A stretch of 64,000 nt of DNA from an uncultured Gemmatimonadaceae bacterium. GTDB taxonomy: Bacteria > Gemmatimonadota > Gemmatimonadetes > Gemmatimonadales > Gemmatimonadaceae. The notes beneath the pieces are model-generated. The model was not told the origin of the DNA. It saw only the letters and a list, made by a program, of their open reading frames with translations, and made no database searches. Position numbers and translations under genes: made by a program. Within the stretch, counting starts at the first letter, position 1. Each line of letters opens with the position of its first letter. Of the stretch, positions 1 through 64,000 are shown piece after piece. Where the stretch lies: positions 224,001 through 288,000 of the forward strand of contig CAWBOC010000005.1 of assembly GCA_963790305.1 (NCBI GenBank), written 5' to 3'.

Positions 1-234
1 GGATTCATTGGTGCGATCATCTCGCGCCTTCAGCCACGTGGACTCTCACGCGCGTTGTTCGCGATGGCGCTGGCGCAGGCGTTGGTTGGCACGATCGCCC
101 TCAAGTTGCCGAACACCGCCAGTTCCGTGCAGATCGTGATCGTGCATGGGGTGTTCGTGGCGCTCTTTGCCGGGGCGGCCTTGCTGTTTCGATATTCCGC
201 GCGAAAGGGATTCGCCCCGCTACGCCCAACTTGA
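1..234 (+). CDS. Hypothetical membrane protein, 5'-truncated
   Basis: Frame 1 is open from the window edge: GFIGAIISRLQPRGLSRALFAMALAQALVG...LFAGAALLFRYSARK, TGA at 232-234; hydrophobic segments. Confidence 0.7.
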   Translation, partial: GFIGAIISRLQPRGLSRALFAMALAQALVGTIALKLPNTASSVQIVIVHGVFVALFAGAALLFRYSARKGFAPLRPT

Positions 235-253
235 CCGCACTCAGGAGACTCAC

Positions 254-640
254 ATGAAAAGAGTCACAGGCATCGGAGGAATCTTCTTCAACGCGAACGA
301 CCCCGTCGCACTGCGTGCGTGGTACAAGCGGCACCTGGGCATTGACGTCCAGGAATGGGGAGGCACCGCGTTCACCTGGAGCGATGCAGCGGGCAATCCA
401 ACGAAGGGAACGACTGTGTGGTCCATCGGCGCCGCCGATGGGAAGCACTTCGCACCAAGCAAGTCGACCTTCATGGTCAACTATCGCGTCGAAGACCTGG
501 TCGCTCTACTTCAGTCGCTTCGGGACGAAGGATGCAACGTCCTCGAGAAGGCGGACGACTCCGAGTACGGAAAGTTCGGCTGGGTAATGGATCCCGAGGG
601 CAACAAGGTCGAGCTGTGGCAGCCACCCCCGGGGCAGTGA
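254..640 (+). CDS. VOC/glyoxalase-bleomycin resistance family protein
   Basis: AGGAG RBS then ATG 254; MKRVTGIGGIFF...YGKFGWVMDPEGNKVELW motifs. Confidence 0.9.
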   Translation: MKRVTGIGGIFFNANDPVALRAWYKRHLGIDVQEWGGTAFTWSDAAGNPTKGTTVWSIGAADGKHFAPSKSTFMVNYRVEDLVALLQSLRDEGCNVLEKADDSEYGKFGWVMDPEGNKVELWQPPPGQ

Positions 641-696
641 GCCTTCATCCCTGAAACATCACTCCACGGTCGTTCAACTATCTACGAGGCAGACCA

Positions 697-1041
697 TTGA
701 GCGAAATCGAGGGTGTCGCGAGGCTCCGGATTCACCCGGGCAAACTCGAGGAGTTCAAGGCGCTCCAAATGCAGTGCCTGGCCATCACCCGCAGCAAGGA
801 TACTGGCACGCTCCAGTATGACGTGTTCTTCAACGAAGACGGCTCGGAGTGCATCGTACACGAACGATACCGGGATTCAGACGCGCTCCTGGAGCATTTC
901 GCCAATCTCGGCGAGACGGCGACCGCCCTCTTTCAGATCTGCTCCGCGGAGGGCGAGGTCCTGGGCACGCCCAGCGCGAAGCTGCGGAAGGCCCTCGAAG
1001 GCGGGCCCGTCCGCATCTTCACGCCATACAAATCCCTCTGA
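697..1041 (+). CDS. Antibiotic biosynthesis monooxygenase (ABM)/putative quinol monooxygenase
   Basis: TTG start after GAGG; HPGKLEEFK...GTLQYD...HERYRDSDALLEH pattern. Confidence 0.8.
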   Translation: MSEIEGVARLRIHPGKLEEFKALQMQCLAITRSKDTGTLQYDVFFNEDGSECIVHERYRDSDALLEHFANLGETATALFQICSAEGEVLGTPSAKLRKALEGGPVRIFTPYKSL

Positions 1042-1068
1042 CTCCGACTGCGTGGTTCTCTGCCTTCA

Positions 1069-2059
1069 TCACGGGAGGAAGAGCGTGGTCCTGCCCGCGA
1101 TCGACCTGTTGCCGGCCTCGTCGATCGCGATGACGGTGATTTCGTTGTCTCCGAACACACCATACGCGCTGGGAGTCATGTTCCTGCCGATGGCAGTGTT
1201 CTCGTGCACACCGTTCACGTAGATCTCGTACACGATCACATTCTGAGGCGTCACGGCGTCCGTGGACGCGGTCCACCAGACTTGCATCTCGAGATCGCCG
1301 TAGCCGAAAGCCTGCACGTTTGCTGGCTGGGTCGGCGGCGTCACGTCGCTCCCGTCGTTCACGCTTGGTCGTGACGGTGAATGGTGGGCTGACCGCTGAC
1401 AGGTTGCCGCCTGACTCGTTGACGAAGCGGTCCTTGGCCTGAGCCGTGAACGTGTAGGTGGTCCCCGGCTGGAGCAGGGTGAACGTTCTCGACGTCTCGG
1501 AGACCCAGTGAACCCGCAGTGTGATCTTGACGCCGTCCTTGTTCACCTGATAGGAAATGAACGGGGCGTCGTCCGTCGACGACCAGGCGAGCCCTATGTG
1601 CCTCGTACCCACGCTCGTTACCGTGAAGGCAGGAACCGTCGGTGGTGTGTGGTCCAGTGGAAGCGACACGGTCACCGTGTTGCTGCTCGCCGACTTGTTC
1701 CCGGCCGCGTCCACGGCGTACACCGAGAACGAATAAGTGGCCCCGTTATGCAGGGGCGGATGCGGATACTTCCACGTGACGCTCGTCTGCGTGCCGGGCA
1801 CGGTGATTTCGCGGCCCCAATTGTCGCGGACCCGATACGAAGCGGTGCCGGTCAACGCGTCCCAGGCTAACGAGACACTCCACGATGTGTTGCCGGTCGA
1901 GCGAAGATTCAACGGCCCCGCAGTCGGAGGCTTCTTAGGCCCAGACCTCGCCAGTGCGGGCGAGTCTGTCGCGAGACTCGATGGTGCAGTGGCATCTCGG
2001 CACGCGGCCGCCACGACTAGAATCCCAGCCGTCGTCACACATCTCGCAAATGGACGCAT
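1069..2059 (-). CDS. Fibronectin type III repeat lipoprotein (apparent frameshift near 1363)
   Basis: Lipobox VAAAC; FN3 motifs (YSFSVYAVDAAGNKS, DHTPPTVP, YTFTAQAKD); a third FN3 unit (DVTPPTQP...AIDEAGNRS) continues in ORF 1069..1362. Confidence 0.8.
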
Positions 2060-2189
2060 AGAAGCCCCTGGTTCCCGAGGAGATGACTAGCCTCACCGCT
2101 ACCCTTGTGCGGCTACGGGCGACGCTAGCGCCGTCCTGAAGTCTCCGACAACGGGTCTGCGGTGACGGCACCTCACCGGCGGTGAACGC

Positions 2190-3350
2190 ATGAAGGGAAG
2201 AGCCGAAAGCGCACGTGCACTGGCGATCGGGGTGCTGGTGTGCCTCGCAGGATGCTCGCGCACGAGTCAGCCCGCCCGCTCTCACTCGGGCACGCCGCAG
2301 GCACTCGAGGCCATCGTCCAGGACTTTGCGGACCAGCATCGACTGCCCGGTCTTGCCGCCGGGGTCTGGCGGCGCGGCGAGGTCATTCTTCGAATGGGCG
2401 TGGGCCATCAGGCTGGACCCGGGTCGCCACCGATCGATGGGGAGACCGTTTTCCACCTTGCGTCTGTCACCAAGCCGTTCGTCGCGACCGCCGTGATGCA
2501 GCTCGTGGCCGCGGACAAGATGTGCCTCGACTGTCCGGTGCAACGGTATCTGCCGTACTTCTCAATGCAGGGGCCGGGCGCTGAGCGGATCACGATCCGT
2601 CAACTGCTGACCCACACCGCTGGCACGGGGGACACGAGCGACTTCGGCTGGACCAAGCCGGAGTACGACGACGGGGCCGTCGAGCGATACGTTCGGAGCT
2701 TGGCGTCCGCGCGCCTCGAGTTCGTGCCCGGATCCCAGTGGCGTTACAGCAACCGTGGCTTTGACGTGCTCGCGGACGCGATCGCCAAGGCCGACGGGCG
2801 GCCGTTCGAAATAGTCATTCAGCAGCGTATCCTGACTCCGCTGGGCATGCGCCGGAGCACGCTGTTGATGAGCGATATCGACTCCGCCCGAATGGCGCGT
2901 GGTCACCGGCGTGATGGGAGCGCGGTCGGCTACTATCCCTATAACCGCCGCCATGGTGGGAGCTCTACGCTACACTCCACCCTCGATGACATGCTCCAAT
3001 GGGCAGCCGCCAACCTGGGGCGTGGTGCCCTCGATCAGCGGCGAATCCTGCCCGCGTCTGCCTACGACGACCTGTGGCGCCCATATCGGGACATCCGAGC
3101 GACCATCGCCGAGCAGGTGCGCAGGGCGGGCTACGTATTCCCGTACGACAGCCTGGCCATCGGGCTCAGTTGGTTCCTTCCGGTCCAGGAGGGCCGCCAA
3201 CTGGTGTATCACAGTGGCAGCGATCCTGGGTTTGCGAGCAATGTGCTACTCTCTCCGTCGGAACAGATCGGGGTGGTGGTGCTGATCAACGCCAACGGTG
3301 CTGACCCGCGAGCCCTCAGCCGATCTCTGCTCGACGCCGCGCGTCGCTAG
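2190..3350 (+). CDS. Serine hydrolase, beta-lactamase/AmpC-like family lipoprotein
   Basis: SVTK, YSN, LLTHTAG and HSG motifs; LAGC lipobox. Confidence 0.9.
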   Translation: MKGRAESARALAIGVLVCLAGCSRTSQPARSHSGTPQALEAIVQDFADQHRLPGLAAGVWRRGEVILRMGVGHQAGPGSPPIDGETVFHLASVTKPFVATAVMQLVAADKMCLDCPVQRYLPYFSMQGPGAERITIRQLLTHTAGTGDTSDFGWTKPEYDDGAVERYVRSLASARLEFVPGSQWRYSNRGFDVLADAIAKADGRPFEIVIQQRILTPLGMRRSTLLMSDIDSARMARGHRRDGSAVGYYPYNRRHGGSSTLHSTLDDMLQWAAANLGRGALDQRRILPASAYDDLWRPYRDIRATIAEQVRRAGYVFPYDSLAIGLSWFLPVQEGRQLVYHSGSDPGFASNVLLSPSEQIGVVVLINANGADPRALSRSLLDAARR

Positions 3351-3384
3351 TAGCCAATCACGGGGCCGAACCAAAGGAGAAGTC

Positions 3385-3807
3385 ATGCGACGTATCGTGG
3401 CGTTATTCTCGACAGGCGTCGTCGCAGCCTGCAGCACCGCTCCAGTTCCTAGCGGTCAATCCCCGCTGACGACAGCCCCGCTCAACCCGTCCGTCGAGTT
3501 TCTCCTCACATCGGCCGCCACTGATTTCCACACCCACCGCCCACCGTTTCCTGTCCGCTTTCGTGATGTGCGCAGTGGCTACGTCATCGCTTCGGATGGG
3601 ACAAGACAGTACAGGTTGTGCGGCGAGTTTTTGCCAGCAGCGGAAAGCGGCAGGACTGAATGGACTCCTTTCGCAACACTCAAGACGTCAGGGTACGAAC
3701 AATGGCTTGGCGCTCAAGCCGAGACCTTCTGCAAGAGATCACCAATGACGTGGGACAAGGAAGATTTGTCGTCCTTGTTGCAAAGGCGCCTTGATTCTCT
3801 GCGATAG
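3385..3807 (+). CDS. Hypothetical lipoprotein
   Basis: AAGGAG RBS; MRRIVALFSTGVVAAC lipobox. Confidence 0.7.
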   Translation: MRRIVALFSTGVVAACSTAPVPSGQSPLTTAPLNPSVEFLLTSAATDFHTHRPPFPVRFRDVRSGYVIASDGTRQYRLCGEFLPAAESGRTEWTPFATLKTSGYEQWLGAQAETFCKRSPMTWDKEDLSSLLQRRLDSLR

Positions 3808-3848
3808 CTAATCGCGACGGTTCAAAGTCCTGATGGCGCCTGTCGCTC

Positions 3849-4871
3849 CTAGAGCGCGCCGCGCAGAATCCGCTCGAGCACTTTCGTATCGAGATTGCCG
3901 CCGGAGAAGATCACGCCGACGCGCATTCCCTTCAGCTGATCACGCAGCTTGATCGCGGCGGCCAGACCGAGCGCGCCCGCTCCCTCGACCATGTTGTGCG
4001 TCAGCGTGAGCACGACGCGAATCGTCTCCGCCATCTCCGCCTCGCTCACGGTCACGAATCCCTCGAGTCCTTCCACCAGCGTCGCGAAGGTGAGCGAGTA
4101 CGGCTGGCGCGTCGCGACGCCTTCGGCAAACGTGTTCGCCCGCTCGGTGCTCAACGGAGTGCGCGCGTGCCACGAGTCATGGATCGCCGGTGCGCCGGCC
4201 GCCTGCGCGCCGTAGACTTTCAGCGCGGGAGCCAGCTCACGCGCCACCGTGAGCGCGCCTACCGACTGCGATCCGCCGCCGACGGCGATCACGATCGCAT
4301 CGAGCCCGCTGGACTGCTCGAGCATCTCCAGGCTCATCGTCGCCGCTCCGGCAATGACGCGCAGATCGTTCGTGGAGTGCGCAACGGCCATGTTCTGCTC
4401 GCGCGCGACGCGCAGCATTACCTCGACGGACTCGTCGTAGTCGCGCCCTTCCTCGATGACGGTGGCGCCCCATCCGCGCATCGCCGCGTTCTTCTCCGGG
4501 TTGTTCCCCACCGGAACGCAGATCGTGGCGCGCACGCCGAGGAGTGACGCACCGTACGCGATCCCCTGGCCGTGATTTCCTGTCAATGCGGCGACGACGC
4601 CTCGGGCACGCTCATCGGCGCTGAGTCCTGTCACGAAGGACAGGCCGTTGCGCACCTTGAAGGAGCACGTCGGCTGATGATTCTCGTGCTTGATCAGGAG
4701 TGACGTGCCGGCGGCCATCCGCGCATCGAGCTGCGGATAGCCGCGCAGCGGCGTCGGCGTCAGGTAGCGCGCGATCCGCTCGCGTGCTCGCTGCACGTCG
4801 TCGAGCGTGATCGGCCATGCCGGCGCCATCGTGCCAAAGGACTTCGGCACGGGCGTCGCTTGCGTGGTCAC
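3849..4871 (-). CDS. PLP-dependent threonine/serine dehydratase (serine racemase-like, fold type II)
   Basis: KHENHQPTCSFKVR, TGNHG, VGGG, SGGN motifs; no ACT domain; start uncertain (GTG 4871 or ATG 4829). Confidence 0.88.
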   Translation of the reverse strand: MTTQATPVPKSFGTMAPAWPITLDDVQRARERIARYLTPTPLRGYPQLDARMAAGTSLLIKHENHQPTCSFKVRNGLSFVTGLSADERARGVVAALTGNHGQGIAYGASLLGVRATICVPVGNNPEKNAAMRGWGATVIEEGRDYDESVEVMLRVAREQNMAVAHSTNDLRVIAGAATMSLEMLEQSSGLDAIVIAVGGGSQSVGALTVARELAPALKVYGAQAAGAPAIHDSWHARTPLSTERANTFAEGVATRQPYSLTFATLVEGLEGFVTVSEAEMAETIRVVLTLTHNMVEGAGALGLAAAIKLRDQLKGMRVGVIFSGGNLDTKVLERILRGAL

Positions 4872-4890
4872 GTCGTCACCGCCGCACCGC

Positions 4891-6450
4891 CTACCGGGGT
4901 GTTCCCCCCGCGGCGCGCACCTCGGGCGCCGGCTCCGGCCGGCGCTTGAAGTTCGTCGGCGCGCCGCCGAGATCCATTTGGAGCTCGTCGACCTTGCCCT
5001 GCGCATTGAGGCGGAAGGTCACGAACGACGTTCCGAGTGATCGCGCGCCCCAGCGTGCGCGGAACGTGTCGAAATGCCAGTGCTCCAGCTCGCCCTGAAA
5101 CGCAGGGCCACGATCAATGCGGAGCTTCGCGCTGTCGCCGCGCACTCGAATCTCCCCGTACATGCTGTCGACGTAGACGCCCGCATACTGCGCAAGCGAC
5201 AGCGACGGCTTCGTGTTGGGCACGCGCTCCGCCTCGCGCTTCTTCTGCGCCTCCCGCGCCCGTGCGAGCAGCGAATCGGTCACCCTGAACATCTCCGCGT
5301 TCCAGTCTTTCGCCTTCGGCGTCTTGAGATGCAAATCCCAGAGCTTCTGCATGATCACGTACGGCAATGCACTCTGGCTGATGTTCGTCAGCACCACGAC
5401 GCCGAGCTTTTCCTCGGGCAGCATCGCGACGAGAGCGCTCATTCCATCGATGTTGCCACCGTGCTGCACGACGAGCCGGCCTTCGTAGTCGCTCAGGAAC
5501 CAGCCGAGTCCGTACGCCAGGAGATGCGCTCCGGGATTGATTCGCTTCCAGGCCCCTTCGAGGCGAACGACGGTGTGCGGGGTGTGCATCTCTTCGATCT
5601 GTCGTTCGCTGATGATCTGCTTGCCGCCGTACTTTCCCTTCCCGAGCTGCAGTCGAACCCACTGCGCCATGTCGACGACGTGCGAGTTGATGGAGCCGGC
5701 CGGCGCAATGTTGTCGATGTTGCGCCAGGGGATGACGCGGACCGTGTCGTCAATGTCGGCGTGCGGCGTCGCGACGTCGCGCATCGACGCGAGCTTCTTG
5801 ATGGTTGTGTTGCTCTCCGTCATGCCAAGCGGCGCGAAGATCCGCCGCTCGATGAAGTCATCCCATGTCGTGTTCGCGACCCGTGCCGTGAGCTGCCCGG
5901 CGGCGAGGTACATCAGGTTCTGATAGCCGAACTGTGCCCGGAAACTCCACGACGGCGCGAGGAAGCGCGTGCGACGCATGATCTCATCGCGGTCGAACTC
6001 GCTCCCGTACCAGAGCATGTCGCCGCGGGCGAGCCCGCTGCGGTGACTGAGGAGGTCGCGGATGGTGAGCTCGCGCGAGGCATACGGATCGAAGACGTGA
6101 AAGCCGGTGAGGTACTTTTCGGCCGGATCGTCCCACGCCACCTTCTTTTCGTCGACGAGGAGCGCAACGCCGGCGGCGGTGAACGCCTTCGATGACGAGC
6201 CGATCGCGAATACCGTCCGATCGGTCACGCGGTCCGGCTTCGTGATGTCCTTGACGCCGTACCCCCGCGCGTAGATGACGGAGTCGTTGCGCACGATCGC
6301 GATCGCGACCCCGGGAACCTTCCACGTTTTCCGGGCGGTCTCGACGTAGGCGTCGAGCCCCGGGTACGGCTCGCGGGCCTGAGCGTTCAGGCTGACCGGT
6401 GCGATCAGGACGATCGTGGCCAGCGCATAGACGAATCGTGTGCAAGTCAT
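4891..6450 (-). CDS. Exported serine hydrolase (beta-lactamase family) with C-terminal DUF3471-like domain
   Basis: Signal peptide; SSSK, YQN, HGG motifs; C-terminal YAGVY..SMYG...LEHWHFDTF. Confidence 0.9.
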   Translation of the reverse strand: MTCTRFVYALATIVLIAPVSLNAQAREPYPGLDAYVETARKTWKVPGVAIAIVRNDSVIYARGYGVKDITKPDRVTDRTVFAIGSSSKAFTAAGVALLVDEKKVAWDDPAEKYLTGFHVFDPYASRELTIRDLLSHRSGLARGDMLWYGSEFDRDEIMRRTRFLAPSWSFRAQFGYQNLMYLAAGQLTARVANTTWDDFIERRIFAPLGMTESNTTIKKLASMRDVATPHADIDDTVRVIPWRNIDNIAPAGSINSHVVDMAQWVRLQLGKGKYGGKQIISERQIEEMHTPHTVVRLEGAWKRINPGAHLLAYGLGWFLSDYEGRLVVQHGGNIDGMSALVAMLPEEKLGVVVLTNISQSALPYVIMQKLWDLHLKTPKAKDWNAEMFRVTDSLLARAREAQKKREAERVPNTKPSLSLAQYAGVYVDSMYGEIRVRGDSAKLRIDRGPAFQGELEHWHFDTFRARWGARSLGTSFVTFRLNAQGKVDELQMDLGGAPTNFKRRPEPAPEVRAAGGTPR

Positions 6451-6490
6451 GGCGATCTCGCGGAGACTAGTGAGCGCTTGCTTTCTGAGG

Positions 6491-6661
6491 ACGGCAACGG
6501 CAACAGCAACGACAACGGCTTCTCAACGCAGAGGACGCAGAGGAACTGCCACGGCAAACGTCAAACGGCAAGGCTGTTAACAAAAGCTCCTGCCGTTGTA
6601 GTTCAAGGCGGCAGACCTCTGCGACCTCTGCGTCCTCTGCGTTGAAAAATGCCGTTGCCGT
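6491..6661. repeat. Inverted-repeat element built from 9-mer CGCAGAGGA units
   Basis: Left TCAACGCAGAGGACGCAGAGG pairs with right CCTCTGCGTCCTCTGCGTTGA; outer ACGGCAACGGCA/TGCCGTTGCCGT; inner AACGGCA/TGCCGTT hairpin. Confidence 0.85.
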
Positions 6662-6700
6662 ATCCGTGCTCCATACGCGTAAATCCGCGGCTGCAGTTCG

Positions 6701-8305
6701 TCAGTTACTGAGCCGGGGCACGACCCAATTCGCGATCTCCCCCATGACATCCGGCCCGATCTTCCCGCTCGGCAGTCGCACGTATCCCGCGGGATTCCCG
6801 ATCGAATCAGGGAGAAAGAGGTGATTCCGATTGGGGAGAACACGGACGGTCACGTCGCGGTTTCCGGCTTGCCGCAGGGCCGCGCCGATCGCTTCCGCCT
6901 GATCGGCCGTCACCTGCTGATCGGTCGCGCCCTGCAGAACCAGCACCGGCACCTTGACCTTCCGGATCGTCGGCAGTGGCTCGTACGCCAGGAAAAACTT
7001 CATCCACGGCGGCGGCGCGGCGGTCGTGTCGGCGGCAATCCTCGAGGCCGCGAATGCAGAGTCGCGTTTGGCCGGTGCGATCGAGGAATCATGCTCGACG
7101 CCATACCGAATCTGATGGTCGAGAACTTCCCGCCCGCGCTTCGACGGTCCGGCCATGAGGACGATCCCCGCCAGCTTCGGATCTGTCGCGCCCACCATGG
7201 GCGCGATCATCGCTCCCTCGCTGTGGCCGAGCAGGGCGATGCGCGCCGGATTGACGTCAGGCCGCGCGCGGAGCCACGCGATCGCGGCGCGCACGTCGTC
7301 GGCAAAGTCGGCTGACGACGCCTTCGCGAAGTCACCGGTGGACTCGCCGGTGCCACGGTCGTCGAGGCGCAGGACGGCAATGCCGCGCCTGCCTAACGTG
7401 TCGGCGATTTGCCGGAACGGGCGGAAGCCCGGGACGATCGGGATGCTTTCGTCGCGGTCCTGCGGTCCGCTGCCCGAGATCGTGATGACGACGGGAAGAC
7501 GACCGCTCGCGCTCCCAGGAATCGTCAGCGTACCTGCCAGCACGTGTCCGGACGGCGTGGGGATGCGAACGTGCTCGGCGCGATAGGGCGCCCCCGCTGG
7601 GGCGGAGTAGTCCGGCTTCCCGAGCGCGAGCCGGCGAACGGCCTCCCCCTCGACCCGCTCGACGACGAGCCGTTGCGCGGGAACGTGCGCGCGAAGGATG
7701 CGCGTGCCGCGCAGGGCGAGGTGGGTCTGTGAGGGACCGATCGTCACGATCACCGAGTCGGGTGACACGCGACGCGCCGTCGCCGACAGCGTCTGGCCGC
7801 CGGCAGCGAGCAGCACTGGGAAGGTGACGCTGTCGCGGTTCGCGCCGCTCATGCGCTCCAGCGCCACTTCGGTCATGCCGAAGGAGCTGTTGAGCATCAG
7901 GAACGCGTCCGCCTTCGAGGGAAGACGCTGGGTCTGCGTGCTGCCGCCGGCCGTGATCTCGGCGATGCCGGTGTCCGCGACGAGCCGCAGCCTGACCGAC
8001 TGAAGGGCGGACGCGTCCGGCCCGCTGCCCGCCGGGTATGCGACGAGATACAGCTCGCCAATGCGGCCCGCCGCCTCACGAGTCGCGAGGTAAGTGAAGC
8101 GAGGCTGCCCCTGCAGCAGGACCTCGCCGGAAATTCCGCCGGTTGACGAGTTGAATCGCTCGATGCCGATCGTGTCGGTGCCCATGCGAAACACGAACGC
8201 CGCCTCGCCGGCAGTCTGCGCGCTGGCGGCCGACGACACGACCGCCAGTGCGCAAAGAACCTTACGCGCTACGCGTAGTACGTGGTCCGCGCGCTTCTCA
8301 AACAT
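6701..8305 (-). CDS. Exported alpha/beta hydrolase (S9/S15-like)
   Basis: GSGPQDRD, DDRGTGES, GHSEG nucleophile, GATDQQV, NH motifs; signal peptide ending ASAQ. Confidence 0.88.
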   Translation of the reverse strand: MFEKRADHVLRVARKVLCALAVVSSAASAQTAGEAAFVFRMGTDTIGIERFNSSTGGISGEVLLQGQPRFTYLATREAAGRIGELYLVAYPAGSGPDASALQSVRLRLVADTGIAEITAGGSTQTQRLPSKADAFLMLNSSFGMTEVALERMSGANRDSVTFPVLLAAGGQTLSATARRVSPDSVIVTIGPSQTHLALRGTRILRAHVPAQRLVVERVEGEAVRRLALGKPDYSAPAGAPYRAEHVRIPTPSGHVLAGTLTIPGSASGRLPVVITISGSGPQDRDESIPIVPGFRPFRQIADTLGRRGIAVLRLDDRGTGESTGDFAKASSADFADDVRAAIAWLRARPDVNPARIALLGHSEGAMIAPMVGATDPKLAGIVLMAGPSKRGREVLDHQIRYGVEHDSSIAPAKRDSAFAASRIAADTTAAPPPWMKFFLAYEPLPTIRKVKVPVLVLQGATDQQVTADQAEAIGAALRQAGNRDVTVRVLPNRNHLFLPDSIGNPAGYVRLPSGKIGPDVMGEIANWVVPRLSN

Positions 8306-9647
8306 CGGGAATGTTGGGATTGTTGTTTCGCTCGACGGCCGGCAACGGGAAGCAGCGCTGGTCGCCGTAGAGTCCACCGCGCGGGAACGTCGCACCCACG
8401 GCGGGGAGCAGCGGCAGGTTGAGGCGCCGCATGTCGCCCAGCCGGTGGCTCTCGAGGAACAGCTCGCGTCGCCGCTCCTCGCGTACCTGCGCGAGCACCT
8501 CGGCTTGCGTCTTTCCCGTACCGTCATACGCCGGGATGCCCGCCGCCGTGTGCAGCGCGTTGATGATGGTGACGGCCCCGGTCAGATCGTTGGCCAGTGC
8601 TTTCGCCTCCGCCTCGATCAGGCGCGCTTCGTTCGTCCGCGCGAACGGAATCGGTGACCCGAGGTTCGCGTACTTCCGCTGTTGGCGGACGATCGTGGCG
8701 TTATCGGCGCCCACGGCGCCCGTGTTAAAGACGGGCACGCGCGGGTCCAGCACACCGGCGAATCGCAGGCTGTCGAACGTCGGGTCGACGGAGGAGAAGT
8801 TTGTCGAGCCAGTGCCTCCGCTGTGCGCAAAGACAATGTTCTGCTGTCGGTTCGTTCCCGTAACGAGCGCGACGGCGTTCACGGCAAAGCCAGCCGGAAT
8901 CTGCGCCGCGAGAGCGCCCGCCTGCGCAACGAGCGTGAGATTCGGATCGTTCGGGTTGGCGGGCGTCCCTGCGTACGCGAGGTTCAGCACCGTGCGCGCC
9001 AGTCCCAGCCGCGCGAGTCTGAGCGTGATGCTGTCGTTGGCGGTTGTGGCGGCGGTGATCGCCGTGTTGAATCGCGTCTGCGCTTCACCGAAGAGCTGCT
9101 CCGGCGTCAGCTCCGGTCCCACGTTGATCGCCGCGCTGCACATCCCTTCGCCTAACAGAACCAGGCTGTAGCCCGCGTACGCCGCGGCCTGTCCGATGAG
9201 CTGCGTGCGGTTCACACCGGGCACCATCTCCGCATCCGTCCACTCCTGGAGTCGCGCGAGGACCGTGTCGGCTGACGCGCGAGCGACCGAGAGCGACGTG
9301 TACACGCCCGGGAGCTGCGCGCCACCACAGCCGTCCGCGTACGGGCCGGTGAGCGGGTGGCTGCGTCGGTCGTAGTTGTCCTGCGCTGCGTTCGCGAAGG
9401 CATTGACGAGCTCATCGCCGAGCAACCCTGCGGCAGTCGTATACCGGAAGAGCGCGCACTCGAAATCTCCGATCGCGCCATTGACGAGCAGCGTCGCGTT
9501 TCGCGGAACGTACGCGTCGTTGGCGAGGATCTGCGACGGGTTGTCCTGCTCGAGATTGGTGAGATCATCGCAGGCGAATAGGGCGACGGCTAGCGGCAAC
9601 ACCACCAGCGCGTACGACGCCTCTCTCCCTCGAAAAAGGGTGCGCAT
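8298..9647 (-). CDS. susD: RagB/SusD family nutrient-binding outer membrane lipoprotein
   Basis: LFAC lipobox; EARLIEAEA, ERRRELFLESHRLGDMRR, FPLPAVE..NNPN C-terminus; directly downstream of susC. Confidence 0.92.
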   Translation of the reverse strand: MRTLFRGREASYALVVLPLAVALFACDDLTNLEQDNPSQILANDAYVPRNATLLVNGAIGDFECALFRYTTAAGLLGDELVNAFANAAQDNYDRRSHPLTGPYADGCGGAQLPGVYTSLSVARASADTVLARLQEWTDAEMVPGVNRTQLIGQAAAYAGYSLVLLGEGMCSAAINVGPELTPEQLFGEAQTRFNTAITAATTANDSITLRLARLGLARTVLNLAYAGTPANPNDPNLTLVAQAGALAAQIPAGFAVNAVALVTGTNRQQNIVFAHSGGTGSTNFSSVDPTFDSLRFAGVLDPRVPVFNTGAVGADNATIVRQQRKYANLGSPIPFARTNEARLIEAEAKALANDLTGAVTIINALHTAAGIPAYDGTGKTQAEVLAQVREERRRELFLESHRLGDMRRLNLPLLPAVGATFPRGGLYGDQRCFPLPAVERNNNPNIPDV

Positions 9648-9649
9648 GA

Positions 9650-12600
9650 TCAGAATCCGAGGTTGAGGGACACGACGAACTGCGTGAGCGCGGGCAAGAG
9701 ACCTTGATCCTGCGGAAAGGACCCCTGCGTCGGTGGGACGCCCGTGTAGCGAACCTCGGGATCTGGTCCGTTGAAGTCGGTCCAGGTTGCGAGGTTGCGT
9801 CCCGCCACGGTCAGCGCCGCGGTCGCAATGCCGGCTCGACTCACCCAATTCTCGGGCAGCCGATACGTCGCGGAGATCTCGCGCAGCTTCACGAACGAGG
9901 CGTCCTCAATGAACTGATCCCCCACGCCAGCGGTCGTCGATGAGGGGGCAATCCCCGCGAGGTACGCCGTCGAGTACCGTTCGGGGAAATGGCGCGCTTC
10001 GCAGACGCCGAAGGCGCAGGCGTTCGCGGCGTTCGCGTTCTGTAAGTTGTGACCCCGCTTGAAGTCCACCATGCCGTACAGCGTTAGGCGCTGGCCGATC
10101 GAGAACGTGTTCGTCACATTCCCCAGGACCTTCGGCGTCTGCGTCCCGACGAAAATGGGAAGGGCTTGCGCGCAGGGGACCGGCGTACCACCGGATGGCC
10201 CGGCCACGCACAAGATGTTGGTGATCGCGTGAGTCGCGGGATCGCGCGTCGCGCTGGCAATGCGCTTCGTCCACCAGCCCGCGATCGGGTAGCCCTCGAC
10301 GTTACGAATGGCCCCAGCACCGGACGGGACGCCGCCCATGTCTTCGATTCGGTCCTTGTTGGTGCTGACGTTCCCGCCGATCTCCCACGCGAAGCGGTCG
10401 AGCGTGATCGCTCTGAAATTCGCCTGAAGCTCGATCCCACTGCCGCTCGTCTCGCCAATGTTGACCGTCTGATCCCCGGCGAACCCACCCAATGGCGCGA
10501 GCTGCCTCGTTAGGATCGCGTCCTTCGTCCGCCTCGTGTAGTAGGTGAAGTCCAGGCTCAGGCGATCGAAGAGGCCCGCCTCGAAACCGGCTTCCCACTC
10601 CGTCCCGCGCTCCGGCTTGAGATCCGGATTCCCGAGCGAGCCCGGAGTCACGCCCGGTATCCCGTTGGCGCGCGGTGCATTGGTCACCGTGCGAAGCGCA
10701 ACAAACGTGTTCGGCTGCTGGCCGGATTGTCCGTATGCGGTGCGGAGCTTCAGGGTATTGACGACATTGCCGAATCCGCTCCAGAACGACTCCTCGCTGA
10801 TCACCCACGCGGCACTGACCTTCGGGTACGTGACCCAGTCGAGGTCTTCGCCGAACGCCGAGTTGTTGTCGACACGCACGCCGGCGGTGAGGAAGAGGCG
10901 GTCGTTCCACCCAAACTGCTGCTGCCCGTAGACACCCATGGTCGTGTTGACGATGAGCTCTTGCGTCGGCGTACCGGCGACTGTCGTCCCCGAGACGGTT
11001 TCAACGCCTGGCGCGGGGAACCGCTGACCCGACAGCGCGCTGTTCTTGAGCTGCTTTCGCACCCACTGTCCGCCAACCGACGTCGCCGACGAGATCGCTG
11101 GGGTAATCGCGAACGTCGCCGTGCCCGAGTAGTCGCCCGTGATGTAGCTGTGGTTGCGCAGCGTCTGCGTGATGCGCCCATCAGCGGCGGCTGCTCCAAC
11201 AAGCGCCGCCACGAATGGCCTGAGCTCAGGCGGGGCGAATCGCTCGAGCGCCCGGCTGTCGTCCGAGGTGTAGTCGAGACCGAGCGTGAGCCGGTGGGCG
11301 AACCAGCTGGCCGGCCGGTGGTTCAGTGTCGTCCCACCGGTGAAGCGGTTGATGTCCTGAGCATTGTCGTAGAGCTGCTGCGGGACTTCCGGCGGCGCGA
11401 AGCCGAACCCGCGATTGGCGGGAAAGACGAGCGGATGGCCAATCGACATTCCCAGCAACGGTGAAACGCCCCCGTCGGTGCCGAGGTGAAGGTTGCTGCG
11501 CACAAAATGCAGGGTGGCCCCAATGTCGATCTTGTCGGTCGCCGCGGTGCGGACGTTCGCGTGGGCGCTGAACGTCTTTCCGAAGTTGTTAGGCTCGATT
11601 CCTTCATCGTCGTTGTACGTGCCCGACAGGTAGTAGGTCAGTTGCTCGCGTCCGCCCGAGAGCGCGAGGTGATAGGATTGCGTGCGGCCGGTCGAGAACA
11701 CCGGCGTCCCGCGATCCTCTTCCTGCTGGATGGGATTCCAGGGAACGATCTCACCCGCGGTGTTGCGAGCGTAGTTGGTGGTGATGCGTCCCTCGGGATC
11801 CCGGAACCATTGCGCGCCCTGCTCGGTGCGCACCGTCAACCGTGCCGGCCCCGCAACGCCTTTCTTGGTGATGATCTGGATCACCCCGTTCGCCGCTTCC
11901 GTCCCGTAGATGGTCGCCGCCGCCGGACCTTTGATGATCTCAATGTCCTGGATGTCCTCCGGCGCGATGTCGTTCAGCCGTGACGCGACCTGCGAGTTTT
12001 GCGCGCCGAGCGCGCCGGCACTCGGCGGCCCTTGATTCACGGCGTTGTTCACCCGAACGCCGTCGATGTATACGATCGGCTCGTTGGAGAGCGATAAACT
12101 CGATCGGCCGCGTATCCATACCGTCGGCCCGGAGCCGACACGCCCCGAGTTGGGCGCGATGATGACGCCCGGAGCGCGCGACTGAAGCAGCGTGCCCAGG
12201 TTCGGCGCCGCTGAACGCTCGAGCTCCTGGGCGGCATCGATCGTTGCCACGGTGTTTCCAAGGCTTCGGCGCCGCTCCCCGATACCCGTGCCCGTCACGA
12301 CGACTTGATCGAGCTCGACGGCCGCCTCGGTGAGAACGATGCGAATGGCGATTTCGCCGACTCGCGCGACTTGCGTCGCCGGCTGAAAGCTCAGTCGGCG
12401 CACCTCGAGCGTGACCTGGTCGCCGGAAAGTCCGGTGATCCGGAAGCGGCCGGCCGCGTCGGTCGCGGCGCCGAAGGTCGTTCCCTGGACGCGGACATTC
12501 GCGCCTTCGACTGGGGTCATCACGCCGGCTTTGACGACCACGCCGGCGACCGTCCCCTGTTGTGCGGCGGCAATGACCGGCGCGAGAACGACGAGTGAGG

Positions 12601-12673
12601 CGATGCCCAACGTGGCGCGCCACCGTGAGTTGGCCGGGTGGCCGACAGCGCGGATCGACGAGAGAATGCGCAT
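9650..12673 (-). CDS. susC: SusC/RagA family TonB-dependent outer membrane transporter
   Basis: Carboxypeptidase-regulatory-like N domain, LDQVVVTG, IEIIKGPAAATIYGTEAANGVIQIITKKG, LGNPDLKPE, C-terminal F; start set at ATG 12673. Confidence 0.95.
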   Translation of the reverse strand: MRILSSIRAVGHPANSRWRATLGIASLVVLAPVIAAAQQGTVAGVVVKAGVMTPVEGANVRVQGTTFGAATDAAGRFRITGLSGDQVTLEVRRLSFQPATQVARVGEIAIRIVLTEAAVELDQVVVTGTGIGERRRSLGNTVATIDAAQELERSAAPNLGTLLQSRAPGVIIAPNSGRVGSGPTVWIRGRSSLSLSNEPIVYIDGVRVNNAVNQGPPSAGALGAQNSQVASRLNDIAPEDIQDIEIIKGPAAATIYGTEAANGVIQIITKKGVAGPARLTVRTEQGAQWFRDPEGRITTNYARNTAGEIVPWNPIQQEEDRGTPVFSTGRTQSYHLALSGGREQLTYYLSGTYNDDEGIEPNNFGKTFSAHANVRTAATDKIDIGATLHFVRSNLHLGTDGGVSPLLGMSIGHPLVFPANRGFGFAPPEVPQQLYDNAQDINRFTGGTTLNHRPASWFAHRLTLGLDYTSDDSRALERFAPPELRPFVAALVGAAAADGRITQTLRNHSYITGDYSGTATFAITPAISSATSVGGQWVRKQLKNSALSGQRFPAPGVETVSGTTVAGTPTQELIVNTTMGVYGQQQFGWNDRLFLTAGVRVDNNSAFGEDLDWVTYPKVSAAWVISEESFWSGFGNVVNTLKLRTAYGQSGQQPNTFVALRTVTNAPRANGIPGVTPGSLGNPDLKPERGTEWEAGFEAGLFDRLSLDFTYYTRRTKDAILTRQLAPLGGFAGDQTVNIGETSGSGIELQANFRAITLDRFAWEIGGNVSTNKDRIEDMGGVPSGAGAIRNVEGYPIAGWWTKRIASATRDPATHAITNILCVAGPSGGTPVPCAQALPIFVGTQTPKVLGNVTNTFSIGQRLTLYGMVDFKRGHNLQNANAANACAFGVCEARHFPERYSTAYLAGIAPSSTTAGVGDQFIEDASFVKLREISATYRLPENWVSRAGIATAALTVAGRNLATWTDFNGPDPEVRYTGVPPTQGSFPQDQGLLPALTQFVVSLNLGF

Positions 12674-12744
12674 TGGCGTGGGACGGGTAGGAGGTCGGCC
12701 AGCGCGCGGCGGGCGGCCGGGCTGGCTCCATCGCTGCGACCAAT

Positions 12745-12756
12745 ACTGTATACAGT
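12745..12756. promoter_or_regulatory. Palindromic operator candidate ACTGTATACAGT (GntR/FadR-like)
   Basis: Perfect AT-rich 12-bp palindrome in the divergent susC/GNAT intergenic region, just downstream of a minus-strand TTGCGC-N18-TAATAT. Confidence 0.55.
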
Positions 12757-12868
12757 GCGGCGTACACGCTATATTACGCCTCCCGCGCGACGAAGCGCAA
12801 GACAAGTTTCTGGACGTCCGCCCGCCATCCAGCTCCTTTTCCTCGCCCTTACAGCGCGCGAAGACCAC

Positions 12869-13756
12869 ATGCAGCGAGCCCGCACTCCCGCGGACCCCGA
12901 GACGCACGACAACGCCCTGCGCGGACCGGATGGCATCACCCTGCGCCGCGTGTCGGGACTCCGCGAGTATCAGGAGTGTCTGGCCATTCAGGAAGAGACC
13001 TGGGGGAACGGGTTCCGGGAAATCGTGCCGCCGGTGATCCTCATGGTCGCCCAGAAGCTCGGGGGGGTGTGCGCCGGCGCGTTCGCTCCCGACGGCCGCA
13101 TGCTCGGCTTCGTGTTCGGGATGACCGGGCCCCTCAACGGCCGGCTCGTGCACTGGTCGGACATGTTGGCCGTCCGCGCCGACGCTCGGGGCGGCCACAT
13201 TGGGCAGCGACTCAAGCTGTATCAGCGCGATCTCGTGCGCGCCGTGGGCGTCGAGACCATGCACTGGACCTTCGACCCGCTCGTCGCCCGAAACGCTCAC
13301 CTCAATCTCACGCGCCTCGGCGCACGAGCCATCGAATACGTCCCCGACATGTACGGAACCAACACGGGCAGTCCGATACACGGCGCCCTCCCCACCGATC
13401 GCGTGATCGTCGCCTGGGATCTCACCAGACCGCCTGATCCCGTCGAGCGCACGTCGCGCCTCGGTCTGCTGGTGAACCCGCCCGCGGCCGACGGTCTGCC
13501 GTCTCTCAACGGCCTGCTCGACGCGTCGGTCGTTCGCATCGCCATCCCCACCGACCTGGAGGCGGAACCGGGCGAGCGGCGCGCCGTCTGGCGTCAGGTG
13601 ACCCGCGCGGCGTTCGAGTCGTACCTCGGTCGCGGGTACGAGGTGGTCGGCTTCCGCCGCGGTCAGGGAGACGAGCTGCCATCCTACGAGTTGTCGCCAC
13701 GCGGATTGCCATCCTCGACGGCTGTCCCGACTGAATTGGTACATGCTGCGCGTTGA
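12869..13756 (+). CDS. GNAT family N-acyltransferase (putative D-amino acid N-succinyltransferase type)
   Basis: SDMLAV...GIGQRLKLYQR, WTFDPLVARNAHLNL, DMYG, TDRVIVAW motifs; overlaps the NSAR gene. Confidence 0.85.
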   Translation: MQRARTPADPETHDNALRGPDGITLRRVSGLREYQECLAIQEETWGNGFREIVPPVILMVAQKLGGVCAGAFAPDGRMLGFVFGMTGPLNGRLVHWSDMLAVRADARGGHIGQRLKLYQRDLVRAVGVETMHWTFDPLVARNAHLNLTRLGARAIEYVPDMYGTNTGSPIHGALPTDRVIVAWDLTRPPDPVERTSRLGLLVNPPAADGLPSLNGLLDASVVRIAIPTDLEAEPGERRAVWRQVTRAAFESYLGRGYEVVGFRRGQGDELPSYELSPRGLPSSTAVPTELVHAAR

Positions 13757-14894
13757 GCGGATCTCGCTGCGCGAGATCCGGCTCCCGCTGCGCGAGCCTT
13801 TCCGGATCTCGAGTGGGGTGGTCGACGAGCGTCGCATCGCGCTCCTCGAGATCGTCGACGCCGACGGGGTCGCCGTATGGAGCGAGTGTGTCGCCGGCGA
13901 GCACCCGAACTACAGCTCCGAGACGATCGATACCGCATGGCACGCGATCACCGAGTGGGTTGCCCCGCGCGTGCTCGGGCGGTCGTTCAGCGATGTGCGT
14001 GACGTCTTCCCGGCACTCGAGCGCGATTTCCGCGGACACCTGATGGCGAAAGCCGCGGTCGAGATGGGAGTTTGGATCCTGGCCGCCGAACGGCTCGGTA
14101 CCTCGCTGGCCAATCTGCTCGGCGGCACCCGATCCCAGATCGCCACCGGCATCTCGCTCGGCATCCAGCCCTCGCCCGAGGTGCTCGTAGAAAAAGCGCG
14201 CGCGGCGTTGGCGTTAGGCTATCGCAAGGTGAAGATCAAGATCCAGCCGGGCGCCGACATCGCCTACGTCGGCGCCGTCCGCGTGGCGCTCGGGCCAACG
14301 GCGCCGCTGATGGCCGACGCGAACAACGCCTACACCATCGCCGACGCCGAGCACCTCGCCCGCCTCGACGCCCTCGAGCTGATGATGATCGAGCAGCCGT
14401 TTGCGTTCGATGATCTCGTGCAGCACGCCGCCCTTCAGCGCCGCCTGACGACGCCGATCTGTCTCGACGAGTCCATCACCTCGGTCGACCGCGCGCGCGA
14501 CATGGCGGCGCTCGGCAGCGGACGCATCGTCAACATCAAGCCGGGACGCGTCGGAGGATTCACAGCGTCACTCGCCATTCACGACTTCTGCGAGACGAAG
14601 GGGATTCCCGTCTGGTGCGGCGGTATGCTCGAGAGCGGTATCGGACGCGCCTGCAACGTGGCGCTGGCGTCGCTCCGCAACTTCACCAAGCCGGGCGACG
14701 TGAGCCCGAGTGCGCGGTACTGGGAGCGGGACATCGTGACGCCGGAATGGACGATGAACGCCGACGGAATGGTTCGCGTCCCGCTCGACCGGCCCGGCCT
14801 GGGCGTGGATGTGGACCTGGGACGCGTGGACGATCTCACCGTCCGAGAAGCGAAGCTCACGGCTCCGAACCGGGCGGCGACCGCTCGAGTTTAG
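13743..14894 (+). CDS. menC: o-succinylbenzoate synthase / N-succinylamino acid racemase (NSAR/OSBS subfamily)
   Basis: Enolase superfamily KIK, DANN, EQP, DES, NIKPGRVGG, WCGGMLESGIGRA motifs. Confidence 0.9.
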   Translation: MLRVERISLREIRLPLREPFRISSGVVDERRIALLEIVDADGVAVWSECVAGEHPNYSSETIDTAWHAITEWVAPRVLGRSFSDVRDVFPALERDFRGHLMAKAAVEMGVWILAAERLGTSLANLLGGTRSQIATGISLGIQPSPEVLVEKARAALALGYRKVKIKIQPGADIAYVGAVRVALGPTAPLMADANNAYTIADAEHLARLDALELMMIEQPFAFDDLVQHAALQRRLTTPICLDESITSVDRARDMAALGSGRIVNIKPGRVGGFTASLAIHDFCETKGIPVWCGGMLESGIGRACNVALASLRNFTKPGDVSPSARYWERDIVTPEWTMNADGMVRVPLDRPGLGVDVDLGRVDDLTVREAKLTAPNRAATARV

Positions 14895-14951
14895 CGCGGT
14901 TGCCGAAGGACGCGCTTCCCGCCGAGCGGGGGGGACGCGAGATTCGGTGGC

Positions 14952-15788
14952 GTGTCCGAGCTACCGACCTACACCGCCACGCGATACCTGCAGCCGCTCC
15001 GTGAAGGCGGATCGCTACCCGCTGTGGTCGATACCGACGGGGGCGGGCTGTTCGTGGTGAAGTTCCGCGGAGCAGGCCAGGGCGCCAAAGCGCTCGTGGC
15101 CGAGCTCATCGTCGGAATGTTGGCCCGCGCGCTGGGCCTGCCGATACCGAGCCTCGCGCTCATCGAGGTGCCCGCGTCGTTCGGGCGCAGCGAGCCCGAC
15201 TCCGAGATCCAGGATGTCCTGCGAGCCAGCCACGGCGTCAACGTCGGCCTTCGATACCTGGACGGCGCATTCAACTACGACAACAGCGCCGCCGGCGAGC
15301 TCATCACGGCCGAGCTGGCCACGCGTGTGGTCTGGCTGGACGCGTACGTGACGAACCCCGATCGCACCCATCGCAATCCCAACGTGCTGATCTGGGAGCG
15401 CCGCCCCTGGCTCATCGACCACGGCGCAGCGCTCTACGCGCATCACGATTGGCCGACCGTCGACGACGCACGTACCCTCACCCCTTTTCCGCGAATCCGC
15501 GAGCACGTGCTGCTCGGCCGCAGCGCGAGTCTCGAGGCGACCGACGCCGACCTCGCCGCGACGCTCACCGATGAATGCATCACGCAAGTCTTGATGAACG
15601 TGCCCGACGCCCTGCTCCTCGATCCCACGCGCGGGCAGGAATTCACCGCGGGAGACGACGCACGCGCTCGTTACTTCGACTACCTGACGCGACGGCGCGA
15701 TGGACCGCGCGTCTTCGTGCAGGAAGCGGCCCGCGCGCGCATTCACATGCGCGACACGCCACCGCACCGCCTGTCGGCGCGTCGATGA
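14952..15788 (+). CDS. HipA-like kinase
   Basis: LREGGSLP, VVKFRGAGQG..ALVAE, NPDRTHRNPN, WLIDHG motifs; GTG start. Confidence 0.88.
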   Translation: MSELPTYTATRYLQPLREGGSLPAVVDTDGGGLFVVKFRGAGQGAKALVAELIVGMLARALGLPIPSLALIEVPASFGRSEPDSEIQDVLRASHGVNVGLRYLDGAFNYDNSAAGELITAELATRVVWLDAYVTNPDRTHRNPNVLIWERRPWLIDHGAALYAHHDWPTVDDARTLTPFPRIREHVLLGRSASLEATDADLAATLTDECITQVLMNVPDALLLDPTRGQEFTAGDDARARYFDYLTRRRDGPRVFVQEAARARIHMRDTPPHRLSARR

Positions 15789-16186
15789 TGCCTCGATCGC
15801 GCTCGGTTTCCTACGACTTCGCGGTGCTGCGCGCCGTGCCACATCCGCATATCGGCGCGTTCGTTCCGGTGGGTGTGGTGCTGCACGCGCGCACCGTGGA
15901 CTACCTGGGGATGCGCTCCCTCACCGACATCGACGAGCTTCGAGCGCAGGTGCCCGAGGTGGACGCGGAGCTCCTCGCGCGGTACCTGCGATCCGTGCGC
16001 GCCATCTGCGACGGCGATGAATCCGCCGGCCCAGTAGCGCTGACACCTCCCTCCGAGCGCTTTCATTGGCTCACGGCGCCGCGGTCGGACGTCATCCAGA
16101 GCTCGCCGATCCACGAGGGCGTGTGCTCCGATCCGGAGCGGGAGCTGGATGCGCTGTTCAGGACCTACGTGAGGCGGGGCGCCTGA
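15785..16186 (+). CDS. DUF3037 domain protein
   Basis: YDFAVLRAVP...FVPVGVVL...ERFHWLTAPRSDVIQSSPIHEG; ATGA overlap with the kinase. Confidence 0.88.
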   Translation: MMPRSRSVSYDFAVLRAVPHPHIGAFVPVGVVLHARTVDYLGMRSLTDIDELRAQVPEVDAELLARYLRSVRAICDGDESAGPVALTPPSERFHWLTAPRSDVIQSSPIHEGVCSDPERELDALFRTYVRRGA

Positions 16187-16189
16187 CAG

Positions 16190-16323
16190 GACAAGGGGTC
16201 AGGAGTCAGGAGTCAGGGATCAGGGGGTGTCAGGGAGAAGGTTCGAGGAGTACGACTCGCGACTCCTGAAACCTCTTCCCTGACACCCCCTGATCCCTGA
16301 CTCCTGACTCCTGACCCCTTGTC
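16190..16323. repeat. Perfect 47-bp inverted repeat of TCAGGAG-type heptamers
   Basis: 16190-16236 is the exact reverse complement of 16277-16323; lies between convergent genes. Confidence 0.95.
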
Positions 16324-16328
16324 TCACA

Positions 16329-16877
16329 TCACCTCAGGTAGAGTACGCCGCTCGTAAAGTCGAACACCGCCTCTCGCTCGGCGAGGAGGTCCGCGCCGAT
16401 CACCCCATCGGCGAGCTCGATACCCTCTTCGCGCAAGCTCTGGTTCACGTGCGAGAGATCGAGCACGACCACCGGGAGCGAATCGAGATGCAGCCCGCCG
16501 AGGCGGACGTCATCGAGTCGACCGCTCAGAGCGCGCTGCGCGGGTGCGCCGAGGCCGGACACGCGGGTGCGGCTGCGGCGAAGCGAGAGGCCGAGCCTCA
16601 GCGCACTGGCGTTATCGAGGATGCTCGTCGACGCACCGGAATCGATGATGAGTGACAGCCGTTGTCCGTCAACCTGCGCCATTGCTTGATAGTGACCCGA
16701 TTTTAGCCGCCTCGTCGGGATGCCGACGTACCCCCGATCGCGCAGAACGGAATTGATCACCGACGAAGGGGTTGCGCGCGCCGCGCGATCCGGTGAACCT
16801 GCTGATGGCGTCATCGTACAGCCAATGAAGGCCGCGATCGTGCCTAGCGCGCGGAGTGCCAAAGAAGCGAATCGCAT
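16329..16877 (-). CDS. Retropepsin-like aspartyl protease (probable lipoprotein)
   Basis: LIIDSGAS catalytic motif, GVIGADLL; FIGC lipobox-like. Confidence 0.85.
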   Translation of the reverse strand: MRFASLALRALGTIAAFIGCTMTPSAGSPDRAARATPSSVINSVLRDRGYVGIPTRRLKSGHYQAMAQVDGQRLSLIIDSGASTSILDNASALRLGLSLRRSRTRVSGLGAPAQRALSGRLDDVRLGGLHLDSLPVVVLDLSHVNQSLREEGIELADGVIGADLLAEREAVFDFTSGVLYLR

Positions 16878-17001
16878 GGGGATGCCTGGAAGCGGGAGAA
16901 CGAAGGCTCATCCCTACGACACCACCGGCGCCCCGCATGTTGCGTCCTTACACAAAACTTGACGATTTCCGAGAGGCGGCTCATCAAACGCCGAGGTGTC
17001 C

Positions 17002-17409
17002 ATGAATGCGATCGCGACGACTGCCCAACCCGCTCCCTTCCTGCAGCCGCTGTGTCTCAGGACGCATCGCCTCACGAACGCGTTGATCCTGCTCCTCATC
17101 CCGGTGCAGTTCTACGCAGCGGGCTTCGGTATTTTCCGCGCCGGCAGCATGGTGCCGCATGCACTCATTGGGTATTTCCTGGTGCTGGTGGCGCTGGTGT
17201 CGCTCATCTCCGCGGCGATCGCGCGGCGAAGTCTCCCTGATCTCGGCCGCGCATTCGGCGTGCTCGTTCTCATCATCATGCAACCACTGTTGATCCATGT
17301 GCCGCGATACACGCTTCCCGAGCTGTCGGCGCTCCATCCCGTGAACGGGTTGGCGATTGGCGTGCTCGCGTTCGTCATCCATCAGCGACTTCGTACGGCG
17401 CCGCGCTGA
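17002..17409 (+). CDS. Four-TM membrane protein, DUF6220-like
   Basis: GAGGTG RBS; VQFYAAG...H...SALHPVNG; four hydrophobic segments. Confidence 0.7.
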   Translation: MNAIATTAQPAPFLQPLCLRTHRLTNALILLLIPVQFYAAGFGIFRAGSMVPHALIGYFLVLVALVSLISAAIARRSLPDLGRAFGVLVLIIMQPLLIHVPRYTLPELSALHPVNGLAIGVLAFVIHQRLRTAPR

Positions 17410-18746
17410 TGCGCGTGAGCAGCACCCGTTCAGGGCTCTCGTCGTCGCTCGTGCGCCGGCCGGCTCTCGCGCTAGTCGCGACACTCCTGCTGAGCCCGTC
17501 GCAAGCCAGGTCGCAGCACGAGCATCCCCCAGCAGCGCCGTCCGCCCCTGTCGATCACTCGATGCACGGCATGATCGCTGGTGCGCTCGGCATCTCGCAC
17601 GCACGTATGGGATCGGGCACGACGTGGGTTCCCGACGTCACCCCTATGCGCGCGATCCATACGACGTGGGGCGACTGGTCGGTGATGCTCCATGGTGTCG
17701 CCTTTCTCCAGTACGATCGCCAGTACTCGCGCCGCGGCGACGATCAGGTTGGCCTGATCGACTGGGAGATGTTGATGCTCATGCGGCGACTCGGCCCCGG
17801 GCTTCTGCACTTGCATGCGATGACGAGTCTCGAGCCGTTCACCATCGGCGCCGAAGGCTACCCCTTGCTGCTTCAGACCGGCGAGACGTTCGAGGGGCGT
17901 CCGCTCGTCGACCGCCAGCATCCGCACGATCTCATCATGGAGCTGGCAGGAATGTACGAGCAGCCGGTCTCCGACAATCTCGCCCTCTCGGTGTATGCAG
18001 GCTTTGCCGGCGAGCCTGCGATGGGACCCGTTGCTTTCATGCACCGGCCATCGGCGCAGAGCGATCCGCTCGCGCCACTCGGCCACCATTGGCAGGACGC
18101 TACCCACATTACTTTTGGCGTCGTCACCGGCGGCATCTTCTCGCGACACTGGAAGCTGGAGGGCTCGTGGTTCAATGGCCGCGAGCCGGATGAGAATCGC
18201 TGGAACCTCGATCTCCGGCCACTCGACTCGTGGGCGGGTCGCCTAACGCTGAATCCAACACAGCGCCTGAGTCTGTCGGGATGGTATGGCTTTCTCGAGA
18301 GCCCGGAAGCCAGCGACCCCGATGAGTCGACGCGGCGCTTCGGAGCCTCGCTCCTCTTCGCGCACCCAGGCGTCGGCGGAGGCTGGTCGACGATGCTGCT
18401 CTGGGCCGCCAACGACCACGGTCACGGAGCGGAGCCCAGCTTCGCCGCCGAGAGCGATCTCCAGGTGAGGGGCCACAGTGTCTTCGCGCGCTACGAGTTC
18501 GTGCGCAAGAGCGCCGACGACCTGGTCATCGAGGGCGCGGGAGACGCGGACTTCCCGATTCATTCCTTCGTCGCCGGATACGCCCGCGACCTGGTGAGAA
18601 CGGAATCCGCGGCCATCGGCGCTGGCTTTCGAGCATCCATCAACTGGATTCCGGCATCACTCGCGGAGTCGTACGGAACGCGGAGGCCGGCCGGGATCGC
18701 GGTCTACCTCAGGGTCCGCCCGCCGGATGTGATGCTCGCGCCGTAG
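17409..18746 (+). CDS. Hypothetical exported/outer-membrane protein with His/Met-rich N-terminus
   Basis: Signal peptide; HEH..DHSMHGM, GSGTTW, DRQHPHDLIME, HHWQDATH, FNGREPDE; alternating beta-strand pattern; TGATG coupling. Confidence 0.75.
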   Translation: MRVSSTRSGLSSSLVRRPALALVATLLLSPSQARSQHEHPPAAPSAPVDHSMHGMIAGALGISHARMGSGTTWVPDVTPMRAIHTTWGDWSVMLHGVAFLQYDRQYSRRGDDQVGLIDWEMLMLMRRLGPGLLHLHAMTSLEPFTIGAEGYPLLLQTGETFEGRPLVDRQHPHDLIMELAGMYEQPVSDNLALSVYAGFAGEPAMGPVAFMHRPSAQSDPLAPLGHHWQDATHITFGVVTGGIFSRHWKLEGSWFNGREPDENRWNLDLRPLDSWAGRLTLNPTQRLSLSGWYGFLESPEASDPDESTRRFGASLLFAHPGVGGGWSTMLLWAANDHGHGAEPSFAAESDLQVRGHSVFARYEFVRKSADDLVIEGAGDADFPIHSFVAGYARDLVRTESAAIGAGFRASINWIPASLAESYGTRRPAGIAVYLRVRPPDVMLAP

Positions 18747-19494
18747 CTGCCACCCCACCCTGCCGAAGATAGTCGGCGAAGTCGTCGGGAAGCTCGCTGG
18801 CGATGATCGCCTGTGCCGCCGCCTCGACGTCATAGTCGACTCTCACAATCTCGGCGTTGACGCTGCCCGCCTCGACATCGAGCACGACGTAGCTCGCCCG
18901 CCAGTCGCCATCCTTCGGCCGGCCGACCGAGCCTGTATTGACGTAGTGCACGCCCTCCACGACGCGATGCCACGGCACGTGCGTGTGACCGAAGCACACG
19001 ACATCGCCGGCGCGCGCGCCGAGCCCGGAGCCCATCTTCTCGAGGAACGCGTCGGAGCGATCTTGATGGACGTACACGGTGTTGAGCGTCTGGTTGCCGT
19101 GAACGAGGGTCACGGTCGGCCCGGCGACGTGGCCACCGTTAGGCCGGATGTCGATCCGAAACGGTAGCCCACCCAGAAACGCCTTGGTCCGCGGTGAGAC
19201 GTGCGCGCGCGTCCACGCATAGGAGACGTGCGACAGCTCCTCCTGCCGCGGATCTTCGTACTGGCACCCACAGTGCTTGTAGTCGGCCGCGACCGTGGAG
19301 TCATAGTTTCCCGCCACACCCGAGATGCCGGCCGCGATGAGCGTCTCGACGACCTCGTTTGGCCATGGTGCATATCCGACGAGGTCGCCCAGGTGGTACG
19401 TCGCATCTACGCCCTCGCGCATCGCGACGTCGCGCAGCACCGCCTCCAGCGCCGGCAGGTTGGCGTGAATGTCGGAGATGAGAGCGTAGCGCAT
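18709..19494 (-). CDS. Metallophosphoesterase (calcineurin-like, YfcE/MJ0936 type)
   Basis: SDIHAN, GDLVGY, GNYD, HG, GHTH, NTGSVG motifs. Confidence 0.9.
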   Translation of the reverse strand: MRYALISDIHANLPALEAVLRDVAMREGVDATYHLGDLVGYAPWPNEVVETLIAAGISGVAGNYDSTVAADYKHCGCQYEDPRQEELSHVSYAWTRAHVSPRTKAFLGGLPFRIDIRPNGGHVAGPTVTLVHGNQTLNTVYVHQDRSDAFLEKMGSGLGARAGDVVCFGHTHVPWHRVVEGVHYVNTGSVGRPKDGDWRASYVVLDVEAGSVNAEIVRVDYDVEAAAQAIIASELPDDFADYLRQGGVAATARASHPAGGP

Positions 19495-19496
19495 CG

Positions 19497-19952
19497 TCAA
19501 TCGAGCGCGAGCGCCATGACCGTGGCCGAGGACGGACACGCTTCCCGGAACTCGACGGACTGCTTGACCTCGTCAGGCACCGCGTCGCGTTGCGTCGTCA
19601 CGAATCCAAAGCTCGGAAAGTAGCGGTCGGCGGTCGTCGTCAGCAGATACAGCGCCTTGATGCCGCGCGACTCGGCCTGCGCGATCGCCTGTGTGACTAG
19701 CCGTCGCCCGAGTCCGGTTCCTCGCCACTCGGGCTCGACCGCCGTGGAGCGGAGCAGCGCATACTGGTCGCAGCAGTGCTCGAGACCCACCACTCCCACG
19801 ATGCGCTTGTCGGGCTCGCTCTCGGCGACCACGAAGCCGCCGAGCGCGTCCGCGACTCCAGCCGTCGGTAACCCGCTCGACACGAGCAGCCGCTCGATCG
19901 CCGGGAGGTCGCTGCGCGTTGCGGTACGGAGCGACGCTTCGTGTGCTTGCAT
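19497..19952 (-). CDS. arsN2: Arsenic resistance N-acetyltransferase ArsN2
   Basis: GNAT LLRSTAV..WRGTGLG, LYLLTTTA..YF, EF...CPSSATVM; lies in the ars operon. Confidence 0.85.
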   Translation of the reverse strand: MQAHEASLRTATRSDLPAIERLLVSSGLPTAGVADALGGFVVAESEPDKRIVGVVGLEHCCDQYALLRSTAVEPEWRGTGLGRRLVTQAIAQAESRGIKALYLLTTTADRYFPSFGFVTTQRDAVPDEVKQSVEFREACPSSATVMALALD

Positions 19953-19975
19953 GGTCTTGTTGCCTCCAGATGACA

Positions 19976-20890
19976 CTACACGCAGCAGGGACGTCCGTCG
20001 GACCCCGTGCAGCAGCCGACGTTTGCCGTCGCGACGGGCTTCGTCGCCCGCACGAAAGCACTCACGAATTTCCCATCGATCTCACGGGCGAACTCCGCCG
20101 CGTCGAGTCCGGAGCCTTCGAGAAATGCCGCGGCATCCTCGGCGGCGTACACCCGCGTGACCTCGAGGTCGATCTGCTCGAACCCTGCATCGGCGAGGAG
20201 CGTGCGATACTCCTGCTCCTCCAGGGCACCGGCGACGCACCCGACCCAGAGCTCCATGCTCCGACGCACCGCCTCAGGCGCGTCTCCCCGTACGACGACG
20301 TCGCTCACCGCGAAGCGACCGCCCGGTTTGAGGACACGGAACGCCTCACGCAGCACCTCGCGCTTGTCGCCCGAAAGGTTGATCACGCAATTGGAGATGA
20401 TGACGTCGACCGATGCGTCGGGCAGCGGAATATGCTCGATCTCGCCCTTGAGAAAGGTGACGTTCGTCGCGCCCGCCTTTTGCCGGTTTTCTTCGGCCAG
20501 CGCGAGCATTTCGTCGGTCATGTCGAGCCCGTAGGCGTGGCCGGTGGGGCCGACGCGGCGAGCGGAAAGGAGGACGTCGATACCGCCGCCCGAGCCCAGA
20601 TCGAGGACGGTTTCGCCCTCGTGCAGCTCGGCGAGCGCCGTCGGGTTCCCACACCCTAACGACGCGAGGAGCGCCTTGGCGGGGAGGCCGGCGGTCTGGC
20701 CTTCGTCGTACAGATTGGCGGTGATCGGGTCCCAGGCCTCGGTGGTGGTTCCGCAGCATCCGCTCGATCCGCAGCAGCTGGCGCCCGACTCACCCTTGCT
20801 CGCGCGAAGAGCAGCCTGCCCGTACTTGTCCTTGACGACTGCCTGGAGCTGGGAGAGCTCCGTCTGGCTCGACTCCACTGGGGGCTTCAT
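19976..20890 (-). CDS. arsM: Arsenite S-adenosylmethionine methyltransferase
   Basis: [39 protein letters not shown] motifs. Confidence 0.95.
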
Positions 20891-20905
20891 GTTCGGTCTC
20901 CGATA

Positions 20906-20921
20906 ATCAAGTTTTCTTGAT
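20906..20921. promoter_or_regulatory. Putative ArsR operator, copy 2 (ATCAAG-TTTT-CTTGAT)
   Basis: Identical 16-mer palindrome to 21280-21295; just upstream of arsM. Confidence 0.75.
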
Positions 20922-20941
20922 ATGTTGGGGAAATAAAAAGG

Positions 20942-21268
20942 TCAGCAGCACGACGAGCTGCGAGTCGGCAAGCGCCGCGCGGTTGGCTTCAGGACCGAGA
21001 GTACCGATTCCGCTTCCTCGAACGTGTCGCGCGCGAGTGCGTAGTACACCCATCGCCCTTCCTTCCGGTCGGTGAGAATGCCGGCCTCCTTGAGGGCACG
21101 CAGGTGCCACGAGAGTCGTGGCTGTGCAATGTCGAGCTCGGTCGTAAGCTCACAGACGCACCGTTCTCCGTCCCGGAGCAGGTCGATGACCTCGAGACGG
21201 ATCTCATCCGAGAGCGCGTGAAAGAGTCGCGCGGCGCGGGTGTAGTCGGTGCGTGCGGCGGTAGCCAT
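20942..21268 (-). CDS. arsR: ArsR/SmtB family transcriptional repressor
   Basis: FHALSD..RL, ERCVCEL As(III)-binding box, SWHLRAL, C-terminal CC. Confidence 0.92.
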   Translation of the reverse strand: MATAARTDYTRAARLFHALSDEIRLEVIDLLRDGERCVCELTTELDIAQPRLSWHLRALKEAGILTDRKEGRWVYYALARDTFEEAESVLSVLKPTARRLPTRSSSCC

Positions 21269-21274
21269 GCCCCT

Positions 21275-21302
21275 ATTGTATCAAGTTTTCTTGATCTGTC
21301 AA
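21275..21302 (-). promoter_or_regulatory. sigma70 promoter TTGACA-N16-TACAAT with overlapping ArsR operator (21280-21295)
   Basis: Near-consensus hexamers; the -10 lies 6 nt before the arsR ATG. Confidence 0.75.
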
Positions 21303-22345
21303 TGGCCTCCTCGCGCCACGCCCTCCCACACCCCTTGCAGGTACACGGCGCCCAGCGCCCGGTCGAACAGCCCGTAGCCCGGACGACCGCGCTCGCCCCA
21401 AATCATCCGCCCATGATCGGGCCGCATTGGACCGCTGAAGCCCGTGTCGGCGAGCACGCGCAACACGGCCAGCATGTCGACGTCGCCGAACGCTGACGGA
21501 TGCGACGTCTCGTGAAATCGGCGCCGACCGGTTCGCTTGACGTTTCGGCAGTGAGCGAAGTGCAGACGACCGAGCTCACTGAGACGTCGTGCCATCGCCG
21601 GAAGATCATTCCCCGCATCGGCGCCGAGCGAGCCGGTACAGAAGGTGACGCCATTGGCCGGGCGATCCACCAATCGGACGAGACGCTCGAGCGCGGGAGC
21701 GTTGGTGACGATGCGCGGCAGACCAAAGATGGACCACGGCGGATCGTCGGGATGAATCGCCATGCGCACACCACTGCTCTCCGCCACCGGCACCACGCGC
21801 TCCAGGAAGTGCGCCAGGTTCTCCCACAGCCGCTCTTCGTCGATCTCGCGGTATGCCTCGAGAAGCGCGCCGAGCTTCGTGGCGTCATAGGCAGCACCCC
21901 ATCCGGGGAGGTTGCCGGTTCCGCGCGAGAGGTCGATCGCCGCTAATGCATCGTCGTCGTATGCAAGGGACGTCGAGCCGTCAGGCAGGGCACGCGCGAG
22001 ATCGGTGCGTGTCCAGTCGAAGATCGGCATGAAGTTGTAGCACAGCACCGGGACGCCGATCTCCCCCATGTGCCGCACGGAGGCGCAGTAGGCATCGATC
22101 AGCTTGTCACGCGTGGGACGTCCGAGCTTGATGTCCTCATGCACGGGGATGCTCTCGATCACCGCCAGCGAGAGGTCAGCGGCGTCGATACGCTCTGCCA
22201 GCTCGGCGAGACGATCCCTCGGCCACACTGCGCCCACAGGAAGATCGTGGAGCGCGCTCACCACCCCGCGCACGCCCGGGATCTGGCGAATGTGGGCCAG
22301 GGGGATGGGATCGTCCGGGCCGAACCAGCGGAAGGTCATCTGCAT
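21299..22345 (-). CDS. uxuA: Mannonate dehydratase
   Basis: MTFRWFG..DPI, CYNFMPIFDWTRT, IHPDDPP, TFCTGSLG, RPDHGR, PGYGLFDRALG. Confidence 0.95.
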   Translation of the reverse strand: MQMTFRWFGPDDPIPLAHIRQIPGVRGVVSALHDLPVGAVWPRDRLAELAERIDAADLSLAVIESIPVHEDIKLGRPTRDKLIDAYCASVRHMGEIGVPVLCYNFMPIFDWTRTDLARALPDGSTSLAYDDDALAAIDLSRGTGNLPGWGAAYDATKLGALLEAYREIDEERLWENLAHFLERVVPVAESSGVRMAIHPDDPPWSIFGLPRIVTNAPALERLVRLVDRPANGVTFCTGSLGADAGNDLPAMARRLSELGRLHFAHCRNVKRTGRRRFHETSHPSAFGDVDMLAVLRVLADTGFSGPMRPDHGRMIWGERGRPGYGLFDRALGAVYLQGVWEGVARGGH

Positions 22346-22378
22346 CGCGATCTCAACTGGGAGCACCTCGAGCACCCT

Positions 22379-23131
22379 TCATCTCGCCATCCACCCGCCA
22401 TCCACCACGAGCATGTGCCCGTTGACGTAGTCGCTGGCGCTCGATGCGAGGAAGACCACCGCTCCCTTCAGATCGTCGGGCTCACCCCACCGACCCGCGG
22501 GTATGCGGCTCCGGATCTCGGCGAAACGCGCCGAGTCATCGCGCAGCGGCTGCGTGTTATCGGTGACGAAGTATCCCGGCGCGATCCCGTTCACCTGCAC
22601 GCCGCGCGGTCCCCACTCGTTCGCCAGCACCTTCGTGAGCCCCGCCACCGCGTGCTTGCTTGCGGTGTACGCGGCGGTGTCGATGCCACCGCTGAACGAA
22701 AGCAGCGATCCGACGTTGATGATCTTCCCCGCTCCGCGCTCGACCATCTCGCGGCCGAGGCGCTGCGCGAGGAAGAACGTCGCATCGAGATTGGTGCGCA
22801 TGACGTCGTCCCAGTCCTCCGCCGAATAGTCGAGCGCGGGATGACGCCGAATGGTTCCGGCGTTGTTCACCAGGATGTCGATATGCCCGGCGAGCCGCAC
22901 CGCCTCATCGGCCATCGCCAGCAAGGCCTGGCGGTCGGATAGCTCGGCGTGTACTTCCCACGCGTCCTTCCCCAGCGCACGCACGGACGCTGCCGTCGCA
23001 TTCGCGCCCCCCCGCCGCGAGCTGGCACAGACGACCCCCGCGCCTGCTTCAGCGAGCGCAATCGCCATGGCACGACCGAGCCCGCGGCTCGCGCCGGTGA
23101 CCAGCGCCCGCCGTCCGGCAAGCGAAAACAT
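22379..23131 (-). CDS. kduD: SDR oxidoreductase, KduD-like (2-dehydro-3-deoxy-D-gluconate 5-dehydrogenase)
   Basis: TGASRGLG, NNAG, YTASKH, ANEW..GVQVNGIAPGY, RIPAGRWG, VDGGWMAR. Confidence 0.85.
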   Translation of the reverse strand: MFSLAGRRALVTGASRGLGRAMAIALAEAGAGVVCASSRRGGANATAASVRALGKDAWEVHAELSDRQALLAMADEAVRLAGHIDILVNNAGTIRRHPALDYSAEDWDDVMRTNLDATFFLAQRLGREMVERGAGKIINVGSLLSFSGGIDTAAYTASKHAVAGLTKVLANEWGPRGVQVNGIAPGYFVTDNTQPLRDDSARFAEIRSRIPAGRWGEPDDLKGAVVFLASSASDYVNGHMLVVDGGWMAR

Positions 23132-23192
23132 CAGCGTTCGAGCTCCACGGCTGCGAGAAGAAACGCGCCGAGCGACGACGCACATCGGCGTC

Positions 23193-24520
23193 TCACGAGC
23201 GGGACGGCGCCTCCAGACGTGCCGGCTCGAGCCGCGGGACGAGGAGATGAATGACGGCCAGCGCGGTGACGTACGCCAGCCCGCAAACGATGAAGATCGG
23301 CACGTAGTCGTTCCCCGTCGCCTCCAGGACGCGGCCGGTCGCACGCTGAAAGAGCATTCCCCCCATCGCACCGCCGAATCCGCCGAGCCCCACGACCGAC
23401 GCGACGGCGCGCCGTGGAAACATGTCGCTGGCGGTCGTAAAGAGATTGGCCGACCACCATTGGTGCGCGGCAGCCGCCACGCTGACGATCGAGACGGCCA
23501 CCCACAGGCTGCCCGCGTTAGGCGCCAGCATCGTCGGCACGATCAGCAGCGCGGCAATGAGCATCGCGGTTTTGCGCCCGCGGTTCACCGTCCAGCCGCG
23601 CTTGATCAGCGCGCTGGAGAGCCATCCGCCGCCCACGGAGCCGACATCAGCCACGAGGTAGATGACGACCAGCGGCATCGCGATCTGGGCAAGCCGGATG
23701 CCGTACTCCGCGTCCAGGAATTTCGGCAGCCAGTACAGGTAGAACCACCAGATCGGGTCGGTCATGAACTTTCCGATCATGAACGCCCACGTCTGGCGAT
23801 GGCGGAGAAGGCTGCTCCAGCGAACCGCCTCCGTCGATTCCAGTGGATCGCTCCGGATGTAGGCGAGCTCCGCGGTCGTCACCTTCGGATGCACCTCCGG
23901 CGGGCGGTACATCCAGAGCCAGAACGCCAGCCAGACGAACCCGAGGGCACCGGTGACGATGAACGCGAGCGGCCATCCCCAGGTCAGCGCGATCCACGGA
24001 ACGATCAGCGGCGTGAGAATGGCGCCGACGTTGGTGCCAGCATTGAAGATCCCCGTCGCGAGCGCGCGCTCCTTCCGCGGAAACCACTCGGCCACCGCCT
24101 TGATCGCTCCCGGGAAGTTGCCCGACTCGCCGAGGCCTAACGCGGCGCGCGCGACGGAGAAGCCGGTGGCCGTTCGCGCGAAGGCGTGCCCAATCGCCGC
24201 CAGCGCTCCACGCGACGATCGAGAACGCGAACCCGAGGCGAACGCCGAAGCGGTCGAGGAGGCGCCCCATGCCGAGGAAGCCGAATGCGTAGGCGAGGCT
24301 GAACCACGAGACGATGTCGCCATACTGTGTCTCGGTCCATCCGAGCTCGCGCGAGAGGGTCGGCGCGAGGATGCCGAGCACCTGGCGGTCGATGTAGTTG
24401 ATCGTCGTCGCCGCGAACAGCAGCGCGCAGATCGTCCATCGATATCCGAGCCATCGCCCCGGAGCGGGGGCGCGCCGCCTCGGCTGCGCTCGGCATCGCT
24501 GGTGCTCCCGCGACCGTCAT
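23193..24520 (-). CDS. exuT: Hexuronate MFS transporter (two apparent frameshifts near 24470 and 24204)
   Basis: [63 protein letters not shown] spread over three frames; ATGA overlap with kdgK. Confidence 0.85.
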
Positions 24521-25546
24521 CGCTGAACCCGCCCGCTCCCCTCGCCGCCGACGAGCGCCTCGACTTCGGCGACGCTGACCCGGTTGAAATCGCCCGGGAT
24601 CGAGTGCTTGAGACACGACGCCGCGGTCGCGAACTCGAGCGCCCTGGCGTCATCACGATAGGTCATGAGGCCGTAGATGAGCCCGGCACAAAACGAGTCG
24701 CCGCCTCCGACACGATCGACGATGTCGGAGATCTCGTACCGACGGCTGGTGAGGAAGCTCCCGCGCGTCGCCATCAGGGCCGACCATCCATTGACGTCCG
24801 CGCTCCGGCTCTCGCGCAGCGTGATCACCTGTCGCTCCAGATTCGGAAACTCGTCGAGCACGCGCTTCCCGATCGCGGCGTATCGCTCCGTCTCGAGCGC
24901 CCCGGAATGCACGTCGACGGCAATGTCGATGCCCAGCGCATGCTGACAGTCTTCCTCGTTGGCGATCCCCACCTGCACGTGCCTGACGAGCTCGCGCATG
25001 ACCTCGGGTGCCTTCTTGCCGTACTTCCACAGGTTCTTTCGGTAGTTGTAGTCGCAGGAGACGGTGAGGCCTTTCGCGCGCGCCGCCCGCGCCGCCTCGA
25101 GGCAGACGTCCGCGGCCGACTGGCTGATCGCCGCCGTCACACCGGTGATGTGGAACCAGCTCGCGCCGTCGAAGATCGCGTTCCAGTCGAACTCACCCGG
25201 CTTCGCCGTGGCGATCGCCGAGCCCGCGCGGTCGTAGGTGACCCGCGAGGGACGCTGGTTCGCGCCATTCTCGAGGAAGTAGATCCCGAGCCGCGTCCCC
25301 CGTGCGGCGCACGCGGCTCGTGTCGACGCCGAAGCTGCGCAGCTCGGCAATACACGCATCGCCCACGGGATTGGCGGGGATGGCCGAGATGAACGAGACG
25401 GGCACGCCGAACTGCGCGAGCGAGACAGCGACGTTCGCCTCCGCGCCGCCGAACGTCGCCTCGAGCATCGGGGACTGAAAGAGCCGTTCCGCCCCAGGCG
25501 CTTTGAGGCGAAGCATCACCTCGCCAAAGGTCACGACGCGCGTCAT
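24517..25546 (-). CDS. kdgK: 2-dehydro-3-deoxygluconokinase, PfkB family (apparent frameshift near 25298)
   Basis: [16 protein letters not shown] in ORF 25193..25546; [25 protein letters not shown] in ORF 24517..25359. Confidence 0.9.
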
Positions 25547-26226
25547 GAACGGGAGGCTCCCGCTGGCGCGCGCGGCGATTCTGTATCACCGCGTGCTGCG
25601 CTGACCGCACGCGTCGTCTCGTCGCGAATGCGCTCGAAGGCTTTCGCCGCGATCCAGTCCGCCGGTGCCATCCACGACCCGCCGCAGGCGATCACCCGGT
25701 CGAACGCCAGGTAGGATCGGAGGTTGTCGGCGTTGATGCCACCGGTCGGCACGAACCGCATCATGCCGTAGGGAGCCGCGATCGCTTTCAGGTACTTCAG
25801 CCCCCCAATCGGCTCCGCGGGAAAAAACTTGACCATCGTTAGGCCGAGTGAGAGCGCGGCCTCGATGTCGGTGGGCGTGCATACGCCGGGGCACACGGGA
25901 ATGTCGTGCTCGAGACAGTGCTCCACGACCGCGGGATTGAACCCCGGTGCCACGATGAACGTCGCGCCGGCACTTCGCGCCTCGCGCGCTTGAGCCACGG
26001 TGAGCACCGTACCCGCCCCGAGGAGCAGCTCGGGCGCGGCGGCGCTCATGCGCCGCAAGGCCTCCCCCGCGCCCGCCGTCCGAAAGGTGATTTCGGCGCA
26101 GGGAAGGCCGCCGTCGATAAGTGCCCTCGCCAGCGGACCCGCGGCCGATGGATCATCGATCACGATGACCGGGACGATCTTGAGCCGGGCAAGTTTGTCA
26201 GCGAGTGGGGAGTTGCCGAGCGTCAT
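25543..26226 (-). CDS. eda: KDPG/KHG aldolase
   Basis: AEITFRT, GAGTVL, PGVCTPTDI, KFFPAE, PTGGI, CGGSW. Confidence 0.93.
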   Translation of the reverse strand: MTLGNSPLADKLARLKIVPVIVIDDPSAAGPLARALIDGGLPCAEITFRTAGAGEALRRMSAAAPELLLGAGTVLTVAQAREARSAGATFIVAPGFNPAVVEHCLEHDIPVCPGVCTPTDIEAALSLGLTMVKFFPAEPIGGLKYLKAIAAPYGMMRFVPTGGINADNLRSYLAFDRVIACGGSWMAPADWIAAKAFERIRDETTRAVSAARGDTESPRAPAGASRS

Positions 26227-26256
26227 GAGATCATGTGAGGAAGTAGTGCATGTGGC

Positions 26257-27808
26257 CTACACCCTGACCTTGATGCCACTCGTCGTAGCGCCGTTTCGAC
26301 GCTCGGCCGCGAGAAGCGACTCCAGGACCGCGTTGATCCCACTGCGCCGGATTCCTTCCAGATACTCCACGACGAGACGCACGAAACCCGGAACATGCGA
26401 CAGATCCGTTCCCCAGAGAGATGCGTCCACGCAGGCTGCACGGACGACAGACGCGTCGTCATCGCCCTGGGCGTTCCAAAGAGCGCGCACCTTCTCCCCT
26501 TGATCGTCCGGCGGCACCGTAGCGCCTGCCTCTCGAGGGTGGCGGGTCTCGCCGCGCAAAAAGAGCAGGTGGGCCGCGAAACCGAGAGAGAGAAGCGCTG
26601 GGGGCATGCCCTGTCCGAGTCGCGTGGCGCAGGATCGAGGGAATCACCCGCACCCGCATTTTCGTCGTTCCCTGGAGCGTGATGTCGAGAAGCGCGTGCC
26701 GAATGTGTGGATTGGCGAAGCGGTCGAGAACCTCGTGCGCGAAGGCGACCGCATCAGGAACGTCGAGTCCGGGTGCAATGTCCTCCAGCATCATGCGCCG
26801 GATGAACCGCCCTACCTGCACGTGGTTCATCGCGTCGAGAACGGTCTCGCATCCGGCGAGTAGTGCCACCGGCACCATAGCGGTGTGCGTGCCGTTGAGC
26901 AGTCGCACCTTTCGCTCGCGGTATGGCGCGATGTCGTCCGCGACCACGAGGCCGCGCATATCCGGCGCAAAGGGGAGCCGGGAGCGAGTCTCATCATCGC
27001 CCTCGATGGCGAACAGCCGGTAGCTCTCGCAGATCGTGAGCAGCGCGTCTCGATAGCCCAGCGTTTGGTGCAGCTCGGGAAGACGATCGGGTGGCGGCGT
27101 CCCCGGGACAATGCGATCCACGAGAGTATTGCAAAACGGCACCGCGGTCTCGATCCAATCGACGAACTTTGCGCCGAGGTTCCAGCGATCCGCGAGCGCG
27201 AGCACGATCGCGCACAACCGCTCCCCGTTCTCCTCGATGAGCTCGCAGGGAATGACCGTCAGTCCCTTCGTGGTGTCGTAGTCGAACGCACGGGCGCGCT
27301 CGTGCAGGAAACGGGTGAGCTTCCCAGGGAAGGAGCGCGGGGGAGTCGCGTCTCCCCGATCGCTCTCATCGAGAATGATGCCGACCTCCGTCGTGTTGGA
27401 GAATACGAGCTCGAGTGCGGGGTTGCGGGCGCACTCGAGGACGGCGTGCCACTCGTGAGGCGTGGAGAGCGCGCGACTCACCGATGCGATGATGCGCATC
27501 TCCTGGCGCGCAGCACCCCGCTCGATGCCCTGAATCGAGAGCGTATACAAGCCGTTCTGCTCGTTGAGCGTCTGTCCGCGGCCGCTCGACGTCGATGCGA
27601 TGGCGACGACGCGGCCGCCGAAACGACCTTGCCGGTTGGATTCATCGAGAAAGGCATCGACGAACCCGCGGAGAAACGCCCCGGTCCCGAATTGAACGGC
27701 CTTCTCGGGCAGGTCGAGAAGGGCCGGATCAGGCAAATCGACCACTGCGCGGCGCCGGAAGGCTGCGTCGCGCACCAGTGCCTCGTCGAGACGCGGAAGC
27801 GCCGTCAT
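26257..27808 (-). CDS. uxaB: Tagaturonate reductase/altronate oxidoreductase (apparent frameshift near 26595)
   Basis: PEKAVQFGTGAFLRGF, SNTTEVGI, SFPGKLT, PCELIE, TLVDRIVPG, RERKVRLLNGTH; C-terminus (LWGTDL..PGF) in ORF 26257..26607. Confidence 0.88.
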
Positions 27809-27817
27809 CCTGCAGCG

Positions 27818-29359
27818 TCAGTGGGTGACGTCGCCACGCCGCGAAGTGCTGTCGGAGGAAGCGATCGTGCTCGCGGGAGGTAGCGCGTCCAGCTTGTAGG
27901 CGCGACGCGGGAGGTCATAGGCGAGGGCGCGAGCCATGTCGCGCCCATCCTGCACATCAATCACGTGACGAGCGACGAGCCCGGCGAGCCAGTTCGCGTC
28001 GATGCGTCTCGCGAGGTCGTGCCGGGCCGGGATCGAACAGAAGGCCCGCGTGTCGTCGTTGAACCCGACGGTGTTGTAGATCCCCGCGGTTTCGGTGACG
28101 GATTCGCGGAACCGCCGCATCCCTTCGATCGAATCGTGAAACCACCATGGCGGTCCGAGCCGCACCGACGGGTAGTGCCCCGCGAGTGGCGCCAGCTCGC
28201 GAGCGTACGTCGACTCGTCCAGCGTGAACAGGATGAGAGTGAGCCGCGAGTCGCTTCCGTGCTCGTTGAGCAGGGCGTGGAGGTTCCGGGTGTACTCGGT
28301 CGCGACCGGGATGTCGCCGCCGACATCGGGGCCGAACCGCGTCGCCAGCGACGCATTGTGATCCCGCAGTGATCCCGGGTGGAGCTGCATGACCAGACCG
28401 TCGTCGATCGACATGCGAGCCATCTCGATGAGCATGTGCGCCTGGAAACGACGCTGATCCTCCTCCGTCGCGTCTCCCCGCAGGGCCCGCTGGAAGATCG
28501 CCTCGATCTGGTCGTCGGGGAGCAGCGCCGTGTAGGGCTCGACCACCGCGTGATCGGTGGATGTGGCGCCCATGGACTTGAAGAAGGATCGGCGCCGCTC
28601 GAGCGCTCGGCCGAAGGTATGTGAGTCCTGGATACTCGCACCATCAATGCGGGCGAGAGCGTCCACCTCGTCGCGCCACGCTGGACTGGCGATGCGAAGC
28701 ATCGCGTCGGGTCGAAAGCTGGGAAGGACGACTCCGCGCCATCGCGACGCGCGGAGCACACGGTGATGGTCCAGCGTATCGGTCGCGGCGTTGGTCGTCG
28801 TGAGCACCTCGATACCGAAGCGCTCGAACAGCGCCCTCGGGCGATACTCCGGAGACGTCAGTCGCTCCGTCAGCTCATCGTAGACGAACTGGGCGCTCTC
28901 CCCGTCGAGGCGGGTGTCGACGCCGAACACCACCGCCAGCTGGTAGTCGAGCCACGCCGCGGTGGGGGTGGCGCGAAACAGGAAGTATCGCTCGGCGAAC
29001 CGCTGCCACACGGTGCGTGGGTCCTGCTCGACCCGCGTGCCGTCCCGCGTCGGAATGCCTAACGCCTCCAGCGGCACGCCCTGCGAGTACAGCATGCGAA
29101 AGATGTAGTGGTCGGGCGTGATCAGCAGGGCGGTCGGTTCGGGGAACGCGCGATCGTCGGCGAGGAGAGCCGCGTCGACGTGACCGTGGGGACAGATCAG
29201 CGGAAGGTCTCGCGTCTCGTCGTGGAGGGTACGCGCGAGCCGCCGGACGGTTGGATCCGGGTCGAAGTAGCGGTCCTCGTGCAGGACGAGGGGGGCACGC
29301 GCGGCATGCGGCGCAGCGCGGGGCCCGTCCGATGTTACGCCCATCGGGATGTCAGCCAT
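27818..29359 (-). CDS. uxaC: Glucuronate (uronate) isomerase
   Basis: PHGH, PDHYIFRMLYSQG, TSTDH, GPPWWFHDS, NDDTRAFCSIPARHD. Confidence 0.95.
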   Translation of the reverse strand: MADIPMGVTSDGPRAAPHAARAPLVLHEDRYFDPDPTVRRLARTLHDETRDLPLICPHGHVDAALLADDRAFPEPTALLITPDHYIFRMLYSQGVPLEALGIPTRDGTRVEQDPRTVWQRFAERYFLFRATPTAAWLDYQLAVVFGVDTRLDGESAQFVYDELTERLTSPEYRPRALFERFGIEVLTTTNAATDTLDHHRVLRASRWRGVVLPSFRPDAMLRIASPAWRDEVDALARIDGASIQDSHTFGRALERRRSFFKSMGATSTDHAVVEPYTALLPDDQIEAIFQRALRGDATEEDQRRFQAHMLIEMARMSIDDGLVMQLHPGSLRDHNASLATRFGPDVGGDIPVATEYTRNLHALLNEHGSDSRLTLILFTLDESTYARELAPLAGHYPSVRLGPPWWFHDSIEGMRRFRESVTETAGIYNTVGFNDDTRAFCSIPARHDLARRIDANWLAGLVARHVIDVQDGRDMARALAYDLPRRAYKLDALPPASTIASSDSTSRRGDVTH

Positions 29360-29492
29360 GTCAGCACGTCGCGTCGCTCGGTGCCCGCCTCGCGGCGCCA
29401 ACGTTCGCCGCGCCGCAAGTCGCATAGCTTACCCTACGACGACGGCCCGGCGCAAACGCGCCGGGCCGTTGGTTCAACCAGGATAGAAAGCC

Positions 29493-30017
29493 CTAGGGCA
29501 AGAACCCCCGCGCAAAGCCACCGGGGAAGGCGTCCGAATGGAAATTGACGTAGAAGCTCGCCGGGTCGCGCAGCAGCTCGGCCAGCGCGGCATCGTGGCT
29601 GGTGAAGTGCGCGTTCGTGACGAAGATGCCCTGCTGGCGGAACTCGAGATGCTGGTCAGTGAGATTGAGGTCCGTCCCAACGGGGTTCGACAGCCACCAG
29701 ATCACCGGCCCTGTCGCGGCGCCCGGGTTCAGGTGGTGAATGTGGCCGAAGCGGACGCTCTCATCACCCTTGTTGTTGATGATGACCGTGGACTCGATGG
29801 TCCCATCGGCCAGGATCATGATCTGGGCGTGTCCTTTCGATTCCGAGGTCGAGGTGGGGACCTCGAGCTCCGAGCGCATCTGCGTGTTGAATACTATCGG
29901 GGGCGCTCCGTCACTCCCGACGGAGAGCGAAGCCGCGAAGCGCTCCGGTCCGGTCGAGGGCTGATCGGCGCACGCGGCTACAGCAACGACAGCCATAAGT
30001 GCCTGCCAATGTCGCAT
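29493..30017 (-). CDS. CHRD domain lipoprotein
   Basis: VAAC lipobox; EVP...S.GHA, HIH, GPV, FYVNFHS..FPGG.ARG. Confidence 0.85.
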   Translation of the reverse strand: MRHWQALMAVVAVAACADQPSTGPERFAASLSVGSDGAPPIVFNTQMRSELEVPTSTSESKGHAQIMILADGTIESTVIINNKGDESVRFGHIHHLNPGAATGPVIWWLSNPVGTDLNLTDQHLEFRQQGIFVTNAHFTSHDAALAELLRDPASFYVNFHSDAFPGGFARGFLP

Positions 30018-30153
30018 AGAACCTTCCTGGTCGAGGGGATCGGGAAGGGTCGTAGTCCCTCGTCGTCCCGAAAAGTGCGTTGCGGCGAACGTAGAGTTCG
30101 GTGGGGCGGACGGTCCGACCGGCACCGCCGGCGTTTTCGGGAGGCATTCGCCA

Positions 30154-30239
30154 CAGAATTCAGGGATTCAGAACACCCGCGCGTACGACCTCCCGGTTAT
30201 TGTCTGAATTCTGATTTCGTATTCTGACATCTGACGTCT
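30154..30239. repeat. Degenerate heptamer inverted repeat (TCAGAAT/ATTCTGA-like)
   Basis: CAGAATTCAG...CTGAATTCTG followed by TTCTGAC ATCTGAC GTCT; AT-rich. Confidence 0.45.
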
Positions 30240-30261
30240 TTGCCGTTCTCCCAAAGCAAGA

Positions 30262-31219
30262 ATGGACAACCTCGCCCACACCCTGACTGGACTCGCGATC
30301 GCCGAGGCCGGCCTTCGCCGCAAGACGGCCCTCGGCGCCACGACGCTCGCGATCGCCGCCAACCTCCCGGACATCGACGCATTCATCTATTTCGTCGGCG
30401 ACGGCATCGACGCGCTCGCCTTTCGTCGCGGGTGGACGCACGGAATTCTCGCGATGCTCGTGCTCCCCGTGCTCCTCGCCGCACTCATGCGCGGGGCGAG
30501 CCGGCTTCGCAAACCGGCTGCTGACGCCCCCGCCACGAGCTGGCGATGGCTCATCGCGCTCTCGGCGATCGGGGTGTGGTCGCACCCGCTGCTGGATTTG
30601 CTCAACACGTACGGCGTGCGCCTCCTGATGCCGTTCTCGAATCGATGGTTCTACGGCGACACGCTGTTCATCATCGATCTCTGGCTCTGGCTTGCGCTTC
30701 TCGTCGGCATTCTGCTGTCGCGGAGGCGCACTTTGCGACTCACCGCCAACCCGGAACGTCCGGCTCAGACTGGCGATCGCGCTCGTTGGCGTGTACGTCG
30801 TGTGCATGGCCATATCCTCACGGGTGGGCCGCGGTATCGTCGACCAACAGGCGAGCGGGGAGCGCGCCGACCGCATCATGGTCTCTCCGATTCCAGTGAC
30901 ACCCTTTCGTCGCGTCGTGGTGCGCGATCTGGGCGATCGCTACGAGACCGGAGCGCTGGCGTTAGGCGGGGCGACGGCGTATCGACCAACGGGCCAGACA
31001 CCGACGGGACGCGACAGCGATCTGGCGGCGGCTGCCGCACGAACGCCCGACGGCGCCGCGTTCCTCTCGTGGTCCCGCTTTCCGCGGTTCGCCGCCGAGC
31101 CCTCGAGTGATGGGCTGTCGGTACGAATCAGCGACATGCGCTACGCGGATGTCCGCGGCCGTGGATGGGCATCGGTGGTAGTCCGTATCCCTGCCGAGGA
31201 CCGCCTAGGGGATCAGTGA
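30262..31219 (+). CDS. YdjM-like membrane metal-dependent hydrolase (apparent frameshift near 30766)
   Basis: MDNLAHTL, NLPDID, RRGWTHG, SHPLLDLLNTYG, FIID; continues in ORF 30692..31219. Confidence 0.85.
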
Positions 31220-32260
31220 TCGCTGGAAGGCACGATCCCAGACAGCGAGTGCCGGCTTGGGGCTCAGCTGCGTGTTCACGAGCCCGAGGTACGCGAACAG
31301 CGGAAGGATCGAGCCGGGTGGAACAGGATAGGAGGTAAGATCGAGATCCGTGAACGTGATCTGATAGACCCCTGCGAGATGCGCTTCGTCCGCCAACTGC
31401 CACTGCCTGGCGATCCATCGCGCCTGCTTGTCGGGCGAGGACGTTATCGCCGCGAGGGACCCCGACGTCCATCCACCTTCCATGATCATCATGGGGAGGT
31501 CGTGGTCTTCGCCCAGCCGAGCGTAGTAATTCAGCGGCACCTGTTCCGGCTCGGCGAAGCCAGCCAGGAAGGGATAGGACGAGAGACCCAGGCCGCGAAC
31601 GAAGGGGAAGTCCGCGAGATCCACCCCGATGCCGACGAACTGGTTCGTCCCCTGTAGACGGCCCCAGGCGACGTCGACCTGGACGGTGACCGACAACCTC
31701 GCTCGCGCGGCCGATCCGCCGAGCGCCTGTGCCGTTGCGTTCACCATGTCGCGCAGCGCGTCATAGGTCTCACGCGGCGCCGCAAGGCGAACGAGGTTCG
31801 TCTCCATCGCCAGCGCGAGGTCCGACGGCCGGAGGATGCTGTCCACCGCCATCACGTACTCGCGGTACACCTGCTGCACCTCGGGCTCTCGAATGGATCG
31901 GCCGAGCTCGACGAGCTCCGGCGCTTCGCGCTCGCGGGCGAGGCCGTCGGTCGCATCGACCATCGCGACCACCTCGAGCCCGCGGCCACGGTACGCCTGC
32001 ACCAGGTCGAGCTGATCGCGCCGCACGAGCACACGGGCGCTCGTGTCGGCGAGCAGACTCTTCCAGGGAACACCCAGCGAGAGCAACGCCCCGTCGGCGC
32101 GTGGCATCCACATCTCGACGGTCTGGATCACCGACTCGATGGTGAGTCGAGGCGGCGCCGACGAGAATCCCATCCGATACGAACGTCCTTGCGCCGGCGC
32201 GTCGGGCTCCGAACAGGCCACGACCGCGCCTAACAAGAGCGCAGCCGTGGCTCTGCTCAC
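31205..32260 (-). CDS. Hypothetical lipoprotein, TIM-barrel glycoside hydrolase-like
   Basis: VVAC lipobox; LAMETN, GLSSYP, IMEGGW, GLV...PKPALAVW resemble clan GH-A elements; GTGA overlap. Confidence 0.65.
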   Translation of the reverse strand: MSRATAALLLGAVVACSEPDAPAQGRSYRMGFSSAPPRLTIESVIQTVEMWMPRADGALLSLGVPWKSLLADTSARVLVRRDQLDLVQAYRGRGLEVVAMVDATDGLAREREAPELVELGRSIREPEVQQVYREYVMAVDSILRPSDLALAMETNLVRLAAPRETYDALRDMVNATAQALGGSAARARLSVTVQVDVAWGRLQGTNQFVGIGVDLADFPFVRGLGLSSYPFLAGFAEPEQVPLNYYARLGEDHDLPMMIMEGGWTSGSLAAITSSPDKQARWIARQWQLADEAHLAGVYQITFTDLDLTSYPVPPGSILPLFAYLGLVNTQLSPKPALAVWDRAFQRSLIP

Positions 32261-33438
32261 CGCGCGGTCTTCGGAACGACGCGGAGCAGCTTGCCGTTGG
32301 GCTCGTCGGTCACGAGATACAGGAGCCCGTCCGGCCCCTGCTGAACGTCGCGAATGCGCGCCCCGAGACTGTAGAGCTCCTCCCGCGTAACGCGCCCGTT
32401 CTCGATCGTGAGCCTCACCAGTGCACTCCGACCCATCGATCCGACAAACGCGCTCCCCTTCCATCCCGGGTAGCGGTCACCCGTGTAGAACGTCATGCCC
32501 GACGGCGCGATGACAGGATCCCAGTAGTAGACGGGTTGCTCCATCCCCTCTTTCTGGGCGCCCTCGCCGATCGACCCGCCCGAGTAGTCGCGACCGTAGG
32601 TAATGACCGGCCACCCATAATTCTTTCCCTTCTCGGGACGGTTCAGCTCGTCGCCTCCCGCCGCGCCATGCTCGACCGTCCATAGCTGCCCCGTTTCGGG
32701 GTGGAGCGCCGCCGCCTGCGCGTTCCGGTGACCGAGCGACCAGATCTCCGGTCGCGCATCGTTGCGTCCAACGAACGGGTTATCTGATGGGATGCTGCCG
32801 TCCGGGTTGATGCGCACGACCTTCCCGATCCCTGACGACAGCTGCTGCGCCTGCTGGCGGAACGATCCTGATTGCCGGTCGCCCTGGGTGACGAAGAGCT
32901 TGCCATCGCGCGAGAACACGAGCCGCGAGCCGTAGTGGCCGCCGCTGCGAACCTTGGGCTCCTGCCGGTAGATCACCTGGACGTTGTCGAGTCGTCCATT
33001 CCCGAGCCGCCCGCGAGCGACCGACGTGCCCGAGACTCCGCCTTCGCCCGGCTCGGAGAAGGAGAGATACACCAGCTGGTTCTGCGCAAAGTCGGGATCG
33101 ATCGCGACGTCGAGCAATCCACCCTGACTCACCGCCTGCACCGCTGGGACGCCGCCGAGTGGCTCCGAGAGACGTCCGCTCGTGTCGACGATGCGAAGCC
33201 GGCCGGGCCGCTCGGTGACGAGGATGCGACCATCAGGCAGGAACGCGAGCCCCCATGGGTGCTCGAGACCGCTGACGACGGTCTCGGCCGTGACGTTCCC
33301 ATCGATCGACCGAGGCTGCGGGGACGCCTGAGCCGGGCCCGTGCGAGCCGGCTGCGCCTTGCATTGGGTCACCAGGGGCGCTGCGACGAGCAGGAACGCC
33401 AACGTCATCGTCCAGCGGGGCATACCGGTGGATCGCAT
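32257..33438 (-). CDS. yliI: PQQ-dependent soluble aldose sugar dehydrogenase (YliI/Asd type)
   Basis: LEHPWGLAFLPDG, QGGLLDV, HYGSRL, GHRN, EHG..GGDELN, NYGWP, APSG, RIRDV. Confidence 0.9.
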   Translation of the reverse strand: MRSTGMPRWTMTLAFLLVAAPLVTQCKAQPARTGPAQASPQPRSIDGNVTAETVVSGLEHPWGLAFLPDGRILVTERPGRLRIVDTSGRLSEPLGGVPAVQAVSQGGLLDVAIDPDFAQNQLVYLSFSEPGEGGVSGTSVARGRLGNGRLDNVQVIYRQEPKVRSGGHYGSRLVFSRDGKLFVTQGDRQSGSFRQQAQQLSSGIGKVVRINPDGSIPSDNPFVGRNDARPEIWSLGHRNAQAAALHPETGQLWTVEHGAAGGDELNRPEKGKNYGWPVITYGRDYSGGSIGEGAQKEGMEQPVYYWDPVIAPSGMTFYTGDRYPGWKGSAFVGSMGRSALVRLTIENGRVTREELYSLGARIRDVQQGPDGLLYLVTDEPNGKLLRVVPKTAR

Positions 33439-33576
33439 CTCTTACTCCTTAATGAGCGGGTCTGCTGAAGTGTGGCTCGCGGGCGCACCTCATGCAACGA
33501 CACTACCGGAGTGGGGCGTGCGAAAGTTGCAAGGAACGCCGCCATTGTAATTCCCGCACTCAAGGAGATCGGCGAG

Positions 33577-34972
33577 ATGACGAGGAGCCGCGGTGGTGCC
33601 AGACGGCCGTTGACGTACGCGATGATGGTTGCGGCGGTTGCTGTCAGCGCATGTCAGCGGGGCGAGCGCGCGTCGGAGGGTGGCGATACCTCTTCCACGG
33701 CGCGCGGCGGGGGCGACACGAGCGCGGCATGTCCGGCCGACAATGGCGGCATCACGCTGCCGGCCGGCTTTTGCGCCACCGTCTTCGCCGACACGGTGGG
33801 GCACGCGCGCCACATGGTGGTCGCGCCTAACGGCGTCGTGTACGTCAACACGTGGAGCGGGCGCTATTACGGTAATGCGCCGGCACCGCGCGGAGGGTTC
33901 CTCGTCGCGCTCCGCGACACGACCGGCGACGGCGTGGCCGACGTGCGGATGCGGTTTGGCGACAGTGTGCGCAGCGGCGGCATTGGCGGTACGGGGATCG
34001 CCCTTCACGACGGCGATCTCTTCGCCGAGACCAACGACAAGATCGTTCGGTATGACCTTGCCGCTGACGCGATCACTCCGAGCGCCTCGCCGACGACTGT
34101 CGTCAGCGGGCTTCCCCTGACGGGCGGCCATCCGGCCCACCCCTTCGCGATCGCGTCGAATGGGGCACTGTTCGTCAACTCAGGCTCGGCGACGAACGCC
34201 TGCGGCGTTCGCGATCGCGAGCCTGGGTCACGCGGCCACGACCCGTGCACGGAGCTGCGGACCCGCGCCGGCATTCTGGCGATACGACGCAAATCGCACC
34301 GGACAAACCTTTTCCCCCGCGGAGCGCTTCGCGACAGGCATCCGAAACGCCATCGGCATCACCATCGGCCCGAACGGAGCGCTCTTCGCGACGCAACATG
34401 GCCGTGATCAGCTAGTCGAGAGTTGGCCGGCACTCTACACCGTGGAGCAGGGACAGAATCTTCCCGCGGAGGAGCTGCTTCAGGTCGAAGAGGGCGGCGA
34501 CTACGGGTGGCCGTACTGCTACTACGATGACACGAAGCGTCAGCTGGTTGTGGCCCCCGAGTATGGTGGCAACGGAAGCGACGTCGGGCGGTGTGCCTCC
34601 ATGCGCGGCCCCACCGCGACCTTCCCCGCCCACTGGGCGCCTAACGGCGTGGTGTTCTACTCGGGGGATCGGTTCCCGGCCCGATATCGCGGCGGTGCCT
34701 TCATCGCCTTCCATGGGTCATGGAATCGCGCCCCGGGTCCTCAAGGCGGGTACAACGTGGTGTTCGTTCCATTCTCGGGGGCCAATCCGTCGGGGGCATT
34801 CGAGGCGTTCGCGGACGGATTCGCAGGCACGGAGAAATCGCCGGACCGCGCTGCGCATCGCCCGTCAGGCCTCGCGGTGGGGCCCGACGGGTCGCTGTAC
34901 ATCAGTGATGACAAGGCGGGACGAATCTGGCGCGTCGTCTATCGAGGCGCGCAGGGTGGTGCCAGCCGTTAG
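33577..34972 (+). CDS. PQQ-dependent sugar/sorbosone dehydrogenase family lipoprotein (apparent frameshift near 34276)
   Basis: VSAC lipobox; LPAGFCA.VFA, GSATNAC; then GIRN, DYGWPYCY, AHWAP, AFHGSWNR, RPSGLAVGPDGSLYISDD in the next frame. Confidence 0.87.
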
Positions 34973-35388
34973 GCAGCGCGACCCGGCAGATCCTCGACCA
35001 CCGCTGGTGCGGCGGGGCCAATCACCTCGGCGAAGCCACCGTACCGCCACACGGCACGGTTGAGGCGCGACGTCGCCCGCACGAGATCGTACGCGCGCAG
35101 GCGAACAGGAGCCCGCACGATGACGAAGCCATGGGCATCGGGATGGCGATCGAGCGCGGTGAACCCGGCCAGCGCGATCGCCGAGAGTGCCATGTCGGCC
35201 AGCTCGGGCGTGTGCAGCGCGAGTGAGAAGTCGACGTCGCATTCCTCGCCGATGGCGTAGCCATCCTCCGCGAGCCGCTCCACTTCACGAGCGGCGAGGC
35301 TCCGGGGCCATGCCGCGGAGAGCGCAGCCGTGGCGACATCGATGACGTCCACTGCAAGTGCTGGTGCGTGGTCGAGTAGGTGGCTCAT
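34969..35388 (-). CDS. Hypothetical protein, weakly RraB-like
   Basis: L.EDG.....VDF...A...AGF...L.RAV..YGG pattern; AAGGA RBS upstream. Confidence 0.45.
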   Translation of the reverse strand: MSHLLDHAPALAVDVIDVATAALSAAWPRSLAAREVERLAEDGYAIGEECDVDFSLALHTPELADMALSAIALAGFTALDRHPDAHGFVIVRAPVRLRAYDLVRATSRLNRAVWRYGGFAEVIGPAAPAVVEDLPGRAA

Positions 35389-35520
35389 AACGATGTGTCC
35401 TTACGTTTTTTACAACGTGCTGCGGTCGTGTTCCGAGTGTGGGTTTGTCCACTTGGCATATCCCGGGCCGCGCACGGCGAAGGGGACAAACCCGGCGGCG
35501 GGGGCACGGTATGCCGGGGC

Positions 35521-36216
35521 CTAGGGCGTGCTTGCCTCTCTCACGAGCCTGAAGTCGTACTCCAGCGCGATCGTATCGGCGACGCTGAGCACCGATCGCA
35601 CCTGCGGCTTGTCCATCTGGAATTCAGTAAAGGCAAACTTCGTCGAGGCGGTCCCGGACACCTGTCCGTTTGCGACAGTGGCGTTCACGCGCCAGGTCGT
35701 CGGCCGCGTGACACCACGGACGGTGAGATCCCCCAGCAGGTCGAAGGTGGACGATCCCGATCCCGACGGCGGCAGCGTGATGCCTCGCGCCTCCGTGGGA
35801 ACGAAGACCACCGACGGATACTGCGCCGCTTGAAGGAGGCGCCCTCGCACGTAGTTGTCGCGCCGGTCGCGATCGCTCGCGAACGCGGCGGCGTCGATCA
35901 CGAACCGCGACGCATCGCGAATCACCTTGCCCGCGTCATCGATCGCGACGACACCGGTGACGGCCGTACTCTTGCCCACCGCGTCGTTGGGCAGATCGAA
36001 TCCCACGAGCTGCTCGCGGACGCGATAACGGACCTCGTTTCCCGACGGTGCGACGGTATAGCGTGTGCCCTCGACGGCGAGCGGCGCGAGCGCGCCGGCA
36101 CTGGTCGATGCTGTCGTGTCGATTGTCGCCGACTGCGCCTCATCCGAAGGCGCGCAGCCACCGAGAATCGACAGTCCCGCTGCGGCAGCGACGATGAAGT
36201 GACGTGTGCTGATCAT
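35521..36216 (-). CDS. YceI family lipid/polyisoprenoid-binding lipoprotein
   Basis: LGGC lipobox; YRVREQL, SDRDRRD, GDLTVRGVTRP. Confidence 0.88.
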   Translation of the reverse strand: MISTRHFIVAAAAGLSILGGCAPSDEAQSATIDTTASTSAGALAPLAVEGTRYTVAPSGNEVRYRVREQLVGFDLPNDAVGKSTAVTGVVAIDDAGKVIRDASRFVIDAAAFASDRDRRDNYVRGRLLQAAQYPSVVFVPTEARGITLPPSGSGSSTFDLLGDLTVRGVTRPTTWRVNATVANGQVSGTASTKFAFTEFQMDKPQVRSVLSVADTIALEYDFRLVREASTP

Positions 36217-36233
36217 TGATGATTCTCTCCGCA

Positions 36234-36707
36234 CTACGGGGCAAGATCCTCGGTCGACCACCGGGAGTAGTAGTTGATGAAATGCCCGCGGTGTGCGGCC
36301 AGTGCGTCGCGTGCACGCGTCTTGGACCCCTCGTCGCGAGAAGCGACCACGACCACGAAGTGTCCCGATTCGAGCTCCCGTACATGGCGAGCGGTGTGCT
36401 CGCGTTCTTCGCCCAGCGCATCCACCACCCGGAACAACCGAGCGAGCAGCCCTTTGCGCTTGCCTTGCGCATCGATCTGCTGAATTCCGCGCGCACCACA
36501 AAGCACGTGCACGTCCGACTCGCCAAACCCGCTCGAGACCAGCTCGTCCACGGCAGCCTCGAGGTCTTCCGAATTGTCGACGACGCCGACTACAGACTGG
36601 TACGGAAACAGCTTGTGCCCCTCCCGCTCGGTCGTCGGGCCGCGTTCCGCAGCTGGGGTCGTACGGTCGCCCTTTTCATGGGCCCGCTCCTCCGGATCCT
36701 GACGCAT
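36234..36707 (-). CDS. Hypothetical protein
   Basis: AAGGAG RBS; VVGVVD....AAVDELVSSGF...LESGHFVVVV. Confidence 0.7.
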   Translation of the reverse strand: MRQDPEERAHEKGDRTTPAAERGPTTEREGHKLFPYQSVVGVVDNSEDLEAAVDELVSSGFGESDVHVLCGARGIQQIDAQGKRKGLLARLFRVVDALGEEREHTARHVRELESGHFVVVVASRDEGSKTRARDALAAHRGHFINYYSRWSTEDLAP

Positions 36708-37164
36708 GCGACTCCTTGTCCAGGTTTGTCGGGCACGGAATTCAACCGCGCCAGCCTGCGAAACGCCGTCACCGTCTCGGACCGATCGACGCTCGCCCTG
36801 TTGAGCGCCTTCCAAGAATCTCGATAGTGCGGTCGTAGGTGGGCCGGTCCACTGGAAAGGGCGTGCCATGCACACGCTCCGATGCCGCGCGAGCGCTCTG
36901 ACGCGCGTCGCAGCACACCGCTTCGTGCGGCTCATCGACGAAGCTCTGCACGTGCGATGAGAGCCAGCGATATCGCCGCCCCGACGTCGAATCCGTCGAA
37001 CGGGCCAATTGCGGGTCGACATTCTGGGAAGCCGCGGGCCAGTGATGTAGATCACGCCCGCGCCGCCAGTTCGCGAGGGTACGCATCATGCCACGAAAAG
37101 GCAGCCTGTGGGTGAAACGCAGACTCACGGACGAATTGCGGGCAACGAACCACGGGAGCGAGAT

Positions 37165-37515
37165 ATGGGACTCTTCGACAAGGACCCCGATAAGAAGGAC
37201 AATGCGGGGAACAAGCCCAAGGCGGACTTCTCCAATGTCCGGGGCGGCAGCTCGGAAGACAACGCAGGGAACAAGGGCAAGGCGGACTTCTCCAATGTCC
37301 GGGGCGGCAGCTCCAGCACCGCGCCGAGCTCGCGGTCCGATGTGGAAGTGCGGAGCTATACCGTCGTCTCTGGCGATAGCCTGTCGAAAATCGCCAAGCG
37401 CGAGTACGGCGATGCACAGAAGTGGCGTCAGATCTACGAAGCGAATCGAGACCAGATCAAGGATCCAGACCTGATCCATCCGGGCCAGGTGCTCACCATT
37501 CCCGCCGAGCAGTGA
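37165..37515 (+). CDS. LysM peptidoglycan-binding domain protein
   Basis: YTVVSGDSLSKIAKREYG...WRQIYEANRDQIKDPDLIHPGQVLTIP. Confidence 0.92.
   Translation: MGLFDKDPDKKDNAGNKPKADFSNVRGGSSEDNAGNKGKADFSNVRGGSSSTAPSSRSDVEVRSYTVVSGDSLSKIAKREYGDAQKWRQIYEANRDQIKDPDLIHPGQVLTIPAEQ
37198..37317 (+). repeat. 60-bp in-frame tandem duplication in the LysM gene
   Basis: DNAGNKPKADFSNVRGGSSE / DNAGNKGKADFSNVRGGSSS, near-identical at DNA level. Confidence 0.95.
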
Positions 37516-37525
37516 GGAACCACTC

Positions 37526-37990
37526 ATGACGAGCAATCTTTCCAGCACGCTACTGAAGGGCGCATGCTTCGCGCTTGCGCTCACGACCTTCGCGTGCAAG
37601 GATCGCACGGAAGACGCGAGCACCACGACCTCCGGCGGCGCGGTTGCCGATGCGACGGTCATCGAGATCGCCGAAGTCGATCTGGGCAAGGGCATCCAGT
37701 CCGACAAGACGATCCGCGACGAGACCGATGACTTCGGGCAGCGCGATTCGGTCTACGCTTCCGTCCGCACCACGGGCGCGGCGAACTCCGCGACCATCAC
37801 CGCGCGCTGGACGTTCCAGGATGGCCAGCTCGTGGACGAGCGCACCGAGACAATCTCTCCCACGGGCTCGGGCGATGCGAACACGGTGTTCTTCATCACG
37901 CAGCCCAACGGCCTGCCGAAGGGGAACTACACGCTGACCGTTCTGTTGAACGGCGCCGAAGCGCAGAAGAAAGAGTTCGAGGTGAAGTAG
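37526..37990 (+). CDS. Hypothetical Ig-like lipoprotein
   Basis: GAGGA RBS; TFAC lipobox; beta-rich, PKGNYTLTVLLNG. Confidence 0.8.
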   Translation: MTSNLSSTLLKGACFALALTTFACKDRTEDASTTTSGGAVADATVIEIAEVDLGKGIQSDKTIRDETDDFGQRDSVYASVRTTGAANSATITARWTFQDGQLVDERTETISPTGSGDANTVFFITQPNGLPKGNYTLTVLLNGAEAQKKEFEVK

Positions 37991-38140
37991 GGATCAGGAG
38001 TCAGGAGTCAGGGATCAGGGAGGGAAAAGCAAACGGCGACGCACCGCGTCGCCGTTTGCTCATCTGATGAGGGCCGCTGCGCGCGAAGCGCGCGCGGCCC
38101 CTTTCCATCCCTGACCCCTGACTCCTGACTCCTGACCCCT
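37989..38140. repeat. Composite TCAGGAG inverted-repeat element with internal hairpins and CTCATCWGATGAG core
   Basis: 33-bp arms (37989-38021/38108-38140, 2 mismatches); 15-bp hairpin 38028-38060; core matches the reverse complement of 63041-63082. Confidence 0.92.
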
Positions 38141-38175
38141 GCCCTTGCTTGACACCCGCCGACGCCCGGTACTTC

Positions 38176-38189
38176 GTTCACCTATGAAC
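38176..38189. promoter_or_regulatory. Putative MarR operator GTTCA-N4-TGAAC overlapping the marR start codon
   Basis: Palindrome; near-identical copy at 38641-38654. Confidence 0.55.
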
Positions 38190-38606
38190 CGTCCCGCCGG
38201 CAAAGCCGATCCCGTCATGTTCTCGCTGCTCGAGGCGGCGCACGCACTCGAGCAACGCCTCGAGAGCGCACTGGCGGAGGTTGGGCTGTCGATGGCGAAG
38301 TACGGCGTCGTCTCCCAACTCGCCCGCTCCGGTGGGCCGCTGGCGCTCAGCGAGCTCGCGACGCGGCAGAGCTGCGTGCGCTCCAACATGACGCAGCTGA
38401 TCGACCGGCTCGAGGCCGACGGGCTCGTGCGCCGGGTGGACGACCCCGCCGATCGGCGCAGCGTCCGCGCCGCCATCACCCGCCTCGGCGAGGAACGCGC
38501 AGCGGCCGGCGCGCGCGCCATGAAGCGGGTCGAGGACGACTTCGCGGCGTCCATCCCCCCGCGGGACCGCGACATACTGACCCGGATGCTCGCCGGCTTC
38601 AAATAG
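38184..38606 (+). CDS. MarR family transcriptional regulator
   Basis: LS..Y.V...L, SNMTQLIDRLEADGLVRR..DPADRRS..ITRLG. Confidence 0.92.
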   Translation: MNRPAGKADPVMFSLLEAAHALEQRLESALAEVGLSMAKYGVVSQLARSGGPLALSELATRQSCVRSNMTQLIDRLEADGLVRRVDDPADRRSVRAAITRLGEERAAAGARAMKRVEDDFAASIPPRDRDILTRMLAGFK

Positions 38607-38640
38607 CGTCGCAGTCCGTGGCCCGGTCCCGGGAACTATG

Positions 38641-38654
38641 CTTCATATATGAAC
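38641..38654. promoter_or_regulatory. Putative MarR operator CTTCA-TATA-TGAAC
   Basis: AT-rich palindrome upstream of the OMP gene; matches 38176-38189. Confidence 0.55.
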
Positions 38655-38709
38655 GTTATTGATCCGTACAACGCAGTACGTGAACGTTCCCTTGTACGGA
38701 GGTGGTGTC

Positions 38710-39303
38710 ATGTCAGTCAGCCGTTCTGCTGTTTCGCGCCTCCTGGGTGGAGCCGCGGTGGTCGCGTTGGCCGTCGCCAATCCCCTCGAGGCACAATCCC
38801 AGTCGTCAGGCAACTTCGAGATCCGTCCGTACGTCGGCGCGTATCTCCCGACGGGTGATCAGCGCGACATTCTGAAGGACGCGGTTCTCCTCGGCGCGCA
38901 GGCGTCGTATCGCGTGATTCCGCAGCTCGCGATCACCGGCACGCTCGGATGGTCCCCGACCGAGGACAGAGTCGGAGCCGGCCAGACGCTGGACCTTCTG
39001 CAGTATGACGTCGGCGCGGAGCTTCGCGCGCCAGCGTGGGTTCAGCGCGCGTCGTGGGACTTCAGCCCATTCGTAGGTCTTGGCGTCGGGGGACGCACCT
39101 ATGACTACCGCGATCTCGACGTCGACGCCAAGACCAACGTCGCCGGGTACGGCGCGTTAGGCGGAGAGTTCGGGTTCGGGCAGTTTGGGCTACGCATCGA
39201 AGGCCGCGACTACGTATCCCGGTTCAAGCCGCTGACCGGTACTGGTGAGACCAAGACGAGAAATGACGTCGCGGTCGCCGCTGGCCTGACGATTCGCTTC
39301 TGA
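38710..39303 (+). CDS. Small outer membrane beta-barrel protein (OmpA-like transmembrane domain)
   Basis: GGAGGT RBS; signal peptide; alternating strands, SPFVGLGVG, C-terminal F. Confidence 0.82.
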   Translation: MSVSRSAVSRLLGGAAVVALAVANPLEAQSQSSGNFEIRPYVGAYLPTGDQRDILKDAVLLGAQASYRVIPQLAITGTLGWSPTEDRVGAGQTLDLLQYDVGAELRAPAWVQRASWDFSPFVGLGVGGRTYDYRDLDVDAKTNVAGYGALGGEFGFGQFGLRIEGRDYVSRFKPLTGTGETKTRNDVAVAAGLTIRF

Positions 39304-39408
39304 TCGTCCGCAGTCACCCGCTCCGCGCACCGCTGGCCAGTGGGTTCGGCCAGCGGTCGCGGGCACCGGGGCGCGCAGCCGCGCAGGGCGCGCGCACGCA
39401 GCGTCCTC

Positions 39409-39672
39409 TCAGGGTGTGGTGGTGGTCCGGCGCCTCGTGATGAGCCGGTACACCCAGAGAAGGATGACGGCCCCCAGCACTGAAACGATCCAGCCAGCGC
39501 TCTCCCCTGCGTCATACAACCCCACCGCTCGCCCGATCAGCGTACCCACCGTGGCGCCCGCGATTCCGATGAGGATCGTCACGATCCACCCGCCCGGATC
39601 TTTGCCCGGCATGACGAACTTCGCGATCAGGCCGACAATCAGTCCGATAATGATGGTGGTAATGATGGTCAC
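39409..39672 (-). CDS. GlsB/YeaQ/YmgE family (transglycosylase-associated) membrane protein
   Basis: IIIGLIVGLIAKFVMPGKDPGG..TILIGIAGA...SVLGAVILL. Confidence 0.92.
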   Translation of the reverse strand: MTIITTIIIGLIVGLIAKFVMPGKDPGGWIVTILIGIAGATVGTLIGRAVGLYDAGESAGWIVSVLGAVILLWVYRLITRRRTTTTP

Positions 39673-39768
39673 TGGGTTCCTCCGTCGAGGACTGAGGGTT
39701 GTGCCGCGTGCCTCATTGTTACGACCCCAATGCGCTTCGTGTCAATCCGCCGCGTTCGACGCTGAGCC

Positions 39769-41688
39769 TCAGCCGCGGGGCAGCGGGATGACACCGCTGA
39801 GGCCGCCAGTAAGGGCATCGATCTGAGCCTGCAGTCGCTGACGCTCCGCCGCGAGCCGCGCGCGTCCGTCCTCGACGCGTCGCTCGGCCTCTGCGCGCAC
39901 CTCGGCCACCCGTGCGCGCACGGGCGCGGTTCGCTCGTCGACGATCCGGTCTACCGCCAGGCGCGCTCGGGCTTCAGCGCGGGCAATCTCCTCGCCAGCG
40001 ACCTCGCGAACGCGAGCGGCGACAGCACGATCGAGGTTCGAGCTGATGGTGATCGCCGGCGAGCGAAGCTCGCCCGTGAGATTTGCGGTGACCTCGAGCT
40101 CGCGCAATCCCGAGACGACACGAGCCACGAGCTGCTCGAGCGTATTGAGATTTCGCGCGCGCACCGAGTCGGAGATCCACCGCACGTCGGTCGATCGAAT
40201 GGTCCAGCGGGCAGCGACCTTGTTCCCGGTCCGGAGAAAGTCGAGCCGACTCGTTCCCTTGCCGGGCTCCACTCGCAGCGGCAGTGCTGGAAGGGAGAAG
40301 CCGGGAATCGAGATGTCGCTGCCCACGGCGGTCACCGAATCCCGCGTCCGGCCGGCGGCGTGGTTGATGAGCCCGCTGACCTGGAGCGCACCAATGGTCG
40401 TGCCCGCCGCATCGCGCCGCGCGGAAAAGCGCGTCGGCCGTCCGACGAGCGCCGGCGTCGTCGTTAGGTCACTTACCCGTGCGACGTAACTGCCTCGGGC
40501 TGCCCCGGCGTCGAGCGCGAAGTCGAGCTCGCCCGCCTGCAGGTGAAAGTCCGGGAGTTGTCTCGCCCGCGGAAACGCGACGGTCGCGCCCGCGGCGCGA
40601 AGGCGCTCGGGCCCTTCACGCGCGCGAGGACGCAGCCCGGGCGGCATGTACTGCTGCGCGAGCTCCGCCCAGTAGACTACTTGCTGATACCGATCGAGCG
40701 TGACCGGACCGAACAGCGCACCGCCGATCTCCGGACCTTCAAGAGAGGGAATCTTGAGGAGGCCTCGGGCGAACGCGTAGTCGGCGCGTCGCGCATCGTT
40801 CAGGGATGTCAGGCCGGTGTCCATCACGGCAATGGCGGCTCGAACATTCCTGTGGAGCCCATCGAGGCGACTCCTCGTCTCATCGATCTGGCGAACGACC
40901 CGACGAACATCGGCCACGGCCCGCCGCGTTCCATCGATGCCGAGGCTCCGTGGAGTGGCCCCAGACAGTCGCGTGACAAGAGCCTCTGAAGAATCGAACG
41001 TGGTTCGGAGATCGAGCGTGCGCCACTCGGCGTCGAGCGCGCGGTGAATCGAGTCGGCGCGTGACGCCATCGCGGTGGCGGCGCGAACGGTGCCGAGCTG
41101 ACTCGGGTCGAGCACGATCTGCCTGATGGTGTCGATAGGCGTGAGCGCCAGAACGGGATGGCGATACTTCGCGGCCCATTCCTTCACGCTCCGAAGCGTG
41201 GTGGCGGCAAAGCCGTTTGGGTCGACGGCGCGCGCTGGCTCGGCACGGGAGGTTCCCAGGCGCACGCCACCGACGGTCATGCGACGGATGATCAGCTTCT
41301 TCTCGAGCAGCGGCGTTGGCTCGAGCTCCACCCGGATGCGCTCCGCGGCGATCACGTTGCGTCGAGGCTCGAACGGGTCGGCGATCGCCAGCCCGCGAAA
41401 CTCGATCGAGCTTTCGCGCTCGCGCACCTCGAGTGAGGCGATGTCCACCTGCGTCCCGAGCGCCTTGGTCGCCGCCTCGGCCGCCGTCTGCCTAACTACG
41501 CGATCGCCGAAGAGCAGCCAGAACGCGACGAGGAGGACGAGCAGCAGGGCGAGCGGGACGAGCCCCTGCCAGCGAACCAGTCGCTTTCGCTTCGGCGGCG
41601 CCTGCTCGCCCGCTGGAGTGCCGGACGCGTCCGGCGTGTAGCGGGCGCCCTGACCCGCGTCAGTCCGGGCGGAACCAGGTGTAGACAT
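39769..41688 (-). CDS. TIGR03545 family protein
   Basis: RWQG + N-terminal TM, GTQVDI..L, PLLEKKLII, YAFAR..L, ISSNLD; partner of the adjacent TIGR03546 gene. Confidence 0.8.
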   Translation of the reverse strand: MSTPGSARTDAGQGARYTPDASGTPAGEQAPPKRKRLVRWQGLVPLALLLVLLVAFWLLFGDRVVRQTAAEAATKALGTQVDIASLEVRERESSIEFRGLAIADPFEPRRNVIAAERIRVELEPTPLLEKKLIIRRMTVGGVRLGTSRAEPARAVDPNGFAATTLRSVKEWAAKYRHPVLALTPIDTIRQIVLDPSQLGTVRAATAMASRADSIHRALDAEWRTLDLRTTFDSSEALVTRLSGATPRSLGIDGTRRAVADVRRVVRQIDETRSRLDGLHRNVRAAIAVMDTGLTSLNDARRADYAFARGLLKIPSLEGPEIGGALFGPVTLDRYQQVVYWAELAQQYMPPGLRPRAREGPERLRAAGATVAFPRARQLPDFHLQAGELDFALDAGAARGSYVARVSDLTTTPALVGRPTRFSARRDAAGTTIGALQVSGLINHAAGRTRDSVTAVGSDISIPGFSLPALPLRVEPGKGTSRLDFLRTGNKVAARWTIRSTDVRWISDSVRARNLNTLEQLVARVVSGLRELEVTANLTGELRSPAITISSNLDRAVAARVREVAGEEIARAEARARLAVDRIVDERTAPVRARVAEVRAEAERRVEDGRARLAAERQRLQAQIDALTGGLSGVIPLPRG

Positions 41689-42181
41689 TGTATGCCTTGG
41701 AGGCAGTGACGGCATTGTAAAAGCGCGAGCGACGAACGCGCTCACCGATCGTCGCGCGATAGCGCGCGACGCCGTATCGCGCGGCGATGAAGATCGGCAG
41801 GGCGAGCGCCAGCCACGCCGCGAAGCTGCCGAGGACGATCGTGTTGTTGAAGTTCGTGTAGGGAAGAACGGGAGTATTGAACCAGGTCGTCCACATCGGC
41901 TCGAGCGCCGGCGTCTCCAGGAGGAGCCGACGTCCAATGCGATCGAAAACCGGGTCGAGGGCGAAGCCCAGCGGGAGAAAGAGCGCCCATCCGAGCAGCG
42001 CGCCCCCGACCGAAATGTTCAGGACCAGGATGAGCGCCGCGATGAGGAGGTTGTGAACGTTCATGAGCGGGGTGAGACCGAGTACCGATCCCAGCGCAAT
42101 TCCCGCCGCGACCTGGCCGGGCGTTCCCTCGGAGTGCAGTGTCTTGATGAGCGATTGCAGCAGCTTGAGCAGAGTCAGCAT
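41660..42181 (-). CDS. TIGR03546 family membrane protein
   Basis: LHSEGTPGQVAAG, GLTP, LDPVFDRIG, FNNTIVLGS. Confidence 0.85.
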   Translation of the reverse strand: MLTLLKLLQSLIKTLHSEGTPGQVAAGIALGSVLGLTPLMNVHNLLIAALILVLNISVGGALLGWALFLPLGFALDPVFDRIGRRLLLETPALEPMWTTWFNTPVLPYTNFNNTIVLGSFAAWLALALPIFIAARYGVARYRATIGERVRRSRFYNAVTASKAYNVYTWFRPD

Positions 42182-42357
42182 GCCATTGATTTCTCGTTAG
42201 GGCGTGACCTCGGCCGCCGTCTCGGCCGATCCCCGTACCCAGGAGAGACGATCGGTCGGTGGGAATCGACACGGGGCCAAACGTGTCCGTGCGCTCCCTG
42301 CGAGCGTCGCGTATAATCCTGCACGCTCGAGCTTTTCCCGCAACCTCACCTCGTGTC

Positions 42358-43605
42358 ATGACTCGCGATCGTCTTCACTTCCACGTGCTGGCAGCGGTTA
42401 CCCTGACGCTCGCGCTCGGCTGCGCCACTTCGTCCCGTGTGCCACCCCCGCCGGCGAGTGGAAATGTGATCCCCGGTGTGGAGGTACTGCTTCGCGACTC
42501 GCTGCACCTCCTTTCGGGCAAGCGGGTGGGCCTCATCACCAACCACTCGGGGAAGGACCGGAGCGGCACCAGCACGATCGATCTGCTGCATCGTGCGCCC
42601 GGTGTTCAGCTCACGGCCTTGTATGGCCCCGAGCATGGCCTCCGTGGTGCCGAGGAAGCTGGCGTCCACATTGCCACGGGGGTCGATTCGGCAACCGGCG
42701 TCCAGATCTTTTCGCTCTTTGGCGAGCGGCGCGTCCCGACTCCCCAGATGCTCGAAGGCATCGACGTGCTTCTCTACGACATTCAGGATGTCGGCGCGCG
42801 CGTCTACACGTACGAATGGACCATGGTGCTCGCCGCCGAGGCGGCGGCGAAGGCCGGGAAGCAGTTCATCGTGCTCGATCGCCCGAACCCCATTCGCGCC
42901 GACCGCGTCGAGGGCGGTTTGATCAAGCCGCAGTTCCTTTCCTTCGTCGGCCTGCACCCGGTGCCGATGCGGTATGGCCTAACGCCAGGCGAGCTTCTGC
43001 GCTACCTCGTCGGCGTGGGTCTGGTGAAGGCCAACGTGACCGTCGTCCCAATGCAGAACTATCGTCGCGACATGTGGTGGGAGCAGACTGGCATTCCGTG
43101 GGTACCCCCGTCGCCGAATCTACGCGACATGGAGGCGGCGATCCTCTATCCCGGAACGGTGTTCTTCGAGGGCACCAACCTCACCGAGGGTCGCGGGACG
43201 GACCGTCCTTTCCGCGTGATCGGCGCCCCGTGGCTCACCGACGCCGGCGCCATCGCGCGTGAGCTCAATGCGCAGCGCCTGCCCGGTGTGCGCTTCGATT
43301 CAACGTCTCGCACGATCGCCGAGGGAATGAAGCATGGCGGTCTGACGATCCCGATGATCGAGGTCGTCGTGACCGACCGCGAGCGAGTGCGCCCGCTCAC
43401 CGTCGGCGCGCGCATGCTCCAGACGATTCGCGCTCGGCACCCCAACGAATGGCGGTGGCGAATTGGATCGATCGACCGGCTCGCAGGGACCGATGAGCTG
43501 CGAGCGGCAGTGGAAGCGGGGACTGTGGATTCGCTGCTCGCTCGCTGGGATCTCGAGGCGAGGGAGTTTGCGACGCGTCGCGAGCCTTACTTGTTGTACC
43601 GCTGA
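42358..43605 (+). CDS. namZ: DUF1343 exo-beta-N-acetylmuramidase NamZ family lipoprotein
   Basis: RVGLITNHS, PEHGLRG, DIQDVGARVYTY, LDRPNP, WVPPSPN, EGRGT; ALGC lipobox. Confidence 0.9.
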   Translation: MTRDRLHFHVLAAVTLTLALGCATSSRVPPPPASGNVIPGVEVLLRDSLHLLSGKRVGLITNHSGKDRSGTSTIDLLHRAPGVQLTALYGPEHGLRGAEEAGVHIATGVDSATGVQIFSLFGERRVPTPQMLEGIDVLLYDIQDVGARVYTYEWTMVLAAEAAAKAGKQFIVLDRPNPIRADRVEGGLIKPQFLSFVGLHPVPMRYGLTPGELLRYLVGVGLVKANVTVVPMQNYRRDMWWEQTGIPWVPPSPNLRDMEAAILYPGTVFFEGTNLTEGRGTDRPFRVIGAPWLTDAGAIARELNAQRLPGVRFDSTSRTIAEGMKHGGLTIPMIEVVVTDRERVRPLTVGARMLQTIRARHPNEWRWRIGSIDRLAGTDELRAAVEAGTVDSLLARWDLEAREFATRREPYLLYR

Positions 43606-43664
43606 ATGCGGAATGCGGAATGCGGAGAGACTCTACAGCGTTCCGCATTCCGCATTCCGCATTC
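43604..43664. repeat. Perfect 23-bp inverted repeat of (GAATGCG)3
   Basis: 43604-43626 versus 43642-43664; between convergent genes. Confidence 0.95.
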
Positions 43665-43673
43665 GCCCCCTGA

Positions 43674-46499
43674 TCAGAAGTCGAATCGCGCCCCCACCTG
43701 CGCCCGCCGCGCACCGAAGGCGCCCGTCGCCTGGCCAAAGTTCGTGATGTCCACGCCGGCCGCGGTCTTCTGCCGACCACCGAAGGCCGAAATGTTGTCG
43801 GTGTTGAAGACGTTGAACACCTCGGCCGTCAGGCGCATCGTCTTGCCCTGCGCGGTGAACAGCGACTTTCCGATGCGAAGGTCGACGTTGCGGTACCAGT
43901 TCTTGAAATCGTTGTCGGGACGAATCGTGCGAGTGCCTGACGGACTGCCGGTCGGGAAGAAGTCGTCTGCGAAGTCGTTGTCGAAATTGAGATCCTGGCC
44001 GATCGAGGCGCCGAACGGCCGCGGGCTGGCCAGCGTCACAATCCCGGCGACCTGAAAGCCGCCCAGCCAGTCGAAGTCGGCAACCTCGGAGAGCACCAGA
44101 CGGTGGCGCTCGTCGCCGATGGTCTCCTGCATGTTGTACGAGCTGCGGAAGGCGAACGCAGGCGCAGTGACCGCATCGTAGTCCGCCTTGGCCCAGCCTA
44201 ACGTGTACGCCAGATTGGACAGCAGTCGTCCACGGCGATAGTTCACCGACATCATCACCGCATCGTACTTCGCCTTGGCGAAGTCATCCCACAGGATGAT
44301 GTCGCCATAATTCGGCGTCAGAACTCGGACGTCCGGATTCGGCTGCGTGTTGAGGTAATTGGCGTTCAGCCGGTTGTAGAGATGCCGCACGTCCTGGTGC
44401 ACGTAGTCGACGTTGAGTGCGAGATCCGGGGTGAACTGGTGGCCCAGCCCGATCGACATCTGCCGGTTCTCGGGCGCCTCCATCTTGTTCTTCACCAGGA
44501 TGATGTTCGGCGTCGACGGCACCGTCCCGGCGATGACCGCCGCCCGCAACAAGGCGACGTCCATCGTTGCCGGGTTGGCGATCGTATAGCTCCGCCACGT
44601 TGCCGCGAGACGCTCCTGGAAGCCAATGAAGCTCGCGACACGATCGTAGATGATGCCAAAGCCGCCACGAATGAACGTGCGATTCTCGCCGATCGGATCC
44701 CACGAGAACGAGATGCGGGGGGACAGGTTGTTCAGGTCGTTCTTGCGATCCCCACGATTGATGTAGTTGGCGAGCGCGGCCTTGTTGGTGATCGCGGTAT
44801 CACTCGCCCAGGGAACCGTGAAATCGTTGTTGATGGTGTTCAGCTCGGCGTCGTACCGGAGCCCGAGATTCAACGTGAGCGTCGACGTTGGGCGCCACTC
44901 GTCGTTGAGGTAGAAGCCGGTGATCCATCCGCTGAGCTCGGCCCTCGCATCGGCGATGCCCTGCCGGTCCTGATAGCCGACGCCGATGGTCGCCTGGTTG
45001 GGGTTCGTGCTCGTGTCGGTCGTGAAGCGGAAGCTCCCCATCCGGAAGTTCGGCGAGAACTGATCGGCGTCGATGCGGCTCACCTCGGCACCCAGCTTGA
45101 AGATGTGCGAGCCGCCCCAGTTGTCCTTGGTGTACGTGAGTCGGTTGATGAGGCGAAGGTGCGTCTCGTTGAGCTCGAGCGGGAACGTCGCCGTCCCCTG
45201 CGTCACGCTCGGGTACACACGCTGCTCGCGCTCGACCAGCATGCCTTCATCGTGGTGCCACTTCACCATCTGCAGACTGAGCTCGTTCAACAAGTTCGGT
45301 GACGGCAGATAGCGGTGACGCAGCTGCGCGACGTTGATGAAGTACGACTGATCGATGCCCCCATTCTGGGCGACCGTTCCGCCAAAGTTCGACTCGCCCG
45401 TCATGTACCGTGTCGCCCACGACAGATCGAAGGTATTCCGCTCGCTCGGCGTGTACGTACCGCGAAGGAACCCGGTGTGGTTGAGGTTCGGCGCCTTGAA
45501 CGACCCGCGAAGCGCATCCCAGACGCCGGGATTGCTCGCCGGACGCCCCGGCACCACGTCGATGAAGTTGTCGCTGTCCGTCACCTCGTAGCTCAGCGCA
45601 TAGAAGAGGCGATCTTTCTGAAGGGGGCCGCGAAGGTTCGCGCCGACCTGCATGCGGTTGAAGTCCGGAGTCACCGTCTGGAAGTTCGTCCGCGCCACCA
45701 TCGACTTGTCCTGAAAGAATCCGAAGACGGCTCCCTCCGTATCGTTGGTCCCGCGATTCGATTCGGCGCTGATCACGTACGCGCCGGCATGCGAGTACTC
45801 CGCATCGTACGGGTTAATGAATACGCGGAACTCCTGCACCGCCTCCTGTGGGATTGGCGCCCCTGTCTGCGGAATGCCGACGAGGTTGCCATTGAAGAGG
45901 CTCTTCAGCTCGATGCCATCGAGATAGAAATTGCTGAAGCGCAGCTCCGGCATCGCGCCCGCCGATGGAAGCGCACGACCCGCTTGCGGCGCGAAGCCCC
46001 TCACACCGGGCGTCACTGCCGCGAGCGTCATGATGTTGCGGTCGATCGTCGGAAGCTGCTCGATCATTTGTTGCACGACCGGCGCGGACACTGATGTCCG
46101 CTGCACCTCGACGGTCGTCGTTCGATCGGCGGTCACTTCGACGCCGGTGAGCTGCGTCGTCGAGGGCGCGAGGTCGAAAACGAGGTTCGCGCGCTGGCCG
46201 AGCAGCAGCTCGACCATCTGGCTCTCCTGCTCGAAGCCGATCGCTCGAACGGTGACCTCGTAACGACCTGGGCCGAGGCCCAGCACTCGGAATCGCCCGA
46301 GATCGCTCGTGTTCACGCCGCGACGCTCGTTCGTCGCCGGATTCACCACGGCGACGACCGCACCCGCGACAGGCTCGCCCGCGTTGTTGCGAACGGAGCC
46401 TTCGAGAGTGATCGTGAGTTGGGCGTGACTTACGCCAGGGACGACCATCATCAGGCTGATGGCCGCCAGCAGTGAGAGTATCGACAAGGGTATTCGCAT
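43674..46499 (-). CDS. TonB-dependent receptor (Oar-like) with carboxypeptidase-regulatory-like N domain
   Basis: Signal peptide; AVQEFRV..YDAEY, TLNLGLRYD, DLNNLSPR, EVFNVFN, QVGARFDF end. Confidence 0.92.
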   Translation of the reverse strand: MRIPLSILSLLAAISLMMVVPGVSHAQLTITLEGSVRNNAGEPVAGAVVAVVNPATNERRGVNTSDLGRFRVLGLGPGRYEVTVRAIGFEQESQMVELLLGQRANLVFDLAPSTTQLTGVEVTADRTTTVEVQRTSVSAPVVQQMIEQLPTIDRNIMTLAAVTPGVRGFAPQAGRALPSAGAMPELRFSNFYLDGIELKSLFNGNLVGIPQTGAPIPQEAVQEFRVFINPYDAEYSHAGAYVISAESNRGTNDTEGAVFGFFQDKSMVARTNFQTVTPDFNRMQVGANLRGPLQKDRLFYALSYEVTDSDNFIDVVPGRPASNPGVWDALRGSFKAPNLNHTGFLRGTYTPSERNTFDLSWATRYMTGESNFGGTVAQNGGIDQSYFINVAQLRHRYLPSPNLLNELSLQMVKWHHDEGMLVEREQRVYPSVTQGTATFPLELNETHLRLINRLTYTKDNWGGSHIFKLGAEVSRIDADQFSPNFRMGSFRFTTDTSTNPNQATIGVGYQDRQGIADARAELSGWITGFYLNDEWRPTSTLTLNLGLRYDAELNTINNDFTVPWASDTAITNKAALANYINRGDRKNDLNNLSPRISFSWDPIGENRTFIRGGFGIIYDRVASFIGFQERLAATWRSYTIANPATMDVALLRAAVIAGTVPSTPNIILVKNKMEAPENRQMSIGLGHQFTPDLALNVDYVHQDVRHLYNRLNANYLNTQPNPDVRVLTPNYGDIILWDDFAKAKYDAVMMSVNYRRGRLLSNLAYTLGWAKADYDAVTAPAFAFRSSYNMQETIGDERHRLVLSEVADFDWLGGFQVAGIVTLASPRPFGASIGQDLNFDNDFADDFFPTGSPSGTRTIRPDNDFKNWYRNVDLRIGKSLFTAQGKTMRLTAEVFNVFNTDNISAFGGRQKTAAGVDITNFGQATGAFGARRAQVGARFDF

Positions 46500-46578
46500 G
46501 GGAATCTCGCGGGGTAGGAGGGAGCGTGCCGCGCTCGCGCCGAGGTTATGGTGCGCTCTGCGTCGTGTCAACAACAAA

Positions 46579-47877
46579 GTGACCACCCTGGGCGTGGCGC
46601 TGGTCACCGTCGCGAGCACTCCAGCGTCAGTGAGCGCGCAACTCACGGTGGCGGACTCGGTTAGCTCACACGCCGTGGCGCCAGGCTTGACGCTGCGACG
46701 TATCGTGCGACCGGCAGGGCCATGGGTCCTTTCCGTACTCGAGGTGGATCTCCGACGGCCGGAGATCGAGGTCAAAGGCGTTCGCGCCTGCGATAATCTT
46801 CTGGGACGCGAGCGGCCTTCCGCGATCGCGCGTCGGATGCGGCAGGATGGTGTAGACGTCGTTGGCGTTCTCAACGCCGACTTCTTCGACCTGCGCGGAG
46901 GCACCGGGGCCACCGAGAGCAACGTCGTGATCAATGGCGAGATCGTAAAAGCGGTCACGGTGACGGAATCTCCGTTCGACGCCTTTGACAACGTCCACAC
47001 ACAGTTCGGCATCACCGCCACCGGGGCGCCGGTCCTCGATCGCTTTCACCTGACGGGCGTGGTACGAACACCGAGTGGTGAATGGCCGCTTGCGGCGATC
47101 AATGCGCGTGCGCCCGGTGCGCTCGCGCTTCTCACCAGGTGGTTCGACACGCTCGCGCTTTCCGTGCAGCCCGCCGACACGATCGCGCACGTCTCATTGC
47201 TCAAGGTCGGCGGACGAGGGGACACGGCGCGCTATCGCGTCGATTCCAAGCCAAAGCGTGAACGGCCGGTCGCGTCGGCCGATGAGGCGGCAATGCTGGT
47301 CGCGAGTGGGAACGCACTGCCGGTCGTGGAGCGACTGCTCCCCGGCGACCGCGTCGAGATCGTGACGAAGCTCATCCCGGATCGCGGGCCGCTGCGGACC
47401 GTCGTCGGCGGCTGGCCACGCATCGTCGACGCGGGGCGCAACGTCGCCCTCGCCGCCGACTCCGTCGAAGGCACCATTCCACGCTTCTCCCGCGCCCGGC
47501 ACCCTCGCTCGGCGTTAGGCATCTCCCGGGACAGCGCGACATTATATCTGGTCGCCGTGGACGGCCGTCAGGAGACGAGCGTGGGCATGACGCTCGAGGA
47601 GCTGGCCGACGCGATGATCTCCCTCGGCGCCCATGAAGCGATGAATCTGGACGGCGGCGGCTCCACCGCGCTGGTCATTCGTGATTCGATCGTGAACAAA
47701 CCGTCCGACGCCACTGGGGAGCGCGCCGTCGGAAATGTCGTCGCGATCACGCGCCGCACCGCCAAGCAGGGAAACCCGGAGCGCCGGATGCTGCCGCGAA
47801 AAAGCGGAAGCGTCGCCTCCTGCGTTCTCCCACTTCCGCGCGACACCGCCGCCGCGGCCGTTCCGCGGCCGCGATAG
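46579..47877 (+). CDS. Phosphodiester glycosidase (NAGPA/DUF2233) family protein
   Basis: LNADFF, RHPRSALG, VDGRQ, AMNLDGGGST, NKPSD..ERAV; start uncertain. Confidence 0.88.
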   Translation: MTTLGVALVTVASTPASVSAQLTVADSVSSHAVAPGLTLRRIVRPAGPWVLSVLEVDLRRPEIEVKGVRACDNLLGRERPSAIARRMRQDGVDVVGVLNADFFDLRGGTGATESNVVINGEIVKAVTVTESPFDAFDNVHTQFGITATGAPVLDRFHLTGVVRTPSGEWPLAAINARAPGALALLTRWFDTLALSVQPADTIAHVSLLKVGGRGDTARYRVDSKPKRERPVASADEAAMLVASGNALPVVERLLPGDRVEIVTKLIPDRGPLRTVVGGWPRIVDAGRNVALAADSVEGTIPRFSRARHPRSALGISRDSATLYLVAVDGRQETSVGMTLEELADAMISLGAHEAMNLDGGGSTALVIRDSIVNKPSDATGERAVGNVVAITRRTAKQGNPERRMLPRKSGSVASCVLPLPRDTAAAAVPRPR

Positions 47878-48705
47878 CTACCGACGCACGTGCGACGCGC
47901 TGTCGAGCGCGCGTCCGAGCCACGACCAGTAGGTTTCCCCGCCGACATCGCTGACGTCGTTATGCCCCGCGCCGGGCACGACCAGCAATTCGCCGGGAAC
48001 ACGAGCCGCGGCATGAACGGCGCGGCCCATCCGCACCGGAATGATTCCGTCGCGCTGCCCATGGATGATCCATACCGGGACCTTCAGCTCCGCGACCTTC
48101 GCGCGAGTGTCGAAGTGAACGCGCGCGATGAGGCCCCAGAACAACGTCACCGGCGCCAGCGGTCCGCGTGCCATCTCGCGCGCCGAAGTGAACGGCGCTT
48201 CGAGGATCAGGACCGCCGGCGCATGCTCCACGGCCAGCTCGGTCGCAATGGCGCTGCCGAGCGAGTGCCCATATAACGCAATGCGCGTGGAGTCCACGCC
48301 CAGCTGCTCGCGCGCGAGACGATACGTCGCGCGCGCATCACGTTGTGACGAGACATAATCTGGCGAGCCGCCGAGGCCGCCGTACCCGCGATACTCGGGG
48401 AGGAGCACCGCCCAGCCTGTGGCGCGCTCGACCTCACTCGCCCACGGAGCGACCCACGCCGCCAGATCGGCGTTGCCGTGATACGCGATGAGAAGGCCAG
48501 GTGCACGGGCCGGATCGCCGATGAGGAACGCAAAGAGGGGCTGGCCGTCGTCCGATGCGTAGTCGAGGCGTCGCGTCGCCCCCTCGGGATACTGCGCGAG
48601 CCTCGGCGGCTGCCACACGATGCGCTCCTGCATCCGCCACGCCGCGATGAGCATTACGACGTAGATCGCGGCCAGGAGGATGAGCGCGGAGATCACGATC
48701 CGCAC
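47878..48705 (-). CDS. Alpha/beta hydrolase (ABHD13/17-like)
   Basis: YHGNA, EYRGYG, GHSLG, HG..D, GHND. Confidence 0.9.
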   Translation of the reverse strand: MRIVISALILLAAIYVVMLIAAWRMQERIVWQPPRLAQYPEGATRRLDYASDDGQPLFAFLIGDPARAPGLLIAYHGNADLAAWVAPWASEVERATGWAVLLPEYRGYGGLGGSPDYVSSQRDARATYRLAREQLGVDSTRIALYGHSLGSAIATELAVEHAPAVLILEAPFTSAREMARGPLAPVTLFWGLIARVHFDTRAKVAELKVPVWIIHGQRDGIIPVRMGRAVHAAARVPGELLVVPGAGHNDVSDVGGETYWSWLGRALDSASHVRR

Positions 48706-48723
48706 GGCGCTCCACCCGTCTCG

Positions 48724-49383
48724 TCAGGCGACGCGCAGACGCTCAACGGCGGGAAGCGGAACACCGATCGTTCGACGGGCGTACCATTGCGCCCACAGCA
48801 GATTGGGCACCCACGACAGCCACGCCACGACCTGGTATGCCGGCGTGAACTCACCGAACGCCATGATCAGCAGCGGAAGCTCGATCCGCAGCGTCACGGC
48901 GGCAAAGATCAGCGCATAGCTGCTGAGCATCCACCGCCGGTGAGCGGCGATGGCTCGCTCCCGCGCCGCGAGGTACGCGCGCGTCGTTGTCCAGAGCAGC
49001 AGCACCGCCAGCGCCGCGAAGCCGACGTGTGTCACGACACCGCCGAACGAGTACACGCTCATGTACAACCCGGCGAGGCCGACGGCGGTGGCCGCGATGA
49101 CGTAGACCGTGCCTAACACACGATGAACAGGCCGATGGCGAATGATGAGCCAGCGGTTGAATTGCAGTGCGCCCAGCGCGAGTGCGACGGAGCCGAAGAG
49201 CGCGTGTGGGTATATCCCCCATGGCCGAGCGAGAAACGAGGCGGCGAGGTTCGGCGGGTATACGCGCTCGCCGAGGATGACGTACGCGAGAGCATACCCC
49301 ACGATCGGAACCGCCAGGAGCGTCACCAGCCACCAGGCGAGCGGGGGCCGAGTCGCGGAGCCCTTGCCCGATCGCGTGCTCAT
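48724..49383 (-). CDS. DUF2306 membrane protein
   Basis: H...G.LQF, HRVLG.VY, HRRWM..SYALIFAAVTLR, WLSWVPNL; ATGA overlap. Confidence 0.85.
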   Translation of the reverse strand: MSTRSGKGSATRPPLAWWLVTLLAVPIVGYALAYVILGERVYPPNLAASFLARPWGIYPHALFGSVALALGALQFNRWLIIRHRPVHRVLGTVYVIAATAVGLAGLYMSVYSFGGVVTHVGFAALAVLLLWTTTRAYLAARERAIAAHRRWMLSSYALIFAAVTLRIELPLLIMAFGEFTPAYQVVAWLSWVPNLLWAQWYARRTIGVPLPAVERLRVA

Positions 49384-50135
49384 ACGCCGGCGATCCGCCG
49401 CTTGTACTCGCCGAGCGCGGCGTCGAGCCGCTCGCGCGCGGTGGTGTCCCCGGGCACGTTGTGCGACGGGTGGATGTAGAGCTTCACGCCCCGCTCGGCC
49501 AACAGCTCGGCCACCGTCGTGATCGTCATCCACACCACCGCGACGAACGCCATCGTCGACACCGGCCCCACGTTGTCGACATGGTTCTTCAGGGGGACCG
49601 ACGAATCGCCCGCGGGCACCCGCGTATCGATCACCACGTCGGCGATCTCGAAGAGCGTTCGGCCCGACGGGTGCCGCGACCTGGACGCCTCGGCGGCGGA
49701 ACCCGTCGCTACCACGCGCATCCCCAGCGCTTTCGCGCGCAACGCCACATCGATGTTGACGTTGTTGATACCCGTGTGCGAGAAGATCCACATCGTGTCC
49801 CGCGCATCGAACGTGTAGCCCTTCATGATCGCTTCGCCGTATCCCTCCGCGCGCTCGAGGAAGAGGAATTGGTGAATGCCCATCTCCCCGGTGATGCGCG
49901 TGAAGAAGGTGAGCGGAAGCTCGATCATCGGATGAAAGCCGACGAAACCACCAATGCGCGGATACATCTCCTCCACCGGGATCGTCGCGTGCCCGCAGCC
50001 GAAGGTGTGGACCCACCGTTCGCCGGCGATCGAGTCCGCCATGAGCCCGGCGGCGCGCTGAATGGCGGGAAGCTGTGAGCGCTCGATATCGTCGAGAACG
50101 GCACGTGTGTTGGACAGCCAGGTTTGGCTCAACAT
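49380..50135 (-). CDS. SIS domain sugar-phosphate isomerase-like protein
   Basis: HTFGCGH..PVEEMYPRIG, FSHTGIN, DVVID..VPAGD. Confidence 0.85.
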   Translation of the reverse strand: MLSQTWLSNTRAVLDDIERSQLPAIQRAAGLMADSIAGERWVHTFGCGHATIPVEEMYPRIGGFVGFHPMIELPLTFFTRITGEMGIHQFLFLERAEGYGEAIMKGYTFDARDTMWIFSHTGINNVNIDVALRAKALGMRVVATGSAAEASRSRHPSGRTLFEIADVVIDTRVPAGDSSVPLKNHVDNVGPVSTMAFVAVVWMTITTVAELLAERGVKLYIHPSHNVPGDTTARERLDAALGEYKRRIAGV

Positions 50136-50137
50136 CG

Positions 50138-51304
50138 TCAGGGTGTTGAGGGGCGACGCAGCACGCGAGAGAGAACGGCGAGCAGCACGCCCTGGATCAC
50201 GAGCGCCGCCGGCACGATCAAGAGCGAGCCCCGCATCCCGAACCGCTCGCCAAGGATGCCGGCGCTGTAGGGAAGAATCATCCCGCCGATCAGCGCCATG
50301 GTGATGCCCGCGCTGAACGCGGTACCTGACAGTGCGGCGAAGCGCGTTCCAATGAATCCGAGCACCGTCGGAAACATGGCGGCGAAGCCGACACCGAGGG
50401 AGAACACGCCGAGCGCCGCAACCGGAACGCTGCGCGTGGTGAGAAGCAGAGCCGCGCCGGCTAAGGCGATCGTCAGGCACATATAGAGGATGCGAAACGG
50501 CGAGACGCGACTCAGCACCGTGCCCACGGCCAGCCGCGCGAGCATCATGCCCGCCCAGTAGAGGGAAAGCAGAATGAGCGCGCTTCGTTCGCTCACCGCC
50601 AGCTCCTCGGTCACGAACGTGGACGTCCATCCACCGACGGTGAGCTCCAGGCCACTCTCGAGAAACAGCATCAGTCCCATCAACAGCATGAGCGGATCGC
50701 GAAGCAGTCGACCTGCGTCTGCAATCGGAAATCCCTGCGCTTGCTTCGGCGGCGGGAACGTGATCGTCGCGATGACCGCGAGGGGGACCACGACGAGCGC
50801 GCCGATCCCGGCGATCAGCAACGCGTGGCCGAACCGGCTCGTCAACATGCCGATCAGGAAGGGAACGCCCATCGCACCGATGCCGAAGAACACGCCGAGG
50901 AGATTCAGTCGCGGCCCACGCTCCTCACCGCTGATGTCGGAGACGAGCGCATTCGCGCCGCCATTGATGAATCCGCCGGCGAATCCGATCAGAAAGACGG
51001 CCGCGCGAAGCCACCCGATCGATGGAGCGAATGCGACACCTTCGAGTCCGACAATGATCAGAGCGGTCGAGCCCAGCAGCATCGCCTTGTAGCCGCGGCG
51101 ATCGACGATCGGACCGAAGATGAGCGCCCCGAGGAGAACGCCAAACGTCATCAACAGGAGAAGCGCGCCACCGGACGCTTTGTCGATTCCAAAGCGCTCC
51201 ATGACCGATGGCAGCACCGTCCCCACCATCGTGAAGACGATGCCGAACGTCAGCAGGCAGAGACACGCGCATACGAATAGACTGCGGCTCGAGCTTGGCT
51301 TCAT
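50138..51304 (-). CDS. MFS transporter (FucP/TsgA-like)
   Basis: About 12 TM segments; GPIVDRRGYK, NLLGVFFGIGA; ATGA overlap with the ROK gene. Confidence 0.88.
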   Translation of the reverse strand: MKPSSSRSLFVCACLCLLTFGIVFTMVGTVLPSVMERFGIDKASGGALLLLMTFGVLLGALIFGPIVDRRGYKAMLLGSTALIIVGLEGVAFAPSIGWLRAAVFLIGFAGGFINGGANALVSDISGEERGPRLNLLGVFFGIGAMGVPFLIGMLTSRFGHALLIAGIGALVVVPLAVIATITFPPPKQAQGFPIADAGRLLRDPLMLLMGLMLFLESGLELTVGGWTSTFVTEELAVSERSALILLSLYWAGMMLARLAVGTVLSRVSPFRILYMCLTIALAGAALLLTTRSVPVAALGVFSLGVGFAAMFPTVLGFIGTRFAALSGTAFSAGITMALIGGMILPYSAGILGERFGMRGSLLIVPAALVIQGVLLAVLSRVLRRPSTP

Positions 51305-52245
51305 GTGGCTTCTTGCTGTCCCAGCATCGCCAGCCTCCCGGCGCCGAAGAGTCCCGCGTCGCCCCCGAGCGTGCTGGCGACAAAGCGCACCTGCTCGATC
51401 GCGATCGGCTGCGCCCACCGCCTGGCCTCGCCGCGAATGCGATCGAGAAACCGCGCCGCCGGACCAAAGACGCCGCCGCCGAATACGATGATCTCGGGGT
51501 TGAACAGGCTCACGAGATTTGCCGACGCCATCCCCCAGAGCTCGATCGCGTTGTCGATCGCCCTCGTCGCAATCGTGTCGCCCATGTCATACGCGGCGAA
51601 GATGGCTCCCGCATCCAGGCCGTCAGCGGGTTCTCGAAGGGCCCCGCTGTAGCTCGCGTCGCCGCCCAGAAGATCGCGAGCGACCCTAACGAGCCCCGGA
51701 CCGGAGGCCTGGTCCTCGAAGCATCCGTGATTCCTGTAGCGAGGCGAGTACGGACGATCGAGCGCGAGCCAGCCAATGGCGCCCGCGACGTCCCCGTGGC
51801 CGCGAAGCACGCGTCCTTCAGCAAGGATGCCCGCACCGATGCCGGTGCCGACGGCGAGAAAGATCGCGTCGCGCGCTCCGGCCGCCGCCCCCCGCCACGT
51901 TTCGCCGAGGATGTACGCCGCGCGGTCGCTATCGATGGTGAGCGCGATGTCCGCTCCGAGCGCAGAGCGGAGCTCGTCTCGAAGCGGATAGTCATCCCAT
52001 TGGGGAATGTTCGGGGCCCAGACCGTCCCGCGCGCGGCACGATACAGCCCCGGAACGCAAACGCCGGCGCCGTCCAACGGGTGCTGCTCGGCGAGGTGTC
52101 GTATCCGCTCGACGATCAACGCCCCAACCGCGGGGCCGCGGCGGTCTGCCAGGGGCGTGCTCTCGCGCTGCAATAGCTCGCCTCCGGGGGTGAACGCGGC
52201 GGCGGCGAGCTTGGTCCCGCCGAGGTCGACACCGATGAAGGCCAT
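51301..52245 (-). CDS. ROK family sugar kinase
   Basis: GVDLGGTK, GTGIGAG, GCFE..ASG, FNPEIIVFGGGV; no HTH. Confidence 0.92.
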   Translation of the reverse strand: MAFIGVDLGGTKLAAAAFTPGGELLQRESTPLADRRGPAVGALIVERIRHLAEQHPLDGAGVCVPGLYRAARGTVWAPNIPQWDDYPLRDELRSALGADIALTIDSDRAAYILGETWRGAAAGARDAIFLAVGTGIGAGILAEGRVLRGHGDVAGAIGWLALDRPYSPRYRNHGCFEDQASGPGLVRVARDLLGGDASYSGALREPADGLDAGAIFAAYDMGDTIATRAIDNAIELWGMASANLVSLFNPEIIVFGGGVFGPAARFLDRIRGEARRWAQPIAIEQVRFVASTLGGDAGLFGAGRLAMLGQQEAT

Positions 52246-52269
52246 GGGCGGCGCGAAGGTAACACCCTG

Positions 52270-52312
52270 GGGGTCAGGAGTCAGGAGTCAGGAACTCCTC
52301 ACTCCGGACCCC
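52270..52312. repeat. Short TCAGGAG-type inverted repeat
   Basis: GGGGTCAGGAGTCAGGAGT / ACTCCTCACTCCGGACCCC; between divergent genes. Confidence 0.85.
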
Positions 52313-52406
52313 TTGGTTCTTCAGAGTCTTACACCTTCGTCGGTCGCGAGACTGGCGCGCGCAGCCCGCGGCGTCGTATCGTGTGATCCCCCGTCCCGGA
52401 GGACAC

Positions 52407-54356
52407 GTGCTCTCGTACCGCTACCGTCGTTCCGCCGTTCTGACATTCCTGGCGCTTGCCGCCTGTGCTCCCGGTGGATCGACGCGGGAGTCGCAAGGAT
52501 CCGTCGACCGCGTCTTCACGCCCCAGCAGTACACGGTCGAAGATTTCTACAAGAACACGAGATTCTTCGGTGCCTCGTGGGCGCCCGATCGCCAAAAGCT
52601 GCTCGTCTCGTCGAATCTGTCCGGAATCTGGAATGCGTACAGCTTCCCGGTCGGGGGTGGTGAGCCCCAGCCGCTGACGCAGTCGACGGGGAACTCCATC
52701 TTCGCGCAGTCCTATTTCCCTGGCGACGAGCGCATCATCTACACGAGCGACGAGGGCGGAAACGAGCTCACGCACGTCTACGTGCGTGATCCCGACGGCA
52801 CGACGAAGGATCTTACGCCGGGCAAGAAGCTGAAGGCGAGCTTCCACGGCTGGGCTGGCGACGACAAGTCGTTCTTCGTCTCCACCAACGAGCGCGACGC
52901 ACGGTACTTCGATCTGTACGAGATCGCGACCGACGGCTACGCGCGTACGCTCCTCTACAAGAACACGGAAGGGTTCGAGCTTGGCCCTGTGTCGCGCGAC
53001 AAGCGGTACATTGCGCTCGTGCGGCCGCGCACCACGTCGGACGCCGACATCTTCGTCCACGACCGCACCACGAACACGACGAAGAACATCACCGAGCACA
53101 CGGGCACGGTGAACAACTCGCCGGCGGACTTCTCGCCCGATGGCTCGAAGCTGCTCTTCGTGTCGGACAGCGGCCGTGAGTTCGCCGCGTTGCGGAGCTA
53201 CGATCTCGCCTCCGCGGCGAAGTCGACGGTGTACGAGCAACCCTGGGACGTATTGGGCGCGGAGTATTCGAAGGGCGGAAAGTATCTGACGGTGTACGTG
53301 AACGAAGACTCGCGATTCGTCGCCCGCGTGCTCGACGCGGCAGGATTCTCGGTGGTTGCGCTCTCCGACATGCCCACCGGGCTCGTGCGTGGGGTGACGA
53401 TTTCGCCGGACGATGCGTCGCTCGCGTTCTACGCCAGCGATGGCAGCGTGCCTGACGAGCTCTACGTGCGATCCTTCAGCGCCCCACCCAAGCGGCTGAC
53501 GAACGCGCTCCACTCCGCGATTCAGCGCGAGGATCTCGTCGTTCCAACGGTGGTTCGCTTCAAGTCCTATGACGGCGTCGAGGTTTCCGGCGTGCTGTAC
53601 CGCCCGCACCAGGCATCGCCCGATGCCAAGGCGCCGGCGATCGTGAAGGTGCACGGAGGCCCAGGGGGCCAGGCGCAGGTCGGGTACAACGCGCTCACGC
53701 AGGCGCTCGTGAACCGCGGCTACGTCGTGTTCGACATCAACAACCGCGGCAGCTCAGGCTACGGCAAGACGTTCTACGCGATGGATGACCGGAAGCACGG
53801 CGAGGCCGATCTCGGTGACGTCGTCGCGAGCAAGAAGATGTTGGCCGAGACGGGATACGTCGATTCGACGAAGATCGGGATCCTCGGCGGAAGCTATGGT
53901 GGCTACATGGTGCTCGCCGCGCTCACGCTCCAGCCGGACGCGTTCAAAGCCGGCGTCGATCTCTTCGGCATCTCGAACTGGATGCGGACGCTGAACAGCA
54001 TTCCGCCCTGGTGGGCATCGTTCAAGGAAGCGCTCTACGCCGAGATGGGCGATCCCAAGGCGGACAGCGCGCGCCTGCATCGGATTTCACCGCTGTTCAA
54101 CGCCGACAAGATCAAGGCGCCGCTCATGGTGCTTCAGGGAGCGAATGATCCGCGCGTCCTCAAGGTGGAGTCCGATGAGATCGTGGCGGCGGCGAAGAAG
54201 AACGGCGTCCCGGTCGAATATGTGGTGTTCGAGGACGAGGGCCACGGCTTCGTGAAGAAGGAAAACGAGATCGAGGGCTACACGGCCGTGCTCGGCTTTC
54301 TGGACCGATACCTCAAGGGGGGAGTGGCGGTCGCGGAGGAAGTCCCGAAGCCCTAA
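52407..54356 (+). CDS. S9 family prolyl oligopeptidase/acylaminoacyl peptidase lipoprotein
   Basis: GGAGGA RBS + GTG; LAAC lipobox; HGGP, GGSYGG, NDPRV, EGHG. Confidence 0.93.
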   Translation: MLSYRYRRSAVLTFLALAACAPGGSTRESQGSVDRVFTPQQYTVEDFYKNTRFFGASWAPDRQKLLVSSNLSGIWNAYSFPVGGGEPQPLTQSTGNSIFAQSYFPGDERIIYTSDEGGNELTHVYVRDPDGTTKDLTPGKKLKASFHGWAGDDKSFFVSTNERDARYFDLYEIATDGYARTLLYKNTEGFELGPVSRDKRYIALVRPRTTSDADIFVHDRTTNTTKNITEHTGTVNNSPADFSPDGSKLLFVSDSGREFAALRSYDLASAAKSTVYEQPWDVLGAEYSKGGKYLTVYVNEDSRFVARVLDAAGFSVVALSDMPTGLVRGVTISPDDASLAFYASDGSVPDELYVRSFSAPPKRLTNALHSAIQREDLVVPTVVRFKSYDGVEVSGVLYRPHQASPDAKAPAIVKVHGGPGGQAQVGYNALTQALVNRGYVVFDINNRGSSGYGKTFYAMDDRKHGEADLGDVVASKKMLAETGYVDSTKIGILGGSYGGYMVLAALTLQPDAFKAGVDLFGISNWMRTLNSIPPWWASFKEALYAEMGDPKADSARLHRISPLFNADKIKAPLMVLQGANDPRVLKVESDEIVAAAKKNGVPVEYVVFEDEGHGFVKKENEIEGYTAVLGFLDRYLKGGVAVAEEVPKP

Positions 54357-55180
54357 CGAGGTTTCCCCTCGCGCCGGCGGCGCCACGCTCCGGGTGACAT
54401 CCCGTGGCGCCGCTGGAATTCGCGAGTCAGGTGGCTCTGGTCGCTGAAGCCTCCGGCGATGCCGATCTCGGACAGGCTCATCGTGCTTTGAGTGAGCTGC
54501 TCCGCGACCCAGTCCAAGCGCAGGCGCCGCGCATACTCGCCCACCGTCGTTCCGAAGTGCGCCCGGAACTCCCGCGCCAAATGCGACGGCGTCACTCCCA
54601 CGGTGGCAGCTACGCCGGACAGCGACACTCCTTCGCGGAAGTGTGCGTGGAGCAGCTCCTGCGCGAGCAGGAGCCACGGCGGAACACGTTCATGGAATCG
54701 ACCTGCGCGATGCTGCCGAGCTGCCGCCGCCAGCATGGTGTGCACGAGACCATCGACCACGAGGGGCGACAGGTCATCGGCCGCGTTGATCTCCTGGGCG
54801 ATGCGGTTGGCATCGGCGGCAATCCCGGCGTGACGCAGATGCCGCACCGCATCCAGAAACCCGCCGAACGCGACGAATGCGGCCGGGTCCGGCTGCACGA
54901 CGAGGACGCGAGCCCCATCGCGCCCAATTCGGTTGGCGTGGCGCTCGCCTAACGGTTCCACCCAGACGGCCGCCGGCGGGCAGTCGAGCGTTCGATGCGC
55001 AATCGCGGAGTCGAACGCCCCGCTCAACATCACCCCGAAGATGGGACGGTCGTGCGTGTGGGACGGCAGCTCGGCGTTCGGAGGAAACCACGCCTCGATG
55101 ACGCCGCACCCCGTCGCCTCCATGCTGTGGAAGCGCGGACTGCCCATCGTGACCGGTACGTGCCGTTGCCGCTGTCTCAC
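54353..55180 (-). CDS. AraC family transcriptional regulator
   Basis: Cupin HTH.R..., C-terminal SLSEIG..GFSDQSHLTREF...GMSPG; start uncertain (55180 or 55147). Confidence 0.9.
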   Translation of the reverse strand: MRQRQRHVPVTMGSPRFHSMEATGCGVIEAWFPPNAELPSHTHDRPIFGVMLSGAFDSAIAHRTLDCPPAAVWVEPLGERHANRIGRDGARVLVVQPDPAAFVAFGGFLDAVRHLRHAGIAADANRIAQEINAADDLSPLVVDGLVHTMLAAAARQHRAGRFHERVPPWLLLAQELLHAHFREGVSLSGVAATVGVTPSHLAREFRAHFGTTVGEYARRLRLDWVAEQLTQSTMSLSEIGIAGGFSDQSHLTREFQRRHGMSPGAWRRRREGKPR

Positions 55181-55311
55181 GCGCGCTCCGAGGCTCGACC
55201 CAGCTGACAGCACGATTATTCAATCCCGCGCACGGCTGTTCAAGACAGAGAACGCCTCCGGGTCAATGTTCCGAACCCATCGGATTCGGTTCCCCACTCC
55301 CGGAGGCCCCC

Positions 55312-55905
55312 ATGCGAAGCGTTCCTCGTGCTTTTGCCGCGTTCGTGGTCATTCCCATCGTGACCGCTGTTGGCTGTGAGAGCCCGACGGTGTCGGAGCC
55401 GTTGGCGGCCGCCGGAGCCAGGCTTTCCGCAGCCGAGTCGAACGGCGTCGTCCTCAGCTCCAGTGGCGGCGGACATTACTTCCTTCAAAGCGCGTTCAAT
55501 GTTCAGTTTGCCTACACCGCGAAGCGACAGGTGGACGGTACCGTCCAGGGCGAATTCCACGAGTCGTTGCTGCTCGAGGGTGAGACCGTCGCCTTTCGCG
55601 GCAATGTGATCTGCATGGCCGTGGATCCGGTGAATCACCGGGCGTGGATCGGCGCGGTGATCACGGAAAACACGTCGACTCACCCCGCGTTCCAGGAGTG
55701 GTATCACCAGCCGGGCGAGGACGTCTGGTTCCGCGTGGTCGACTACGGCGAGGGAAGCGCGGCGCCGCCGGACCGTAAGACCTTCATGGGGTTCGAGAAT
55801 ACCCCCGGAATCCCGACCTCGGAGGTGTACTGCCAGCTCCAGATCTGGCCCGCCGACGATGCACGCACATGGCCGGTGACGGAGGGGAATGTTCAAGTCA
55901 AATGA
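55312..55905 (+). CDS. Hypothetical lipoprotein
   Basis: GGAGG RBS; AVGC lipobox; FRVVDYGEG, GNVQV; divergent from the AraC gene. Confidence 0.75.
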   Translation: MRSVPRAFAAFVVIPIVTAVGCESPTVSEPLAAAGARLSAAESNGVVLSSSGGGHYFLQSAFNVQFAYTAKRQVDGTVQGEFHESLLLEGETVAFRGNVICMAVDPVNHRAWIGAVITENTSTHPAFQEWYHQPGEDVWFRVVDYGEGSAAPPDRKTFMGFENTPGIPTSEVYCQLQIWPADDARTWPVTEGNVQVK

Positions 55906-55994
55906 GGTGCTCGAGGTGCTCAATGTGCTCGAGGTGCTCAAGGGGAAAGCCGTTCCCTCGAGCACCTCGAGCACATTGAGCACCTCGAGCACCT
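55905..55994. repeat. Perfect 35-bp inverted repeat of GAGGTGCTC nonamers
   Basis: 55905-55939 versus 55960-55994; the variant unit AATGTGCTC is mirrored; touches both stop codons. Confidence 0.95.
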
Positions 55995-56482
55995 TAGTCG
56001 ACGAACGCCCACAACAACTCCTGGCTCTTCCGATCCATCGCCTTCGGTGCAGCAAGCAAGTACAGATCGCCTCCGACATCACGAATGAGCAGGCCGCCCA
56101 TCGGCAGCACGCGCGGCCAGTCATCCAGGTGCGTCTGAAAGGATCGCGGCCCGTGTTTGGTCTCGACCTTCCACTGTCGGATCTCCACCTCCTCCTCGAT
56201 CGACACGACGCGCGTCACCTGCAGCACGAACCCCGCCTCGGCGAGCGCATGTTCGATCGCGGAGCGCGACTCCTCGCCGAGTGTCGCAGGGTCTTCGACC
56301 AACGCGACTTCCGTGTCCTCTTCGTCGCGCAGCGAGAGGTGTCGGTGCGGCTCGGACCACGGAAAGCACTGACGCAACCGTACCGGCACCGCGACGCCCT
56401 CGACGATGGCGAATAACCTCCCGTCGCCGGCGCCTTTTAGGATGAGCTCGGTTTCGCCTTCCAGCTCTAACGATTGAGCCAT
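55994..56482 (-). CDS. DUF1854 domain protein
   Basis: CFPWSEP...LSL, WKVETKHG, LLIRDVGG.Y, MDRKS; AAGGAGG RBS. Confidence 0.85.
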   Translation of the reverse strand: MAQSLELEGETELILKGAGDGRLFAIVEGVAVPVRLRQCFPWSEPHRHLSLRDEEDTEVALVEDPATLGEESRSAIEHALAEAGFVLQVTRVVSIEEEVEIRQWKVETKHGPRSFQTHLDDWPRVLPMGGLLIRDVGGDLYLLAAPKAMDRKSQELLWAFVD

Positions 56483-56503
56483 GGTGAGTCCCTCCTTGGT
56501 GAC

Positions 56504-56571
56504 GAATTCGGAATGCGGAATGCGGATTCAAGTCATCAATCACCAACTTCCGCATTCCGAATTCCGCATTC
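56504..56571. repeat. GAATGCG-heptamer inverted repeat
   Basis: 56504-56526 versus 56549-56571; between co-directional genes. Confidence 0.9.
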
Positions 56572-58824
56572 TTATTGAAGCTGCAGCTGCATTTCGTACA
56601 ACCGCCGATAGATCCCGTTAGGCCGAGCCAGCAGCTCCCGGTGCGTTCCCGACTCGGCCAGCCGGCCCTCCTCGATCACGAACAATCGCGACGCGCGGCG
56701 CAGGGTCGACAGCCGGTGCGCGATCGCGAAGACCGTGCGACCGGCGATGAGCCGCTCGAGCGCCTCCTGAATCTCCCGCTCCGTTTCCGTATCGACGCTG
56801 CTCGTCGCCTCGTCGAGGATCAGGATCCGCGGGTCGTGCAGAATCGCCCGCGCAATCGAAATGCGCTGACGCTCCCCGCCCGAGAGCGTGTGTCCACGCT
56901 CACCCACCACCGTGTCGTAGCCCTGCCCCAGCTTGCAGATGAAGTCGTGCGCGTTGGCCGCCTTCGCCGCCGCCACGACCGCGCTCAGCGACGCCGTCTG
57001 CATCCCATAGCGGATGTTCTCCAGCACCGTGCCGTGAAACAGATACGGATCCTGAAGCACCATCCCGAGCTGCTGGCGATAGTGCCCCGTATCGAGCTGG
57101 CGAATGTCCACGCCGTCGACGCGAACCGTTCCGCCGGTGGCGTCGTAGAAGCGCGCCACCAGATTCACCACCGTCGACTTGCCACCACCCGACGGACCCA
57201 CCAGCCCGATCAACTCTCCTGCGCGTACGTCGAAGCTGATCCCGCGCAGGATCTGCCGCACTCCGTCATACGCGAACGTCACGTTCTCGAACGTCACGCG
57301 CCCGCGCACCGGCACCAGACGCACCGGCTCCGCCACGTCACGCACTTCCGGCTCGCTGTCCAGCACCTCGAACACGCGGTGCGCCGATGACGTCGCCCGA
57401 TTGATCGTGCGCGCCATCTGACCGATGATCTCGATCGGACCGACGAACATCGTCGTGTACAGCAGAAACGACACGAACACCCCCGCCGACAATGGCGAGC
57501 CTTCGCCGAGCAATCGAGGCATCGCGAAGATCCACACCATGACCGTCGTCGAGTGCACCGCGAGCATCAGCAACGGCCAGAACGTCGTCCACATCTTGTG
57601 GATCTCGTTCGCCTCATCGGTGCAGTCCTCGTTGCGCACGCTGAAACGCTCGATCTCGCGCGACTCCTGGTTGAACGCCTTTACGACGCGAATGCCCGGA
57701 ATCGTGTCCGACAGCACGTCGGTGACGCGCGACCATTTCCGCCAGGCGCGAATGAATCGCGAGTTGAGCGATTCACCGTGCCGGTAGATCATCCAGCAGA
57801 ACAGCGGCACCGGAAGCGTCATCACCAGCCCCAGCCGCCAGTCGAGCGAGAGCAGGACGACGCCCAGCCCGAGCAGCATCACCAGCGACAGTGACACATC
57901 CACCACTCCGAACGCCACGAAGTCCCAGAGCCGGTCGGTGTCCGATGTCACGCGCGTGATCAGGCTTCCCGTCTTCTTCCGCGAGAAGAAGGACAGGCTC
58001 AGGTGCTGAATGTGCTCGTACAGCTCGGCACGCAGGTCGCGCGCGACCCACTCACCGATCACCGACATCAAGCGCAGCCGCACGTGCGCCGCGATCTGCC
58101 GCAGCACGTAGAGCCCCGCCATCGCGCCGACGGCGATCCACGCGATCGTCGCCGCCGCGCCACGCGCCATCGTGCCTTCGTTCGCCTTGCGCACGACGTC
58201 GTCGATCAGATAGCCCGCCAGATACGGCGGCACGAGGCTCGCCAGCGTCACGATCGCCGCGGCCGTGAGGCCGAGCGTGAGCTCGCGGCGATAGCGCGTG
58301 AGATACCGCAGCAAGCGCAGGATGACCGCTGACTGACGGCCGGCCACCAGCGCCTGCGCGTCACGCACCGGGCGCGCGACCGCGTCCGCGTACACGCGGT
58401 CCGCATCGGTCGGTTCCACCGCGCGACCTTCCAGCGCCTCGTCCAGCACGAAGCGAATGTTCTCGAACGCGCCGCGCTGCCGCTGGGTGTACCGCACGAC
58501 CGCCAAAGGCGGATCGTCAGGCACACCGAGCAGGAGCAACGCGTTCGCGCTGAGCCCGGGCGATTCCTGCACCGCCTGTATGCGCGCGCGCTCGACCGAG
58601 TGCACGTTCCACGCGCCCTCTCCGGCCGGACGCGCCAGAGCGATGTGCCGGGGGCCTAACGCAAGCCACGACTCGTGCAGTCGCAGCCCGTGGTCGAGGT
58701 CGGCAAGGGCGTAGAGCTGAACCGGCTGATTTCCCCACTCGCGCTCGATGCGCGCGCGAAGCTCGGTCGGGAGGCGAGCTGGCTGGCCGATGTATCGGCT
58801 GATGATCTCTTGATCCTGATTCAT
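56572..58824 (-). CDS. ABC exporter, fused permease/ATP-binding subunit with extended N-terminus
   Basis: TM domain; GPSGGGKS, LSGGERQR, ILDEATS, AHRL. Confidence 0.95.
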   Translation of the reverse strand: MNQDQEIISRYIGQPARLPTELRARIEREWGNQPVQLYALADLDHGLRLHESWLALGPRHIALARPAGEGAWNVHSVERARIQAVQESPGLSANALLLLGVPDDPPLAVVRYTQRQRGAFENIRFVLDEALEGRAVEPTDADRVYADAVARPVRDAQALVAGRQSAVILRLLRYLTRYRRELTLGLTAAAIVTLASLVPPYLAGYLIDDVVRKANEGTMARGAAATIAWIAVGAMAGLYVLRQIAAHVRLRLMSVIGEWVARDLRAELYEHIQHLSLSFFSRKKTGSLITRVTSDTDRLWDFVAFGVVDVSLSLVMLLGLGVVLLSLDWRLGLVMTLPVPLFCWMIYRHGESLNSRFIRAWRKWSRVTDVLSDTIPGIRVVKAFNQESREIERFSVRNEDCTDEANEIHKMWTTFWPLLMLAVHSTTVMVWIFAMPRLLGEGSPLSAGVFVSFLLYTTMFVGPIEIIGQMARTINRATSSAHRVFEVLDSEPEVRDVAEPVRLVPVRGRVTFENVTFAYDGVRQILRGISFDVRAGELIGLVGPSGGGKSTVVNLVARFYDATGGTVRVDGVDIRQLDTGHYRQQLGMVLQDPYLFHGTVLENIRYGMQTASLSAVVAAAKAANAHDFICKLGQGYDTVVGERGHTLSGGERQRISIARAILHDPRILILDEATSSVDTETEREIQEALERLIAGRTVFAIAHRLSTLRRASRLFVIEEGRLAESGTHRELLARPNGIYRRLYEMQLQLQ

Positions 58825-58854
58825 GTTCGTGATCCGCGCTCACAGTTAGGCAGC

Positions 58855-58893
58855 AAAAAGGCCTTTCAGGTCTATGGCAGCACCCGAAAGGCC
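58855..58893 (-). terminator. Intrinsic terminator in the ABC-transporter 5' leader (attenuator)
   Basis: GGCCTTTCGGGT...ACCTGAAAGGCC followed by TTTTT, 30 nt before the ATG. Confidence 0.75.
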
Positions 58894-58919
58894 GGATCAC
58901 GACATTGAATCCTGGTCTT

Positions 58920-59048
58920 CTAGGGTGCTCGGCCCCCGGCGGAGTCACCGCCAAAAACCCACGTTCCAGGGCGCACTTCGCCCATCAAGGCGAAGACGCG
59001 CGGTCCGGAGACGCGAATGAGAGTGATAACTCGGAGGCTTTCTATCAT
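58920..59048 (-). CDS. Putative 42-aa leader peptide ending RAP-stop
   Basis: MIESLRVITLIRVSGPRVFALMGEVRPGTWVFGGDSAGGRAP*; lies between the promoter and the terminator. Confidence 0.4.
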   Translation of the reverse strand: MIESLRVITLIRVSGPRVFALMGEVRPGTWVFGGDSAGGRAP

Positions 59049-59092
59049 TTCAGGATTGGGTTCCCCTTGTGGGAGGTGCTGCCGTTGAGCCC

Positions 59093-59121
59093 AAGATAGG
59101 ATCGGAAACCGAGGAGGGCAA
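59093..59121 (-). promoter_or_regulatory. Putative sigma70 promoter TTGCCC-N17-TATCTT
   Basis: Correct spacing; predicted TSS near 59085, at the antiterminator strand. Confidence 0.5.
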
Positions 59122-59207
59122 GATCCCCGCCCGGTCCGCCTCACAAGTAGGTACGAACGGGATCTGCGTCAGGATTCACGTTCCGGGTTTCCATTGGCCG
59201 GCATCGA

Positions 59208-61607
59208 TTACGGCCAAGGCAGCGGGATAACCCTGAACCGGGACCGTGCCTCCGGATTATCCTCTCCGGCGAAAAAGCGGTTGATGTCACGGACCGCCGC
59301 GGCCCGATGAGCCCGGTCGGCAGGCGAGCCGGTACTCATCGTCGAAAGCCGGTTCTTCAGGAGATCGAGGTGCATCGCCGACACCGACCGCACCTCGGCC
59401 AACGCCTGCCGGTCGCCGGCACGATCGAGCAGCGTGTTGAGCACCACCTGTTGCACCGCGCGTCGGAGCGCCTGGTGACCACCGTTGCTCGACGGAGTCG
59501 CACCCCACGTGCGGGTCACGATCGTTCGAATCACTTCGTCGAGGGACGGATTCGCCGCATCTCTCGCGTTGAACAACACGAGTCGTGCAGCCCGCTCGCG
59601 CTCGAGGATCCCTTCGACCACTTCCGTTGCCAGCCCACCGGCAAGGGAGACCTGGTCGAACGACGTCCCGCCGGCCGAGCCGATCCACTCGATCGACGCG
59701 TCGCCGCCCGCGGGCACCGGTGGAATGAGCGCCATCACACGCGCGGGTACAGCAAGCTTCGCCGGCTCGAGCTCATCCAGCGCCATCGCGAGTGCGCGCC
59801 GCTGCTGCGCGGGAGGCGTTACGCTCGTCGGCGTCTGACTGTCACCGCGTACCGCGTAGGTGAAGTCCATGCCGCCGATGTATTTGACCAGCCCCTCCAG
59901 CGAATACCGATGATGCAAATAGACGTGCGCGAATCGCATGTTGAGCAGGTACATTGGCTCGCCCGGCTTGATGGCGCGCTCGTCGAACTTCTCGATGAGA
60001 ACGCGGCGAACCGCTGCGGTCCGCTCGACCGCGTCGAACGCACTGGCGCCCTCCACCCACCGCGTTGCCTCGGGGATCGATCCCTCGGCGCCGGCATGCT
60101 GGTCGGCAACGAACCGCAATCCACGCCCGAGTCCCTCCGTCACGATGCGCTGGAGTCCGGCTTTCTCAGCATCCGCGTTCGGATACCACGTGTAGCCGTA
60201 ACGGATGGCGAGCGAATCCCATCCGCCGGCGAAAGGTGCGTAGGCGCGAGAGAGATCGGGCTGACCGTTGGCGCCCAGCGTGATGATCGGCACCGGATAG
60301 TCCATCACGGACGCGCGCCCCTGCGATGACGAAATGAAGTTGTGCGAGAGGCCCAGGGTGTGGCCGATCTCGTGAGCGACATGCTGTCGCCGGCGGGCCA
60401 TCGCGAACTCTTCCGCCGGCATGTTCAGCCCGTTAGGTCCAGCCGCGGGGAGAAGCCCAGCGTAGATGTTGTAATCGATCAACGATCGCCACGAATCCAT
60501 GCGGACGACCGTCCGCACGATCTCGCCGGTTCGCGGGTCGGCGAACGATGGACCGACGGAGGGTCCGGGCCCGCTGCGGTGCACCCAGTAAATGAGGTTG
60601 TACCGCGCATCCATTGGGTCGGCGCCAGCCGGCAGGTCGCGAACCTGAAAGGCGTTTCGCCAACCCGCCGCCTGGAGCACGGTGTTCCACCAGTTGCCGC
60701 CGTCGCGAAAGGCCGTGCGATACGGTTCGGGGATGGCGGGATCGAGGTAGTAGATGATGGGCGCCACCGGCTCGGTGGGTTCCCCACGTGCGTACGCAGC
60801 GGGATCCTTGGGAACGAGCCGCCACCGGTTGATGAATCCCGCGCGGTAGGTGCCCTCGAAGCTCTGCCCGAAGTCGTTGAATTGCGTGGCGAAGAATCCC
60901 GATCGTGGATCGGCCGCGCGCGGCGTGAATCCCTGAGGCGCGGGGAGCTCCACCAGCGAGTGATGGATCTCCATTGTCGCCGACGATGGATCGGGAACGT
61001 GCCGGCGCACGGCGGGTCCGGGGTTCTCGATTGCGAAGGTGAGCACCGCGTGGATTTCCGTATTCGTCGGGAACGCCTTCGTGCGCGAGGCGTCGATCCA
61101 GCTACGACTCGCGTCGACGCGCGCGCTCCCCTGCTGCGCGCGTCGCAGGCTCTCTGCGATTCCGTACGTGTCGGTGAGAAAGAGCCCCGTGGCGTCGACG
61201 AGCAGGGTGCCGTTGGTCTCCGACTCGATTGGAAACGAAGCGATCACCGACGTTGGATACGCCTCAGCTGCCGCGCGCTGGCCCGCGGCATCGGCGCCCT
61301 GCGCACGAACGCTCCAGTTGTCGCGCACGAGAAGAACGCGTTTCCCCTGCCGCTCGAGGCGCACGAGAGCACTGCCGCCGGTTTGGCCGCGGTCCAGCCC
61401 CAGCGCGTTCGCTCCGAATCCGGTCGCGAGGACGCTCTGGTGCAGCATGTCTCGATTCAGCCGGGTAGGCGCGATCTCGAGCAGAACCTTGTTTCGATCG
61501 GCATCGACGCGCACTCCGATGAATTGCGCGAGGCCAACGGTTGGAGCACCGAGTGAGATCGTCAGAGCGGCGACTGCTCTGAGCAAGAAGCGATCGTTCC
61601 TTCGCAT
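59208..61607 (-). CDS. Zinc-dependent metalloprotease (DUF5117/DUF4953 type, metzincin)
   Basis: Signal peptide; HEIGHTLGLSHN, SVMDY Met-turn, DPRTGEI. Confidence 0.92.
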   Translation of the reverse strand: MRRNDRFLLRAVAALTISLGAPTVGLAQFIGVRVDADRNKVLLEIAPTRLNRDMLHQSVLATGFGANALGLDRGQTGGSALVRLERQGKRVLLVRDNWSVRAQGADAAGQRAAAEAYPTSVIASFPIESETNGTLLVDATGLFLTDTYGIAESLRRAQQGSARVDASRSWIDASRTKAFPTNTEIHAVLTFAIENPGPAVRRHVPDPSSATMEIHHSLVELPAPQGFTPRAADPRSGFFATQFNDFGQSFEGTYRAGFINRWRLVPKDPAAYARGEPTEPVAPIIYYLDPAIPEPYRTAFRDGGNWWNTVLQAAGWRNAFQVRDLPAGADPMDARYNLIYWVHRSGPGPSVGPSFADPRTGEIVRTVVRMDSWRSLIDYNIYAGLLPAAGPNGLNMPAEEFAMARRRQHVAHEIGHTLGLSHNFISSSQGRASVMDYPVPIITLGANGQPDLSRAYAPFAGGWDSLAIRYGYTWYPNADAEKAGLQRIVTEGLGRGLRFVADQHAGAEGSIPEATRWVEGASAFDAVERTAAVRRVLIEKFDERAIKPGEPMYLLNMRFAHVYLHHRYSLEGLVKYIGGMDFTYAVRGDSQTPTSVTPPAQQRRALAMALDELEPAKLAVPARVMALIPPVPAGGDASIEWIGSAGGTSFDQVSLAGGLATEVVEGILERERAARLVLFNARDAANPSLDEVIRTIVTRTWGATPSSNGGHQALRRAVQQVVLNTLLDRAGDRQALAEVRSVSAMHLDLLKNRLSTMSTGSPADRAHRAAAVRDINRFFAGEDNPEARSRFRVIPLPWP

Positions 61608-61632
61608 CAACCTGCCTCCAAAGACTTGCGAT

Positions 61633-62430
61633 TCATCGCGGAATGACGAGTTGAATCTCATTCCCCTGCTGACCGATGCGATACGTCCCAATGGGCTGAT
61701 CCGCGGGGCCAGCTTTGACGACGCCCGTTCTTACATCGAACTGCGATCCGTGCCATGGGCATTGCACCGTACCGCAGATCATCGTTCCGCCCGCCAGGGA
61801 GCCGCCACGATGCGGACAGTGGTCGTCGAATGCAACGTATCCCTGCTCGGTGCGAGCGAGGACGATACGCCGATCACCGACGTGGAGCAGCTTCATCTGA
61901 TCGACCTTGAGCTCGTCGGCTTTCGCTACGACCAGGGCCGCACCTGCGGTGGCATCGATCCTCTCTTCCTTCCATTTTCCTGCGCTCGCGTACCGATGGT
62001 CGACGCCTATCTGGTTGCGGTTCACCAGCACACCCCCCATCCATCCACCGGCGATGAGCAAGCCAAGCGCGGCGAGCTCGAGTCCCAGCACCCAGATGTC
62101 GGGCCTGCCCACCATTTCGCGTCGCATGATCCACGCGACCGCAACCAGCGCCACGGCGAGCAGATTCACGAGCATGTGTCGTGTCGCGCGACGCTTACCG
62201 GAGCTGCGCGGGGGGACGGTGAACAGATAATCGATGAACCCGGGGACAGCGGCCACGAGCGCCGTCACGATGCCGGCCGCCGCGAGATGACTTCCGGTCG
62301 TCCACCAGCTTGCGCGATCGGCGAACCACCCAGCCGTATCGAAGAGAAAGGCGCCGGTGAGGAAGGCGAACGGAAAGGGGATCAGGGCCGGGTGAATCGG
62401 GTGTCCGCGAAAGCTGGCCTTGCTTCGCAT
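61633..62430 (-). CDS. DUF2231 membrane domain-Rieske [2Fe-2S] fusion protein
   Basis: GHPIHP N-terminus with about 4 TM; CPHRGG and CPWHGSQFD Rieske boxes. Confidence 0.88.
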   Translation of the reverse strand: MRSKASFRGHPIHPALIPFPFAFLTGAFLFDTAGWFADRASWWTTGSHLAAAGIVTALVAAVPGFIDYLFTVPPRSSGKRRATRHMLVNLLAVALVAVAWIMRREMVGRPDIWVLGLELAALGLLIAGGWMGGVLVNRNQIGVDHRYASAGKWKEERIDATAGAALVVAKADELKVDQMKLLHVGDRRIVLARTEQGYVAFDDHCPHRGGSLAGGTMICGTVQCPWHGSQFDVRTGVVKAGPADQPIGTYRIGQQGNEIQLVIPR

Positions 62431-62452
62431 GAATGCGCCTCCGAAGATTGCG

Positions 62453-63040
62453 ATGACTTCACGCGCGAGACTTCCGTTGGGTAATCCGAGATCGCTGCTG
62501 CCTCACGAGGTCGAGATCTTCGTCACACGCGAGCTTCGGAAAGCGGGGCTCGCGCCGTCCGCGATGAAGGTGCGCGACCGGATCCTGGCCGCAGGAAAAA
62601 CCGACGACTACACAGTCGAGCTTGGATGCTCGCTGCACATCGGTGACAGCGACCGCTACGTATTGATAGAATGCCACAACCGGCCTGTTCCCGTGAGCAC
62701 CACCGCGATCGAAGCCCTTCACGCGAAAGTGCAGCAAGCCAAGGCTCACTACGCCATGATGTTTTCCACGAGTGGGTTCGAGCGCGAAGCCGTGCGTGCG
62801 GCTTCGGGGCTGGGGATGCCCGTTTTCACGGTCGCTGACGGGAAAACCGCATTCGCGCGAAGCCCCTGGGGGATGGCCGGCGATCCTCCCGCATGGGTAC
62901 CCGAATACATGGCAGAGCTCGTCGGATTGGACGCGACCGGTCAGGCGCGCACCGAGCTGCTCGTGTCCGGTGGGTCGAAGCGGGTACTCGACGCTTTTGC
63001 TAGGGGTCCGGAGTCAGGAGTGAGGGGTCAGGGTCGGTAA
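62453..63040 (+). CDS. Mrr-like restriction endonuclease-fold protein, degenerate active site
   Basis: VLIECH (ECK expected), FSTSGFEREA, AKV...AKA pattern of Mrr_cat; start uncertain. Confidence 0.7.
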   Translation: MTSRARLPLGNPRSLLPHEVEIFVTRELRKAGLAPSAMKVRDRILAAGKTDDYTVELGCSLHIGDSDRYVLIECHNRPVPVSTTAIEALHAKVQQAKAHYAMMFSTSGFEREAVRAASGLGMPVFTVADGKTAFARSPWGMAGDPPAWVPEYMAELVGLDATGQARTELLVSGGSKRVLDAFARGPESGVRGQGR

Positions 63041-63146
63041 GGGGCCGCCGCGCTTCGCGCGAGCGGCCCTCATCAGATGAGCGCGGCAGCAACGCTGCCG
63101 CGCCTTACCGACCCTGACTCCTGACTCCTGACTCCGGACCCCTAGC
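62999..63146. repeat. Composite TCAGGAG inverted-repeat element overlapping both convergent 3' ends
   Basis: 44-bp arms 62999-63042/63103-63146 (2 mismatches); internal hairpins around CTCATCAGATGAG. Confidence 0.93.
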
Positions 63147-63389
63147 CGGCGCAGCCGCCGGCGGCCTGAAGATCTCCGGACGCCGCTGCTGCGCCGAGGA
63201 CAGTGAAAGATCGGGGGCAGGATCGTAGATGAGCCGATTCACTCTCCCCGTGTCCCGCATCTGCGCCAGCACCGCCGAGTCGGCAAGCATTGCACTGCCG
63301 GGCCCTTCGCGCATTCCAGCCTCGTCATCGCCACAGGCTATCATCGCGAGTGCCACAAGCGCAGAGGCAGCTGTCCGTAAGAGCTTCAT
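63105..63389 (-). CDS. Small hypothetical lipoprotein
   Basis: MKLLRTAASALVALAMIAC lipobox; ATGA overlap with the upstream gene. Confidence 0.7.
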   Translation of the reverse strand: MKLLRTAASALVALAMIACGDDEAGMREGPGSAMLADSAVLAQMRDTGRVNRLIYDPAPDLSLSSAQQRRPEIFRPPAAAPARGPESGVRSQGR

Positions 63390-63742
63390 CGCACCGCTCC
63401 ATTCCCAGAAGAAGAGTCCCGGTCCTCCGAGGGCGCGCCCTGGGCGAGCCATTGGCGAAAATCGCCGCTCGCGCAGGTCAGCTGCCATTCCTCCCAGATT
63501 GTGATCGCGATCGCCCGCAACGGTCCATCGGATGGACCTTCCGCAAGACAGCGCTCGAGCAGCCACCCTTCGAAATCATCGGCGCTCGGATCCGCGCTCA
63601 CGATCTCCTCGAGCAGGGTGCGCTTGAGCTGGAGTCCGATGGAGTCGGCGGTCGTGTCGCGCATACGGCGCTTGCGCCGGCCTTCCGACACGTCGATGGT
63701 CTCGAGGAGCTCTCGGCAGACGTCCGCTGGCCGCGTCGTCAT
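63386..63742 (-). CDS. Conserved hypothetical protein downstream of fdhE
   Basis: EGRRKRR.RDTT.DSIG, DP..DDFEGWL; coupled to the fdhE stop. Confidence 0.7.
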   Translation of the reverse strand: MTTRPADVCRELLETIDVSEGRRKRRMRDTTADSIGLQLKRTLLEEIVSADPSADDFEGWLLERCLAEGPSDGPLRAIAITIWEEWQLTCASGDFRQWLAQGAPSEDRDSSSGNGAVR

Positions 63743-63999
63743 CACGGTACGTTCCCGGCTTCGATCTCGCGCGGGGGCCGCCCAGCGCGTGTGACCGTGA
63801 GCGTGAGGCGATGCGCGAACTGCGATGGCCGGGAATAGGTCCGCTCCTGCGCGATCAGGTCGAGGTCGACGCTGGCGAGGTCGGTCATGGCGATCGTCCG
63901 CAGCGTCATCGGTCGCAGCGTCGTGAAGGCCTTGAGGTATCCCTTGCAGGTATGACACGCCTCGACGCGTCGCGTCTGCGACTCGCCCTCGGGAATCAG
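63742..63999 (-). CDS. fdhE: Formate dehydrogenase accessory protein FdhE, C-terminal part (truncated by the window)
   Basis: Manual translation: RRVEACHTCKGYLK...DLASVDLDLIAQER; TGA at 63742-63744. Confidence 0.85.
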   Translation of the reverse strand: MIPEGESQTRRVEACHTCKGYLKAFTTLRPMTLRTIAMTDLASVDLDLIAQERTYSRPSQFAHRLTLTVTRAGRPPREIEAGNVP

Positions 64000-64000
64000 C

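Follow-up and report, generated by a model that had tools for sequence, protein, structure and literature searches.

The octamer GCCTAACG (CGTTAGGC on the opposite strand) constitutes in the genome of an uncultured Gemmatimonadaceae soil bacterium a frame-independent, strand-symmetric signal at the level of the DNA. The evidence supports this view and speaks against an artefact of coding or of repeat elements. By analogy with DUS, USS, and HIP1, the word is preferentially read as a self-recognition signal for DNA uptake or recombination, with a probability of about 0.38. No report describing GCCTAACG as a signal in Gemmatimonadota, and no paper pairing the octamer with this phylum or with uptake sequences, was found in the literature searched, in agreement with the preliminary description, where the signal was called possibly undescribed.

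The window, i.e., the whole stretch of DNA analysed (64 kb), contains 20 copies of the octamer, 10 per strand (Table 1). In 100 dinucleotide-preserving shuffles, the mean was 0.96 (sd 0.91, maximum 4), and none of the 100 reached 20. All 20 coordinates and strands given in the preliminary description were exact, and its estimate of about 13 further CCTAAC/GTTAGG cores corresponds to exactly 13, as 33 cores occur in the window and 20 of them lie in full octamers. The excess extends beyond the window: 855 copies (436/419 by strand) were counted in the genome, about 1 per 5 kb, and each of the 13 contigs has 0.13-0.30 per kb. Among octamers of the whole genome, GCCTAACG ranks first in Markov models of orders 1, 2, and 3, with expectations of 67.9, 39.9, and 44.3 copies, respectively. 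Orders 4 and 5 predict 327 and 750 copies because the conditioning 5- to 7-mers are largely made up of motif copies. The enrichment also persists in called coding DNA, where 668 octamers are observed vs 44.2 ± 6.4 expected after synonymous shuffling and 29.2 ± 4.2 after shuffling of codon order. Neither of the two refuting outcomes listed in the preliminary description was therefore obtained. The low-order Markov and codon-shuffled nulls thus span 29-68 copies. The excess over chance is about 20-fold in the focal genome and 12-61x overall, depending on null and genome. Many copies, far above the expectation from composition (here 855 vs 40-68), are a trait of uptake sequences.

Table 1. Copies of the octamer in the 64-kb window; reading frames and gene context follow our own crude gene calls.
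Feature	Position	Strand	Gene context	Reading frame
GCCTAACG	7391..7398	+	antisense to hydrolase gene	sense strand ACG TTA GGC (T-L-G)
octamer	10082..10089	-	TonB-dependent receptor gene	CGC CTA ACG (R-L-T)
octamer	14212..14219	-		sense strand GCG TTA GGC (A-L-G)
octamer	18241..18248	+		CGC CTA ACG (R-L-T)
octamer	19137..19144	-		G CCT AAC G (P-N)
octamer	23516..23523	-	MFS transporter gene	G CCT AAC G (P-N)
octamer	24135..24142	+	MFS transporter gene also holding 23516..23523	sense strand GCG TTA GGC (A-L-G)
octamer	25837..25844	-		GGC CTA ACG (G-L-T)
octamer	29057..29064	+	glucuronate isomerase gene	sense strand GCG TTA GGC (A-L-G)
octamer	30960..30967	-		C GTT AGG C (V-R); rarest frame
octamer	33825..33832	+	outside gene calls (intergenic or boundary)	
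octamer	34639..34646	+		G CCT AAC G (P-N)
octamer	34967..34974	-	gene boundary	
octamer	39155..39162	-		sense strand GCG TTA GGC (A-L-G)
octamer	42977..42984	+	NamZ-like gene	GGC CTA ACG (G-L-T)
octamer	44196..44203	+	outer-membrane barrel gene	sense strand ACG TTA GGC (T-L-G)
octamer	47513..47520	-	outside gene calls	
octamer	54947..54954	+		sense strand CCG TTA GGC (P-L-G)
octamer	56616..56623	-	ABC transporter gene	G CCT AAC G (P-N)
octamer	58654..58661	+	ABC transporter gene also holding 56616..56623	sense strand GCG TTA GGC (A-L-G)

About 78% of the copies lie within called genes, where the octamer is placed in all four stop-free reading frames. The three frames recognised earlier are real, and the fourth, C GTT AGG C, is also in use. 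The codons TTA and CTA were previously said to be forced by the word: 323 of the 1109 TTA codons of the genome lie inside it, as do 8 of 19 TTA and 4 of 33 CTA codons of the window (crude gene calls). Around the sites of the focal genome no flank conservation was found, the flanks having background composition; the sites are single, and neither inverted nor core-type pairing was found there. A dispersed repeat of the REP/MITE type was rejected on account of these flanks and of the share of copies in called genes. Specificity is graded, with a strict core C-[C/A]-TAAC and edge positions which accept A, and the variants ACCTAACG, GCCTAACA, and GCATAACG are enriched 9.6x, 9.3x, and 6.9x, respectively. 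To judge from these sequences, the pattern resembles that of a protein binding site. In genome G303, the preferred edge bases are slightly different.

The two strands are used equally and without replication-linked orientation bias, as in uptake sequences. In 50-kb bins of the focal genome, 363 octamers lie on the G-rich strand vs 411 on the C-rich strand (p=0.09); GC skew follows gene-strand bias (rho 0.62), and at a GC-skew switch on contig C5 the strand ratio of the octamer is unchanged. The lack of strand polarisation noted in the window is therefore borne out, and an orientation of the Chi or KOPS type, co-polar with replication, was rejected on the strand split by GC skew and the C5 switch. 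Octamers are spread near-evenly over all contigs (mean 9.9 per 50 kb, variance 12.8), and close pairs are depleted, with 1 pair vs 17 expected below 100 bp and 11 vs 50 below 300 bp. Pairs below 100 bp are also few in the relatives G016 (4 vs 14.4 expected) and G303 (11 vs 21.4 expected). The longest motif-free stretch of the focal genome measures 54 kb (C6:288265-342699) and consists of housekeeping DNA, with no island; the second-longest includes a polysaccharide gene cluster. Octamer density is flat over codon-usage quintiles. This flat density and the housekeeping desert do not reveal the scarcity in recently acquired DNA which is seen with uptake sequences.

The sites are conserved by position. 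In five congeners, 46 of the 56 focal sites are kept at aligned positions vs 16.8 expected, and 0 of 1,000,000 site-retention simulations reached 46. The DNA-level signal deduced from the window alone is thus upheld, as it withstands codon shuffling, has unconserved flanks and no replichore polarity, and is conserved in orthologues. Selection for a function inside the cell would predict such positional conservation equally well.

The octamer is enriched in 9 of 9 genomes of the focal genus and, within one Gemmatimonadota order, 15 or more genera carry it at 300-6360 copies; outside this order, enrichment was found in 0 of 135 genomes. Octamer-rich genera are interleaved with background-level relatives, and scattered genera span 110 to 6360 copies. 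G016, with 6360 copies in total, has 123 in 99 kb (45x), and G303 has 298 in 400 kb (61x; strands 138/160), which gives densities of 0.75-1.25 per kb. In the genus g44, three genomes hold 3479-4141 copies and the fourth, G292, holds 66. The lineage sister to the focal genus is represented by G015, an unpublished genome with 9 copies, and G010, of the same family, contains 1 copy in 400 kb vs 0.9-7.1 expected. As with uptake sequences, the word is common to related species and its sites are kept in the core genome, with a patchy distribution at the family level. The trait is dispensable and quantitative, which fits an easily lost process like competence.

According to the preferred reading, the octamer would be a short, asymmetric signal of "self" in double-stranded DNA, whose single sites are read by a putative protein. 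It would bias the DNA taken up or recombined in natural transformation, as do the DUS of Neisseriaceae and the USS of Pasteurellaceae. Fragments carrying the word would be favoured, and recombination would carry new copies into the wider population (molecular drive) and renew those that have decayed. Such favoured fragments and drive would place the word on both strands and in any tolerated frame, against codon preference. Close pairs would be rare because a second copy near an existing one adds little, and a lapse of the process in some lineages, with loss of sites by ordinary mutation, would result in the patchy distribution. We infer that the reader of the octamer is part of the machinery for uptake or recombination, and that the sites are maintained by drive, not by organism-level selection. 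Among the functions proposed in the preliminary description, uptake may be considered plausible, whereas a repair drive by C5-methylase and Vsr, Chi, and KOPS are unsupported.

The focal genome encodes ComEC, DprA, PilQ with an AMIN domain, and a minor-pilin operon including GspH/FimU-like pilins; ComEA, ComM, and PilT are also among the uptake genes present, and in relatives ComEA adjoins PilB/PilT-type ATPase genes. Low-count relatives equally carry every competence gene tested (ComEC 41/41, PilQ-like 40/41; ComEA, PilT, and ComM 5/5 each), so that no link between this machinery and the word is evident. Of the genes proposed earlier for a check of co-occurrence, a methyltransferase and ComEA are found, and both also occur in low-count relatives. 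One pilin-like candidate was compared across genomes, and its presence does not follow octamer abundance. At the start of focal contig C11, a PilB-type ATPase gene beside PilT contains 2 TGA codons and a shift of frame that interrupt it; all 5 congeners searched have an intact copy. Literature searches on Gemmatimonadota yielded no account of natural transformation.

Like the DUS, the octamer is a short asymmetric word that occurs hundreds to thousands of times, on either strand and irrespective of replichore, within and outside genes, and is common to related species. Its edge positions differ by lineage, which recalls the DUS "dialects". It differs from the DUS in sequence, phylum, and length (8 bp vs 10-12), in the absence of the inverted pairs at terminators seen for many DUS, in its patchiness among genera where DUS is family-wide, and in its higher share within called genes (about 78%, vs 35% given for N. 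gonorrhoeae in PMC1939737). The DUS receptor in Neisseria is ComP, whereas no ComP-like reader was found among the uptake genes searched. The USS is likewise mostly intragenic, more evenly spaced than chance, and free of orientation bias, with a strict core and weaker edges, and the same source describes even spacing and absent orientation bias for both USS and DUS (PMC1939737). Unlike the USS, the octamer has no AT-rich or extended flanking consensus and occurs in a high-GC genome, where it forces rare codons. HIP1 (GCGATCGC) of cyanobacteria is also a hyper-abundant octamer (reported at 15-300x vs 12-61x here), conserved within and between genes, at background in some lineages, and non-randomly spaced; its function is debated, with transformation now proposed (PMC5861425, PMC13756078). 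Reportedly, HIP1 increases the efficiency of transformation, and it has been put forward as an uptake signal (PMC13756078; bioRxiv 2024.09.10.611283). Conversely, HIP1 is palindromic, whereas GCCTAACG differs from its reverse complement and belongs to a different phylum; no cognate methylase tracks its abundance, the Type IIG-like methylase being present in high- and low-count genomes, and the T4SS genes, a reported correlate of HIP1, were not found (VirB4 in 1/41 genomes).

The conservation of orthologous positions, the near-even spread on all contigs with avoidance of close pairs, and the graded, protein-site-like specificity would also agree with the binding site of an intracellular chromosome-level factor (nucleoid organisation, repair, cohesion) kept by organism-level selection, an explanation that appears rather unlikely. 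For HIP1, which Xu et al. read in this way, conservation and periodic spacing have been taken to imply chromosome or nucleoid functions (PMC5861425). However, a core chromosomal function should neither vary about 60-fold within one genus, as between G292 and the other genomes of g44, nor be absent from the lineage of G015, sister to the focal genus. In addition, a candidate protein was not found, and the 54-kb housekeeping region is without any site.

It is less likely still that the octamer is the target of the conserved Type IIG/MmeI-like methyltransferase of the clade, a methylated self mark which may condition uptake or recombination, as reported for HIP1. The gene, which sits beside an SNF2 helicase, encodes the sole DNA methyltransferase found in the focal genome and is vertically inherited, being present in 39 of 41 relatives. 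At E<=1e-60, it was found in 91/94 genomes of group f1, 148/166 of f2, 4/5 of f3, 4/7 of f4, and 2/2 of f5, and in 0/126 of f6-f12, so that octamer enrichment occurs only inside the clade having that gene. MmeI-family sites are 6-8 bp long, asymmetric, and AC-ending, and GCCTAAC has such a form. Nevertheless, the low-count G010, G015, and G292 have the gene, G010 being without any enriched word, whereas the high-count G004, G007, G022, and G362 gave weak or no match. No alignment column splits 10 high-count from 13 low-count orthologues by a shared residue. As a rule, the target sites of restriction-modification systems are avoided or neutral, rather than enriched 20-60x, and m6A does not give a deamination-driven repair bias. 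A word bias from VSP repair (Dcm/Vsr) was rejected separately, as searches of the focal genome (94% complete) gave no match to PF00145 or PF03852.

A Chi-like site for a putative DNA-end-processing machine in AddAB-less lineages is quite doubtful. The octamer is, like Chi, an asymmetric 8-mer, and in the focal genus its density, roughly 1 per 5 kb, resembles that of Chi in E. coli. Among 18 genomes holding 300 copies or more, the PDDEXK_1 nuclease domain of AddAB-type enzymes was found in 1, compared with 60 of the remaining 248 genomes of the order and 129 of 135 from other orders; in g44, an adjacent AddA/AddB-like pair occurs in the low-count G292 and in none of the three high-count genomes. 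Within the order, however, the association is weak (Fisher p=0.08, kinship ignored), 188 low-count genomes are also without the domain, and G036 (345 copies) and G038 (177) show partial AddAB-like matches. Unlike Chi, the octamer has no strand polarity, whether judged against the GC skew of the focal genome or in the 400 kb of G303, and no replacement helicase-nuclease was identified. To our knowledge, no Chi reaches 45-61x enrichment. A Chi read by RecBCD or AddAB themselves was rejected: RecC (PF04257) occurs in 1/41 genomes, PF12705 in 0/9 genomes of the genus, where the AddAB-type nuclease domain was thus not found, and neither RecC nor AddAB was found in the focal genome.

The consensus of the attC R''/R' core is RYYYAAC / GTTRRRY, and GCCTAAC/GTTAGGC is a literal instance of this core in integrons of the same order. 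In low-count relatives, the octamer recurs at intervals of 500-650 bp on one strand, as part of a longer conserved element, GCCTAACGG..TCGCGC.TAAGCTGCGGC, a pattern typical of integron cassette arrays; on G027:C95, 23 of 24 copies in 20 kb are on one strand. IntI scores above its family cut-off in 28 of 41 genomes, the focal one included. Even so, an origin of the word as a side effect of integron or other tyrosine-recombinase activity is nearly refuted, as the focal sites have no conserved flanks, partner box, or hairpin context and lie in frame within conserved genes. IntI does not follow octamer abundance: G016, despite its 6360 copies, has just three partial IntI matches, adjacent to one another and all short of the cut-off, and IntI is absent in G012 and G022 and intact in many low-count genomes. 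The complete attC site (R''-L''...L'-R' inverted repeat, one-strand cassettes) was rejected for the focal genome, whose copies are without the rest of attC, a one-strand array, or cassette spacing; it occurs only in the arrays of relatives. Finally, a neutral compositional or mutational artefact without a reader is refuted for practical purposes, since the order-5 model that takes up most of the excess does so circularly, its sub-words being themselves motif copies, while low-order and codon-shuffled nulls give just 29-68, G010 of the same family stays at its expected level, site conservation is far above background, and neither a C5 methylase nor Vsr was found to drive a repair bias.

A more specific form of the uptake reading is tentative and somewhat less probable than its general form. 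The octamer may be an undescribed Gemmatimonadales uptake or self-recognition sequence whose reader is ancestral to the order and which doubles as the integron attC core, with cassettes born tagged. If true, this would be the first uptake sequence outside Proteobacteria, bar the current proposal for cyanobacterial HIP1. Any often-transforming lineage of the order would accumulate the same word, because the reader would be ancestral. Likewise, gene cassettes would be born with a tag favouring their own uptake, since the word would be the attC recombination core.

The octamer GCCTAACG, counted on both strands, occurs 20 times in the window, 10 times per strand by pattern search, whereas dinucleotide-preserving shuffles of the window contain 0.96 +/- 0.91 copies (maximum 4, 100 shuffles). 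The positions assigned to these 20 copies in the preliminary description were exact, and its 13 further cores without the full octamer were also found, giving 33 CCTAAC/GTTAGG cores in total. The window spans G000:C5:224001-288000, and the assembly that holds it (focal genome G000; 4.31 Mb, 13 contigs, 66% GC) contains 855 octamers, 436 forward and 419 reverse. An enrichment peculiar to the window was tested for and is not the case, as the excess spans every contig, with a density of 0.13-0.30 per kb on all 13. Markov models of orders 1, 2 and 3 predict 67.9, 39.9 and 44.3 copies, and at each of these orders the octamer is the most over-represented 8-mer of the genome. The expectation climbs to 327 and 750 at orders 4 and 5 because the conditioning sub-words are themselves largely copies of the motif.

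Genes were called by a crude in-house procedure based on ORFs and codon usage (3341 genes, 82% coding), so that coding and intergenic counts are approximate. The called coding DNA of the focal genome carries 668 octamers, as compared to 44.2 +/- 6.4 when synonymous codons are shuffled within genes and 29.2 +/- 4.2 when codon order is shuffled (30 shuffles each); the counts thus do not fall to the codon-shuffled expectation. Two of the six reading frames contain a stop (GCC-TAA and CGT-TAG), and the remaining four are all in use: 321 sites are read as xCG-TTA-GGC on the sense strand, 139 as GC-CTA-ACG, 139 as G-CCT-AAC-G, and 64 as C-GTT-AGG-C, with 192 sites intergenic or at gene boundaries. 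The frame analysis and the two codon shuffles rule out a coding artefact. Indeed, 323 of the 1109 TTA codons in the genome lie inside CG-TTA-GGC, and the word is therefore maintained against codon preference. In about 21 genes, as crudely called, translation seems to end at the TAA of GCC-TAA-CG.

A repeat element is ruled out by the flank profile, since the 15 bases on each side of the octamers have background composition, and a known RNA family is rejected as no Rfam family matches within the window. The other over-represented words of the genome differ in kind from the octamer. AATGCGGA is present in 628 copies, 60% of them intergenic, with the flanking consensus CnGAATGCGGAAnnCGG; GCCTCTAG/AGAGGCGCTA are tandem 9-mers, and arrays of (GCGCCTCTA)n are seen; TGACTCCT is part of heptamer tandems, and (CCTGACT)n arrays occur. 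The window also contains an intergenic element of about 150 bp, in which inverted tandem-heptamer arms, (AGGAGTC)n ... (GACTCCT)n, enclose a pair of GC-rich hairpins. Copies at 80-90% identity, dozens in number, are scattered over all five same-genus genomes searched, and the element looks MITE- or REP-like. The window likewise encodes two outer-membrane receptors of very large size that contain CarboxypepD_reg domains, near genes for glucuronate isomerase, a mannitol dehydrogenase-like protein, NamZ, and peptidases, which makes this a polysaccharide or peptide scavenging neighbourhood.

Single-base variants reveal a strict core with soft edges. ACCTAACG, CCCTAACG, GCATAACG, and GCCTAACA are enriched 9.6x, 5.9x, 6.9x, and 9.3x in the focal genome, and variants at positions 2, 4, 6, and 7 are at or below expectation. 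The octamers occur as single sites; genome-wide, TAAC...GTTA pairing is limited to 13 loose pairs plus a single outward pair, and no dif-like site was found, which disposes of paired or core-type recombination sites. Adjacent octamers avoid each other at short range, with 1 pair less than 100 bp apart (17 expected), 11 less than 300 bp apart (50 expected), and 34 less than 500 bp apart (81.5 expected). Beyond 500 bp the spacing is Poisson-like, and the relative orientations of neighbours are uniform.

Strand polarity was analyzed in 78 bins of 50 kb over the focal genome. Gene-strand bias goes along with GC skew (rho 0.62) and motif strand does not (rho -0.16, p=0.17); the G-rich strand carries 363 octamers and the C-rich strand 411 (p=0.09), and the strand ratio is unchanged across the GC-skew switch of contig C5, to which the window belongs. 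Codon-usage quintiles hardly differ in octamer density (0.17-0.21 per kb), which is reduced in short genes and roughly uniform along gene length. The largest octamer-free stretch measures 54 kb (Poisson p about 0.013) and encodes rpL21/L27, RNase E/G, RecQ, sigma-70, AspRS, trp, pur, and LexA. A reading of motif deserts as foreign islands is not supported by the two largest, the first being housekeeping DNA and the second mixed.

Syntenic contigs from five same-genus genomes were aligned to contig C5. Aligned pairs below 400 bp were dropped first, then those below 600 bp or 76% identity, and gapped windows were set aside. The focal octamers were kept at 22/23 sites in G008, 10/10 in G004, 10/14 in G005, 3/4 in G001, and 1/5 in G003, where the fractions of identical 8-mer windows are 34%, 31%, 27%, 26%, and 21%, respectively. 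Pooled over the five congeners, 46 of 56 octamers are kept against 16.8 expected, a number reached in 0 of 1,000,000 simulations; 10 more octamers are present in the relative alone. Where a partner lacks the motif, the difference is mostly T>G at position 4 or A>G at position 5, which gives the commoner words GCCGAACG and GCCTGACG.

In a survey of 41 relatives, all nine genomes of the focal genus carry 382-1006 octamers. The other high-count relatives are G016, with 6360 copies in 5.1 Mb, and five genomes with 605, 561, 516, 460, and 345; three more hold intermediate numbers (173-194) and the remainder 3-65, the reversed control word being found 21-223 times per strand. A phylum sample of 401 genomes contains at least 300 octamers in 18 of the 266 genomes of the focal order (families f1-f3), among them genera g44 and g47 (3479-4469 copies) and five f2 genomes of genus g75; in the other families (f4-f12), 0 of 135 genomes exceed 70. 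Relatives and phylum sample combined, at least 15 genera reach 300 octamers. The trait can differ within a genus, since three g44 genomes hold 3479-4141 octamers and a fourth (G292) 66. Sequence samples from two high-count genomes confirm the same word: G016 has 123 octamers in 99 kb (45x) and G303 has 298 in 400 kb (61x), the latter with tighter positions 1 and 3 and T or C favoured before the octamer. A stretch of 400 kb of G010, a low-count genome of the same family, contains 1 octamer where 0.9-7.1 are expected, and the search for another enriched word yielded just coding-type words at 3-6x; a dialect word in low-count relatives is thus unsupported.

Among the enzymes that might read or maintain the word, a 1021-aa Type IIG/MmeI-like protein followed by a 739-aa SNF2 helicase deserves attention. 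The enzyme carries Eco57I, N6_Mtase, and MmeI domains, has REase_MTase_IIG as its best PADLOC match, and is the sole DNA methylase found in the focal genome. Of the 41 relatives, 39 possess an orthologue, its identity dropping with kinship, and matches at E<=1e-60 occur in 91/94 genomes of f1, 148/166 of f2, 4/5 of f3, 4/7 of f4, 2/2 of f5, and 0/126 of f6-f12; enrichment therefore occurs solely within the clade owning the pair. Vertical inheritance of the pair across the order is unusual for a restriction-modification-like gene. Among the 41 relatives, however, methylase presence does not separate high-count from low-count genomes, and a residue signature for motif level was ruled out column by column, as no alignment column splits the two. 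A tree of this vertically inherited gene was built from 26 of the 39 matching genomes and retains two rows with very long branches, probably wrong ORFs. On it the high state needs 5 changes, at least 4 of them forced by well-supported branches, and the unpublished genome G015, sister to the focal genus, is low-count. Motif positions inside the methylase gene coincide among members of the focal genus and, in another comparison, between two f3 genera, and do not coincide among distant f1 lineages, which fits repeated accumulation or turnover rather than one frozen inheritance. A VSP-type repair drive (C5 methylase plus Vsr) was rejected, because searches of the focal genome (94% complete) for PF00145, PF03852, and the PF01555 methylases gave no hit.

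AddAB-type PDDEXK_1 domains are near-universal outside the order (129/135 genomes), present in 61/266 genomes inside it, and found in 1/18 genomes with at least 300 octamers. An AddA/AddB-like pair lies side by side in the low-count g44 genome and is missing from the three g44 genomes with high counts; G036 and G038 show partial AddAB-like matches. Within the order, these domains and octamer level are weakly associated (Fisher p=0.08, without correction for phylogeny). The lack of strand polarity, together with RecC in 1/41 genomes and a PDDEXK_1 domain in 0/9 genomes of the focal genus, argues against Chi or KOPS.

The transformation gene set is present. ComEC occurs in 41/41 genomes, the focal genome encodes DprA, ComM, and a PilQ with AMIN domain, and its ComEA, truncated by the end of contig C11, adjoins PilB/PilT-type ATPases as in relatives. 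The PilB-type gene is interrupted by 2 in-frame TGA codons and a frame change, and is intact in 5/5 congeners. ComEC, DprA, PilQ, ComEA, PilT, and ComM are equally present in low-count genomes and fail as trait markers; a 301-aa pilin-like protein has close orthologues in 5/8 congeners without tracking the trait. A 5.7-kb end of C11 is 98.75% identical, in reverse complement, to an end of C3, probably an unresolved join or strain variant, and PilQ is therefore counted twice. A T4SS link, as reported for HIP1, is dismissed with VirB4 in just 1/41 genomes.

In low-count relatives, octamers form one-strand arrays, one every 500-650 bp, within a longer conserved element, GCCTAACGG..TCGCGC.TAAGCTGCGGC; on G027:C95, 23 of 24 octamers in 20 kb share a strand. 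These resemble the cassette arrays of chromosomal integrons, and the attC R''/R' core consensus has GCCTAAC/GTTAGGC as one of its instances. Uneven strand counts point to such arrays in G152, G329, G074, and G378 too. In the focal genome the octamers carry none of the attC context and do not qualify as attC sites. IntI exceeds the family cut-off in 28/41 genomes, including the focal one (intact, 449 bits versus 265), and G016 has three adjoining partial matches, all below cut-off; motif level shows no correlation with IntI, which is rejected as reader. The roughly 16 kb after the focal IntI contain small ORFs at a low coding density; this stretch is possibly a cassette region and holds one exact octamer.

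Coordinates of features in the focal genome and of octamer arrays in relatives
Feature	Location	Remark
Large outer-membrane receptor	window 9650-13837	
Large outer-membrane receptor	window 43674-47021	
Inverted-heptamer element	window 37988-38141	
Minor-pilin operon	G000:C3:165.5-169 kb	two GspH/FimU-like pilins
Second pilin set	G000:C6	
301-aa pilin-like protein	G000:C6:62109-63011	
Largest octamer-free stretch	G000:C6:288265-342699	
Methylase-helicase pair (L145)	G000:C7:233022-238370	
IntI	G000:C9:694912-695922	
Possible cassette region	after IntI, within G000:C9:694912-712000	
ComEA - PilB-type - PilT cluster	G000:C11:1-3300	PilB-type gene at contig start
Duplicate contig ends	G000:C11:40880-46571 and C3:183114-188806	
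Octamer arrays L001/L002	G027:C95:1-24 kb	
Octamer array L003	G025:C3	
Octamer array L004	G027:C80	

The octamer behaves as an asymmetric monomer with graded specificity, neutral to strand and reading frame. Its copies are conserved in position and avoid one another at short range, and the trait varies in quantity and is dispensable. These properties are those of a putative binding site in double-stranded DNA, upheld by a process acting on DNA and not on proteins. The known systems sharing this combination of traits are DUS, USS, and HIP1. USS/DUS are described as evenly spaced, without orientation bias, and largely intragenic (PMC1939737), and HIP1 as conserved and non-randomly spaced (PMC5861425), with an uptake role now proposed (PMC13756078), reportedly also in bioRxiv 2024.09.10.611283. 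The likeness to these systems leads us to favour tentatively, at a probability of about 0.38, the view that the octamer would be a self-signal for uptake or recombination that molecular drive keeps in place. The strongest argument for this view over a core chromosomal function is the ready loss of the trait, seen even among members of one genus; its weakest point is the link of the octamer to the uptake machinery, whose genes are equally present in low-count genomes. Outside subscription journals and supplements, none of the 25 top-ranked of 6,873 papers paired the octamer with Gemmatimonadota or uptake sequences, and no paper was found for "Gemmatimonad" with "uptake sequence"; of 478 matches for the octamer in either orientation, the 20 listed have it in primers or constructs.

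To our knowledge, DUS, USS, and HIP1 are the only well-studied hyper-abundant frame-independent genomic words, and the octamer is a clean fourth, in a poorly studied, mostly uncultured soil phylum. It offers natural contrasts, with densities between background and 1.25 per kb in close relatives, at least 4-5 state changes on the gene tree and, within one genus, three genomes with about 4000 octamers and a fourth with 66. Phylogenetic profiling across these contrasts could reveal the reader, test drive versus selection, and show whether AddAB loss or the methylase-helicase pair is a precondition. The octamer can serve to mark the lineage in binning and to recognize foreign DNA and, if it is indeed an uptake tag, its addition to constructs could render these bacteria genetically tractable.

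Follow-up and report, generated by a model that had tools for sequence, protein, structure and literature searches.

A leader ORF, a terminator and a start-site mask form a candidate ribosome-mediated attenuator upstream of an ABC exporter/DUF1854 operon in soil Gemmatimonadota

The leader of an ABC exporter/DUF1854 operon in an uncultured Gemmatimonadaceae bacterium is conserved across one order of soil Gemmatimonadota. It contains a conserved short ORF (uORF) with its own start, an intrinsic terminator, and an alternative structure that uses the 5′ arm of that terminator. We consider it probable, though well short of certain, that the operon is controlled by a leader-peptide (ribosome-mediated) attenuator combined with a translational mask. 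Most likely, a ribosome that finishes reading the uORF switches the exporter operon off. The window analyzed here is a stretch of 64,000 nucleotides, in which an earlier sequence-only reading had proposed an attenuator-like leader; all features described below lie on its minus strand.

All of the leader elements fall within the 383 nt that separate a Met-zincin gene (59208–61691) from the ABC exporter gene (56572–58824). A sigma-70-like promoter, TTGCCC-N17-TATCTT (59093–59121; −35 at 59121–59116 and −10 at 59098–59093), would start the transcript at about 59085, and a match to TTGNNN-N16-19-TANNNT is present in 78/85 unique homologous leaders, mostly 40–57 nt 5′ of the uORF ATG. The predicted 5′ end of the transcript in the window's own leader carries GGCAGCACC (59075–59083), whose complement, GGTGCTGCC, is seen by inspection at the terminator apex (58884–58876). 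Region 1, AATCCTG (59051–59057), sits directly 5′ of the uORF start and pairs with region 2, CAGGATT (58914–58908), as the two strands of helix P1. Between them lies the uORF (58920–59048; ATG at 59048, TAG at 58922–58920), which has 42 codons plus TAG, encodes MIESLRVITLIRVSGPRVFALMGEVRPGTWVFGGDSAGGRAP and ends in GGRAP. Two hairpins are nested in it: H0, GGGCG-N5-CGCCC (58969–58983), from RNAalifold on 45 leaders, and H1, GGCGG-TGACT-CCGCC (58938–58952), from the minimum free energy fold. The 5′ strand of the antiterminator/anti-sequestor hairpin, GGCC GAGCACCC TAG AAG ... CAGGATT (58908–58934), has the stop codon in its middle and region 2 as its final 7 nt. Region 3, TCGTGATCC (58894–58902), can pair with region 2 or with region 4, GGATCACGA (58827–58835), the 3′ strand of a sequestor located 3–11 nt 5′ of the ABC ATG. 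The terminator (58855–58893) has an 11-bp stem and a 12-nt loop, with the hairpin GGCCTTTCGGG / CCTGAAAGGCC at 58893–58860 and a T5 tract at 58859–58855 that ends 30 nt before the ABC ATG (58824).

The promoter, the 42-codon ORF ending GGRAP-TAG, the bracketing pair, the U5-tailed terminator and the 5′ complement had all been described in the sequence-only reading, and each is found where it was placed. Simple consensus scans of the window reported neither the promoter nor the terminator, since their rules accept only hexamers nearer to the consensus and loops of 3–8 nt, while the loop here is 12 nt. The fold of the window's leader has a z-score of −5.28 relative to shuffled sequences, and 0/200 shuffles fold as well. 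With respect to transcription, 20/24 sequencing runs contain part of the stretch; six are on record as RNA, with small shares. Contigs of four soil RNA libraries, from four studies, match the leader and the start of the ABC gene at 85–99% identity and cover about 58669–59180 in pieces of 151–215 nt; these contigs break at the variable loop, show neither transcript ends nor strand, and do not prove transcription. One of the contigs extends 5′ of the predicted −35, to 59180, which could be read-through from the upstream gene or DNA carry-over.

The gene behind the leader encodes an ABC exporter of 750 aa (56572–58824) with ABC_membrane and ABC_tran domains and an N-terminal extension of 165–180 aa. 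This extension (58330–58824) is well conserved, has no match in Pfam, and is covered solely by the full-length model NF052233, a cyanophycin metabolism-associated ABC transporter, which is also the best NCBIfam match of the whole protein (640.6 bits; cut-off 880). The operon had been read as ABC exporter/DUF1854, and the second gene does encode a DUF1854 protein, of 162 aa (55994–56482; PF08909, E 2.2e-33), which scores 71.6 bits against NF052234, below the cut-off of 150. As both scores lie below the curated cut-offs, we describe the pair as relatives of NF052233/NF052234 and do not call them members. In the available text of Price et al. (10.1101/072470), DUF1854 is proposed to be an exporter subunit for an amino-acid polymer, on the basis of cofitness with cphA genes. 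The cphA-like matches of this genome share a contig with the ABC/DUF1854 operon, at a distance of about 520 kb instead of next to it. These cyanophycin synthetase-like matches (G000:C5:806419–809506; L111, L112) score 709.9, 317.5 and 66 bits in separate adjacent pieces, accompanied by a second, partial copy, and the pieces may be frameshifts or merely an effect of six-frame reporting. The neighborhood of the operon (59208–61691 and 52383–54356) encodes a DUF4953/DUF5117 Met-zincin, a Rieske/DUF2231 protein, an AraC-type regulator (54353–55213) and an S9 prolyl oligopeptidase. Long Arg-rich frames at 56121–56555, 55240–56124 and 58517–58954 overlap the real genes or the leader, match no family and resemble GC-rich junk; the first two were rejected as operon genes, the real DUF1854 gene being 55994–56482.

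The leader recurs with the exporter. A protein scan that took a single genome for each species, with the first 480 aa of the exporter as query, returned 576 relatives among 600 candidate stretches, and the best 80 were kept; these best 80 of 576 carry Gemmatimonadota, Gemmatimonadetes, Gemmatimonadales, Gemmatimonadaceae or Gemmatimonas titles, with one titled only "bacterium". A DNA search of 61 related genomes finds the 3′ 160 nt of the leader at 77–82% identity in seven other genera of the family, and a core of about 80 nt in three genomes of two other families sampled. Within the genus, 7/8 genomes carry this core, and the remaining genome is 71% complete. A uORF of 31–52 codons occupies the same place in 95/98 homologous loci, with its stop 22–28 nt 5′ of an invariant GTGATCC (95/98 loci); the three loci that lack it have less than 140 nt of upstream DNA present. 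One of the 95 (L013) is from a genome flagged as unpublished, and no claim is based on that locus alone. A covariance model built on the 3′ half of the leader matches 13/151 sampled genomes of the phylum, which are exactly the DUF1854-carrying genomes of two families (f1 and f2). The model finds no match in four genomes of another order that carry DUF1854 and the ABC gene. In these four, the ABC gene is preceded by a uORF of diverged sequence that ends EP-TAA, EP-TAA, GAP-TAG or RVP-TAG, followed by a strong hairpin and a T-tract, and in one of them by the compensated pairing GAGCGCC/GGCGCTC. The promoter, uORF, bracketing pair and terminator are thus kept in the homologues, and the proposal of a conserved, structured, uORF-bearing element of attenuator type is borne out.

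The helices of the leader are supported to different degrees. Counts for the 3′ half were taken on alignment A3, which holds 80 unique 3′ halves; 5/85 leaders were omitted for long insertions. These five (L094, L103, L104, L075 and L079) have insertions of about 15–60 nt between the terminator and region 4, and those of L094 and L103 consist of a GC-rich inverted repeat (CCCCCTCTCCTGA..GGAGAGGGGG) that may be a small repeat element. The terminator is the sole helix that RNAalifold predicts on A3: 99.7% of its cells are paired in the 80 leaders, and 6/11 of its pairs have changed on both sides. Its stability is about −27 kcal/mol, and the mean for the terminator alone over 85 leaders is −24.3 kcal/mol, with a T-tract that is weaker and degenerate (GTTCTGTT) in some clades. 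The bracketing pair noted at the outset is likewise conserved, as P1. Its sequence differs by clade (TCCGTGA/TCACGGA in L016, for example), 82% of its cells form pairs across 45 leaders, AU to GC changes among them, and cognate strands give a duplex of −10.37 kcal/mol compared with −8.87 kcal/mol for non-cognate ones, with 0/2000 permutations as low when kinship is ignored. H0 is 96% paired in the 45 leaders; H1 is 77% paired, with some double changes, and has weaker support than the other helices.

The sequestor helix between regions 3 and 4 (TCGTGATCC/GGATCACGA) is 96.2% paired in the 80 leaders and nearly invariant, with one covarying pair, and the equilibrium model gives the ABC initiation region a mean unpaired probability of 0.15. 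Since the sequestor and the antiterminator core are both nearly invariant, little covariation is on offer for either of them. No canonical Shine–Dalgarno (SD) sequence at normal spacing is found for the uORF or for the ABC gene. The GGATCAC 5′ of the ABC start is identical to the bases directly 5′ of the anti-SD in the genome's own 16S rRNA (3′ end ...GGATCACCTCCTT), and the GTGATCC of region 3 is complementary to that 16S 3′ end (sites 58894–58900 and 58829–58835; L147, L148). These matches mean that the sequestor helix mimics an mRNA–16S duplex.

A helix that closes a multi-hairpin domain next to a terminator could also belong to a metabolite riboswitch, a possibility that had been raised before. 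Here the domain closed by P1, with H0 and H1, would be the aptamer, a ligand would stabilize P1 and thereby free region 3 and the terminator arm, and the ORF would be secondary. That the 3′ strand of P1 is common to the alternative hairpin, the strong fold z-score, and the RNA-level conservation within the uORF are all consistent with such a device. The distribution of conservation is the reverse of that in known riboswitches, whose conserved part is the aptamer, however: the enclosed domain shows poor conservation in its 5′ half, and the expression platform is nearly invariant. The ATG-to-TAG frame, moreover, is kept in every leader despite indels and a change of frame in the middle of the uORF. 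Rfam 15 gives no match over the whole window at gathering score, and the leader region gives no riboswitch at E up to 10 (best E 0.74 and 2.7, to miRNA and snoRNA models), in agreement with the earlier impression that the element belongs to no known family. As conservation peaks in the expression platform rather than in the enclosed domain, we regard a riboswitch as unlikely.

What competes with the terminator is the 3′ end of the uORF, which pairs with the loop and with the upper part of the 5′ arm of the terminator, and this competitor is conserved. When the RNA that is present before the terminator 3′ arm is made (from 16 nt 5′ of the stop to the end of the loop) is folded, one long hairpin, hereafter the ON hairpin, is obtained in six diverse leaders. 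It is built from AGCACCC/GGGTGCT, the post-stop GAAG with CTTT or CTTC of the arm, and region 2 with region 3. Averaged over 85 leaders, its energy is −27.4 kcal/mol, compared with −24.3 kcal/mol for the terminator by itself and −49.1 kcal/mol for the complete 3′ half with terminator and sequestor. Each of the six base pairs of the antiterminator core is 83–100% paired (66–80 of 80 cells), with AU to CG in six sequences, and the extension into the loop changes together with uORF codons −5 and −4, for example as GGC/GCC, GGAC/GTCC, GGCC/GGCC and GTCGAAG/CTTCGGC. The 5′ strand of the ON hairpin has a median z-score of −2.05 relative to its own shuffles, with 51% below −2. Cognate uORF ends pair with the apex at −16.96 kcal/mol compared with −16.02 kcal/mol for non-cognate ends, and 0/2000 permutations are as low, kinship being ignored. 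Around region 3 and the terminator arm, some 24 nt are nearly invariant because each base there has two partners, a pattern that also speaks against a riboswitch. A pseudoknot in place of an alternative structure was rejected by reasoning alone, as a loop left with about 8 nt could not span a pairing of 10–12 bp.

This differs from the antiterminator that the sequence-only reading had proposed, in which the transcript 5′ end pairs with the terminator loop. That pairing reaches about −21 kcal/mol only in close relatives (L001–L004). Across 78 leaders it amounts to −12.37 kcal/mol compared with −11.99 kcal/mol for non-cognate partners, and 105/2000 permutations are as low, again with kinship ignored. 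The 5′ complement does overlap the terminator, as was claimed, but it shares only the loop and the top two stem pairs with it, so the two structures are not fully exclusive. In snapshot models from which the terminator 3′ arm is absent, the apex pairs with the uORF end in 5/6 leaders, and a ribosome at the stop abolishes the pairing. The window's own leader is the exception in these models; there the predicted partner of the apex is instead the 5′ end of the transcript, which stays uncovered by a ribosome at the stop. An equilibrium model, run on the window's leader only, forms the terminator and the mask at every ribosome position. An equilibrium switch was rejected on the basis of this one leader, in which no dependence on ribosome position is seen, and any switch must therefore be kinetic.

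These structures suggest how the attenuator that we favor could operate. In its OFF form, P1 (regions 1:2) would bracket the uORF, the terminator hairpin would form, and the 3:4 helix would cover the ABC start. In the ON form, a 5′ strand made of the final ~12 nt of the uORF, its TAG and ~20 nt beyond, with region 2 among them, would pair with region 3, the loop and the full length of the terminator 5′ arm, leaving the terminator 3′ arm and the ABC start free. The ON hairpin would be complete before the terminator 3′ arm is made, such that naked or slowly translated RNA reads through; RNA left untranslated at the uORF end would thus take up the long hairpin, allow read-through and expose the ABC start. 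A ribosome at the Pro-TAG, with a footprint of about −15 to +12, would hide the 5′ strand of the ON hairpin, so that the terminator and then the mask could form. Its stay there would be prolonged by the Pro-stop and by an SD-like stretch resembling GGAGG that lies ~7 nt 5′ of the last codon in most clades, a spacing like that at initiation sites; slow release after Pro is established, as described in the accessible part of PMC3082878. The signal may be a delay of the ribosome, a drug or translation inhibitor, starvation, or a ligand that acts on release.

The switch outlined above presumes that the uORF is translated. Its start is ATG in 82/85 unique leaders, its stop is TAG in 85/85, and GGAG/GAGG clusters occur 8–15 nt 5′ of the stop in 70/85. 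The uORF frame is open in every leader, compared with stops in 80/85 and 19/85 for the other sense frames, a comparison that is only indicative because the uORF frame was picked for being open. In the dN/dS check that had been suggested, pN/pS is 0.70 in the uORF frame compared with 1.11 and 0.98 in the other frames (114 non-independent pairs). Against translation stand a pN/pS no lower than 0.70 and an entropy profile that is flat across codon positions. Considering the open frame, the pN/pS, the recurrence of Pro-stop in the diverged loci and the GGAG/GAGG clusters together, translation of the uORF seems to be under selection. Beyond the terminal Pro, the peptide sequence seems mostly not to be, as judged from the alignments.

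Selection at the level of codons is evident at the uORF end. The last Pro codon is CCC or CCT in 82/83 leaders compared with 30% in the neighboring ABC genes, the Ala codon is GCA in 70/77 compared with 6%, and the Arg codon is CGA in 60/61 compared with 9%. Each of the rare codons CGA, GCA and CCC has a third base that finds its partner in the terminator arm. In the middle of the uORF, the H0 motif (45/85 leaders match its pattern) is read in frame 2 as GxVRPG in 20 leaders and in frame 0 as GRIASG in 25, so much of the apparent peptide family is RNA conservation. The rare pairing codons and the motif decoded in two frames point to selection on the RNA, and an RAPP-like arrest peptide is not needed to explain the RAP motif. 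No run of regulatory codons and no enriched residue is found in the uORF. Sensing of Arg codons was rejected, as Arg (14.8%, compared with 11.4% in the ABC genes) is not enriched beyond base composition. A programmed +1 frameshift at CCC_TAG was also rejected, since the +1 frame is open past the hairpin in only 69/85 leaders and ends 4–13 nt past the TAG in 3/85. Read-through at CCC_TAG was dismissed as well; the frame continues for at least 45 nt in 85/85, but its ends are scattered and the ABC start has no fixed frame.

The same codon data bear on whether the small ORF encodes a functional peptide, such as a substrate or partner of the exporter, with the hairpin acting only as a leaky terminator to fix how much peptide is made relative to transporter. 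A small ORF followed by a terminator and an ABC exporter is the layout of many peptide-export loci, and a pN/pS below 1 would be expected of a functional product. The peptide has no family match in Pfam or NCBIfam, however, and no C39 peptidase domain is found on the ABC protein. A mid-region read in two frames according to clade and C-terminal codons dictated by pairing also fit poorly with a selected product, and there would be no use for an alternative hairpin or for a mask on the ABC start. We therefore consider a functional peptide very improbable.

A more serious competitor is regulated arrest at termination, in which the nascent RAP, with UAG in the A site, would block RF1 when a small molecule or some other cue is present, as TnaC does with tryptophan. 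The time that the ribosome spends at the stop would then be the regulated variable and would set how long the antiterminator strand is hidden. The last codon is Pro immediately before the stop in 83/85 unique leaders, always with TAG, and the four other-order loci (4/4) also have Pro-stop, which is the arrangement at which TnaC stalls according to the available portions of PMC8450073 and PMC8429421. RAP is also the P-site part of the RAPP arrest motifs, as described in the accessible text of PMC10951233 and PMC12992588, and the modeled geometry of the leader would make dwell time at the stop decisive. Like the RAPP/RAGP peptides (ApdA, ApdP and SecM) and TnaC, this ORF lies upstream of the gene that it would regulate, ends mostly in Arg-Ala-Pro and would place Pro-tRNA in the P site. 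The second Pro of RAPP is absent, however, with a stop in place of a Pro codon after the motif, and the preceding residues are replaceable: position −3 is Arg in only 61 of 85 leaders, Gly in 16 and Glu in 6, and some leaders have Thr, Val, Ser or Arg at position −2. The motif upstream is read in two frames, which argues against a tunnel segment conserved across clades, and an intrinsic terminator stands where tnaC has a Rho site. Selection on the peptide is not required, as the rare codons fit the RNA pairing. The RAPP structure paper, in its accessible part, contains no passage on release factors or termination. The genes downstream, unlike those of RAPP leaders, are an ABC exporter and DUF1854, and no link to a Sec or YidC gene is found. 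The leader is thus not a member of the RAPP class. The arrest at RAP-stop envisaged in the sequence-only reading is neither shown nor needed, given the variation at −3 and the pairing of the rare codons with the terminator arm, and we view regulated termination arrest as doubtful.

One further form of this idea is that the RAP-UAG leader peptide is a termination-arrest sensor, a stop-codon version of RAPP, in which a metabolite tied to the amino-acid polymer under export, such as arginine or a dipeptide, would modulate release by RF1. This is speculative and we would not expect it to hold. If it did, dwell time at the stop would set both the read-through into and the translation of a DUF1854-type exporter.

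The ribosome-mediated attenuator that we favor has relatives among known systems. In ermC, four segments form a chain (1:2 with 3:4, or 2:3), segment 4 is the start of the regulated gene, the leader ORF overlaps the early segments, and a ribosome stalled within the leader turns expression on. A four-segment chain with a leader ORF over the early segments is also found here, as in translational attenuation of the ermC type. Unlike in ermC, the off state is predicted here, with segment 2 and the antiterminator strand both hidden under a ribosome at the leader stop, and segments 3 and 4 have a transcription terminator nested between them. The pheL-type attenuators share with this leader a short leader ORF that is presumably translated here too, an intrinsic terminator with a competing antiterminator, and a Pro-stop within the regulatory pairing region; enterobacterial pheL ends CCC_UGA, and in the available text of PMC3082878 ribosome release at that stop sets basal read-through. 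The present leader differs from pheL in having no run of regulatory codons, an exporter rather than biosynthetic genes downstream, a stop that is always TAG, an extra helix that masks the start of the structural gene, and another that brackets the whole uORF. An ABC exporter behind a leader ORF is also seen in bmrB-bmrCD of Bacillus subtilis, where transcription attenuation is ribosome-mediated (as given in the accessible part of PMC4191407). This likeness is by description only, and bmrB-bmrCD responds to antibiotics that target translation, whereas such inhibitors are only one of several candidate signals here. Among the papers listed by our literature search, none describes attenuators in Gemmatimonadota or a leader in front of DUF1854/ABC genes. 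The main text of the RAPP survey paper, in the portion available, contains no mention of Gemmatimon, ABC transporter, DUF1854 or terminator; its supplements could list related small ORFs.

For motif hunting, these observations carry a caution, in that a conserved "RAP-stop" can stem from pairing with a terminator arm and not from peptide arrest. For the Gemmatimonadota, a common and little-studied phylum of soil, this is a first candidate leader-peptide attenuator with a clear anatomy. It ties translation-based regulation to a DUF1854-type ABC exporter, and its inducer would point to the role of that exporter.
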